Origin: Pseudobdellovibrionaceae bacterium | GTDB lineage: Bacteria; Bdellovibrionota; Bdellovibrionia; Bdellovibrionales; Bdellovibrionaceae | NCBI GenBank assembly: GCA_044359815.1 | Contig: JBIKLL010000020.1 | Location: forward strand, 1-38,251 | Length of the DNA stretch: 38,251 nucleotides | Direction: 5' to 3' | Shown here: positions 1 through 38,251 of the stretch, in pieces | Numbering within the stretch: the first letter of the stretch is position 1 | Layout of the letters: each line of letters starts with the position of its first letter | The notes under the pieces: model-generated | What the model saw: the letters and a program-made list of their open reading frames with translations, nothing else | What the model was told of the DNA's origin: nothing | Database searches by the model: none | Program-made: the position numbers and the translations under genes

Positions 1-43
1 AGTCATTTTATAAAAGCAATTTTTTTGCTTTTATAAAATGACT
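1..43. repeat. Perfect 19-bp AT-rich inverted repeat with 5-nt loop; possible terminator or protein-binding site
   Basis: AGTCATTTTATAAAAGCAA (1-19) and TTGCTTTTATAAAATGACT (25-43) are exact reverse complements. It lies downstream of the minus-strand gene ending at 137 and may extend beyond the window edge. Confidence 0.8.
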
Positions 44-136
44 CAACACCAGATATGCCCCGCACGCTCGCTGCATGTGTCTAAAAACAGTAAAAACAAA
101 TTATCTTTGAATTTATGCAATACGAGATATTTGCTG

Positions 137-1318
137 CTATTTTGTTCCGGGCGGTTTTGATTCGGGAGTGGCTGCGGTGGATGCAGCTGGCGTCGCAGAG
201 GATGGCGCTTCGACCGCAGGGCTGGTTGACTGACTGTCATCCAACATTGCGCTGCCTGCCACTAACAACCCTCCGATGGCAGCAGCTTGAATGGCCGCTG
301 AAACCACAACCCTGGCCCCACGTTTAATCATAAACTGACCAAAATTATCAAACTTCAGACGTTTCAGGTAGGCCTTCATTTCCTGAGCTGTATTCACATC
401 GTCTTTGACGGTCATAGATCTTTGTTTACCGTTAAGCATGGTTGAGTTTTCAAAATAGTCTTTAAAAAACGCCTGGTAACTTTCGCGTTCAGCGGCTGTT
501 ATTAAAATCTTAAACGGCATCACGGCTCCATCGATCTCCAGGGCCGCCAGTTCATTAAGATTTGTACCATAGGCTTTTTGAATCAAGGCCTCGGGACCAG
601 GTGTGATTTTTACCTTTTGTCCGTAGCTATCCAATAATTTGATTTCATCCAAAATAGCGTCCCTTTGGCCGTTTTGATTAATGGGCCGGTATTGCAACTG
701 CAATTTGAAATACTGCCCTGATCTGGTTTTAAAACCATAGGCCACCTGAACCTCAGTGCGATCCAAAATGTCCTTTTCAACAGCCGGACGGTTTAAGTTC
801 AATGTTCCTTTTATCAGCCAAAACACACTGCCCTCTGCAAACAAAGTTTTATCCACACTGACGATCATGGCCTCTGACTCTTCAGGAGCAGATTCATCTG
901 ATGGTTGTTTTTGCTTAGGTGCCTTATCGCTTTCGGCTTTTTGCTCAGCCTTATCGACCTGCTGATCAGCAGTTTTGTCAGCGCCTGATTTGACCGGCTC
1001 TGCTTGAGGTTTCTCAGATTCTGATTTGACGGATTCGGCCTGATTTTTTGCAACTTCTGGCTTGGGGACTTCAACTGCAGTCTCTGCCGCCTTTGATTTA
1101 TCAGACTCTTTGGCGGGTGAGTTTCCTTTGGGGTATTTTAAGGATCCAACAGTAAAGTTATCTTCATTTTTGGTTAATTTGATGGAACCTATGATTTCAA
1201 AAACTTTTGGCAAGGACCTTGAATTTTCAGAGGGAAAGACTCCCTCGCAAGAAGTTAAATCAGCCTGAACACATTGACCCCAAACAAACACGGCAAAGAT
1301 TATCAGTTTTGATTTCAT
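137..1318 (-). CDS. Secreted hypothetical protein with low-complexity K/E/Q/A linker and C-terminal hydrophobic segment
   Basis: ORF 137..1402. ATG 1318 (after AGGG) gives the signal peptide MKSKLIIFAVFVWGQCVQA, followed by DLTSCEGVF. Duplicated QAE-x-VKS units in the linker; hydrophobic VVVSAAIQAAAIGGLLVAG near the C-terminus. Confidence 0.75.
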   Translation of the reverse strand: MKSKLIIFAVFVWGQCVQADLTSCEGVFPSENSRSLPKVFEIIGSIKLTKNEDNFTVGSLKYPKGNSPAKESDKSKAAETAVEVPKPEVAKNQAESVKSESEKPQAEPVKSGADKTADQQVDKAEQKAESDKAPKQKQPSDESAPEESEAMIVSVDKTLFAEGSVFWLIKGTLNLNRPAVEKDILDRTEVQVAYGFKTRSGQYFKLQLQYRPINQNGQRDAILDEIKLLDSYGQKVKITPGPEALIQKAYGTNLNELAALEIDGAVMPFKILITAAERESYQAFFKDYFENSTMLNGKQRSMTVKDDVNTAQEMKAYLKRLKFDNFGQFMIKRGARVVVSAAIQAAAIGGLLVAGSAMLDDSQSTSPAVEAPSSATPAASTAATPESKPPGTK

Positions 1319-1706
1319 GTCCCTAAAATATTTCTTTTTGCCATTTTTTGACACCACAGAGTGAAATACGTGTAATGAATTCAGCTGGCCCACTCTGTAC
1401 ACGGTGATTCTTTGAAGTCTTTATCACCCTAATTTTCAAACCCCTGCTGACCTTAGAGTCTTGATTCTATCTGATCATCAACAAACAAAGGGTAGATTTT
1501 TGTCATTTTACTGTAGGAACAAAATCTGAATTTTGCCAATCTCAGATCATTTAATCTTAAATTTCCTAAAATAAAAAACACTAAAAAACCCACTGAATTT
1601 TAAGAGAAAGTAAGAAAACGCCACGCAGAATAAATATTTTAATTATTTGTTGCGCACATACAAAGGGCTAGCAATGATTATTCTTACAACAACAAGGAGG
1701 GAAAAA

Positions 1707-3341
1707 ATGAAATCATTCATTTTTAGTTTGTTGGCAGCATCGTCTATTTTAGCGATAGCCAGCAGTCAGGCAGAAGCAGCCAGATACATCGTGGGAATCA
1801 AGGAACAAAATATTTTTTCAAGAGTCGCCGATCAAGTCGACTTGAGCCAAATGAATTCCATTGGGCTATTTGGGAACCGTGAAATCCAAGTCAGCTCAGC
1901 AATGAGAAACTTGCAAATGCTGGTGGTTCAAACAGATTCATCAGAAGCAATCACTAAATTGGCAACTGATGCTCGAGTGGAATTTGTTGAAGCAGAAACA
2001 TTTATCCCTGCTCCAAAACCCATCGAAGGATTTACCAGAACTCAACCATGGGACCTTTCTGCAGAATATTTGGCAGAAGCCCCAATTAATTTTGCACCTT
2101 CACGACCTTGGGGCATCACCAGCGTAAAAGCCGCTGAAGCTTGGTCACAAGGAGCAAAAGGCCAAGGTATCAGAATTGCCGTATTGGACTCAGGGATCGA
2201 CAAAGATCACCCATCATTGTCATCAGCTATCGAATCAATGCGCGATCTAGTTGGTGATGGCAATTCACCTTATCCCGCTGCCGATCAAGTCGGTCACGGA
2301 ACTCACGTTGCAGGTACTATTGCTGGCAGAATTTCAGCATCAGGATTTTCAGGAGTAGCTCCTGAAGCAAAATTGCTGGTTGGCCGCGTTTGCGGAACAT
2401 CGTCTTGCTCTATGATCAGCGTGATTTCAGGTATCGACTGGGCAGTCAGCGCAAAAGCTCGAATCATCAGTATGTCTTTGGGAAGCCAAATGGCTTCTTC
2501 GGCTGAAAAAATGGCTGTGGAGCGTGCTGCCAGTGCTGGTGTTATGGTTATTGCAGCCAGCGGAAACAGTGCTGAAGATTATCCAGGAAGAGTCGGATAC
2601 CCAGCAGCGTTTCCTACAGTTATGGCTGTGGGCGCGACCGATTCCGCTAATGCACGAGCTAGCTTTTCGCAATACGGAACTGAACTTGATATTATGGGCC
2701 CAGGGGTTGACGTTCTGTCCTCAGTACCAATGGGATCAGGCAGGGTCAGCGTAGTTCAAGTTGACAGCAACGGCCAAAGCAATGAGCTGGAAAGCCGAGC
2801 ATTTAATGCCAGCAAAGAAGCAAATTCACCGATTAGCGGAAAATTTGCAAACTGCGGAATGGGAAAATCCACTGACAGTTGCAATGCCAGCGGAAAAATT
2901 GCTTTGATCAAAAGAGGCGAAATCACTTTTGGTGAAAAAGCTCAGTTTGCACTCAGAAATGGAGCTAGAGCTGTCGTTATTTACAACAACACTTCAGGTA
3001 TTGTTAATGGAACCTTAAGCCAAGACGGTACAGTGATTCCCATAGTAGCTGTGGGCATTTCTCAAGCTGATGGCGAAAATATTTTGGCAGGTCTTTCTCG
3101 TGGCCAAGATGTTTCAGGCACAGTCAGAACAGACAAAACTGATTATGCTTCTTTTTCAGGAACTTCGATGGCAACGCCTCACGTTTCAGGGGTAGCCGCC
3201 TTGGTTCTGTCCAAAAAACCAAGCCTTCGTCCTTCTGAAGTCAAAAGAGCTTTGGAAAGCACTGCTACTAAAATCGGTTCAGCAACCGAATATGCAAGTG
3301 GTTTAGTGAACGCTGAAAAAGCCGTTGAATCTGTAAAATAA
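1707..3341 (+). CDS. Secreted subtilisin-like S8 serine protease with propeptide and PA-domain insert
   Basis: Catalytic motifs IAVLDSG (Asp), GHGTHVAG (His), SGTSMATPHV (Ser) and oxyanion AASGN; PA insert GKIALIKRGEITF...AVVIYNN. AAGGAGG RBS before ATG 1707; signal peptide. Confidence 0.96.
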   Translation: MKSFIFSLLAASSILAIASSQAEAARYIVGIKEQNIFSRVADQVDLSQMNSIGLFGNREIQVSSAMRNLQMLVVQTDSSEAITKLATDARVEFVEAETFIPAPKPIEGFTRTQPWDLSAEYLAEAPINFAPSRPWGITSVKAAEAWSQGAKGQGIRIAVLDSGIDKDHPSLSSAIESMRDLVGDGNSPYPAADQVGHGTHVAGTIAGRISASGFSGVAPEAKLLVGRVCGTSSCSMISVISGIDWAVSAKARIISMSLGSQMASSAEKMAVERAASAGVMVIAASGNSAEDYPGRVGYPAAFPTVMAVGATDSANARASFSQYGTELDIMGPGVDVLSSVPMGSGRVSVVQVDSNGQSNELESRAFNASKEANSPISGKFANCGMGKSTDSCNASGKIALIKRGEITFGEKAQFALRNGARAVVIYNNTSGIVNGTLSQDGTVIPIVAVGISQADGENILAGLSRGQDVSGTVRTDKTDYASFSGTSMATPHVSGVAALVLSKKPSLRPSEVKRALESTATKIGSATEYASGLVNAEKAVESVK

Positions 3342-3361
3342 ATTTTAGGTAACTTGAATTT

Positions 3362-3393
3362 AAAACGCTCACACTATGTGGGCGTTTTTTTTT
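3362..3393 (+). terminator. Intrinsic terminator of the S8 protease gene, overlapping the last codons of the convergent gene
   Basis: AAAACGCTCACA-CTA-TGTGGGCGTTTT stem (one G-U pair) ending in a 9-nt T run, about 20 nt after the stop at 3341. Confidence 0.75.
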
Positions 3394-4303
3394 GGCTTTG
3401 ATAAAATTCGACAAACTGATCCCAACCCGTCGACAGGGAAAACTGGCTCAGTAAAAAATCAGTTTTATCGGAATTCAGTCGGCTTAGTGGTTCTGAATAT
3501 TCTGTTTGTTTCAGAATATTAACTTCACAGGCCAAACCTGTTCGCGCCCTGACTTCACCGGCTAATAGTTTTGTAAATTGACCTTGAGAGAGTGCAAACT
3601 GACTGGGTCTGAAATACTGCAAATCGGAACTTAAGAAATGTTCATAGGCTAATGCAAGGGTTTGCACGAAAATATTATCCCTAATGTAATCTGGAAACTT
3701 CACATCAGCTGGTTTATTTTGCATCCATTGATCCATCAGATACCAAGTGTATTTTTTGTCCTCAAAAGGGCCAAAAGGATTGGGGATCAGAAATTTTTTA
3801 AATTTTAAATTTTGGCTGTGGCAATAGGATTTTATTTTTTCGCCTATCAGTGCTTTTGCTGTGCCATAGGGCGAAACAGCCACAGTGGGTTTGCCAAAAT
3901 CGCCTTCATTGGGCTCAAACACCGTCCCTGTATACAAAATCTGGGTTTTAGAATTTTTTAAGATTTCAAAAACTTTGTTAGCGTTGGCTAAATTAACCTG
4001 AACGCAATTTTGCACATCAAAATCTGGGCTTTTGTAATTGGGTATATGAGCCCCGTGCAGACAAATCACATCAAATTTATTTTCAGAAATTAATTTGCAA
4101 AATCCATCAGATCCAAAAGCGGCCTTAAAAACCGAATTGCAATTTGATCGAAGCTTCTGTGTCCTTAGGAATGATTTATCTGTCTGATAATCATCAAATC
4201 CCGATCTGGTAAATGTGCTGGTGACCGAGTGGCCTTTTTGGCAAAGAGTTTGATGGATCCAATAGCCTGAAAGCGAAGTAGCGCCGGTCAAAAGAATTTT
4301 CAT
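3374..4303 (-). CDS. NAD-dependent epimerase/dehydratase (extended SDR)
   Basis: N-terminal ILLTGATSLSG Rossmann motif, YGTAK (YxxxK) and PNPFGP. Confidence 0.88.
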   Translation of the reverse strand: MKILLTGATSLSGYWIHQTLCQKGHSVTSTFTRSGFDDYQTDKSFLRTQKLRSNCNSVFKAAFGSDGFCKLISENKFDVICLHGAHIPNYKSPDFDVQNCVQVNLANANKVFEILKNSKTQILYTGTVFEPNEGDFGKPTVAVSPYGTAKALIGEKIKSYCHSQNLKFKKFLIPNPFGPFEDKKYTWYLMDQWMQNKPADVKFPDYIRDNIFVQTLALAYEHFLSSDLQYFRPSQFALSQGQFTKLLAGEVRARTGLACEVNILKQTEYSEPLSRLNSDKTDFLLSQFSLSTGWDQFVEFYQSQKKTPT

Positions 4304-4336
4304 GACCAGACTATAAAAACCTTCAGGCCGGTTTGA

Positions 4337-6379
4337 CTACATACAACGCGGCATAGCTGAAACCAAGGCTTTGCACTGCTGGGAATCCAACTTTCTGTCT
4401 GCTGCAATCATAATCAGTCTTAGCAAAGCTGATGAATGCACGTCTTTATCAGCGGGCTTCAGTTTGTTATTGGAAAACCCTAATTCCTTATCGTAGTTAA
4501 GCAGAAAACATCCCATATTTTTTCCGTAATATGTTTTATCAGGTGAATTCTGCAGGACCTTTTCAAGAGTACGGCTAGAAAAATTATCAGCCCAGTCTTC
4601 TTCCAGATAAACATTTTTTGCATTTGGCTTTGGAGATTTAAATTTGTTTCTGTCATTAACACAGCCAATGGATTTAACCTGATTGGAAAGATTGTTTTTT
4701 GCTATAAAATTATAAATCAGATGCCCAACCTCATGGCTCAATACACCCAAACCGATCTCGGGTTTTTCAGCTGAATATCTGCTGGCAACAATCACGTTGT
4801 TGAAACGGTTTGAATTGTCAGATTGGCCAACGGTGAAGTAAGCTTGCACTCTTTTGTAGACTTCTGAATTTTCTACGATCTGCTTAAAACTGATAACATT
4901 GCTATCTACCGCCTCAGCTGATTGCCTGGTTGCTTTTTTCAAGACATCATCAAAAGCCGCTTTAATAAATCCGTCCATATAAACACTCACAGCCGTTTGT
5001 TTTTTTGCTTTATCACTAAATACTGTCAGTTTCTCAAATTCCATAGTCCGCTTTTGATCAACTGCCCGCAGATGTAATTCCAAAGCATCTTTTTTGTCTG
5101 CCAGATTTTCAATAATCACCTGAGTGGAGTCTATAATTTGATCAATCGACTTATGATGATTGGCTGAAAGCTGTTCTTTGGCAGATATTCTTGAATAATG
5201 TTTTACTGAGTCTACAACTTTATTAAATTTGTCCACGACCTCAGTCGATAGCTGTGGACTGTTTAAATAAACAATTGTGGGGACCATATGCAGGGCAACA
5301 CTGGTGACATTGTCTTCTGTGATTATACTTAAAACCTTAAGTCTTTGCTCAATAGCTTTTCGAACTACGGAAAAATCCAGATCAGGGATATTGCTGGTTA
5401 AAATATCCTCGGGCACATCCAGCAAAATCAAAACTGACGATATTTCCTGATCCCTAAGCTGTTCAAAAACAAATATCTTTTCTCCATTATTTAGTTCTGT
5501 CAGATTATTAATTTTTGCTTCTATGTCTTTGAAAATTGCAGTTTGCTCGGTCTCGATAAATTTTAATGCAGCACTGGCATCAATTGCTTTTTGAATTTCA
5601 GAATCAATCTGATTGACGTGTTTTTTAAGGCCCTGTTCAAAGGAAAGACCTGAATAGTTTTTTTGAATAAACTCTTCAATCGTCGTATAGGTTCTTAGGC
5701 TGTATTTTATTGATAAATCTATGACCTTTTGAACGTAAGGCCTTTCAGACTGCGAAAACTTTGATAAAACAGCTTCTTGATCCTTCTGAGAAAACTCAAA
5801 AACCGTAGTTCCTGTCGCAGAAATCTCAAGCATGGCTCTCAAAACAAAAATCATTTTGGCTGTCAGGACTTTCAGGTCCTTGATTTCTGTTTCATTCAAT
5901 TGGATTCCTGAATCAAGTATTTCAAGTTTTCTGTCAAGATGACGCCTTTCGAGATCTAGGTCTTTTTTGTACTCATCTTTTAGTCCTTGTAGCATCAAAG
6001 TTTCAGAGCCAGGGATAAACATTTTGCTTTTTATTTTTTCAGTGATTCGACTGAATCTTTCCGTAAAATCATAGGAAATATTTGTAAACTGACCAGTCTG
6101 TCCACACTGGGAACTGACACACTGACTGATGATTCCTTCTTGCAAAATAGATTCTTTAGACAGATCTGGATCGTCGGCGTGAGGATCTGCTGCCAGTTTG
6201 CCATCCAAAGATACCTTCAGCTTATCGCCGCCAGGTAAATTAATTTCCTGGGATTTATCAGGGGAGGAATCGGTCCTTTTATCAGGGACATCAATAATGT
6301 GAATTTCTTCACGGTCCCTTTGGCAAGCGACCAGGGTGCACACACTTAATATGATAAAACCATAAACGATTGTCTTCAT
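4337..6379 (-). CDS. Lipoprotein with C-terminal zinc metallopeptidase (gluzincin, M13-like) motifs
   Basis: GAGG RBS before ATG 6379; lipobox LVA-C; HEVGH, EEDWAD and DVHSSALLR motifs near the C-terminus. Confidence 0.7.
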   Translation of the reverse strand: MKTIVYGFIILSVCTLVACQRDREEIHIIDVPDKRTDSSPDKSQEINLPGGDKLKVSLDGKLAADPHADDPDLSKESILQEGIISQCVSSQCGQTGQFTNISYDFTERFSRITEKIKSKMFIPGSETLMLQGLKDEYKKDLDLERRHLDRKLEILDSGIQLNETEIKDLKVLTAKMIFVLRAMLEISATGTTVFEFSQKDQEAVLSKFSQSERPYVQKVIDLSIKYSLRTYTTIEEFIQKNYSGLSFEQGLKKHVNQIDSEIQKAIDASAALKFIETEQTAIFKDIEAKINNLTELNNGEKIFVFEQLRDQEISSVLILLDVPEDILTSNIPDLDFSVVRKAIEQRLKVLSIITEDNVTSVALHMVPTIVYLNSPQLSTEVVDKFNKVVDSVKHYSRISAKEQLSANHHKSIDQIIDSTQVIIENLADKKDALELHLRAVDQKRTMEFEKLTVFSDKAKKQTAVSVYMDGFIKAAFDDVLKKATRQSAEAVDSNVISFKQIVENSEVYKRVQAYFTVGQSDNSNRFNNVIVASRYSAEKPEIGLGVLSHEVGHLIYNFIAKNNLSNQVKSIGCVNDRNKFKSPKPNAKNVYLEEDWADNFSSRTLEKVLQNSPDKTYYGKNMGCFLLNYDKELGFSNNKLKPADKDVHSSALLRLIMIAADRKLDSQQCKALVSAMPRCM

Positions 6380-6511
6380 CTCAAATTCCTCTTCAGTTAT
6401 ATGAGTTTTTGGTGCAAGAGGCATTCGCACTGAAAACCAAATTAAACACTTTAGAACTTATGATTTTTTGAAAGTGACCAAAACGGCTAACATCAGTCAA
6501 AACCGTGAAAC

Positions 6512-6528
6512 TGTCTCGTTTTGAAACA
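6512..6528. promoter_or_regulatory. Palindromic operator-like site, TGTCTCA-N3-TGAGACA family, copy 1
   Basis: TGTCTCG-TTT-TGAAACA in the divergent intergenic region 6380-6606. Confidence 0.5.
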
Positions 6529-6606
6529 CTTTGATAAAAATTCGTATAAAAGTTCTGCAACCTGCTATGATTAAACCTTAAGGGAATGGCCGTTCGGGGT
6601 ACGTTT

Positions 6607-7569
6607 ATGGATGCGGCAAACACATTAAATCAATATATCGCTATAGATAAGCATGAGCTCATTGATGCCTTAGATCTGCCAGTTGATGTTTACGTCAGGC
6701 TGGGTGGTGACCGTTACATCTGCATCTGTAAACGAGGAAGTAAGTTTACCCTTGAATCGCTGCACGCCACACAAGACTCCTCGCTTAAACTGTTATATGT
6801 GACTGAAAATGACTATCCTAGTTTATTAAAATTCAATTTGAATATCTCAAGACATTTGTCAAAACTGCCATCCATCAGGCCTGATCAGAGCTTAAAAATA
6901 CACTCATCAACCTTTAGCAGCTTGCTGCGATCAATGAGTGAGTTCGGCATTGATGAAACATCCTTTGTGGGATCCAAAGACATTGCAAAATCAGTTTTAA
7001 ATTCAGTGCAAAAAAGGCCTGACCTACACCAGCTGATCACAAAAATTGAAGCATTGGGTCCGTTGATAGTTCAAAAAACTATGCTGACCACAATACTGTC
7101 TGCCAATGTGGCTATGATCATGGGTATGAGCCGCGAGCGAACCGAACTTTTGGTGCTTTCGGCACTGCTACACGATTTGGGATTAAAAGAAATCCCCAGC
7201 TACATTTTGGATAAAGCTCGCATAGATCTGACGGCTGAAGAGCGATCAACCTTTGAAACCCATCCATTCAGAGGAGCCGAACTGATCAGATCCTATGTAC
7301 AGAAAGCTCCTGAAGAATTAATTCAAGTCGTCCTACAACATCACGAGCTGGGTAACGGTTTGGGCTTTCCACAAAAACTAGATCATTTAAAAATTCATCC
7401 CTTTAGTCGCATTGTGGCTGCGTCTGATTGGATTGCCGACTCATTGATTGGGTTTTCCACTCAAGGCAAAAAAATGAGCTATGCCCAGGTCATCACGGCG
7501 CTGGAGACCCTCAACATCCCGATCAACCGACAGGTTTATACGATTTTAAAAACCTTATCGAAAAAATAA
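6607..7569 (+). CDS. HD-GYP domain protein, partly degenerate
   Basis: LLHDLG, FETHPFRG and QHHELGNGLGFP (GYP replaced by GFP). GGGG RBS before ATG 6607; extended -10 TGCTATGAT at 6563-6571. Confidence 0.88.
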   Translation: MDAANTLNQYIAIDKHELIDALDLPVDVYVRLGGDRYICICKRGSKFTLESLHATQDSSLKLLYVTENDYPSLLKFNLNISRHLSKLPSIRPDQSLKIHSSTFSSLLRSMSEFGIDETSFVGSKDIAKSVLNSVQKRPDLHQLITKIEALGPLIVQKTMLTTILSANVAMIMGMSRERTELLVLSALLHDLGLKEIPSYILDKARIDLTAEERSTFETHPFRGAELIRSYVQKAPEELIQVVLQHHELGNGLGFPQKLDHLKIHPFSRIVAASDWIADSLIGFSTQGKKMSYAQVITALETLNIPINRQVYTILKTLSKK

Positions 7570-7619
7570 ACATCTGGTATTTTTAAATACAGAGATAATT
7601 TGTTTTGCCGATAAGGTTT

Positions 7620-8924
7620 TTAAAATAATAAATCTATCAGTAAAAAGGCGCCGGCAGCGGCTCTGAATCCGTAGCTTTTAAAAAAATCTACGTGGGGAGT
7701 TATCTGATAGGACAAAATATTTTTGTACAGAATATGGTTCCACGAAACAGAAATAAAATAGCCATTCAAATGATAATTAGGCTGATTTTGTGAATTAAAA
7801 ATCAGACTGTAGGACAATGAAGCTCTGCTAGTTACTAGTTGTCCAAAGGTAAACCCGTTGTTGACAGAAAACAAATGCAGCTTTTCACCATAATCAGCGT
7901 CGTTTACCAGAGTGAAAGAAAATATCTCAGTCAAAGGCGTGCTAAAATTCAAGGATGTAAATATACCCGCGCCTTTTACAGGACTGGCGTATAATTCCAG
8001 CTTTGGATTAGTGGAAAAGTCCCCGACTTTAGCTGATGATTCAAAACTAAGTGATTGTGAAATTTTAAGGGAGCTTCCAAATTCGATCCTGGGCTGGTAA
8101 GCTGTCCTAATATTGCCGATTTCGCGAAATAGCCCGATGGTTGTACCGTAGTTTTCCTCGCGAGGTTCCTGCCTGAGATAGCTTTTACTGGCCCCCCTGC
8201 GCTCTTCGCGTTCATCATAACTGGTGAATTTAAGCTGCCAATAATCTTCGACATTGGGTAAATGCAAATTGGCATTTATGCTGGTTGAATTTGAAACTTC
8301 CTTACCCTCAGATGAAAAAGTCGCGTTTTCGACTTTGATGGTGGATCTGTTTTTTCTGTTAGTAACTTTTTTGCCAATTAAAAATAAATCCAAACCTTCA
8401 GCTGCAGAATCAAACCATTCCGAAATTGTAATATCCCCTCGTATAAATAGCTCTTCAAGAGTCAACCCCCTTCTGGTTTCGGAATCAAAATTCATCTCGG
8501 GCTTACTGATATCCTGATCAGAATTGACCTGCATATAGTCATTGGCAGTCGGCTGCACTGCTTGATTGGAATCAGCGTCCGAAGCATCCTCAATGGACAG
8601 ATTTTCGCTTTCAGGCTTTGAAGCCACTTCGCGAGCAGAGTCCTTTGTTTTTTTAATCATTTTATTTTTTTTGATTTTATCTTTGGTAACTTGTGATTTT
8701 GCGAATTTGCTGTCCGTGACTTTTTCTTTAGCGGGTTTACCTTTGGCTGCCTTTGTAACTTTAGTTTTTCTAACTTTTTTTACTGATTTTGTTGAATTAT
8801 CCTTAATCGTGGTGAGTTCTTGCCCCCAAGCAAAAAATCCAAATGTTAAGGCCACAGTTAATATGTATAATGACAATCCAAATCGCACTTTAAAAAACTC
8901 TTTAAAATTATTTTGATTTCTCAC
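7620..8924 (-). CDS. Hypothetical exported protein, probable outer-membrane beta-barrel with Lys-rich N-terminal extension
   Basis: Signal-like segment ending FFAWG, Lys-rich disordered stretch, amphipathic beta pattern and C-terminal Phe (LLIDLLF). Start uncertain (GTG 8888 is an alternative). Confidence 0.6.
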   Translation of the reverse strand: MRNQNNFKEFFKVRFGLSLYILTVALTFGFFAWGQELTTIKDNSTKSVKKVRKTKVTKAAKGKPAKEKVTDSKFAKSQVTKDKIKKNKMIKKTKDSAREVASKPESENLSIEDASDADSNQAVQPTANDYMQVNSDQDISKPEMNFDSETRRGLTLEELFIRGDITISEWFDSAAEGLDLFLIGKKVTNRKNRSTIKVENATFSSEGKEVSNSTSINANLHLPNVEDYWQLKFTSYDEREERRGASKSYLRQEPREENYGTTIGLFREIGNIRTAYQPRIEFGSSLKISQSLSFESSAKVGDFSTNPKLELYASPVKGAGIFTSLNFSTPLTEIFSFTLVNDADYGEKLHLFSVNNGFTFGQLVTSRASLSYSLIFNSQNQPNYHLNGYFISVSWNHILYKNILSYQITPHVDFFKSYGFRAAAGAFLLIDLLF

Positions 8925-8953
8925 TAATTATCAATCAACTTAGTGCTTTGTGC

Positions 8954-9604
8954 ATGAAAAATATTTTTTTATTTAAAGTTTTTATTAGTTTTGCCTTTAG
9001 TTGTTGCCTGGCTCTGACCGTGGCCCACAGTTATGATCCAAAAGAAGGCAACGTCAGCGCTACCTTTGGTCCTTTTGTTCATAAAACTAACTATCCAGGA
9101 TCAACATCAGGAGTCATTTCACCCTGGATGGGAGCTCCTGCCATGATAGTCCAAGGCGATTTCACCGATTATAGCAGCCTTGAAATAGCTTTTTTTCATC
9201 TTAACAAAGTTTTTATCCGCGAAGAAGGCGGTCGTTATATATCTGAGGAGACACAATCTCTGCATACGACTTTTGGATACAGGTACTGGTACAACCCTTA
9301 TCTGTCATTTTCCGGGTCTTTATTCACAGCCTATACGATGGGTGAACCCAAGATTGTTCACAGTGATTTCACCCCCCCTGACTATATCGCCACTTCAGCC
9401 AGGGATATTGTGGAATACGGAATTGATTTTTCTATTCAACAAGAGCTTATGAGTTTTGAAACGATTAATATAGTTGCTGACCTTCGATATTCACTTTCTG
9501 TAACAAATAAAATATCTGAATACGGCGACCACTACGGCTTAATGATTGGTGTGAAATATTTAATCCAAGAGCGCTTTAAGAGGGATTCAAGCTTTCCGCA
9601 ATAA
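8954..9604 (+). CDS. Hypothetical exported protein, probable small beta-barrel
   Basis: Signal peptide ending AHS; alternating beta strands (FGYRYWY, LMIGVKYL). ATG 8954 preferred over TTG 8948. Confidence 0.6.
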   Translation: MKNIFLFKVFISFAFSCCLALTVAHSYDPKEGNVSATFGPFVHKTNYPGSTSGVISPWMGAPAMIVQGDFTDYSSLEIAFFHLNKVFIREEGGRYISEETQSLHTTFGYRYWYNPYLSFSGSLFTAYTMGEPKIVHSDFTPPDYIATSARDIVEYGIDFSIQQELMSFETINIVADLRYSLSVTNKISEYGDHYGLMIGVKYLIQERFKRDSSFPQ

Positions 9605-9694
9605 ATCCCCATCCTATAAAGGAATTTGGTTTAAAAACACCGGATTAACAATTTAGCGAATGGTCATGACAGATCACGACCACTCATTAGAGTT

Positions 9695-10384
9695 TTATTT
9701 GTTTGAAGGCTGAGCCTGAGCACTGCTATCTAATGAGTTAAACACTAGCTCATTTCCAAGGTAACGAGCCCAAAGCAATCTTAACTGAGGCGCAGCAAAA
9801 AAGGTTCCCAGCTCATCATAGGCTGTGACTTCGAAATAACTGTCCCCCAATGGATTCAACTGCATTGAAATGGTCAGGTTTTTTATAAACTCACCATTTC
9901 TGGATGCTCCCATTTTATAAATATAATATCCATTAAGCGGAGCTATACTAAAACGGATATTATAGCCATCTTGCAAAATCGCATCGCGAATGGCTTCGAT
10001 CTTTTGATTAAACCTGGCCACTCCTAGTGAGTATTTTTCTAACAAAACACTGAACGCAATGGTCGATCTGATTTTAAAAACAAATTTGTGATGAGGACTG
10101 GTTTTCCAAGTGGCCTCGACTGAAGTTTCAAAATCCGTGCTGATTCCTGGAGCAAAATCAATTTGACTAGCATCGACTTCAAAAATCTGATTGGTATTTT
10201 CAAATTCAACGGACAAAATTTTCATTGAGGCATCTGCAACAGAGGCCGAGGCCGAGACCGCGATCCCATCATTTAAGCCTTCACCCGGCAATACGCTGCA
10301 GTTTTGAAATGCAAACATTAAAGGTAAAGTGACAATCAGGAACAGTACACCTAATTTAGGACGCTTGATTCTGGCAATTTTCAT
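9695..10384 (-). CDS. Hypothetical lipoprotein (FQNC lipobox)
   Basis: Basic n-region, hydrophobic h-region, then FAFQNCS; AGGGG RBS. Confidence 0.75.
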   Translation of the reverse strand: MKIARIKRPKLGVLFLIVTLPLMFAFQNCSVLPGEGLNDGIAVSASASVADASMKILSVEFENTNQIFEVDASQIDFAPGISTDFETSVEATWKTSPHHKFVFKIRSTIAFSVLLEKYSLGVARFNQKIEAIRDAILQDGYNIRFSIAPLNGYYIYKMGASRNGEFIKNLTISMQLNPLGDSYFEVTAYDELGTFFAAPQLRLLWARYLGNELVFNSLDSSAQAQPSNK

Positions 10385-10404
10385 ATCAGATCCCCTTAAC
10401 CTAC

Positions 10405-10431
10405 CTATCGGAAGGTCCAGACTAAACTTTA
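10405..10431 (-). promoter_or_regulatory. Sigma28 (FliA)-type promoter of the lipoprotein gene 9695..10384
   Basis: Minus strand TAAA-N15-TCCGATAG, with canonical spacing relative to TAAA-N15-GCCGATAA. Confidence 0.7.
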
Positions 10432-10433
10432 AG

Positions 10434-10450
10434 GTTCTCAGACTGAGACA
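10434..10450. promoter_or_regulatory. Palindromic operator-like site, copy 2
   Basis: GTTCTCA-GAC-TGAGACA, 2 nt upstream of the sigma28 -35 element. Confidence 0.55.
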
Positions 10451-10509
10451 CTTTTAAAAAAAATAATAAGGGTGCTGGAGTTCAATCCACAATCTAAGCC
10501 AGATTTAGC

Positions 10510-13500
10510 TTATTGTGGGCAGGAATAATCAATTGTCACCGTTCGACCGGTGGGCACAGGTGTCGCAAAGGTAATTGTGTCGCCGACAATTGTAAACCCA
10601 GTGGTTTTTACTGTGCCGTTTTCTTTGACTACCACATCAATGGTTGCGGCGTTTCCGTCAATATTCATAGGTATACAATTTAAGATAAATCTTTGTTTAG
10701 TTAACTCAGCTGTTCGCTGACTGATTGAGCCTAATTGAGATCCCCAATCAACAGCACAGACATCACCAGCAATTCCACCCGTCAGATTTACAATCTGAGT
10801 GTAATACTGCCCCGGTGTTTCATTGTGATTTTCAGGCGTTCCCGCACCGCAAGCATTTAAATCAGGATAAGGCACAATAATAGCATTAAATATAAATCCC
10901 TTGGTGTTTCCCAAAGTCTGTTTAATATTTGTAATTAATTTTTGCGGCCTTAGCGCTAAGGGCGAAGTGATCGCAGTTGTCGCATCTGGTGTCTCATCCG
11001 CATCAGAAACCACAATTATTGAAAACGCGGCGTCGCTTCTGAAAAACGTCAGCGCAGGATCATTAGCAGGATCCCAAATCGAAGCTTGCGCTAGCAATGA
11101 TTCTGTTTGACTGATATCAACTGACGCCTGATTCATATTCTGAACCAGAGTCGCCGTGCTGCCGCCAGCCCGGGCCCCGATATTTAAAGCCTCAGTGGTA
11201 AAACCAGAAGCAGGAACTCCATTGGTTGCCACAGCGTACTGCATTTGACTTAGTATTGTATTTATATAACTGACCATGGTTGGACTGATATCAACAGGGG
11301 ACATTGTTTTAGATCTCAAAAAATTTAAAATCGACAAAATTGAAGGAGCCCTATCATCAATAGCTCTGCAAGCCACATCAGCAGGATTAAAATAACCACT
11401 CATCGGCGTATAGAAATTATTAGTAGCCGTTTTAAAGGCAGCAACTCGGGTTTGCAATCGGGTAATTTTAGCTTTGAAAGAGGCTAAATCGGTAACCGCA
11501 GTGGCTACCTCTGCATCAAAAGCCTGAAGCGCAGAAATCATTGGACTAAAATAAGTAGAATGCAGCGATCTTATCGGAGCCACCATGGCTGCGCAATTAG
11601 TCCTATGAGTTTTAATTTGATTCACATAATTAGTCAGATTATCCAGATCTGACTGAAGCGCCTTATCATCTGAATCAGCTGATGAGATTGAAAGATTTCT
11701 GGCGTTTGAAATATATGTTGGCAGAAAAACATTCTGTATGTTTGGAGTGGCTGCCGCTAGCGTGACAGTATCTACTTCGTCCACTCGATTTCTAAAAGTA
11801 AAATCCGCATTTCTCATGACATTGTTAAGCTTGCCATCCAACAAGATCACTAACTCATCATGTTTATTGCGAATCTTACTGCCTTCATTCAGTCTATCTA
11901 TAGACCGAATAGATGCCAGCACGGCTTGTTCAGCTCCGCCACCTCTGGGCATGGTATCCAAGGCTAAATCAAATGCTGCTTGCCGATCATCTGGATTCAT
12001 AAGCGAATCTAAATAATAAGAATCTATTCCTGTACCACTGAAGCGCTCTAAAACACCTGTCATGTCTACGGTTCTGGCATCAGTGGTCGTCATCGCCAGA
12101 CGCCAGTCCAAGCCAGATAAATTTGAAAACAATGACGACAATCTGGCCTTTATGCTTTGACGTTCGTAATCCATGGATCCCGAATTATCGACGACTAATA
12201 AAATATCTAATTTATTATCGCCACCGATAATGGTTTTATTCATGGGTATACCAATATTGCTGACTCTCCAAATGTAGGATGAATTTGAAATATTACCCAG
12301 CAAATCACTGGCGCTGATAGAGTAGGTGTAATTACCCAAAAGCATAAATCCCAGATTTAATGCAGCTCCGCTGCTGCAAGAACCACTATTCACCAACACT
12401 GCGTCTCTTCTGAGCGTAAAATTACAGCTGGTCGGATTAGCGTACTGATCAACAACTGTTGGTTGGATCTGATAAGCAACTGCATTTGATGCAATTGCCG
12501 GAGGACTAACGGCATAGGAAATATTTGGGCCTGTTAAATCAACCCGCCAATTATAGGACTGAACCAAGGATTCATTACCGATATTATCAATGGCTTTAAA
12601 TTGTCCTGTGTACAGATTCTCACTGGCTGCGGCCATGACTACACCGGTAGTGCAAGATCTCCAAACTGTGTCACCAGGATTCTTGCATTCAAATCTGATA
12701 GCTCGCGGCCTGGCAGTGGTTGCTGATAAATTAAATACAACCTGGGGCTGTCTGGTCAACGTTGGTTGACCAACAACAGCTGTCACCATGACTTGGGCAG
12801 GAGTCACAGTCAAAATCGGCAGCGAAGAATCCTTTAGCCACTGATAAAAAATCACACCTGAACTGTTTGTAGCACCATCAATGGCTTCGACCTCAAATCG
12901 ATGACTGCCATCGGGGATTGAGCTGAAACTTGCACTCAATGATCTGCAATCAGTCCATGCAGAATTTAAGTTAACAATACGGCATCGCAAAGTCGCAATT
13001 CCACTGACGTCAGCTCCTACGACCAAGGTAAAATTGGCCACATTAGATCTAGTGTCCAAATCAGGTCGCAAACCTATGGCCACAGTTGGCGGTGTCACAT
13101 CCACGGTCCAATTATGAATAGCTGGGGCTGATCTGTTACCCACACTGTCGATACCAACAACCCTAAAACTCTTAGGACCTTCAGTAAAATTTAAACTCAC
13201 ACCAGAGCTGCAGACAAATTCAGTAGCCCCGCCATCGACACTGCATCTGAACTGTGTCAACGGAACACCTGAATCCACACCATCAAAAATAAAAGAAACT
13301 GTTGTTTGATTTGAAAAAGCCGCTGGCAATGGATTTCGCAGCGTCACAGTTGGCACATTCAAATCCACTGTCCAATTGTAAACTCCAACTGCTGATCGAT
13401 TAGTGGCTCTGTCCACAGAAACATAATTTAAAGTGTGCGCACTAGAGCTCAAACCACTAAAAGAGATATTCGCATTGCAAATAGCCCAAGCGGCTCCATC

Positions 13501-14382
13501 CAAAGAACATTCAAAATGTGAAATCCCAGACAAAGCATCTGATCCAGAAAAGGTAAAATTAATATTGGTCGCAGATGTGATGACAGGTTGATTTGAGCTG
13601 ACTGAAACCGTTGGCAAAACTCGATCCAATGTCCAGATGATGACTTCCTCGGTGCGATTACCAGCTTGATCCCAAGCCACAGCGCTAAAGCTTCTGGTCC
13701 CATCAATGGCATTGTCATCCCTAATATCACAATCTGGATAAATTGCCCCTACAGGTTTAACTCCGCTCAAACTTTGAATCAAAACACCATTGGAATTTCG
13801 ATCACAAAATTTTTCAGACATGTTAGGGTTTAAAAACATACGTTCTTTTAATCCCGAAACTTCATCCCTAGCATTGAATTTAAAATTCAAAGGGATTTGA
13901 TTAATAAAACCTGAGGGCCTGTTTTGATAAATTATTTCAGGAGCTATATCATCATGAACAATCGACGCTTGCACACAACCTGATTCGGCATTTGTTGCGC
14001 GAAAGTTTGCATACACAAATGCTTCTTGGTTTAACTGAGATAAATCCCAGGGTTTAGAGGGCGACACTGGCTGCCATTGACCACCCTGCAAACAATTGGG
14101 GTCATTGGTTAAATAGACTTCGCTGGCTTCTGGAGCAACAATTGATACGGATACTTTTGAAGAAGTCGTAAAATAATCCCCAGAATTAATCTGAATTCTG
14201 GCTGCAAATTGACCCATTGGTTGCTCGGTTGGTAAAACAACCTGACCAAACTGAACAGGGCTGCAATTCTGAAACATGAGGGTCGAACACAAGATCGAAA
14301 AAACAAAGTAGTGCTTGTTAGCTGACAGAAAGCCAAATATTTTACTTTTTAAATTGTAAAAATCTTTGACGGTCTTAAACAA
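10510..14382 (-). CDS. Large surface lipoprotein/adhesin with tandem Ig-like beta repeats and a VWA (MIDAS) domain interrupted by a helical insert
   Basis: LMFQNCS lipobox; repeated units ending D-x-x-x-N...W-x-(V/L)-D-x-x-x-P with paired Cys; DILLVVDNSGSM MIDAS motif and IIVVSDADE. GGGGG RBS before the TTG start. Confidence 0.85.
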   Translation of the reverse strand: MFKTVKDFYNLKSKIFGFLSANKHYFVFSILCSTLMFQNCSPVQFGQVVLPTEQPMGQFAARIQINSGDYFTTSSKVSVSIVAPEASEVYLTNDPNCLQGGQWQPVSPSKPWDLSQLNQEAFVYANFRATNAESGCVQASIVHDDIAPEIIYQNRPSGFINQIPLNFKFNARDEVSGLKERMFLNPNMSEKFCDRNSNGVLIQSLSGVKPVGAIYPDCDIRDDNAIDGTRSFSAVAWDQAGNRTEEVIIWTLDRVLPTVSVSSNQPVITSATNINFTFSGSDALSGISHFECSLDGAAWAICNANISFSGLSSSAHTLNYVSVDRATNRSAVGVYNWTVDLNVPTVTLRNPLPAAFSNQTTVSFIFDGVDSGVPLTQFRCSVDGGATEFVCSSGVSLNFTEGPKSFRVVGIDSVGNRSAPAIHNWTVDVTPPTVAIGLRPDLDTRSNVANFTLVVGADVSGIATLRCRIVNLNSAWTDCRSLSASFSSIPDGSHRFEVEAIDGATNSSGVIFYQWLKDSSLPILTVTPAQVMVTAVVGQPTLTRQPQVVFNLSATTARPRAIRFECKNPGDTVWRSCTTGVVMAAASENLYTGQFKAIDNIGNESLVQSYNWRVDLTGPNISYAVSPPAIASNAVAYQIQPTVVDQYANPTSCNFTLRRDAVLVNSGSCSSGAALNLGFMLLGNYTYSISASDLLGNISNSSYIWRVSNIGIPMNKTIIGGDNKLDILLVVDNSGSMDYERQSIKARLSSLFSNLSGLDWRLAMTTTDARTVDMTGVLERFSGTGIDSYYLDSLMNPDDRQAAFDLALDTMPRGGGAEQAVLASIRSIDRLNEGSKIRNKHDELVILLDGKLNNVMRNADFTFRNRVDEVDTVTLAAATPNIQNVFLPTYISNARNLSISSADSDDKALQSDLDNLTNYVNQIKTHRTNCAAMVAPIRSLHSTYFSPMISALQAFDAEVATAVTDLASFKAKITRLQTRVAAFKTATNNFYTPMSGYFNPADVACRAIDDRAPSILSILNFLRSKTMSPVDISPTMVSYINTILSQMQYAVATNGVPASGFTTEALNIGARAGGSTATLVQNMNQASVDISQTESLLAQASIWDPANDPALTFFRSDAAFSIIVVSDADETPDATTAITSPLALRPQKLITNIKQTLGNTKGFIFNAIIVPYPDLNACGAGTPENHNETPGQYYTQIVNLTGGIAGDVCAVDWGSQLGSISQRTAELTKQRFILNCIPMNIDGNAATIDVVVKENGTVKTTGFTIVGDTITFATPVPTGRTVTIDYSCPQ

Positions 14383-14509
14383 TCCATTCCCCCTTAAAGC
14401 CTCTGTCTACTAAGCAATGCATAGGACAGACCAACCACCATCTGTATCGGCACAGAATAGGGGGCAGAATGAGTGTAAAACCTCAAAATCCTTATTAATA
14501 TTTTGACAG

Positions 14510-14526
14510 TGTCTCAAAACGAGACG
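14510..14526. promoter_or_regulatory. Palindromic operator-like site, copy 3
   Basis: TGTCTCA-AAA-CGAGACG; its reverse complement matches copy 1 at 15 of 17 positions. Upstream of the VWA lipoprotein gene. Confidence 0.55.
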
Positions 14527-14530
14527 CTGT

Positions 14531-15163
14531 TTAAATAAATTCTGAAAGCTGTGAAAGTGTTTTGCGAAGGATTTTTTCGTAATCCGAGACTTCGGTCACA
14601 ACTAATCTTGCGTGCTTTTTCGAGGGCTCGACAAACTGATCATGCATGGGCTTTACCTGATTGTTAAATTGTGCTTCCACCCCTGCTTGAGTCCTTCCCC
14701 GTTCTTCGATATCCCGCCTAAGCCGTCTCTCAAACCGTAAATCTTCAGGGGTATCAAAAAATATTGTGTCGTCTAAAAGCCTTCTGACCTGACCTGCATG
14801 CAAAATCAAAATCCCATCGACGATGATGATGGATTTTGGTTTCACAGTCGTGGTTTCCCCTGATCTCTTATGAGTGGCAAAATCATACATTGGCAATTCG
14901 GCCTTGCTACCATTTTTTAATTTTTCCAAAACTTCTGACAATAATTTAAAATCGATACTGGATGGGTGATCAAAATTAACTGAACCACCGTCACGATCAA
15001 ATTTTTCGCTTTGATCAATATAAAAACTGTCTTGAAATATTATTTCGCAATTTTGTCTGCCTAAATTTTCTTGAATGGCTCTGGCAAAATAGGTTTTACC
15101 ACTGCCGCTGCCTCCAGCGACCCCTAATACATAACAACTATTTCGTTTGGTAGAGTCTGTCAC
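14531..15163 (-). CDS. udk: Uridine kinase
   Basis: GVAGGSGSGKT Walker A, QDSFY, NFDHP, YDFATH and RRLRRDIEERGR. GTG start overlaps the upp end by 26 nt. Confidence 0.95.
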   Translation of the reverse strand: MTDSTKRNSCYVLGVAGGSGSGKTYFARAIQENLGRQNCEIIFQDSFYIDQSEKFDRDGGSVNFDHPSSIDFKLLSEVLEKLKNGSKAELPMYDFATHKRSGETTTVKPKSIIIVDGILILHAGQVRRLLDDTIFFDTPEDLRFERRLRRDIEERGRTQAGVEAQFNNQVKPMHDQFVEPSKKHARLVVTEVSDYEKILRKTLSQLSEFI

Positions 15164-15785
15164 CAGCGTCCCCTAGACCCGGCACTAAATACCCCAGATC
15201 GTTAATTTCAGATTCGACATTCAATGTGTAAATTTCTACATCAGGATGAAACTTTGTGATTTTCTTGACAGCAAATTCACTGATTAAAACTGACAATATT
15301 TTTATTTTATCTACTTCGTAACTCTTAAGCCTGTCGATGGCTGCCAACATTGTGTCCGCAGTTGAGACCAAGGGATCACACAAAATCGCTAAACGGCCTT
15401 TTATATCAACCGGCATTTTAAAATAGTACTCAACCGTGTTGTGGATAAATTTGTCGCGGTAAATCCCAATAAACCCAGCGGATGCAAAGGGCACAATTGA
15501 TAAAACAGAATCTAACATGGCATTCCCAGCACGCAACACAGACACCACAACTGGTGGATTAATAATTCTTTCGATTTTTGCTTTGGCGATGGGAGTATCG
15601 ACAGAAACTTTGTCCATGTCCTTCCAGTCCCTCATAGACTCATAGGCAAGCAGCGAACTGATTTCTTGAACCAGCCTTCGAAACTCTGCAGAGTTTGTGT
15701 TTTTATCCCGCAAGTATCCTAATTTATGTTTTAACAGCGGATGCTCAACAATTTTTAGGTTTGCTGTTTTGCCATTTGCCTTCAT
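15138..15785 (-). CDS. upp: Uracil phosphoribosyltransferase (URC6-equivalent)
   Basis: HPLLKHKL...LRDKNT, VLRAG, PRPP loop CDPLVST and YLVPGLGDAGDRLY. Confidence 0.96.
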   Translation of the reverse strand: MKANGKTANLKIVEHPLLKHKLGYLRDKNTNSAEFRRLVQEISSLLAYESMRDWKDMDKVSVDTPIAKAKIERIINPPVVVSVLRAGNAMLDSVLSIVPFASAGFIGIYRDKFIHNTVEYYFKMPVDIKGRLAILCDPLVSTADTMLAAIDRLKSYEVDKIKILSVLISEFAVKKITKFHPDVEIYTLNVESEINDLGYLVPGLGDAGDRLYQTK

Positions 15786-15806
15786 TTTAATCCTCTTTGT
15801 AAATTT

Positions 15807-16988
15807 CTAAAACACCGTGGCGTCGCTTTTGATTCTGATCGGGGGATCGCCGCCAGTTCTTTTTTCTTGAGCTAATCTTCGACCCGCCCACCATGTTCCG
15901 CCCTCAAGCACTTTTGCCAGCGGAAAGTCTTTGGCACTTTTGTTTAATTTTTGTTGAACTAATTCTGCAATCACATCCAGATAATGGATAGTCAGTGCAC
16001 GCCATTCGATTATTAGTTCTGAATCAGGTGCCCATTCAGTAGCGGCATCTTTAGAGTTTTTAAAATTCAAAATTCCCGTATCAATCAACAGCCCGCCATT
16101 TCGGTATTCAGCCAGTCCCGTTAACTCCTCAACCCCTTCGACCCGAAAGCCAGCTTCAACAATGGGTTCAATCAGCGAATAAGTCATCCACTGCGACAGT
16201 TTATGAAAGGCCACCAGCTGCCCCTTATATTTCCAAACATCCCCCAGGTTCACGCCGTTTAATTTTTCCCGGCCAGGCCAAATGGGACCAAAACCATCCA
16301 GCACGGCTCGCAAAATGGCTTTTGCCTGAATGTTTTTGCCGTATCGTTCAAACAGATAATCAATAATATTTCCCGGGCGTCCGTCCTTGAAAAATTCTTT
16401 CCTTTCAACCGCACGACTTAGATTATTTAATAAATCCAATCTGCCTTGGACTCCGACCAATGGATTAGTTTTGGTAACTTGAAAATATTTTTCAATGTCG
16501 GCCTTTGACAGATTTCTGAGTCCATCAACATCGGCCTGATTGGATTGTCTATCCCGACTGAGAGTGCCATTTAAAAATAAATACAAACTGGCCAAGGCCA
16601 AACCTTCGCTGCGCGAATATTTAGTTTGGCTGGAGTCTTCAAAATAAAACCAATCCTTACCAGCTCCCGCATCCAACAACACTGACGTGATTACCAAATC
16701 CAGTTTGCAGCGAGCTCTTTCCATGGGTTCTTTGTGTCTGAAAGCATCATTGACCTTAGAAATCCTGTCAATTTTGCCAACCTGAAAATGCCCCCACCTG
16801 GAATGAAAGGGAATATTGTGATCTGGATAGTTTTTATTAATTGTTTCAATCACCAGCTCAACTGTTGAACCCAGTTTTGATTCATCCAAAACAAAATGAG
16901 TCTCAGATTTTTGGCTGAGATCATAAATCCATTGGGCACTATGCCTGATGGCCTCTGGTGAAAATAAAAAATCTAAATCATTCTTCAA
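15807..16988 (-). CDS. URC4/Urg3 family protein (DUF1688), uracil catabolism
   Basis: IPFHSRWGHF, SVLLDAGAG, RSEGLALAS, FHKLSQWMTYSL, TGLAEYRNGGL, EWRALT and VLEGGTW motifs characteristic of DUF1688. Confidence 0.93.
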   Translation of the reverse strand: MKNDLDFLFSPEAIRHSAQWIYDLSQKSETHFVLDESKLGSTVELVIETINKNYPDHNIPFHSRWGHFQVGKIDRISKVNDAFRHKEPMERARCKLDLVITSVLLDAGAGKDWFYFEDSSQTKYSRSEGLALASLYLFLNGTLSRDRQSNQADVDGLRNLSKADIEKYFQVTKTNPLVGVQGRLDLLNNLSRAVERKEFFKDGRPGNIIDYLFERYGKNIQAKAILRAVLDGFGPIWPGREKLNGVNLGDVWKYKGQLVAFHKLSQWMTYSLIEPIVEAGFRVEGVEELTGLAEYRNGGLLIDTGILNFKNSKDAATEWAPDSELIIEWRALTIHYLDVIAELVQQKLNKSAKDFPLAKVLEGGTWWAGRRLAQEKRTGGDPPIRIKSDATVF

Positions 16989-18240
16989 TATGTCTTCCTT
17001 TGACCTTCTTCAGGTCTTCCTTATTTTTTTTAGGTCCCTTGTTAAAATACCCGGCGGCTTTTTTTGCTTCCATTTCAACCTGAGCATCCTGAGGTATCAA
17101 TTCCTCGGGAATCGATATTCTGTTAACAACCTGAATGCCCGAATTTATAATGGCATCGTATTTCATATTGCTCATTGAATGCAGATTGTGAATTTTTGAA
17201 ATCCCCAGATAATGTAAACAATCTGGCATCAGCTCTTGAAACCTGGCGTCTTCAACTCCGGCTACGCATTCTGTGCGGTAAAAATAAGTTGCAGCTGTAT
17301 CCCCGCCCTTTTGTCGCTTTCGGGCGTTGTAAACCAAAAATTTTGTGACCTCACCTAGCGCCCTGCCCTCTTTGCGAAAGTAGGCAATGATTCCGACTCC
17401 TCCCCGTTGTGCGGTTCTGGCTGCGTCTTCAATCCCGTACATTAAATAAGGTCTGCATGTGCAGATATCACTGCCAAACACATCCGAGCCATTACACTCG
17501 TCATGGACCCTGCAGGTTAGTTCGATTTTTGGGTTGGACAAATTTTTAGGCTCGCCAAAAATATAAATCGATATATGTCCGATCGGCGGCAAGCAAACTT
17601 TTAAATCAGGTCTTGTGATAAGTTCTGGCAGCAATCCCGCAGTTTCTTGAAACAAAATCCTGCGCAAATCGCCCTCTTCGATTTTTAATCGCTTAGCAAT
17701 CCCTGGTAAATACCATACGGGTTCGATAGCAAGTTTTGTGACCTTGATGTCTTTGTTTTCGCGAACCACTTTACCGTCTACTTTTAACCGTCCCTTGGCA
17801 ATGGCCTCTGCAATTTCAGGGATGGTTAAATGAGCTTGGGTCACCGCAATCGAGGGTCTGATGTCATAGCCCTTATCAAAAAATTCTTTAAAATGATTTT
17901 TTGGATCCAGTCCCCAAGGATCCAGTGACACAATTTGATCACTATCAAACCATTGTTTAAAAGGCCCAATACTGACGGGGCTTTCTGTGTTTTGTAAATC
18001 AGGTTTGTGTTGCGGGGAAAATTTTCCGCTGGCAATCGATAGGGCACGGTAAATGGCATAACTGCCCCCATGGGTTCCGATGGCATTTCGATTTTTGAAA
18101 TCCGTTAGTGAGGCCACCACAGGCCCACGTTCTTTAGCCGTTTTTGCTCCCCATTTTATAGGCAAAGTATTTTTAAATTTTAAATTTGCATGTGACGCCA
18201 ATATCACGTGACTTGATCTGTGATTAATATCCAGTTTCAT
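16978..18240 (-). CDS. URC1/Urg1-type GTP cyclohydrolase II-like protein with N-terminal GTP_CH_N domain
   Basis: N-terminal WGA...RGPVVAS...RNAIGTHGGSY; Zn motif RVHDECNGSDVFGSDICTC; RKEGRALGEVTKFLVYNARK; SMSNMKY. Overlaps the URC4 start by 11 nt. Confidence 0.93.
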   Translation of the reverse strand: MKLDINHRSSHVILASHANLKFKNTLPIKWGAKTAKERGPVVASLTDFKNRNAIGTHGGSYAIYRALSIASGKFSPQHKPDLQNTESPVSIGPFKQWFDSDQIVSLDPWGLDPKNHFKEFFDKGYDIRPSIAVTQAHLTIPEIAEAIAKGRLKVDGKVVRENKDIKVTKLAIEPVWYLPGIAKRLKIEEGDLRRILFQETAGLLPELITRPDLKVCLPPIGHISIYIFGEPKNLSNPKIELTCRVHDECNGSDVFGSDICTCRPYLMYGIEDAARTAQRGGVGIIAYFRKEGRALGEVTKFLVYNARKRQKGGDTAATYFYRTECVAGVEDARFQELMPDCLHYLGISKIHNLHSMSNMKYDAIINSGIQVVNRISIPEELIPQDAQVEMEAKKAAGYFNKGPKKNKEDLKKVKGRHIEE

Positions 18241-18244
18241 AAGG

Positions 18245-19651
18245 CTATCCCATCCAAGTTGAATTGGCCTGGGCCTCCCATTTTGTTGTGATCTTTTTTA
18301 CATCCGTCCAAAAATCCAATGAATGAACTCCGGTGATATCCCCATGACCAAATTTTGATAAATTAATTCCACCAAATGAAAAGGGCTCTCTCGGAACTGG
18401 AACCCCAACGTTGATCCCGACCATCCCCACACGGGCTTGGCGAACGACCCGTTCAGCCAAAGATCCTGAGCTGGTAAAAACACTACAGGCATTTCCGTAA
18501 GGATTTGAATTTTCAATTTCAATGGCCTCGGTTAAATCTTTGCACCTGATGATGGACAATATGGGTCCAAATAATTCTGCAGTAGCGGCTTCAGATCCAG
18601 GTTTTACGTTATCCAAAACAGTGGGGCCCAACCAATTGCCACCATCCAGTCCTGTCGGTGGTTTAGCTTTGCGACCATCGAGCAATACTTTAACTCCTGA
18701 TTTTTCGGCACGATCAATTGCCTGGTGCAAAAATTCAACCTGAGATTTAGTAATAATAGCGCCCATGGTTTTACCCAACTCCAGACTGGCTGCGCGTTTA
18801 ATGATTTTATCAATGTGTTCTTGCACGTCACCCACTGCCAGCAAAACACTGGCAGCCATGCATCGTTGGCCTGCACATCCCGTAAATGAATCAGAAATCC
18901 CTGGCCCACTTAAATCCAAATGAGCATCTGGCAGCAGCACAATGTGGTTTTTAGCTCCGCCTAATGCCAGCACTCTTTTGCCAAGGGCAGTTCCTCTTTG
19001 ATAAACCAATTTTGCAATTTTGGATGAGCCCACAAAGCCAATGGCTTTCACCACCGGATGATCGATAATTGCATTCACTGTTTCTGATTCACCCTGAAGA
19101 ACTGTAAATACACCATCCGGGATTCCTGCTTCCTTCAATAGGGCTTCAATTTTCAAACTGGTCAGCGGAGTTTTTTCAGAAGGCTTCCAGACATAGGAAT
19201 TTCCTAAAACCAAAGCTATCGGTATGGTCCACATGGGAACCATGGCCGGAAAATTAAAAGGACTGATAAAGGCCACAACTCCTAAAGGCTCCCTGCGGTA
19301 TTCGCAAAAAACACCACGAGAAACTTCAAGCTTTCCGCCTAAATCCAAGTTTTGTATGGATAATGCGTACTCCAGGACCTCTATCCCCTTCAACAATCCC
19401 GCCTGAGCTTCTGAATAAACTTTACCGCATTCTGAAGCTTTCAGTTTTGTGATTTCATCCAAGTCTCGCAGCAATAAATTTCTGAATTGATATAAAACTT
19501 TGCTGCGCTCTTTAAGCGTTTGTTGGCCCCAGGCAATTTGCGCCTGTGAAGCCTTGACCAATGCCTGCTGGATTTGATCGGCACTGGGATATTGAATTTT
19601 TCCTATGACTTTTCCGGTATGCGGAGAAAAGACTTCTTTGATCTGAGTCAC
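18245..19651 (-). CDS. mmsA: CoA-acylating (methyl)malonate-semialdehyde dehydrogenase (MmsA/IolA family)
   Basis: PFNFPAMVPMW, KPSEKTP, FVGSS, GGAKNH, GCAGQRCMA (catalytic Cys), ELFGP and GMVGINVGVPVP; GTG start. Confidence 0.9.
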   Translation of the reverse strand: MTQIKEVFSPHTGKVIGKIQYPSADQIQQALVKASQAQIAWGQQTLKERSKVLYQFRNLLLRDLDEITKLKASECGKVYSEAQAGLLKGIEVLEYALSIQNLDLGGKLEVSRGVFCEYRREPLGVVAFISPFNFPAMVPMWTIPIALVLGNSYVWKPSEKTPLTSLKIEALLKEAGIPDGVFTVLQGESETVNAIIDHPVVKAIGFVGSSKIAKLVYQRGTALGKRVLALGGAKNHIVLLPDAHLDLSGPGISDSFTGCAGQRCMAASVLLAVGDVQEHIDKIIKRAASLELGKTMGAIITKSQVEFLHQAIDRAEKSGVKVLLDGRKAKPPTGLDGGNWLGPTVLDNVKPGSEAATAELFGPILSIIRCKDLTEAIEIENSNPYGNACSVFTSSGSLAERVVRQARVGMVGINVGVPVPREPFSFGGINLSKFGHGDITGVHSLDFWTDVKKITTKWEAQANSTWMG

Positions 19652-19653
19652 GA

Positions 19654-20049
19654 CTAAGACCTGTCCTTTCCCCCTTTGCCACCCTTACCACCTTTGCCGC
19701 CTTTACCTCGACCACCCTTGTGGTTTTTCTTGTCGGCTTGTTCAAATGTGGTTGCAGTGGTTTGCACAAACTCAGGTAAAAAATGAATGTTTTCTACCGT
19801 CACAGCTTTTGCTGGGGGAGCTTCGCCTTCATTCAACCCGATAACTAGAATTCGCTTTAACTGTGTGGCATTTTGTGCCGCCACATCTAAGGCTTTCATA
19901 AAATAATTAAGTTTTTCACCTTCGAATTTAAAATCAGTTCCGATGGCCGTTTGGATTTCCTCTGCGGATTTTCCTTCGGCTGCCAAAGCTTCTTTTGATT
20001 TAAGACCCTTTGATAAAGTAAAACTGGCAAATTCTGTAATGGACTTCAT
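19654..20049 (-). CDS. Hypothetical protein with basic Gly/Lys tail; first gene of the URC operon
   Basis: AGGGGG RBS; C-terminus KGGRGKGGKGGKGGKGGKDRS; stop 2 nt before the mmsA start. Confidence 0.8.
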   Translation of the reverse strand: MKSITEFASFTLSKGLKSKEALAAEGKSAEEIQTAIGTDFKFEGEKLNYFMKALDVAAQNATQLKRILVIGLNEGEAPPAKAVTVENIHFLPEFVQTTATTFEQADKKNHKGGRGKGGKGGKGGKGGKDRS

Positions 20050-20076
20050 TTTTCCCCCTGATGGTTTAAAGAGCCC

Positions 20077-20105
20077 ATCATCATCAAAATCACCAAATGG
20101 GTCAA
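20077..20105 (-). promoter_or_regulatory. Sigma70-type promoter of the URC operon
   Basis: TTGACC-N17-GATGAT, ending 27 nt upstream of ATG 20049. Confidence 0.55.
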
Positions 20106-20156
20106 TACCTGCGTTGCCTAAATTTAATTTTTAGCAGCGTATTGGTTCGAAGTTAT

Positions 20157-20988
20157 TTAGCTGGCTTTAGATTGCACAGCTGGCGAATCGGCAGGCGCAA
20201 AGCTTTGACTCGAAGCTCTAGCAAAGGCTTGTTGGTATTTCGAAGGCAACATCCCTTGAACAAAAGACCCTTCTAAAACACCAGGAAACAACTCTTCATA
20301 GGACTTAACTTTTTCCAGCGAAACCCTTCTAAATACAGAACTTCTGCTGACCATATGGGCATTATCAAACCCACAGGCGCCTAATAATTCTGCAAAGGCG
20401 TGGACTGTTTGCTTGTGAAAACTTGCGACCCTGTGCTTTTTATCCGTCGGATCAAGCCCCACCATCAATTGGGCATCACTGGTAGCCACACCCGTCGGGC
20501 AGTGATTGGTGTTGCATTTTCTGGCCTGGATACACACTGGCCGAATAAGGTTTTTTGCAATCAGGCCCACCGATTTTGACTCTTAATGATTCAGGATTCA
20601 CATGTTTCGGTGATAATGAATGCCCAATTCATTCGTAGCCTTCGGCATAGACATTCTTTTGAGTTCCAAATGGCAATGTATCGATTTGTTTTTTGGCTCG
20701 TTGATACACGACTGATCTGAGCTCTCGCGAAATGGGTGTGCCATTAACGTCGTCTTCAACAAAATATTGCTGGATTTCGGGACGCACACCTTCAAAGGCA
20801 TAGCGAACCATTCCTAGGATTGGAAAGTTTCGCAGTATGGCTCGCTTTTTTTAAAAAGCATTGTGCATTCCCACCAGCACAATGGGGCCTGTCAAAATGA
20901 AGGCAAATAAAGTATTTGGATAAAAAAATCCAAGCACCGCCTGAAAACTGATCACTACAAATGAAATTTTAAAAAATAAGCTTCTCAA
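20157..20988 (-). pseudogene. FMN-binding glutamate synthase family (YerD-like) pseudogene
   Basis: One frame from TTG 20988 reads ...MHNAF*KKRAILRNFPILG...RPEIQQYF...YQRAK...PFGT...EGYE*IGHS...IGGPDCKKPYSAS, with stops at 20851-3 and 20629-31. At ~20535 it jumps in another frame to CIQARKCNTNHCPTGVAT; the central FMN barrel is missing. Confidence 0.92.
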
Positions 20989-21271
20989 AGTTTTTGGTCC
21001 TCGAGAATTCTTTTCGGTAATTTGTGGTGGAATCCTTAGCTGGACTTTGTGCTGAGCCAGACAGAATCCGTTTAACACAATTCTCAGACAGGACTGATCA
21101 AGAAATTTGTCAGCTAAATGTGCAAAGCTCAGATTTTTTTGAGTCAGTGGGTCATAGGCAGAATTTCTGCATCTGATCAGCTTTACTTATTTGTGTCGGT
21201 GATTCTTTCACCCTTTTGGATTTGTTTTTGCCCTTTGGAGCCAAGTTTGATTAATGAATCTCACACACAAA

Positions 21272-21295
21272 AATAATTATAAAAATATAATTATT
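21272..21295. repeat. AT-only perfect 10-bp inverted repeat; possible operator
   Basis: AATAATTATA-AAAA-TATAATTATT in the divergent intergenic region. Confidence 0.45.
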
Positions 21296-21372
21296 AAGAT
21301 TGAAAATATCTGCAGAGATCTAAGGTCGATAAAATGTCGACAGTGTTTGTCGATTTGAACAAAGGGGAATTT

Positions 21373-22011
21373 ATGAATTTAATTAAGTCAGCATTAATGA
21401 CTTTTTCAGTTTGTTTTGCACTGAATGGCTATGCCCAGATAGTGTATTTACCTCCAGCGGGTCATGTTTCCGGAGTGATCGTACAGGCTGTCGTAAAATA
21501 CCGCATGGTATTTACAAATTTTGACTTAAAAACTTCAACCGGAACTTTAACTAAAGCTGAACAACTGACCCTAGGCGCACCCAAAGCTTATATTTTAAAT
21601 GTCGGTCCTGGACTGTACACAACGAAACCTTCAGAGGACGATCGCGACCAGCAGACATATGTATTGTTTGGAGCTAAAACCTTAAGTCCTAAAAAAGAAT
21701 TTCTGACTTTAAACAAAGAACAACTGCTGAGTCAGGCACTAGAACTTAACAAAGAATTTCAAGATCGTTTTTTTGAAGTGGCTCTATTAAACCAGACTGA
21801 GTTTTCTAAAAATCTGTCTCTTGAAGCCCTGGCAACCATCAGACATCTGCCGATTGTAAAAGCCGAATCAATGGCTTGCACCCCAATTTCTGACCGCGCC
21901 GAATGCGAAGTGATTTTTAGATTTAGCGATGTGATCGAAATTTTGGATCCCATCAAAAAAACCTATCCCACAATCTTGCTTCAGAAACAGCAAAACGCCG
22001 AGCAGACCTAG
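21373..22011 (+). CDS. Secreted hypothetical protein
   Basis: AGGGG RBS before ATG 21373; signal peptide ending NGYA; one Cys pair near the C-terminus. Confidence 0.75.
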   Translation: MNLIKSALMTFSVCFALNGYAQIVYLPPAGHVSGVIVQAVVKYRMVFTNFDLKTSTGTLTKAEQLTLGAPKAYILNVGPGLYTTKPSEDDRDQQTYVLFGAKTLSPKKEFLTLNKEQLLSQALELNKEFQDRFFEVALLNQTEFSKNLSLEALATIRHLPIVKAESMACTPISDRAECEVIFRFSDVIEILDPIKKTYPTILLQKQQNAEQT

Positions 22012-22031
22012 GCATAGCAGAAGCTGACTTT

Positions 22032-23084
22032 TTATTTTCCTTCAAGGAGGGCTTTAAGTCTTTTGTCGCGGCCACATCCGTTGCGGTAGTATTTGTATCT
22101 GATGGGATTTTTTGAATGGTAGTCTTGATGGTATTCTTCGGCAGTATAAAACTCAGCCGTTGGCAATACGCTGACAGAAAACGTTCCCTTAGCTTTGAAT
22201 TTTGCCAAGGCCCGCTCCTTTGCCTGATTAAATATTTTTACATCATCTGCAGCTTCAATAAAAACCGCAGCTGTGTAGTGCGTCCCTTTGTCACAAAACT
22301 GCCCAGCGCCATCAAAAGGATCCACATTTAAAAAATAAACGTCAAAAATTTCTGAAAGCCCCACAATCTTTGGATCGTAAGTCACTTGAACAACCTCTCG
22401 GTGCCCCGTATTGCCAGCAGAAACTTCCTCATACGTTGGATTTTTTTTAACCCCACCAGCATATCCAGACACCACATCAATAACGCCTTTTAGTTTCTCA
22501 AAAGGGGGCTCCATACACCAAAAACACCCACCCGCTAATATAATGGATTTATTTTTTGAGGTCTCGGTAAAAAGCTTTTCGAATTCTTCATAACCCGCGG
22601 CTTTTAAATCTTTCTTGGCAATAAACTTCATCGAGGCTGAATTCATACAGTACCGCAACCCTGTTGGTTTAGGTCCATCATCAAACACATGGCCCAAATG
22701 CGAATCAGCAACCTTGGATCTGATCTCTGTGCGAACGCTAAAAAATTTTCTGTCTTTTTTCTCAACCAAGATCACACCCTCAATCGGTCGGGTAAAGCTG
22801 GGCCAACCAGTGCCTGAATCATATTTATCCTTTGAACTGAACAGTGGCTCGCCACTGACGATATCAACGTAAATGCCTTCTTCGTGATTATTCCAGTACT
22901 CATTTTTAAACGGAGGTTCAGTGCCTTCGTTCTGAGTCACCTCATACTGCATTGTCGACAGTTGTTTTTTTAGCTCTTCTTTACTGGGGATAGTTTTTGC
23001 TTTCCAAGCCATGGCCAGTTCTCCTGAAATCATTATTGTGAAAATTAAAGTGAAAGATAAAAACAAAAATCCAATAGCTTTCAT
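22032..23084 (-). CDS. msrAB: Exported methionine sulfoxide reductase MsrB-MsrA fusion
   Basis: MsrB motifs [20 protein letters not shown] and RYCMNS, followed by MsrA motifs AGGCFWC, GHREVV and AEEYHQDY. N-terminal hydrophobic signal; start 23084 or 23093. Confidence 0.95.
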
Positions 23085-23123
23085 GATAAGCACCTTTGGT
23101 TTGAGTTACCTATTTGAATTGGT

Positions 23124-24311
23124 TTATTTTAAAAGATCAAGATATGTTTCAAAAATGTTTTTTCGTATTATAGTCTCAAACTGAGCAGCATCCTGCGGAT
23201 TGGATGCACGGGCCTTCAGCTGATCTTCACACCTGATCCCACACAGAAAAATATTGTTTTCAATAGATTTTGTAGTGTTCCATCTGTGAAATTCATCTTT
23301 CTTGATTACATAATTGTAAACAGCTCCATACCCAGATAGCTCGTGCATAAAATGAAACATACGCTCTTTAATCAGCTCGATATGTTCTGGATGCAATTGC
23401 GCCATTTTGGCGAACAGAATTTCTTGAGCTTCTGTAATTTTTAATATCACCCCTGGATCCAGCTTTTGTGTCAACGCGTAATGATCAATAATATCATGGG
23501 CGGAAAACCTTATCGGCAGTTGACGAAACTCTTCATCAAAACCAATCCTGTCGGTGGGACTTAAACCAATGGGTCGTAATAGTGGCCAGGTCCCAGTGAA
23601 ATAGCCTTTACTTAACAGAGCAAATGTCGGTAAAAAAATATGCCCGTCCTGCAGTTGTCGTTTAAAGCCATCTTTGGCCAAAGCATAGTTCGTAAATGCC
23701 TGACTGACTTCGAAACTCGCTTGGTCCTCAGCAACCATATCATTTTTTAATTTTAAATCATCCAAAGACGTTCTGAGTGATCTTACCAAATCAACAGTTA
23801 ATAAAAAATCCACGACTTCTGCTATGTCGATAGAGTTTTCAATAATTTTCTCAGCTCTTTGGACTGCTGTATCACCAAAGCCAGGTAATGATTCCAACGT
23901 ACTTAAATGTTTTTCTAGATGAATTTCGTATTTTAATTGATGACCAAATGATTTTGTCAGAAAACTTTTTAGTATCTGCATATCCAAATCGAATTCAATT
24001 GTAGGAATCAATTTTTGCAATGCGAACTTTACTTGGGATTTGATATAGGGACTGTCTCCGTAGATACTCAGATGCGCATTGGGATCATTGGTGCGGCTTT
24101 TGTATTTTGCAATCAACAATTTTGATTCAGCCATTGCCGCTGATTCTTGGCGAATCATCAAAATGTCAACGGGATTCAATCTGAGGGACGCAGGCACAAT
24201 GACCTTTACCCGAAATGCACTTTCACAAGAATTCGCATTGGGCAGAATAATATTTTCTGCCGATGCGACTGATGCAAAAACTAAAAAAAGACTAATTAAA
24301 TACGGCTTCAC
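23124..24311 (-). CDS. Secreted hypothetical protein, possibly His/Asp metal-binding
   Basis: GTG 24311 gives a signal peptide ending ASA, then ...NSCESAF; AHDIIDH and FMHEL motifs. Start overlaps the end of the upstream C26 gene. Confidence 0.7.
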   Translation of the reverse strand: MKPYLISLFLVFASVASAENIILPNANSCESAFRVKVIVPASLRLNPVDILMIRQESAAMAESKLLIAKYKSRTNDPNAHLSIYGDSPYIKSQVKFALQKLIPTIEFDLDMQILKSFLTKSFGHQLKYEIHLEKHLSTLESLPGFGDTAVQRAEKIIENSIDIAEVVDFLLTVDLVRSLRTSLDDLKLKNDMVAEDQASFEVSQAFTNYALAKDGFKRQLQDGHIFLPTFALLSKGYFTGTWPLLRPIGLSPTDRIGFDEEFRQLPIRFSAHDIIDHYALTQKLDPGVILKITEAQEILFAKMAQLHPEHIELIKERMFHFMHELSGYGAVYNYVIKKDEFHRWNTTKSIENNIFLCGIRCEDQLKARASNPQDAAQFETIIRKNIFETYLDLLK

Positions 24312-25338
24312 AACTAAAAACTCGCCTGTTGGTTTTAGCCTTGGTGGCCAGTAAATTAAACATCTGAGTGGTTTCAATTGATGGTCTTAATTCTGGATGA
24401 AACTGCACCAACAACCCTCTGCCGTTTTTCATCTCCAGGGCTTCAACAACGCCATCGCTGCTGACGGCAGCGACTTCCAAAGGACCACCTGGTACAAACC
24501 TCACCGCCTGATGGTGATAACTGAAAACATCAAAAGGCAATTCAGAACCTAAAGCTCTGGCTAGTAGTTTATTTGTTGTTTGCATTTGATCGACAGAATG
24601 AACAGCAGTGCCGTGCTCCATTTTTGTACCTAGATCCAAAGTCACGTCTTGGTAGAGCTTATATCCCAAGGCCACAGAGGTGATTTGCAACCCCCTGCAC
24701 ACACCAAAAATAAAACCCTTTGATTTTTCATAGTAGTGTTTGATTAATTCGATTTCGTTCATGTCTCTGATTTTTATAAAATTTCTGGCATGAGTCTTTT
24801 GTTCGCGATAAAGCTCTGGGGCCACATCATCGCCACCCATAACCACAAGGGATGAAAACGTTTTGTTGATCTGTTGATAAAACTGCGTCCTGTATTTAAG
24901 CCCCAGTCTTTCAGCCGCAGCAATCGCAAGCAGATATTTGCTTTCAAAGGGAATTTGATTCATAAAATTTTGCACGCGATATGCTTTTTCTGTCTGGTCT
25001 TCGACCTTATTGGCAACAAACAACATGGCGGACTCTGTCGGGGCAGATTTCCAAATAACTCTGTCAATTTGCGAAAGCTCAGACACATGCATGGACAAAT
25101 CACCCTGTTGTCGCAAAGTCTCTACATAGGATCTTAGCGCTTGCTCTTTGGTTTCTGTGACCGTTTTGGGCAAAACCATCGTGGGGCCATCCGCGCTCAG
25201 TGAAAAGTAAATCAACTCAATGCCATTTTGGCTTTGATAGGCACCAGTGCCACTTTGCGCATTAACAGCGTCCACAGCTTTGACAGAAAAACTGGCTGAA
25301 ATCGCAATAAATAGCGAAAATAAAGAATGAGATATCAT
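24292..25338 (-). CDS. Peptidase C26 / gamma-glutamyl-gamma-aminobutyrate hydrolase-like (class I glutamine amidotransferase fold) with signal peptide
   Basis: MGGDDV, RD-x-x-E, GVCRGLQ nucleophile, SYHHQAV and VQFHPE triad. Signal peptide ending VKA; C-terminus SCEAVFN. Confidence 0.88.
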   Translation of the reverse strand: MISHSLFSLFIAISASFSVKAVDAVNAQSGTGAYQSQNGIELIYFSLSADGPTMVLPKTVTETKEQALRSYVETLRQQGDLSMHVSELSQIDRVIWKSAPTESAMLFVANKVEDQTEKAYRVQNFMNQIPFESKYLLAIAAAERLGLKYRTQFYQQINKTFSSLVVMGGDDVAPELYREQKTHARNFIKIRDMNEIELIKHYYEKSKGFIFGVCRGLQITSVALGYKLYQDVTLDLGTKMEHGTAVHSVDQMQTTNKLLARALGSELPFDVFSYHHQAVRFVPGGPLEVAAVSSDGVVEALEMKNGRGLLVQFHPELRPSIETTQMFNLLATKAKTNRRVFSCEAVFN

Positions 25339-25430
25339 GACTACTTACCTATTCACGAACGATGCCAATTCAGGCTTGATTCGCAATCAATCAAAAGCTA
25401 CCGTTTTTATATGGAAGACGGGAAAAACAG

Positions 25431-26180
25431 ATGACTGCAATATTATTAACTATTTTTTTTCAAACTCAACACCTCAGCGCAGCTGCTGGGTTGGATTGCC
25501 AAAACTCAAATGGAAATGGGAATATTTGCTTTTCTTTGCAAGTACCAAAATCATCACAGGACCGAAAATCACTCAAAGAAGACATTGGGGCTCAGGCAGA
25601 CGATGAATCTGTTTTTGCCTTTCGTTCAGTTCACAAAAGGTATTACAACAACCTAGGTGTCTTTAATTGCAATTCTCGAAGCCTTCAATATTCGGGATAT
25701 TTTGGAATTGACCGCGACTTTATGAATGAATCTAGGACGAAACCCAAGATTCCAGAGGGCCTAGGCGTGCCGGTTGGCTTCGGTCCCTATGTTCTGATTT
25801 TCGAAGGCGGAAACGGAGCCTGCGATTATATCGAATCTATTTTTAAAGGAAAATTAAGCCCGCAGTTTGACGATGGAGTGTTTTGGGAAAGTATGGATTT
25901 TCAAAAGAAATCAAAAGATTTTAAAGAAATTATGAAAGACTGCAACGACATCAGGATTCAAGCAAAAATTGTAAATGGGTACCCCAGTAAAATTGAAAAG
26001 CTGCAATGCTTTAAATCAATTGATGTGACTGAAAAAACCAAAAATGGTCGCATAGTCCAAGAAACAATTTATCAAGAACCAGGGTGGATTTTAGACTTAA
26101 ATACTTTAAAAAACTGGCGACAAGGTCCCGGAAACTCATCAAAACAAAACAAACCCACGCCGGGATTGAAAGATCAGTGA
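25431..26180 (+). CDS. Secreted Cys-containing hypothetical protein
   Basis: 249-aa ORF with a weak signal peptide and 6 Cys; overlaps the convergent gene by 7 nt. Confidence 0.65.
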   Translation: MTAILLTIFFQTQHLSAAAGLDCQNSNGNGNICFSLQVPKSSQDRKSLKEDIGAQADDESVFAFRSVHKRYYNNLGVFNCNSRSLQYSGYFGIDRDFMNESRTKPKIPEGLGVPVGFGPYVLIFEGGNGACDYIESIFKGKLSPQFDDGVFWESMDFQKKSKDFKEIMKDCNDIRIQAKIVNGYPSKIEKLQCFKSIDVTEKTKNGRIVQETIYQEPGWILDLNTLKNWRQGPGNSSKQNKPTPGLKDQ

Positions 26181-28132
26181 TTAATCACCTTAAAGACCTG
26201 GTCGCAACGACCCCCTGCTGACGCAGGAAATATCTGAAACTGTGATTGATATGTTGATCCTGTTACCGCATCAAAATACTGTCTTTGATAAATCCCAGGA
26301 CCTATATTGACCTCTGACAAAACCACCATAAAGGGTGGAGTCTCCTTAAAGGCTCGAAAATGTTGCTCTATGGATCTAGAAACAAACTCTCTTGCCTTAC
26401 TTAAGGAACTGACTTTCTTTTCCAATTGCTCAAATTTATTTCCAGAATTTTTAGAATTCGGCAACTCAATCAGTGGTTGCGATTTGAGCTTGTTTATTAA
26501 ATTCAATTTCATATAAGTAAACAGATGATTTTGTTTGATTCCAAATCTTTTTGCCTCAGTGATACTGGCCTCAATAAAGTTTAAATAAAACTCGACAAAC
26601 ATTTTTCGATAGGCAGTATTATTAAGTTTTCCCTTTATAGCGTTTTCGAACAAATCTTTTTTATCAGACAATTTTTCTTCAGGCGGAAGTTTTACCAGCT
26701 GATCCGCCAACAGCTGTAAGATCAAACTGATATTGGGGCCGGATTCCTTCATAAACCGAACGCTTCTGTACTCCTGATAAGCAAAATTATCATAGTACGA
26801 TAAAAGCTTAGTGGCCGATGCTAAATTTTCGAATTCTGGCCGCCTCTCTAGGTCTTTTACTATTTCCGGCGGCACACCCGTCAATCGAGCAAATTGAATT
26901 TTTAATTCATTTTCGAACACCTTATCAATTAGCTGATTCACCTCCGCACCAGAGGGAATTAAGTTTTTTTCTAAATCTGGAACCTGATCCTGCAGGCTAT
27001 TTATAAACTCCAGACTCAAATTTTTTACAGCAAAGTTGGTCCCGTTAATTTCCATTTCGCTGGCATCACCGTACTTCTGAAAATTGCTCAGCTTCAGAAA
27101 GTACCCAAAATCTAAACTTTTTCCAGAAATCTCGACGTTTGAAGGACTCAGCGTTGGTTGGTATAAATTATTGGCGTACATGTAGGCAGCTGTGATCGTA
27201 AACCTTTTGATCATTTCTAAAATCTGATTTTTAAGTTGATTTCTAATTTGAACGTCGCTGCTGACATCGCCCTGGACACCAACCTGAGGATAATATTCGG
27301 CAAGCGCCGTTGGCAATTTTGACATAGCGTAATTAACACGACGGCTTTCCCTTTTGGTTTTTTTCATTGTTAGGTTTTTCATAAAATGGGCTGGTCGCAA
27401 GGGATCTTCGCGAATCAGCAAAACCCGTTTTTCATTTTGCCCAATTTCATTATTAAAAATGGAGCCCACAATAATAATTGCCAGAACCCTATTGGCTCCA
27501 AAGGGCAGTTCATTGGCAGCAATTTGTGAAGCAACAGTCTCGTGCAAAGCTTCACCTAAACCCACCATCCCATCCGAATGAAATTTGTCCCTCAGCTTTC
27601 CCTGAGGAATCATTTTGGTAACTCCGATGCCTTTGATTTGAATTTTGCCTAAAGACCCCGTTCTGCCGCCACCTCTGTTGTAACTGATCCCGGCACCGCC
27701 ATAATAATCAGAATAAAAAACTTTAGTATGATCTTTTTTAAAATAATTTAGATCTGACAATTCTTCCTGAGGCTTGGCATAGGCCACCTGATCAACAAAA
27801 TCTTTTTCAAATTTTATGATATCATCCCCAGGGACTAAAAAACCTTGTTCGACAAACCAATCTAAGTCCAAAAAAAGTAGCTTAGGATTTTTGATCTTCA
27901 TCAAAACTTCAGCCTCATAGCCATCTGGACCTAAAATCTTTGCGTGAGCCGGAAGGTTTCCTTTTGTGCTTTCTTCAATTAGAAGCTCGGTCAGAGGCTT
28001 TGAACCCGCCTGCGCTGATACAGAAAGTCCGATCAGTGCTCGGAATAGGTCATTGCCTATCGCCAATGCAGGCTGAGCCCAGCATAGACTGATCAGACAA
28101 AATACGACTGTGATTGTAAAAGACTTTAACAC
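26174..28132 (-). CDS. Signal-peptide-bearing SelO/YdiU-like pseudokinase (putative AMPylase)
   Basis: YYGG...GGGR, QIKGIGVT, SDG, E-x-x-x-S, PFGANRVLAII, RPAHF and SPSN...GKSLDFG follow the SelO motif order. GGAG RBS; signal peptide ending ALA; C-terminal RCDQVF. Confidence 0.75.
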   Translation of the reverse strand: MLKSFTITVVFCLISLCWAQPALAIGNDLFRALIGLSVSAQAGSKPLTELLIEESTKGNLPAHAKILGPDGYEAEVLMKIKNPKLLFLDLDWFVEQGFLVPGDDIIKFEKDFVDQVAYAKPQEELSDLNYFKKDHTKVFYSDYYGGAGISYNRGGGRTGSLGKIQIKGIGVTKMIPQGKLRDKFHSDGMVGLGEALHETVASQIAANELPFGANRVLAIIIVGSIFNNEIGQNEKRVLLIREDPLRPAHFMKNLTMKKTKRESRRVNYAMSKLPTALAEYYPQVGVQGDVSSDVQIRNQLKNQILEMIKRFTITAAYMYANNLYQPTLSPSNVEISGKSLDFGYFLKLSNFQKYGDASEMEINGTNFAVKNLSLEFINSLQDQVPDLEKNLIPSGAEVNQLIDKVFENELKIQFARLTGVPPEIVKDLERRPEFENLASATKLLSYYDNFAYQEYRSVRFMKESGPNISLILQLLADQLVKLPPEEKLSDKKDLFENAIKGKLNNTAYRKMFVEFYLNFIEASITEAKRFGIKQNHLFTYMKLNLINKLKSQPLIELPNSKNSGNKFEQLEKKVSSLSKAREFVSRSIEQHFRAFKETPPFMVVLSEVNIGPGIYQRQYFDAVTGSTYQSQFQIFPASAGGRCDQVFKVINH

Positions 28133-28187
28133 TTTAAAACTCCGCCTGACCCTTTTTTAAGAGCTTATAATCAGTGCAGATATGTAA

Positions 28188-28203
28188 AGCAACAGGCGTA
28201 CCA
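28188..28203 (-). promoter_or_regulatory. Sigma54 (-24/-12) promoter of the SelO-like gene
   Basis: TGGTAC-GCCTG-TTGCT versus consensus TGGCAC-N5-TTGCW, 55 nt upstream of the start. Confidence 0.7.
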
Positions 28204-28218
28204 AGATTTTTCCCTAAA

Positions 28219-29022
28219 TCACTCTTGAGGTTCTTCAACTTCATGGCAGTGGATATCGTCTTCTTGTGTGATCACATAGGTCCCAATGTCTTCGGGAATC
28301 TTATGCGCATTAAAGGCATCGTCTTGCAAATCTTCAGCAGTCATTTTTTTAAACCACAAAATCCTGCAGTCTTTTAATCTCCATTCGGCATACCCTTCTT
28401 CGCTTTCATGGGGTTCGCCGATACCTTCATAGGCTTGCTGAATTACAGAGCGCAACTGAGTTTCGGTATTAGCTGAAGCTCTGATTTCAAATGAAATGTT
28501 TTGTAACTGCAAAGACTCCTCGTCATCACCCATAAACTGAGCGTGTAAATACCGAGTGCCTGGCAATGAATTTTCAGTTCTGATAATTTTAAGCATCCCC
28601 GTATGTTCATTCTGATTGCCGGATACCGTCGGCCTTAATCCCAATTGGGTGATTGAATCCTGAAATCCCTTGGCGCTTGCATTGGGATCATAGGCCATTA
28701 AAAAATAATCTACCAACTGCCTTACGGAAGCTTGCTCGACAGGGGTCAGGGCATCTGCTTTAGAGTTTTTTTGATCTTCCGATTGACCTTCAGCCTGTCG
28801 AAAAATCTTTTGCAGATTCAAGACTTCTGCTTCTGTCAGTTTTCGTGGAACAAAATCCTTACGGTCAGCCTGATCATCGATCTGCAACCCATGTTTTTGA
28901 TTGAAATTCCAAGGTTCAGATTTTTTGATAAATCCAAAATACAAAGTCAATAATGCCAAAACACTGGATACCGAAAATACGACAGTAAAAAATATTTTCT
29001 TTGGGCTGCTTAGTTTTGCCAA
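28219..29022 (-). CDS. Hypothetical protein with a single N-terminal TM anchor
   Basis: IFFTVVFSVSSVLALLTLYFGFI helix; start overlaps the M23 stop by 13 nt, suggesting co-transcription. Confidence 0.75.
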   Translation of the reverse strand: MAKLSSPKKIFFTVVFSVSSVLALLTLYFGFIKKSEPWNFNQKHGLQIDDQADRKDFVPRKLTEAEVLNLQKIFRQAEGQSEDQKNSKADALTPVEQASVRQLVDYFLMAYDPNASAKGFQDSITQLGLRPTVSGNQNEHTGMLKIIRTENSLPGTRYLHAQFMGDDEESLQLQNISFEIRASANTETQLRSVIQQAYEGIGEPHESEEGYAEWRLKDCRILWFKKMTAEDLQDDAFNAHKIPEDIGTYVITQEDDIHCHEVEEPQE

Positions 29023-29894
29023 CGGATTAAATATTGTGAAGGATTTATCAAATCAGCCCTGCGTCTGTATTTTCCTTTGCCAGACAGGCTACCTTTTCGT
29101 TCCCCACTAAACAGTTCAAAATGCAGCATCGGGGGAATCTTTTTTCTGGTTTTAATTTTTCCCATATAACCAACGGTTTGTCCCTTGGCGACAGAAGCTC
29201 CCGCTGAAACATCTATTGGTGGTCTTTTTGATGTGATTTCGCCGTACCTGACTACGAATCCACCATCATGAATGACTTCTAAGGCATAGGTTTTTTTATA
29301 AAATAAATAGAGGTCTTTTAAAACCTCTCCGTCTTTTACAGCCAAAATAGGTGTGCGCAAATCCTGATACAAATCGCTAGCAGCGTGTTTTCTGCGGCCA
29401 CCGTTTCGGTTGGCACCGAATCTGGCCATTCCTTGAGTGAAATCATTGTGGGGCCTGACAGCAATCGGAAACTGGCAGCAGCTGGGATCGCTTAAGCCAT
29501 TTCCCAAAAACAACCGATTGGCTCGATCACTGGCTGGCCTTCTTTTTTTGCCCCTATGTTTAATGACCCCAGGACAATCACTTTTAATCTGAACGTAATT
29601 TTCGCGGATCCATCCGATCAGGCCGTCTTCTGATTGAATCTGAATGTATTTATGATCTTTACCATGAACACTTTTAAACTGAGCATTTTCACCATCGAAA
29701 CTTTGAAATATCTTAACAACTGCGTGACGCTTGATACGTCCAATAACTTTATTCAACTCGTTATTAAAAACTCTGACTCTTTTTTTCTCGATACAAATAA
29801 CCTGATCAGCCGATGTGCCCGATGCAGAAGCCTGCCCCACAAACAGCAAACAACTAATGCAATATAATCCTACAGACACCCAACGCATCTTCAC
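29010..29894 (-). CDS. Secreted M23 family peptidoglycan endopeptidase with SH3b-like N-terminal domain
   Basis: HAASD (HxxxD), PILAVKDGEV, VAKGQTVGYMG and LHFE; SH3-like IGWIRENYV; signal peptide. Confidence 0.88.
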   Translation of the reverse strand: MKMRWVSVGLYCISCLLFVGQASASGTSADQVICIEKKRVRVFNNELNKVIGRIKRHAVVKIFQSFDGENAQFKSVHGKDHKYIQIQSEDGLIGWIRENYVQIKSDCPGVIKHRGKKRRPASDRANRLFLGNGLSDPSCCQFPIAVRPHNDFTQGMARFGANRNGGRRKHAASDLYQDLRTPILAVKDGEVLKDLYLFYKKTYALEVIHDGGFVVRYGEITSKRPPIDVSAGASVAKGQTVGYMGKIKTRKKIPPMLHFELFSGERKGSLSGKGKYRRRADLINPSQYLIRWQN

Positions 29895-29985
29895 AAAACC
29901 CTTTCTGTCCCCTCGGAAATATTCTGCTTAAATAATAATCAGTATTAAACGGAAACCACTGTCATCTTACAGGAAACACAGCATT

Positions 29986-30894
29986 TCAACAAAATTCTTT
30001 GATTTTTGTGATGACCCAATCGGGTTCGTCTTCAAAAGGATGGTGACCAGCTGTCGGGTGAATCTGCAATCTAGAACCTGGGATCACACTTTCCAGATCG
30101 TGCATGTATTTTTCAGGTACAATAAAATCGCCCTTACCCCACAAAATTAAGACCTGACTGTTTATATCTTTATACAGCTGCGGAATCCGGGAATCATCTA
30201 TGGTTTTGATGGCCATTTTAAAAGTGGCGATGGCCTTCATTCGGTTTTGAAAGGGCTTTAAATATTCATGCACCACGTCGTCAGTGATCAATTCTTTTTT
30301 TGAGGAAATTCTGGATAACATAAACTTCATCGACGAAAAATTCAAAGCAAAGCCAATTAATGGCAATGTGGGTACGGCAAATTTTCCCAAAAGCGAGACC
30401 AAACCCCTGTCTGTGGCCGGCGCAATTGCCACAACTTTGGAATAATTTTGCGGAAAATTCAGTGCCAGATTTAAACAAATACTTCCACCCATAGAGCTGC
30501 CAATTAAAAATGCTTTTTCGATTTTCAGGTTTTTTAAAATTTTATGAAGCCTCATGGTCTGAGCATCTAAATCATACATAAGCTCAGTGTCTTTGTCGCT
30601 CATACCAAAACCGGGCAAATCTATTGCTGTGACTTTGTAGCTCAGGCAAAGCTCCGAAAATATATTTCTGAACACAAATCCCGAAGCCCCTATCCCATGC
30701 ACCAATACCATATGACTGCCTGATCCAGATTGGCGGTAAGCCACTTGCACGCCTTCGACATTGGTGTACAGAAGCTGCGAAAATTCTTTGGCGGAAAGAC
30801 TGCGCCTTCGTAAAAGACGGACCAAAAATAGGGTGATGACTAAAATCCCTAGGGCCAGGAAAATATAAACCAAGTTATTATTAATTTCGTTCAC
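29986..30894 (-). CDS. Membrane-anchored alpha/beta hydrolase
   Basis: LVHGIG, DLPGFG, GSSMGG nucleophile elbow, WGKGD and AGHHP; N-terminal TM helix. Confidence 0.92.
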   Translation of the reverse strand: MNEINNNLVYIFLALGILVITLFLVRLLRRRSLSAKEFSQLLYTNVEGVQVAYRQSGSGSHMVLVHGIGASGFVFRNIFSELCLSYKVTAIDLPGFGMSDKDTELMYDLDAQTMRLHKILKNLKIEKAFLIGSSMGGSICLNLALNFPQNYSKVVAIAPATDRGLVSLLGKFAVPTLPLIGFALNFSSMKFMLSRISSKKELITDDVVHEYLKPFQNRMKAIATFKMAIKTIDDSRIPQLYKDINSQVLILWGKGDFIVPEKYMHDLESVIPGSRLQIHPTAGHHPFEDEPDWVITKIKEFC

Positions 30895-30989
30895 GATGCT
30901 TCAACGACCTCTAGGCTGCAGTTTTGTTTTGGGTATTTAGCACACTCAACCAGTGTTTCAGATAATCACAAAACTTCAAGGCCTCAGGA

Positions 30990-31787
30990 CTATCGTCGTG
31001 CTGTTTTGAAAACGTGAATTTCTGTTCTTAGATGCTGTAAAAATGTGATCAAGAAAAACGTTGAACCAATGGCTTCCAAGGTTTCTTCTATGGCTTTTGA
31101 AATATGCCTGATATCGTCAGCAGTGATCGACATAAAGGCTTTTGCCATTCCTTGATAGGGATCTTCTTTGAGCCCTTCAATAAAATCCAGACCCACTGCC
31201 ATGGCATAAAAACAAAGTGCAAAAAATATTGTTCGCTTTTCGCTCGAAGTCTTTAGCTCTTTGTACAAAAACCACATTATGAAAAAGCCCAAGGGGGCAA
31301 AGATAGGCATCAAAATCAACTGCCAATGAAAGGTCGGAAAGGCATTGACCCACTCACCTAAACTGGTTGTGCTGGTCAGTTGTTGGAAACTAGATCCCAA
31401 TCGTTCATGCAGCTTGGTGCCATCATCAAGACCCATATAGGTAAAAAAGCAAGCGATCACACACCAGCTGTAAAATCTGATTTTTTCTGGTTTATTTTTG
31501 TAATTGCGATGAGCAAAAACAATAAACCAAACAGACAAGCCAACGAGCATCAACTGCATGCTCTGAAACCAATTGGACAAACTGTCTTCGCGAGTCAGAT
31601 TAAAAAACCTGCGCAGAGGACCAAACGGCAGAATTTCAAAGTGATTTAAAAATATGTCTGCAAATAAAATAAAAATCTCGATAGACAGCAAAACTTTAAA
31701 AAGTCTGCTGCAGAATTTTTTGTCTGAAATTACTAAAACTCCGTCAGCCACCTTGCCCCCGTCAGCAATCATTAGTAAAAGCCCCAA
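30990..31787 (-). CDS. Hypothetical multi-pass membrane protein
   Basis: About 6 hydrophobic helices with acidic/His motifs LDDGTKLHE and IEETLE; start uncertain. Confidence 0.75.
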   Translation of the reverse strand: MGLLLMIADGGKVADGVLVISDKKFCSRLFKVLLSIEIFILFADIFLNHFEILPFGPLRRFFNLTREDSLSNWFQSMQLMLVGLSVWFIVFAHRNYKNKPEKIRFYSWCVIACFFTYMGLDDGTKLHERLGSSFQQLTSTTSLGEWVNAFPTFHWQLILMPIFAPLGFFIMWFLYKELKTSSEKRTIFFALCFYAMAVGLDFIEGLKEDPYQGMAKAFMSITADDIRHISKAIEETLEAIGSTFFLITFLQHLRTEIHVFKTARR

Positions 31788-31856
31788 GGCATTTTTATAT
31801 GCCTACCGTACTTTAATTAACGCTTGCAAACACAGACGAATCAAGTCCAGAAGACA

Positions 31857-32627
31857 TCACACTGTAGGCTGAAATAGGTTTTTATTCTTGGTGGCACCGG
31901 TTTCAGCCATCGCATTGGTTTGAGTTGATGAGCAGATAAAAGTTTGGCCTAAATAGCCATAGTGAAATAGCCTGCGCCATTCATAGTTTGGATTTTCGAT
32001 TTGAAATTCTTTAAAGGCTCCCGAAATGCCTAAATCTGAATTACCTTTGTATGAAAAGTAATCATCCATTATCAAGATGGTTCCCTCTTGAATCAAGTCC
32101 TTGCAAAAACTCAAGGCAGATCTGGCTGGGCCCTTTAAATCACAATCAATAAAAATAATTTTTGCTTTCTTAATCCCGTATTCAGTGGGCTTGTGTCCAT
32201 CCAATGTTTCATTAAAATATCCCTTAATTAAATGAACTTCATTGCCCTTGGTTTGATTCAGAATGTTCTTTCGCACTTTATCAAAGTTCACTGCAAAGGT
32301 ATCGTCCTTGTAAAACGGATGCTGATCCGTGGTTTCCATTTCTCCAAACCCCTGAAAGCTATCAAAACCAAAAAACCTTGTGTCCTGGTGATTAATCCAC
32401 TTCATACGTTTATTTGCCTTAGTCGCAAACACAAAGGCACCACCTGTGAAAACACCAAATTCCAAATAATCACCTTCAATTTTTTCCAGCGCAGTCAGAT
32501 AGAAGGCCTTCTTGATAGCGATGTATTTGCCAATATTATGCTCAATCATTGGCGATATCCAAGATATCAAGGTCCCCGCCAAATTTTGAAACACCGTGAA
32601 ACGCTTAAAAATTTTCAATAAAAACAT
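31857..32627 (-). CDS. TylF/MycF/NovP-family SAM-dependent O-methyltransferase
   Basis: EGDYLEFGV, FGFDSFQG, IKGYFNET, IDCDL and MDDY. Confidence 0.88.
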   Translation of the reverse strand: MFLLKIFKRFTVFQNLAGTLISWISPMIEHNIGKYIAIKKAFYLTALEKIEGDYLEFGVFTGGAFVFATKANKRMKWINHQDTRFFGFDSFQGFGEMETTDQHPFYKDDTFAVNFDKVRKNILNQTKGNEVHLIKGYFNETLDGHKPTEYGIKKAKIIFIDCDLKGPARSALSFCKDLIQEGTILIMDDYFSYKGNSDLGISGAFKEFQIENPNYEWRRLFHYGYLGQTFICSSTQTNAMAETGATKNKNLFQPTV

Positions 32628-32674
32628 ATATTTTAACCCTTTTATTACTTAAATTTATTAGCATAGACCTCAGG

Positions 32675-34300
32675 ATGGGACAACACGTGATTAAGAAACT
32701 TTGGATCGAATTTAAAAGCTTTACGACCACGCGACAGCAATTGGTGGATGGCTTTATCCTGTTTTGGTCTGCAGCTATTTTAATCTTTAGCTTTTGCGTT
32801 TATGCGGGAGTTTTATTTCAATACTCAACGTCAAAAGCCATATTGCAATCCATCGATGGCGACAGCAGCTACGGTGTGGAAACTGCCATCAATACCAATT
32901 GGGTCAATCACAATGGCTCAACTAACTACGGCCCACTTTATTATCGCCTGGCTGCACCGATCAGACATTTCGTGGATTCAACTCTGCTGACTAACGGTCT
33001 TTCAAAATCCGAAGCTCAGTTTAAAAATGTTCATTTTCATTTACTGCTTTTAAATCTTCTCAGTGTTTTTGCGATGAGTTTTGTCTTTTCTTTGATCCTG
33101 ACCCCCTTCAGACCCTGGCAACTATTAATCACCTCGGTAATGCCGGCCATGTTTTTAAGTCAAACTTGGCGGGCCAAGTTTTTGATCATGGCCAACACGG
33201 ATCATTTATTGGCCTTGCTGGTGACTATTGGCGTGTTGCTTTTTTATATGGGCTTAAGCGAAACCGACCACACAAAACACCGCCGATGGTTGTTTTATAC
33301 GGCTCTATGCTGGGCCTTGGCTTCACTGACAAAGCTGACTACGGTATTTTTTGCGCCTTCCCTGCTGATTTTTATTTATTTGTTAGATCCTAAAAAACTT
33401 AAAAATCATCTGCTGTTTTTCAGTAAATGGTTTTTACTGTTTTATTTTGTTTTGGGTTTTCCACAAAGCCTTGATCTGTGGGGATCCCTAAAGCCTGTTA
33501 TCAGACAAAATGGGTTTACCTCTTTGGTGAATTTAGACTTTTTGTTAAACCAGTGGCTGGTTTTATTTATTGATGATTTATTCAAACCTTTCTTGTTTAT
33601 TTTGGCCTGCTTGCTGATTGTCCCGTTCAGAACTGCGCAAATCAGTCAAAAAGCTCTTATGAAAACTTTTGTTTTGGTTTTGCTGCCCATTGTTTTTTTA
33701 GTTTCTAAAAAAACCACAGCTCCGTTTCAATGGTACACCTTTCCCTTTGCTAACGCCCTTCTGGTCGCCCATGCGCTGTTTATCGTGTATTTGGGGAAAT
33801 TGATTTTCAAAGGAAAAGACTCCTTCAAAAAATCACCTTGGTTGTTGGTTTTGTTTTTTGCAGCCTTTCCGCTTTCAAATCAGAATTTTCCTCAAAGTAT
33901 AGATAGCAACTTCTACGAATCCACAGCTTGCAGAAGCCAAGCAGAAGTCGTCAGAAATTTAATTAACAATTACGCTCAACAGGGGCGCCCCATTTTGACT
34001 GATCCCCTGTTTCCCTATGATCCCATTTATTTTAAAAATTCAGTCAATTCATTGTGGGACATGAACTGGCAACAGGTTGCTGACAATAAAACTGAAGTTT
34101 TAGGTTTGAAATCCAGTTACTACCGACTGTTTTTAGTGCCTGGAGCCCCCGAAGTTCGTTGGCTCACAGATAAATCATCACAAATTGCTTTTTACCAATC
34201 ATTTCTGAATACCGATCAGGCCAAGGCACCTGATGGAAGTCTTTGGCAGTTAAAGCACAAAGACTCCTGTGATTTTGAAGTTTGGGTCAAACAACAATAA
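32675..34300 (+). CDS. GT-C fold (ArnT/PMT-like) membrane glycosyltransferase
   Basis: About 10-11 TM helices; first-loop acidic DGD, YGPLYY, NTDHLL and ALASLTKLT motifs; soluble C-terminal domain. Confidence 0.7.
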   Translation: MGQHVIKKLWIEFKSFTTTRQQLVDGFILFWSAAILIFSFCVYAGVLFQYSTSKAILQSIDGDSSYGVETAINTNWVNHNGSTNYGPLYYRLAAPIRHFVDSTLLTNGLSKSEAQFKNVHFHLLLLNLLSVFAMSFVFSLILTPFRPWQLLITSVMPAMFLSQTWRAKFLIMANTDHLLALLVTIGVLLFYMGLSETDHTKHRRWLFYTALCWALASLTKLTTVFFAPSLLIFIYLLDPKKLKNHLLFFSKWFLLFYFVLGFPQSLDLWGSLKPVIRQNGFTSLVNLDFLLNQWLVLFIDDLFKPFLFILACLLIVPFRTAQISQKALMKTFVLVLLPIVFLVSKKTTAPFQWYTFPFANALLVAHALFIVYLGKLIFKGKDSFKKSPWLLVLFFAAFPLSNQNFPQSIDSNFYESTACRSQAEVVRNLINNYAQQGRPILTDPLFPYDPIYFKNSVNSLWDMNWQQVADNKTEVLGLKSSYYRLFLVPGAPEVRWLTDKSSQIAFYQSFLNTDQAKAPDGSLWQLKHKDSCDFEVWVKQQ

Positions 34301-34306
34301 GGCTTC

Positions 34307-36430
34307 CTATGGGGCGTCTTCGGATCTGTCCCACCAGCTAAACGGATTCCACAATTTTTGCGGTGTTCTACCCGTGCTGCCTAAATAAGCTAACTCGGAC
34401 ATAAGCTTAATGTCCCCATCTTTTAAGGCATTTCGAGCGCTCACAAAAGTCCTATAGACTCTTGAAATAGCCCTTTCGTTGCCAATTGATTGAGACTCAG
34501 CACCTGGTAAATAAACTCCTACATGTGCAATCTCTGAGGCCTGTCTGGGCGTGATCAATGACATCAAAAATCCCATCCCCGTTTGTGCAAATAAAGGATT
34601 ATTTCTGAGGGCCATTAATTCTGCCAAACGATCAACAGTTGTTACTGAAGGACTGTCATCAAGCATTCTGGACAACCCCTCTGCGATAGCTGGGATAGTG
34701 CCCGATAGCTGATTAATAAAAGGATTTGATCCATAAACGCGTTGTTGAAATGCAGTCGATGGACCTGGATTTTCGACTTTTAACAAATCAGAAACTAAAT
34801 TCATGTCGGTTCTTTGCGACAATTCATACAAATACTTAACGTAAAGTTCTTCTATTGCTCTGGATCCTAATTTGTACTGATTGTTTTTGATTTTTTCTTG
34901 AGCGCCTTTAACAAACAATCCCAGCTTCGTTGCATCCAACACTAGCTGATATCCAGCTCTAGCTCTGAATTCGGTATTTGGAACACCAAACCGCACAGTG
35001 CGAGTCAAAGACTCGGGCAATGTCCTAAGCAATTGTTTTTTGATTGATTGAGCTTTTTCAGAATCAAAACTGTTGTACCGACGAGCCCAAGTCATAACAA
35101 CATTTTCAGGAGAGCTTTGATCAAACTGGCAACTGCTTTTTGAAACCGCTGTCATTTCGCGTTCGCGGTGAAGTCTTAATAAACCAAACAAAACGCTTCC
35201 TGTGGTGGCTTCAACTTTGGTTGAAACGATCCCACATGACGGATTATTTGATTTATCAAAAATGGTGATTTTCTCAGTCATTGAAAGACCTTTTGTCCCC
35301 AATTTTAAAAACTGCAGATCAAATTCCATTTCACCTTCAGCCTTTGTGCCTTTTGATTCTGCCTTAACGCCTCTGACAACGCTGTTTAAATTTCCGCGCT
35401 GTAAATCCCTTTGATACAATTTTTCCAGATCCAAAGTATTCACGCTCACCAAATGATTAATGCTAGCACCCCAAAATAAATCATGAGCCCGTTCGACCGT
35501 GTTGTACCCATTAGATACCTTCATCATGCGGTCAAATGCGGCCGCAACCTGAGGGTCTGTCAAATTCAAATGGTATTCAATAGCCGCAGCTTTGCGCGAG
35601 CCCATGGCAATATCAAATTTATATATTTTAAAATCCAAAAGCTTACCAAGAAGCTTATCAACTAATGATGTGCCAGTTACCAAACCCAGTTCTTGCAATA
35701 AAACTTCGCCAATCAAACCAACTTTGATGTTGGCTGTTCCCATTTTACCTTTTTCGTTAACCAATCTGACAGTGACTCGCTTCTTATCAATCTTCACAAC
35801 GTGAACGGTAAAAAACCCTTCAATAATGTAAGCGACTCCCCCTTGGACCTCTAAATGAAGGGCATCAACAATACCCACGTCTCGCAGATGTTCGATGCCT
35901 ACCACAAATCGAACTAAACCTTTTGTGGAAACCATGTCGCCCACATTCAGTTCTTCAAGCACAGTTTTGCTGGGGGATTTTTTATTGCCCATAACCTGAA
36001 AGGGCATTTCGGTCACAAAATAAGGTCTTTCCAAAATAGCTTTACAAGGGTCATCAAAATGCCTGGTAAAACGGACTGTGATGGAAGGCGTGTATGACAG
36101 ATTCGGATTAGTGTCGGATGTTTTATCGTCATCCAGTTCAGAATTCAATCCTGCAGGAAGACCGATTTTAAATGCATCAATGCGGCTATACACACCAACG
36201 TTTTCGGCCGACTTTTCGACATCCAAAATATATGTGGTTTCCAGATTAATTACGTTGTTAACACCGACTTTAAATAAATCTATGTCAGTATCAAATCCCA
36301 CCTTTGCCAGATAACCCACTCCCTTTTTAACAACCTTGGTGAATTTATCTTTGTTGTCACACACATGGGCCTGTGCCCATGAAACAGACAGCATCAAAAT
36401 CAGCAGATTAAAAATTAAGCCGTTTTTCAT
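34307..36430 (-). CDS. Large secreted hypothetical protein (707 aa)
   Basis: GGGGG RBS; signal peptide ending AQA; beta-rich central part and helical C-terminus; no recognisable catalytic motif. Confidence 0.8.
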   Translation of the reverse strand: MKNGLIFNLLILMLSVSWAQAHVCDNKDKFTKVVKKGVGYLAKVGFDTDIDLFKVGVNNVINLETTYILDVEKSAENVGVYSRIDAFKIGLPAGLNSELDDDKTSDTNPNLSYTPSITVRFTRHFDDPCKAILERPYFVTEMPFQVMGNKKSPSKTVLEELNVGDMVSTKGLVRFVVGIEHLRDVGIVDALHLEVQGGVAYIIEGFFTVHVVKIDKKRVTVRLVNEKGKMGTANIKVGLIGEVLLQELGLVTGTSLVDKLLGKLLDFKIYKFDIAMGSRKAAAIEYHLNLTDPQVAAAFDRMMKVSNGYNTVERAHDLFWGASINHLVSVNTLDLEKLYQRDLQRGNLNSVVRGVKAESKGTKAEGEMEFDLQFLKLGTKGLSMTEKITIFDKSNNPSCGIVSTKVEATTGSVLFGLLRLHREREMTAVSKSSCQFDQSSPENVVMTWARRYNSFDSEKAQSIKKQLLRTLPESLTRTVRFGVPNTEFRARAGYQLVLDATKLGLFVKGAQEKIKNNQYKLGSRAIEELYVKYLYELSQRTDMNLVSDLLKVENPGPSTAFQQRVYGSNPFINQLSGTIPAIAEGLSRMLDDSPSVTTVDRLAELMALRNNPLFAQTGMGFLMSLITPRQASEIAHVGVYLPGAESQSIGNERAISRVYRTFVSARNALKDGDIKLMSELAYLGSTGRTPQKLWNPFSWWDRSEDAP

Positions 36431-36582
36431 TTTAGATTTTCCCCCGTTTATGATTTCGTTAGTTTTCGGTTAGGAAGATAAGGTATGCCCTGAAGACTTA
36501 TCAACTGCTCACTGCATTGATGCCTAAAAAGCTTAATTCTTAAGATTCTATTGAGGTCCCTGAATGTAAAAGATTCCAAATG

Positions 36583-37548
36583 CTAAAACAGCAGGGTGGC
36601 TGAAGCCGTCCATTCGCGCATCAAGTAGTAATTGTAGAGCACACCGAACATCAGATTTTTCGTCGCTGAAAACTGAATGCCTGCAAAAACGTCAGTTTTG
36701 ATCTGCTTGGCAATCAGAGTTTCAGTTTCAAAATCATATTCATCCCGCCATGAATCCTCGGATCTTTGCCCTGCACTAAAAATAAATTTTCTGTAGGAAA
36801 CACTGGTCGTGATCAAGGTGACTTCAAAAAGCGAGGCCTCGAACTGATCTGTGGTGATTGTGTATTTGGAATAATCCACTGCCAAACTGCCCAATGCCAG
36901 GCCAATGCTGGTTAAAACATTTTTGTATTTGTAATCAGTCGTTGTGTTGTTCACGGTATTTAAAAAAGCGTACTCATCGTTGGCCGTTGAAAAACCAAAA
37001 GTAAAGGGTCCAAATATCCCCGACAGACCACCACCAGCAGAAACATTTTTGCTGACCTTGTTGTAAATCCCCATAAGACCCAAGTTCAGCTGAAACCGCC
37101 TGAATCCCTTTTTTTTGTTGTTCACCAAAGTCGCCGCTGTGGCCAGATTGTTTTTCTGGGAAATATATTTGGTCTTGGTTTTTTTTCTGTCTAAGTAAGT
37201 TGTGTTGTCTTCAAAAGCCGGTCTGCCAAAAAAAGTTTCTTCATTATTTGAAAGCGAAATCCCAGCCCCAATACGGCCGTTACCTTTTACCAATGCAAAA
37301 TCCCATTCTGTGCGATAATTGATTCCTTCAAATCCAAACGCATCTTCAGTTGGAAGACTGGAAGGATTTAGGTTAAAACTGGAACTACTGGAAGGATAGG
37401 CAGGACTGGTATTAGAAGTCTTTCTGCCAAAATTTCTGCAGTTGTTTTTGTCAGGATTGCACAGCATATCCAGATCAGAAAACGCCCACCCATTGGGGGC
37501 TATAAAAAACAGTAAAGCTATCAGGCAAAATAAAACCTTTATCATCAA
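36583..37548 (-). CDS. Hypothetical exported protein, probable outer-membrane beta-barrel
   Basis: Signal peptide ending GWA, amphipathic strands and C-terminal Phe (ASATLLF). Start TTG 37548 or ATG 37545. Confidence 0.65.
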   Translation of the reverse strand: MMIKVLFCLIALLFFIAPNGWAFSDLDMLCNPDKNNCRNFGRKTSNTSPAYPSSSSSFNLNPSSLPTEDAFGFEGINYRTEWDFALVKGNGRIGAGISLSNNEETFFGRPAFEDNTTYLDRKKTKTKYISQKNNLATAATLVNNKKKGFRRFQLNLGLMGIYNKVSKNVSAGGGLSGIFGPFTFGFSTANDEYAFLNTVNNTTTDYKYKNVLTSIGLALGSLAVDYSKYTITTDQFEASLFEVTLITTSVSYRKFIFSAGQRSEDSWRDEYDFETETLIAKQIKTDVFAGIQFSATKNLMFGVLYNYYLMREWTASATLLF

Positions 37549-37554
37549 CAGTTC

Positions 37555-37581
37555 TTATCGTCATTCTTATCAATGTTTTGA
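37555..37581 (-). promoter_or_regulatory. Sigma28-like promoter giving a near-leaderless transcript
   Basis: TCAA-N15-GACGATAA, ending 6 nt before the start codon. Confidence 0.45.
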
Positions 37582-37600
37582 GAGTCTTAAAGGATTTTCT

Positions 37601-37629
37601 TTGACAGGCATTTGTTAAACAAATCTAAT
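37601..37629 (+). promoter_or_regulatory. Sigma70-type promoter of the GNAT gene
   Basis: TTGACA-N17-TCTAAT, 9 nt before ATG 37639. Confidence 0.55.
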
Positions 37630-37638
37630 TTTATTGTT

Positions 37639-38190
37639 ATGCAAATAAGACCCTTTTTACAGACTGACATTTTAGATGTGAAGGCTTTTACAGACCAAGC
37701 CATTGGGCAAAATTATTTTACCCAAGATGAGCTTAAAAATTGCTTTGAAATGTCCCTGAAAGACGGAGTGAATTGCTCGTTCGTTGTGGCCGACGCCAGT
37801 AAACAGATCAAAGGTCTTAGACTGTCATACCCTCCTGGCAATTGGTCGAAAGGAAAAGGGTCCAAGATCAATCCTGACCTGTGGGGAGTCGATCGAAACA
37901 AAGTGGCCTATTTTCAAAGTCTGTTTGTTGATGAAAGTCTGCGAGGACAAGGTCTTGGCCCTAAGCTTTCCCTGCTATCGATAGAAGCCTTTCAAAAACT
38001 GGGGGCTGTCGCTATCATAACTCATGCATGGAAGGAATCCCCCAATAATTCATCCACAAAATATCTGGAAAAATTTGGTTTTAATCCACTGGCCGAGCAC
38101 CCTGATTATTGGATCGACGTTAATTACGTCTGCACCCGCGACCAGAACCCCTGCCGTTGCACAGCCATCGAAATGATTAAAAAAATATGA
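37639..38190 (+). CDS. GNAT family N-acetyltransferase
   Basis: MQIRPF start; LFVDESLRGQGLG acetyl-CoA motif A; NNSSTKYLEKFGF motif B. Confidence 0.9.
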   Translation: MQIRPFLQTDILDVKAFTDQAIGQNYFTQDELKNCFEMSLKDGVNCSFVVADASKQIKGLRLSYPPGNWSKGKGSKINPDLWGVDRNKVAYFQSLFVDESLRGQGLGPKLSLLSIEAFQKLGAVAIITHAWKESPNNSSTKYLEKFGFNPLAEHPDYWIDVNYVCTRDQNPCRCTAIEMIKKI

Positions 38191-38251
38191 CAGAAATTTT
38201 TGTCGGCGACTTTGTTCAGACAATGATTTCATATGCGGCTTCCAAATGGGG

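What the first reader, a model, noticed from the sequence alone, without database searches (positions are those of the whole stretch)
1235..26209. Shared terminal [S/R]-C-[E/D]-x-[V/A]-F tag on four unrelated secreted proteins: candidate sorting or effector signal
Seen: SCEGVF (1235-1252) and SCESAF (24213-24230) sit just after predicted signal-peptide cleavage sites. SCEAVF (24298-24315) and RCDQVF (26192-26209) sit at the extreme C-termini of the C26 hydrolase and the SelO-like protein. All four carry Sec-type signal peptides but are otherwise non-homologous, and the tag lies outside any catalytic domain. Inference: a portable Cys-Phe tag that works at either terminus and routes periplasmic cargo to a second export step, chaperone or disulfide/covalent tether, for example for delivery into prey. 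I know of no named function for it.
Basis: partly seen in the sequence, partly recalled or inferred. Interest (0 to 1): 0.8.

Follow-up and report, generated by a model that had tools for sequence, protein, structure and literature searches.

The report
Lone-cysteine export tag in predatory bacteria
About 44 mostly unrelated proteins of this Bdellovibrio relative, nearly all with predicted export signals, carry the same five-residue single-cysteine tag at one end or the other; the tag likely acts as a handle that couples enzymes normally active inside cells to a still unknown route into the prey's cytoplasm.

Summary
The four motifs are real (minus strand) and belong to a genome-wide tag, C-[EDQH]-x-[VISA]-[FL]. 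It is found just after the signal peptide in 25 ORFs (4.3 expected) or within 6 residues of the stop in 22 (2.1 expected); 44 remain after removing 3 chance hits. The tag cysteine is usually unpaired, and cargo bodies hold 4.6-fold less cysteine than other exported proteins. Orthologues keep the tag: 51 of 57 in the secreted C26 clade against 1 of 63 ordinary C26 enzymes. A signal-peptide-bearing ClpA-like clade has it (7 of 9); 22 cytoplasmic ClpAs do not. One family carries it at opposite ends in two genomes. Cargo includes ATP- and SAM-type enzymes (AAA+, SelO fold, methyltransferases), whereas secreted endonuclease I and DacB-like families lack it. It fails lipobox, CaaX and MYXO-CTERM tests, and ten literature searches found no description. 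Best reading (0.4): a docking helix plus disulfide tether for post-Sec delivery into prey cytoplasm. No receptor was found and expression support is weak. The scan noted the same tag before in another genome (e1-7045157).

The parts
1235..1252 (-). N-terminal tag SCEGVF, Cys at +5 of the predicted mature protein
   Evidence: the three homologues found in 150 genomes also have a Cys just after the signal peptide
137..1318 (-). 393-aa protein of no known family; predicted signal peptide 1262-1318; acidic, low-complexity stretch after the tag; one hydrophobic segment near the C-terminus
24213..24230 (-). N-terminal tag SCESAF, Cys at +11 of the predicted mature protein
   Evidence: kept as SCESVF in the only homologue found (84% identical)
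23124..24311 (-). 395-aa orphan protein; predicted signal peptide 24258-24311; its start overlaps the end of the C26 gene
24298..24315 (-). C-terminal tag SCEAVF, 1 residue before the stop
   Evidence: C343 invariant in 38 of 38 aligned homologues; modelled as a separate short helix 343-347, pLDDT 54
24292..25338 (-). 348-aa peptidase C26 / PuuD-like glutamine amidotransferase; predicted signal peptide 25276-25338; catalytic-type C214 and HPE motif invariant; probable orthologue of B. bacteriovorus Bd2265
26192..26209 (-). C-terminal tag RCDQVF, 5 residues before the stop
   Evidence: terminal CxxxF-like Cys in 12 of 17 closest homologues and 0 of 7 distant ones; modelled helix, pLDDT below 50
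26174..28132 (-). 652-aa SelO/YdiU-fold protein; predicted signal peptide 28061-28132; the tag Cys is the only Cys of the mature chain

Best explanation
The motif is a five-residue, single-cysteine tag at either end of about 44 predicted Sec-exported proteins, and it likely docks as a one-turn helix on a periplasmic carrier and forms a disulfide with it, which would route the cargo through a second export step into the prey's cytoplasm, where reduction would release it. Shown: terminal position, unpaired cysteine, cysteine-poor cargo, conservation, portability, use of either end, and cargo drawn from families that need ATP or SAM. Predicted: the short helix that puts Cys, +3 and +4 on one face. 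Inferred: (1) a dedicated reader exists; (2) the bond is a disulfide; (3) the destination is prey cytoplasm; (4) the conduit is a pilus/secretin-type or unknown machine. My odds: dedicated sorting or attachment signal about 0.9; prey-directed cargo about 0.7; disulfide chemistry about 0.55.
For: Enrichment: 25 N-terminal against 4.3 expected and 22 C-terminal against 2.1 (motif chosen after seeing the hits, cross-validated). A motif-free test finds the lone Cys of 104 single-Cys exported proteins at a terminus 55 times against 18.7 expected (some N-terminal ones are missed lipoproteins). Cys is 0.18% of tagged protein bodies, 0.83% of other signal-peptide proteins and 1.1% of cytoplasmic ones; an odd Cys count occurs in 36 of 42 against 273 of 786. 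Tag codons differ from gene to gene, so it is not a copied DNA element. Paired control: a ClpA-like clade has a signal peptide (8 of 9, one cut), a C-terminal tag (7 of 9) and 1-2 Cys, and 6 of 9 keep both Walker A motifs; 22 canonical ClpAs have no signal peptide and no tag, with a median of 5 Cys. Cargo with cytoplasm-type needs: AAA+ ATPase, class I methyltransferase, a three-paralogue family with a methyltransferase-like fold, SelO fold, C26 hydrolase, and in named B. bacteriovorus kdesi a beta-amylase with the tag and a J-domain protein with a looser terminal Cys. Untagged controls: 0 of 8 secreted endonuclease I proteins and 0 of 12 distinct S13 DacB-like proteins, which have even Cys counts. 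The probable C26 orthologue Bd2265 is on the HD100 predatosome sheet, which holds 6.6% of genes.
Against: No receptor was found: DsbA-like proteins all have ordinary CxxC sites, and tagged genes are scattered rather than clustered at the four secretin loci. Expression support is thin: Bd2265 is induced only 1.7- and 1.25-fold (t-test 0.14), is called silent in attack and 3-h growth phases, and was not found in the proteome tables; the probable J-domain orthologue Bd0677 is not induced on prey entry. Cysteine depletion is expected for any cytoplasmic enzyme moved through an oxidising periplasm and does not single out a disulfide tether. Some cargo (M28 and M48 peptidases, alpha/beta hydrolases, TraB family, EEP nuclease) could work in a periplasm. 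Tag density is uneven: 0 in 400 kb of G062 and about 2-3 in 400 kb of G041, against about 15 per Mb here. The terminus switch rests on one pair from different classes. The SelO-like clade has Ser where SelO has the Asp before Asn (its role as catalytic base is recalled), so its activity is uncertain. No shared promoter motif was found.
Confidence: 0.4

Rival explanations
1. The tag is a lipidation site: the helix lies on the membrane and its Cys receives a diacylglyceryl or acyl group, perhaps from a spare Lgt paralogue, anchoring cargo to the predator's membranes, to vesicles or to the prey membrane.
For: The genome has 3 Lgt-family genes and each of 4 relatives has 2. Cys-bearing sorting signals such as MYXO-CTERM are predicted to be lipidated (PMC11980579, abstract). 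The Cys lies on the hydrophobic face of the predicted helix.
Against: Only 1 of 25 N-terminal tags fits a lipobox, and homologues of that protein do not. C-terminal tags have no membrane helix. Lgt acts on signal-peptide-tethered substrates (established knowledge). Extra Lgt copies are also present in G062, where 400 kb showed no tag.
Confidence: 0.25
2. The tag is a mainly non-covalent export signal, read by a pilus-tip or type II secretion component as the TcpF and CofJ export signals are; the Cys is a small conserved contact residue or forms only a transient bond.
For: Like the TcpF/CofJ signal, it is a flexible terminal segment of a Sec-exported protein with a conserved aromatic residue (PMC10120004, passages). 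The genome has four secretins, in PilQ-type, type II secretion and Tad-like loci.
Against: Cys is more conserved than the aromatic residue: it is the only part kept in distant classes. Other cysteines are purged from the cargo. The tag works at either end, and cargo genes are not in pilus operons.
Confidence: 0.17
3. The tag stores or restrains cargo inside the predator: it tethers hazardous enzymes by a mixed disulfide to a periplasmic holder or to one another until prey contact, or places them at the feeding junction to work on leaked prey contents.
For: The probable orthologue Bd0677 is most abundant in free-swimming phases and dips during growth. In epibiotic feeding the prey inner membrane is proposed to be disrupted, which would expose cytoplasmic cofactors at the junction (PMC12428579, passages).
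Against: One protein only, its orthology inferred from gene order and its tag not seen in HD100 itself. Storage alone does not explain how ATP-dependent cargo gets its cofactors.
Confidence: 0.13
4. Chance or compositional artefact, or a structural cap of each protein.
For: The broad motif was defined after seeing hits, and the signal-peptide calls are heuristic.
Against: 9 of 9 strict hits are terminal, against 0.87 expected anywhere; cross-validation holds; independent conservation in at least five unrelated families and co-gain with the signal peptide; modelled apart from the domains.
Confidence: 0.03

Closest known systems
Type IVb pilus export signal of Vibrio cholerae TcpF and ETEC CofJ (PMC10120004, passages read; PMC9565799, search listing only)
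   Same: A short flexible terminal segment of a Sec-exported protein, with a key aromatic residue, portable between proteins; it directs a second export step.
   Different: It is N-terminal only, has no essential Cys, and serves one substrate encoded in the pilus operon. Here the tag has an invariant unpaired Cys, sits at either end, and marks about 44 scattered cargo.
[quoted passage not shown]
   Same: An invariant Cys in a short signature shared by dozens of unrelated exported proteins of one lineage.
   Different: Those are tripartite (signature, transmembrane helix, Arg-rich tail), C-terminal only and cleaved. This tag has no helix or basic tail after it and also occurs at the N-terminus.
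Bacterial lipoprotein lipobox (Lgt/LspA/Lnt) (established knowledge)
   Same: A single Cys close behind a signal peptide.
   Different: Here the Cys lies a few to about a dozen residues past an SPase I-type site; 1 of 25 fits the lipobox; half of the tags are C-terminal.
Disulfide-tethered A subunits of AB-type toxins, and thiol-mediated retention of terminal-Cys clients by ERp44 (both recalled, no call)
   Same: The proposed logic: a terminal Cys links cargo to a carrier in an oxidising compartment and reduction releases it.
   Different: No carrier is identified here, there is no sequence or structural link, and the cargo are dozens of unrelated enzymes.

Membership tests
Lipoprotein (lipobox) | [LVI][ASTVI][GAS]C at the end of the hydrophobic region | tested here: not met
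   1 of 25 N-terminal tags fits; its homologues do not
Lipoprotein (lipobox) | Cys is the first residue of the mature protein | tested here: not met
   Cys at +5 and +11 after predicted SPase I sites in the window proteins; 22 tags are C-terminal; cleavage sites are heuristic
MYXO-CTERM-type Cys sorting signals | Invariant Cys in a short signature | tested here: met
MYXO-CTERM-type Cys sorting signals | Transmembrane helix and Arg-rich tail after the signature | tested here: not met
   Cys is 5 to 10 residues from the C-terminus in 22 of 22; no NCBIfam CTERM model hit in 44 proteins scanned
MYXO-CTERM-type Cys sorting signals | Cognate CPBP-family protease | not tested
   not searched, because the substrate architecture is absent
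CaaX prenylation motif | Cys fourth from the C-terminus | tested here: not met
   0 of 22; positions 5 to 10 from the end
T4bP export signal (TcpF/CofJ) | Sec signal peptide followed by a flexible terminal segment with a key aromatic residue | tested here: met
   signal peptides by heuristic; F in 39 of 44; low pLDDT of the two modelled C-terminal tags
T4bP export signal (TcpF/CofJ) | N-terminal position and gene inside the pilus operon | tested here: not met
   22 C-terminal tags; genes scattered, none inside the four secretin operons
T4bP export signal (TcpF/CofJ) | Binding to the minor pilin trimer and pilus-dependent export | not testable with these tools
   needs mutants and pull-downs; no complex prediction was run because no partner could be singled out
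SelO/YdiU (cargo at 26174-28132) | SelO pseudokinase fold | tested here: met
   Foldseek 6e-11 to YdiU, TM 0.66 by target; profile 3e-11
SelO/YdiU (cargo at 26174-28132) | Active-site residues | tested here: inconclusive
   K167, E194/E198, N332 and D341 conserved; Ser331 in place of the Asp before Asn; residue roles recalled
Peptidase C26 / PuuD-like (cargo at 24292-25338) | Class I glutamine amidotransferase Cys-His-Glu triad | tested here: met
   PF07722 1.7e-30; C214, H314 and E316 invariant in 38 of 38

The most novel reading that the evidence does not exclude
Bdellovibrionota have an undescribed two-step effector secretion system. Sec-exported enzymes, many recruited from cytoplasmic families (AAA+ unfoldase, SelO fold, methyltransferases, J-domain, beta-amylase), are marked by a terminus-independent Cys-x-x-(V/I/A/S)-F helix, coupled by a disulfide to a carrier and delivered into prey cytoplasm. 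The tag would be the first sequence signal defining the predator's cytoplasmic effector set and a bait for finding the delivery machine.
Probability: 0.4. Interest if true: 0.93.

Novelty: categorically new. Interest (0 to 1): 0.8.

Why it matters
How Bdellovibrio-type predators move proteins beyond their own periplasm and into prey is open: a 2025 paper calls secretion in B. bacteriovorus largely unexplored (PMC12622784, passage), and the predatosome is dominated by 174 hypothetical genes (PMC2797640, passage). A five-residue tag makes this testable. A signal that works at either end through an unpaired cysteine fits none of the bacterial sorting signals tested here. If portable, it could also direct chosen enzymes in engineered predators.

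Tried and rejected
Family models for the tag: none in Pfam (52 proteins), NCBIfam (44) or PHROGs (28); Rfam found nothing in the window. A copied DNA element: rejected, codons differ. A shared promoter: sigma-28 and sigma-54 patterns not enriched (1 and 0 of 44), best k-mer p=2e-5 among many thousands tested, not convincing. A monothiol DsbA-like receptor: not found; all such proteins have CxxC. A receptor among exported proteins with one internal Cys: list inspected, no candidate stood out. Clustering of cargo at secretin or Lgt loci: not seen. Mutual exclusion of N- and C-terminal tags: 0 proteins have both, but under 1 is expected by independence, so this is no evidence. Terminus switching in the M28 family: none in 76 proteins; about 10 carry an N-terminal tag by eye, 11 by a pattern that includes false hits. 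The apparent switch in L221 is a Cys inside the signal peptide and was discarded. The metagenome scan for the switched family gave only 1 close relative, N-tagged. ESM Atlas gave no usable hit for the 23124-24311 protein. The single-sequence PDB search for the SelO-like protein gave only noise. Sequencing runs: no RNA holder listed. The Clp tree is a quick tree with long branches; it separates secreted from cytoplasmic rows but does not establish one origin. CASP15/16 papers were irrelevant. Only 400 kb of the named B. bacteriovorus genome could be examined, so enrichment of tagged genes in the predatosome was not tested. Three motif hits were dropped by eye as cytoplasmic chance matches (C37:11958, C25:19486, C125:6260).
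Full report
Observation. The four hexapeptides lie at the stated coordinates on the minus strand and are the only six-frame matches of the strict pattern in the window. Two follow predicted signal peptides of proteins that probably start at 1318 and 24311; two end the C26 hydrolase and the SelO-like protein. The window is contig C73 of a 2.95-Mb, 91% complete genome whose proteins match named Bdellovibrio and Bdellovibrionaceae records; holders of this DNA are lake-water metagenomes. Predation by this organism is inferred from kinship. Signal peptides were called with my own hydrophobicity heuristic and by eye.

More than chance. In 2839 ORFs the strict motif occurs 9 times, always at a terminus, against 0.87 expected anywhere. 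Selecting sites by CxxxF and position alone, a profile of the other positions trained on 25 N-terminal sites separates 27 C-terminal sites from 284 interior ones (p=3e-5), and the reverse also holds (p=6e-5). With the working motif C[EDQH]x[VIASTL][FL], 2306 complete ORFs of 150 aa or more give 25 N-terminal hits (4.3 expected) and 22 C-terminal hits (2.1 expected); the motif was chosen after seeing hits, so the cross-validation is the fair test. Three hits were dropped by eye as cytoplasmic chance matches, leaving 44. Of the 22 C-terminal hits, 17 have a signal peptide by the heuristic. A motif-free test agrees: of 104 exported non-lipoproteins with one mature Cys, 55 have it at a terminus against 18.7 expected, though some N-terminal cases are missed lipoproteins. 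Codons differ among tags, so selection acts on the peptide.

Anatomy. The consensus in this genome is x-C-[E/D]-x-[V/S/A/I]-F, with F in 39 of 44; S or R precedes the Cys in 19 of 44. In two AlphaFold models the tag is a short helix of low confidence, apart from a confidently folded domain, which would put Cys, +3 and +4 on one face. The Cys is usually unpaired: 36 of 42 tagged signal-peptide proteins have an odd Cys count against 273 of 786 others, and their bodies contain 0.18% Cys against 0.83%.

Conservation and portability. In the full-length secreted C26 clade, 54 of 57 proteins have a Cys in the last 12 residues and 51 match a loose motif, against 1 of 63 ordinary C26 enzymes; the tag Cys is invariant in 38 of 38 aligned. 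In the window's own family 23 of 23 C26 loci end with such a Cys; 6 of 7 loci from other classes keep a terminal Cys with looser spacing, and a named Oligoflexales homologue has none. The SelO-like clade has it in 12 of the 17 closest homologues and 0 of 7 distant ones. N-terminal families behave alike: 8 of 9 EEP nucleases and 10 of 10 members of a methyltransferase-fold family have a Cys just after the signal peptide (6 and 8 by strict pattern), as do the 3 homologues of the 137-1318 protein found in 150 genomes. In the M28 family only about 10 of 76 members carry it, so it is gained lineage by lineage. The cleanest control is Clp: 9 divergent ClpA-like proteins have a signal peptide (8; one is cut off), a C-terminal tag (7) and 1-2 cysteines, while 22 canonical ClpAs have no signal peptide and no tag. 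One homologous pair carries the tag at opposite ends (G000 C17:4450-5271, N-terminal; L331:4885-5766, C-terminal; E=2e-10), and a close relative of the first keeps it N-terminal. Density is uneven: about 15 per Mb here, roughly 2-4 per 400 kb in G041, G232, G172 and G173 (looser in the last two, none individually strong), and 0 in 400 kb of G062.

Cargo. Most tagged proteins have no family. Those that do include a two-domain AAA+ ATPase with both Walker A and B motifs, a class I methyltransferase, three methyltransferase-fold paralogues, the SelO-fold protein, the C26 hydrolase, ankyrin and HEAT repeat proteins, an APP1-type phosphatase, a TraB-family protein, M28 and M48 peptidases, alpha/beta hydrolases and an EEP nuclease. 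In named B. bacteriovorus kdesi a beta-amylase has the tag and a J-domain protein has a looser terminal Cys. ATP, SAM, DnaK and glycogen are cytoplasmic (established knowledge), so several cargo make sense only in a cytoplasm other than the producer's. By contrast 0 of 8 secreted endonuclease I and 0 of 12 distinct S13 proteins from five genomes are tagged; these families hold the HD100 nucleases Bd0934, Bd1244 and Bd3507 (PMC3593177, passages) and Bd3459. The tag therefore marks a subclass of exported proteins. Against over-reading: several cargo could act in a periplasm, and the SelO-like clade has Ser at the position of SelO's Asp before Asn.

Expression. By gene order and length the C26 orthologue in HD100 is probably Bd2265 (340 aa, a few genes before protease Bd2269). 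It is on the 240-gene predatosome sheet, but at 1.7- and 1.25-fold with t-test 0.14, is called silent in attack and 3-h growth phases, and was not found in the proteome supplements searched (one file unreadable, one cut). The probable J-domain orthologue Bd0677 is not induced on entry and is most abundant in free-swimming phases. I did not see HD100 sequences, so their tags are inferred. This is weak, mixed support.

Machinery. The genome has four secretins (PilQ-type, type II secretion and two Tad-like loci), three Lgt-family genes (two in each of four relatives) and three DsbA-like proteins with ordinary CxxC sites. Tagged genes are scattered and share no convincing promoter motif. No reader could be named, so no complex prediction was run.

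Mechanism. Use of either end rules out chemistries tied to a free terminus or to the signal peptide. An invariant unpaired Cys with purged competitors points to thiol chemistry on the tag. Soluble cargo bound for a reducing cytoplasm fits a reversible disulfide better than a permanent lipid. I therefore favour helix docking plus a mixed disulfide to a carrier, followed by a second export step and reductive release (0.4), over lipidation (0.25), non-covalent pilus-type export (0.17), storage or junction tethering (0.13) and artefact (0.03). Every step after the tag itself is inferred.

Known systems. It works most like the TcpF/CofJ export signal (PMC10120004, passages) but is not N-terminal only and is not operon-linked. 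It shares the invariant Cys of MYXO-CTERM-type signals (10.1101/2023.06.07.544157, passages; PMC11980579, abstract) but lacks their helix and basic tail. It is not a lipobox (1 of 25) or CaaX (0 of 22). Ten full-text searches, including Bdellovibrio with CxxxF/CxxIF/CxxVF/CxxLF and with Bd2265, found no description of the motif; subscription journals and bioRxiv supplements were not searchable, and a motif shown only in a figure would be missed. Other papers seen: PMC12622784, PMC12428579, PMC2797640, PMC12750041, PMC10792529 (passages); PMC12546842 (abstract, supplement searches); PMC3627812 (supplement 2, first part and searches); PMC7925074 and PMC9565799 (listings only). The scan itself noted the same tag in another Bdellovibrio relative (e1-7045157); that note is unchecked and came after my own tests.

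Verdict. A real, conserved, apparently unpublished sorting tag of Bdellovibrionota, with a likely role in delivering predatory effectors and an unidentified reader. Interest 0.8.

Noticed in passing
G000:C86:8707-11349 (L032) and L245-L251, L273: A fast-evolving clade of ClpA-like AAA+ ATPases with signal peptides and mostly intact Walker motifs across several families of the order: an exported unfoldase-like protein that I did not find described.
   Followed up: partly
G000:C106:2655-3452, C99:24298-25377, C109:23528-24268: Three Lgt-family genes in this genome and two in each of four relatives; the one beside lspA-like and ileS-like genes is the most divergent.
   Followed up: partly
L184:6710-7366 (G041): J-domain protein with a signal peptide and a lone Cys near the C-terminus; probable orthologue of Bd0677.
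   Followed up: partly
L189:15520-16998 (G041): Secreted beta-amylase (GH14) with a C-terminal tag beside fliW; GH14 is found in 23 of 251 genomes of the phylum searched.
   Followed up: partly
G000:C104:30299-31306, C96:18810-19712, C87:6580-7506: Three N-tagged paralogues with a class I SAM-methyltransferase-like fold, belonging to large unnamed clusters in the ESM Atlas.
   Followed up: partly
window:14531-19651: Minus-strand run of aldehyde dehydrogenase, GTP cyclohydrolase II-like, DUF1688, uracil phosphoribosyltransferase and uridine kinase; resembles the URC uracil-degradation set (name recalled).
   Followed up: no
window:10510-14382: 1290-aa predicted lipoprotein with Ig-like repeats (weak Big_13 hit) and a vWA/MIDAS-like motif split by a long helical insert (by eye).
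   Followed up: no
window:20157-20570: Only the C-terminal 137 aa of an FMN glutamate-synthase-family protein, apparently a gene fragment.
   Followed up: no
window:21334-22011: Exported protein with CEVIF 30 residues from the C-terminus; it has 3 Cys and was not counted as tagged.
   Followed up: no
G000:C85:18526-28508: Tad/Flp pilus locus followed by a 546-aa exported protein and a 116-aa exported protein that resemble the hit-locus pair Bd0109/Bd0108 (recalled, not tested).
   Followed up: no

Follow-up and report, generated by a model that had tools for sequence, protein, structure and literature searches.

The Rut and reductive (Pyd) pathways and the URC pathway all have uracil as their substrate; the first two, however, attack the free base, by unrelated enzymes, and malonate semialdehyde is the three-carbon intermediate of the Rut pathway. 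The URC pathway, described in Lachancea (Saccharomyces) kluyveri, with urg1-urg3 as its counterpart in S. pombe, breaks uracil down at the nucleotide level into urea and a three-carbon unit (Andersen et al. 2008, J Mol Biol 380:656, as related in passages of PMC3869809 and PMC7530994). In the yeast, according to the same passages, the three-carbon unit is reduced to 3-hydroxypropionate, and urea amidolyase cleaves the urea, by which nitrogen is gained. A conserved organization of the URC1, URC4 and UPRTase genes has already been reported for bacteria (passages of PMC3869809 and PMC7530994), and bacterial UrcA is the subject, as 'UTP cyclohydrolase', of a 2021 paper (Zhang HB, Wei YF et al., ACS Catal 2021;11:8895-901). 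The core URC pathway is already known, and the operon described here, from the Pseudobdellovibrionaceae genome of a predatory, Bdellovibrio-like bacterium, appears to be an extended version of it.

The operon lies in a window of 38,251 nucleotides, the whole stretch of DNA that was analysed. Six co-oriented ORFs, separated by 2, 4, -11, 21 and -26 nt, occupy the minus strand (Table 1), and both coordinates and gaps given by the first-pass annotation were reproduced. The conserved unit, however, consists of five genes—ALDH, URC1, URC4, upp and udk—with the upstream 131-aa gene outside, so that only the five-gene part of the six-gene operon initially proposed holds. The URC1, URC4 and URC6/UPRTase core is common to this operon and L. 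kluyveri; a CoA-acylating ALDH is linked here instead of a route to 3-hydroxypropionate, udk is an addition, and the URC2-type regulator of the yeast is absent from the operon. We put at about 0.75 the probability that this five-gene operon encodes an extended URC route working at the nucleotide level, which probably yields acetyl-CoA and ribose phosphate, with urea as a waste product. The comparative and structural evidence agrees with a URC-type uracil catabolic operon with an oxidative exit, as was originally suggested.

Table 1. Features of the locus, in window coordinates.
Feature	Coordinates	Strand	Basis
131-aa hypothetical gene	19654..20049	-	Pfam/NCBIfam: no match
mmsA-like ALDH, 468 aa, N-terminally short	18245..19651	-	PF00171, TIGR01722
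URC1/UrcA homologue, two-domain GTP-cyclohydrolase-II-like	16978..18240	-	PF12471 + PF00925, NF005536
URC4/DUF1688, predicted (phospho)ribosylurea N-glycosidase, Qng1 fold	15807..16988	-	PF07958, PF10343, AF2 model
upp, uracil phosphoribosyltransferase, URC6 equivalent	15138..15785	-	PF14681, NF001097, TIGR01091
udk, uridine(/cytidine) kinase	14531..15163	-	PF00485, NF004018
Promoter-like hexamers TTGACC-17-GATGAT, 5' of 131-aa gene	20077..20105	-	9/12 consensus match; weak

In 39 Bdellovibrionota loci, hand-chosen from 157 other DUF1688-positive genomes and spanning 13 families, the order URC1-URC4-upp was found without exception, with udk immediately 3' of upp in 37 and the ALDH immediately 5' of the trio in 31. 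The five-gene operon is widespread in Bdellovibrionota, the Pseudobdellovibrionaceae locus being one copy of it, and the survey of DUF1688 neighbourhoods, proposed earlier as a check, revealed mmsA and udk linkage conserved across the phylum. The ALDH was not adjacent in the other 8 loci, and an MMSDH-family gene was present elsewhere in all five such genomes checked. Tallies over named genomes, which count only loci whose flank sufficed for judging, gave linkage of the ALDH in 25/26 and of udk in 26/31 Bdellovibrionota, 7/9 and 1/9 Myxococcota-labelled genomes, 0/17 and 0/15 Cyanobacteriota, and 0/6 and 0/8 Pseudomonadota, respectively. ALDH linkage requires at least three changes on the URC1 tree and so did not have a single clean origin.

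The operon ALDH matched PF00171 with 415 bits and TIGR01722 (MMSDH) with 450.6 bits, only 2 bits above the cut-off of 448.5, and is the only one of the genome's six ALDHs to exceed it. It resembles MmsA/IolA/ALDH6A1 in that its ten best PDB matches are, without exception, MMSDH/MSDH and in the GAKNH and AGQRCMA stretches common to it and human ALDH6A1; the Arg-Cys active-site motif is present in the URC-associated ALDH, and the hydrolytic Glu is absent. It differs from that family in its score (~450 versus ~780 bits), its short N-terminus and its position in a separate, long-stemmed clade: in a 43-row tree all the URC-linked ALDHs, together with three relocated ones, formed one clade (SH-aLRT 100, stem 0.9), and the canonical 780-bit MMSDHs of Bdellovibrionota fell outside it. 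In this tree the URC-associated ALDH is thus a dedicated clade, sister to MmsA. Family membership and gene linkage suggest that it would convert malonate semialdehyde, NAD+ and CoA to acetyl-CoA, CO2 and NADH; this acetyl-CoA exit, like the role of URC4 discussed below, is a prediction. As the only ALDH above the MMSDH cut-off, the enzyme might serve other pathways too; that it is just an ordinary MmsA of valine, beta-alanine or inositol catabolism, next to the cluster by chance, with the URC exit elsewhere (for example to 3-hydroxypropionate), is nevertheless very improbable, given its adjacency in 31/39 phylum loci and 7/9 Myxococcota-labelled loci and the separation of the linked ALDHs from canonical MMSDHs. 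The proposal of MmsA as the exit to acetyl-CoA therefore keeps its footing in linkage and family membership, with a distinct clade taking the place of canonical MmsA, whereas no support was found for methylmalonate semialdehyde arising from thymine. Some Bdellovibrionota carry a canonical 780-bit MMSDH besides the URC-linked ALDH.

The 131-aa gene had been counted as a member of the pathway operon, which its absence from the loci of relatives contradicts. Its product, with a Gly/Lys-rich tail, matched nothing in Pfam and NCBIfam profile searches, and an atlas look-up returned no function; it has 118 homologues, every named one from Bdellovibrionota, and by this distribution is a real family specific to that phylum. 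The gene was absent from 39/39 phylum URC loci (tblastn), and its product found no counterpart among 118 ORFs upstream of 64 mmsA-bearing loci (phmmer). In 37/60 genomes of the same family it is present but apart from the URC cluster: the two are separated by 1.2 Mb in G244 and by 384 kb in G156, whereas G340, G064 and G298 have them on different contigs. These comparisons indicate that it is an accidental neighbour, adjoining the operon only in this lineage, where, to judge by the 2-nt gap, it is probably co-transcribed with it. The junction between mmsA and the 131-aa gene is not an assembly artefact, because it is spanned, with 0 differences, by contigs of three further metagenome runs from lake water. 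A rearrangement has brought the unrelated gene directly 5' of the ALDH gene and deleted the first 16-20 ALDH codons, and the operon is now probably transcribed from the promoter of the 131-aa gene. The sigma70-like promoter put forward in the first-pass annotation was not borne out: the region contains 12 matches of 9/12 against 14.1 +/- 3.6 in shuffles, and the TTGACC-17-GATGAT match, of a kind no more frequent than chance, is weak. The upstream region also contains what is left of a Glu_synthase-domain gene, covering no more than profile positions 301-368, which points to local decay.

The rearrangement bears on the exit step, and the ALDH may be impaired in this genome. At 468 aa, as opposed to 482-538 aa in relatives at least 54% identical, it is ~16-20 residues short and without the conserved N-terminal 'NFI.G.W' strand, and its frame stays open merely 11 codons further upstream. 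Loss of this strand, beside a decaying neighbour, could have left the enzyme unstable or inactive, its substrate being handled otherwise or not at all. We consider such damage unlikely: the 468 codons are intact, with 75% identity to the nearest relative, and the lineage persists, its junction unchanged in the three further metagenome runs.

URC1 combines GTP_CH_N (PF12471, 273.4 bits) and GTP_cyclohydro2 (PF00925, 51.2 bits) domains and scored 719.1 bits with NF005536 (cut-off 403). Over residues 10-419 it aligned, with 560 bits, to PDB 7ej3/7eev, an enzyme of the same two-domain build from another organism, which we take to be UrcA, the UTP cyclohydrolase. Close similarity to a solved enzyme cited as 'UTP cyclohydrolase' suggests that URC1 would open the uracil ring hydrolytically and remove C4-C5-C6. 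The products would presumably be the three-carbon aldehyde malonate semialdehyde and urea still attached to ribose phosphate. The chemistry of URC1 and URC4 had been called unsettled; for URC1 it is less open than that, going by the 2021 citation and the matching PDB entries. NF005536 bears the name 'GTP cyclohydrolase II' in NCBIfam, as do the PDB entries, which would fit a riboflavin-pathway enzyme in a cluster unrelated to pyrimidine breakdown. We regard this as scarcely credible: RibA models, whose cut-offs are 148-206 bits, gave URC1 no more than 48-56; its linkage with DUF1688 and upp has no exception; and its solved homologue is cited as a UTP cyclohydrolase. Moreover, a separate RibBA-like GTP cyclohydrolase II is encoded on contig C96 (114 bits, 413-aa frame), making URC1 dispensable for riboflavin and disfavouring the possibility, listed earlier as a potential refutation, of a GTP/riboflavin enzyme.

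URC4 matched PF07958 with 459.6 bits and barely cleared the cut-off of Pfam Q_salvage (PF10343, 27.8 versus 25 bits); a sequence search of the PDB gave no match. Its AF2 model (pLDDT 93.8), however, retrieved only proteins of Qng1/DUF2419, the queuosine-5'-monophosphate N-glycosylase family, among the top 10 Foldseek matches (best E 1.9e-9) and superposed on 7uk3 over 311 residues (VIA-align Z 27.8, rmsd 2.8 A), compared with Z <= 11.2 for DNA glycosylases. The whole fold is common to both (311/319 residues): model residues 6..393 map to 5..323 of the 7uk3 chain, and the C-termini coincide. In Qng1 the invariant terminal Tyr323 contributes its C-terminal carboxylate to the active site (passages of PMC9881137). 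URC4 likewise ends in a strictly conserved aromatic residue—SDG[TSM][VL]F in 119/119 homologues, the last residue always Phe. It differs from Qng1 in being ~70 residues longer, with 15-18% identity, and in substrate, which is queuosine monophosphate for Qng1 and would be ribosylurea (phosphate) for URC4. The Qng1-like fold and the invariant C-terminal Phe suggest that URC4 is a (phospho)ribosylurea N-glycosidase, predicted to hydrolyse the N-glycosidic bond and release urea and ribose 5-phosphate. Rather than URC1 and URC4 opening the ring jointly, as first proposed, URC4 would more likely act after URC1 has opened it.

Two genes would feed the route: upp (PF14681 194 bits; NF001097 224 bits; TIGR01091 212.8 bits, cut-off 208.35), converting uracil and PRPP to UMP, and udk (PF00485 135.2 bits; NF004018 227.9 bits, cut-off 180), converting uridine and ATP to UMP, which housekeeping kinases encoded outside the operon would presumably raise to UTP. 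Family assignments and the conserved order in the phylum uphold both as entries converging on UMP. Another PRK-family match lies on contig C77, and the operon upp is the genome's sole full-length UPRTase match, so that upp and udk also serve salvage. One could accordingly read the operon as mainly concerned with pyrimidine salvage and pool control, with ordinary upp and udk and with URC1-URC4-ALDH as an overflow valve for surplus UTP when prey RNA floods a predator with pyrimidines, any energy yield being incidental. The single upp would fit, as would the unused urea (see below) and the cost of reaching UTP, by our estimate about three phosphoryl transfers, or PRPP, before any gain. We find this emphasis unlikely, because a dedicated clade of CoA-acylating ALDH accompanies the cluster in two phyla, as would be expected were the carbon recovered and not simply detoxified; the difference from the energy-yielding route is in any case one of emphasis, the chemistry being identical. 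An energy-yielding variant suited to a predator had been envisaged, and of this the link to predation is drawn from two lineages only.

In yeast URC, urea amidolyase gains nitrogen (passages of PMC3869809 and PMC7530994), whereas neither urea carboxylase nor urease was found in this genome. Across the phylum, 0 of 401 genomes, this one included, had a urea carboxylase above cut-off, and a convincing urease alpha subunit occurred in just one, itself DUF1688-negative. With urea carboxylase absent and urease nearly so in this sample, urea is probably excreted, in which case the extended URC route would yield carbon, reducing power and ribose phosphate, but not nitrogen. Urease was present in 5/5 ALDH-linked Myxococcota, which indicates that the ALDH link is independent of the missing use of urea.

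The first-pass annotation had proposed a URC-type pyrimidine catabolic operon, and this reading is right in its essentials, the operon being both real and conserved. The six minus-strand ORFs were recovered with the same coordinates and spacings (2, 4, -11, 21 and -26 nt), and five of the six gene identities are backed by Pfam and NCBIfam; the protein of the first ORF (131 aa) matches no family in either. The source genome, in which the window is an entire contig, comprises 2.95 Mb in 125 contigs and is 91% complete. Trees place the window among genomes of its own family, close to Bdellovibrio bacteriovorus strain Bd16, and several lake-water metagenome runs contain near-identical DNA. The DUF1688 protein (URC4) has all of its top homologues in Bdellovibrionota (Bdellovibrio, Bacteriovorax, Peredibacter and MAGs), close relatives carry the NCBI name 'URC4/urg3 family protein', and DUF1688 is by far a better Pfam model for it than Q_salvage.

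Features of the operon and its surroundings, with family scores
Feature	Coordinates	Strand	Family matches and remarks
Upstream region	20157-21078	minus	Glu_synthase-domain (FMN-type) remnant in a 137-aa ORF
Proposed sigma70-like promoter	20105-20077		9/12 match
131-aa ORF	19654-20049	minus	
ALDH ('mmsA')	18245-19651	minus	TIGR01722, 450.6 bits, cut-off 448.5 (marginal pass)
URC1	16978-18240	minus	PF12471 (GTP_CH_N), 273.4 bits; PF00925 (GTP_cyclohydro2), 51.2 bits; NF005536, 719.1 bits
URC4	15807-16988	minus	PF07958 (DUF1688), 459.6 bits; PF10343 (Q_salvage), 27.8 bits, cut-off 25 (marginal)
upp	15138-15785	minus	21 nt downstream of URC4; equivalent of URC6 (uracil phosphoribosyltransferase)
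udk	14531-15163	minus	NF004018, 227.9 bits, cut-off 180; TIGR00235, 204.3 bits, under its cut-off of 220.3
Terminator-like hairpin and T-run	14180-14201	minus	330 nt past the udk stop
1290-aa ORF	10510-14382	minus	TTG start; OmpL47-type beta-barrel domain matches

According to an excerpt of PMC3869809, the description of the URC pathway, and of how bacteria arrange the genes for URC1, URC4 and UPRTase, dates from 2008. The window operon is a variant of this known pathway and not a new kind of system: homologues of all three genes of the yeast core (URC1, URC4 and URC6/UPRTase) are present, and the link to upp is kept in every one of the 39 loci compared within the phylum. What we add here are phylum-wide counts, a separate ALDH clade, an invariant URC4 C-terminus, the phylum-wide lack of urea-degrading enzymes and a rearrangement specific to the window. 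A literature search, which lay outside the primary URC papers and is no proof of absence, returned no ALDH- or udk-extended bacterial URC operon and no activity for DUF1688; 'Bdellovibrio' was absent among the matches listed.

DUF1688 was found in 158 of the 401 sampled Bdellovibrionota genomes. From the 157 positive genomes besides the window's own we hand-picked 39, spanning 13 families, and compared their 20-kb regions. URC1, URC4 and upp are adjacent and co-oriented in 39/39 of these loci, the ALDH gene lies directly upstream of URC1 in 31/39 (54-75% identity to the window ALDH), and udk lies directly downstream of upp in 37/39. The 131-aa gene, proposed earlier as an operon member, occurs in 0/39 and is not one. 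Cultivable Bdellovibrio bacteriovorus has the same operon. A wider URC4 scan, with one genome per species, kept the best 80 of 594 relatives, and only loci with flanks long enough to judge were counted. Among these best 80, ALDH and udk accompany the core in 25/26 and 26/31 Bdellovibrionota-labelled loci, in 7/9 and 1/9 Myxococcota-labelled loci (Vitiosangium, Cystobacter, Archangium, Corallococcus, Myxococcus and MAGs), in 0/17 and 0/15 loci of Cyanobacteriota and in 0/6 and 0/8 of Pseudomonadota. This makes the three-gene core general, whereas two lineages share the ALDH extension and the udk extension is nearly exclusive to Bdellovibrionota. Both lineages that share the ALDH extension, Bdellovibrionota and Myxococcota, are largely predatory. 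The first-pass annotation had suggested comparing mmsA and udk with reductases in DUF1688 neighbourhoods. Both mmsA and udk recur in the phylum; among 96 ORFs next to the core at 15 non-Bdellovibrionota loci, Pfam revealed no reductase, urease or urea carboxylase that recurred. Other genes follow upp at single loci, namely a PnrA/Bmp-type nucleoside ABC transporter in Azospirillum (locus L148, 10442-14706) and an AAA_28 (NadR-like kinase) gene in a Myxococcales MAG (locus L151, 10870-11445).

Yeast releases the C3 unit of the URC pathway as 3-hydroxypropionate by means of a reductase (URC8), whereas in the window operon a CoA-acylating ALDH is linked instead. This ALDH is the sole one of the six in the genome to score over the cut-off for the (methyl)malonate-semialdehyde dehydrogenase (MMSDH) family, and methylmalonate/malonate-semialdehyde dehydrogenases make up all ten of its best PDB matches. 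When aligned, the window ALDH and human ALDH6A1 both have AGQRCMA (Arg-Cys) and GAKNH, and both carry Ala in place of the general-base Glu of the 'ELGGK' segment. AGQRCMA, with Arg before the catalytic Cys, and GAKNH without the general-base Glu are a combination that we take to mark the CoA-dependent, decarboxylating subfamily. Canonical MMSDHs of the phylum score ~780 bits on TIGR01722, versus 450.6 for the window ALDH. Each of the five Bdellovibrionota genomes checked among those without an adjacent ALDH has a gene of the MMSDH family at another place; two of the five genes are canonical (~780 bits), and three, regarded as relocated, are of the 443-458-bit type. In a maximum-likelihood tree of 43 rows, one clade (SH-aLRT 100, stem 0.9) unites the three relocated genes with all URC-linked ALDHs (27 from Bdellovibrionota, 5 from Myxococcota and that of Fluviispira), while canonical MMSDHs and a cyanobacterial ALDH placed after upp fall outside it. 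That such a dedicated clade exists is the strongest argument for the ALDH working with the URC genes. Since a dedicated clade of CoA-acylating dehydrogenases travels with these genes, the C3 product of the URC pathway is predicted to be malonate semialdehyde, which is a testable statement. The further proposal of the first-pass annotation, methylmalonate semialdehyde from thymine, found no support in these data.

ALDH linkage does not form a single clean clade on the URC1 tree (62 rows), where the starred branches force at least three changes and where Myxococcota URC1 sits with non-Bdellovibrionota sequences. The number of changes indicates that the ALDH link was gained, lost or transferred more than once. 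At one locus of a Bdellovibrionota-labelled MAG (L121), both ALDH and URC1 group with the side of Myxococcota and other phyla, and udk is missing; the Myxococcota loci set beside it are L102, L104, L109, L110 and L134. This pattern hints either at inter-lineage transfer of a four-gene module or at a mis-binned contig.

Residues 10-419 of URC1 align to residues 15-422 of PDB entries 7EJ3/7EEV (560 bits, E 2.8e-167), which we take to be the bacterial UTP cyclohydrolase UrcA. By this likeness the URC1 of the window would hydrolyse UTP, to products that are putative. Structural work on the bacterial URC1 enzyme exists, and the bacterial UTP cyclohydrolase is the subject of a paper by Zhang HB, Wei YF et al. 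(ACS Catal 2021;11:8895-901), listed under ref. 14 in an excerpt of PMC12507026. Riboflavin synthesis does not need URC1, since a separate RibBA-like GTP cyclohydrolase II is encoded on another contig of the genome (C96).

At sequence level, neither the single URC4 protein nor a 32-sequence profile had a meaningful match in the PDB, and its link to Qng1 comes from fold comparison only. An AlphaFold2 model of URC4, built from a 32-sequence alignment covering four phyla, was confident (pLDDT 93.8, pTM 0.92). In Foldseek, Qng1/DUF2419 entries took the first ten places among the PDB matches of this model (best E 1.9e-9), and DNA glycosylases came next with E > 0.06. VIA-align against wild-type Qng1 (7UK3) gave Z 27.8 and an rmsd of 2.8 A over 311/319 residues, versus Z <=11.2 for the next fold class. 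Residues 6..393 of the model fall on residues 5..323 of the Qng1 chain, so the C-termini of the two proteins coincide. The motif SDG[TSM][VL]F followed by the stop is the C-terminus of 119/119 URC4 homologues, at all loci, and both proteins thus end in a conserved aromatic residue (Tyr in Qng1, Phe in URC4). K263 and E294-Y295 are invariant in URC4 and lie 31 residues apart, and the spacing from K199 to D231-Y232 in Qng1, which include its catalytic Lys and Asp, is 32 residues; from the spacing we infer that the former may be counterparts of the latter.

According to an excerpt of PMC9881137, Qng1 hydrolyses the N-glycosidic bond of queuosine-5'-monophosphate, with the Asp of the HhH motif (D231) as the likely nucleophile, and its active site includes the carboxylate of the invariant C-terminal Tyr, for which reason C-terminal tags inactivate the enzyme. 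The Qng1 fold, together with the invariant C-terminus, points to URC4 being an N-ribosyl hydrolase, predicted to convert ribosylurea (5'-phosphate) to urea and ribose (5-phosphate). In the yeast literature, summarized in an excerpt of PMC7530994, URC4 is set at the step 'ribosylurea to urea', and the Qng1 fold would give this step a mechanism, as well as a practical caution on tagging URC4.

Urea released in the yeast pathway is used by urea amidolyase (URC3,5), whereas no such enzyme was found in the window genome. There (91% completeness) we found no urease alpha, and the best match to the urea carboxylase model TIGR02712 reached 557.5 bits versus a cut-off of 1303.85, covering the biotin carboxylase part only. 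Across the phylum, 0/401 genomes exceeded the urea carboxylase cut-off, with all matches again confined to the biotin carboxylase part; urease alpha was convincing in 1/401 genomes, itself without DUF1688, and four more matches were partial (21-25 bits). Outside the phylum, urease is present in 3/5 cyanobacterial or proteobacterial URC genomes. A tie between the ALDH link and the absence of urease was considered and is ruled out by the ALDH-linked Myxococcota, 5/5 of which have urease. Lacking urea-degrading enzymes, the Bdellovibrionota route cannot scavenge nitrogen through urea; what it would recover is carbon (acetyl-CoA), NADH and ribose phosphate.

On a bolder reading, URC4 may be a Qng1-like 5-phosphoribosylurea N-ribohydrolase whose own C-terminal carboxylate is catalytic; with UrcA and the dedicated malonate-semialdehyde dehydrogenase clade it would give predatory bacteria all the steps that lead from UTP to urea, ribose 5-phosphate and acetyl-CoA. 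These predators would discard the ring nitrogen because they are limited for carbon and energy and not for nitrogen. We put the probability of this joint reading at about one half. Of the four known ways to degrade pyrimidines, URC is to our knowledge understood least, and the value of the operon lies in the functions it assigns to URC4 and to the C3 exit, which can be tested. Whether URC4 is a Qng1-type N-glycosidase can be tested in an assay that leaves its C-terminus free. Equally testable is the proposal that Bdellovibrio-like predators recover carbon and ribose phosphate from prey RNA and discard urea, which matters for how nutrients are budgeted in bacterial predation.

The upp gene of the operon is the sole full UPRTase match in the genome, so that Upp serves both salvage and catabolism; Udk probably also acts in salvage besides catabolism, and the UMP/UTP pool is the branch point between the two. 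A second PRK/uridine-kinase-family match (112.5 bits) lies on contig C77 of the same genome (9665-10189), inside a 675-aa open frame encoding a fused or multidomain uridine-kinase-like protein.

The start of the operon is peculiar to the window. The 131-aa ORF, which stops 2 nt ahead of the ALDH gene, belongs to a family restricted to Bdellovibrionota (118 homologues of roughly 140-160 aa, without a known domain) that has a Gly/Lys-rich C-terminal tail (KGGKGGKGG...), matches in 37/60 same-family genomes, and neighbours that vary between genomes. Relatives carry the gene remote from their URC cluster, at 1.2 Mb (genome G244), at 384 kb (G156) or on other contigs (G340, G064 and G298). The protein atlas holds only automatic names for the 131-aa protein, which probably reflect its tail, and a poor model (pLDDT 0.57). 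The window ALDH starts ~16-20 residues later than its 18 aligned relatives and is missing 'NFI.G.W', its profile match begins at position 15-17, and its frame is open for just 11 further codons upstream. The Glu_synthase remnant upstream of the 131-aa ORF covers only positions 301-368 of the 369 in the profile, and no family matches the short ORFs on its upstream side; it looks like a decayed gene beside a rearranged operon start. Contigs from other metagenome runs span both junction and remnant with 0 differences, and since these are independent, the rearrangement is real and lineage-specific.

The sigma70-like promoter proposed for the operon does not stand out from its background, as the region has 12 matches of this quality and shuffled sequences have 14.1 +/- 3.6. 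Rfam gave zero matches at gathering scores across the whole window. The genes flanking the operon are unrelated to it (the adhesin-like 1290-aa ORF, MsrBA, proteases and hypotheticals). The hairpin downstream of udk may be the end of the operon; it falls within the longest-ORF call of the next gene, the start of which may be over-extended. The 1290-aa product of that ORF is surface-protein-like and has a partial match to the Bdellovibrio MIDAS adhesin model (83 bits, far under the cut-off of 700).
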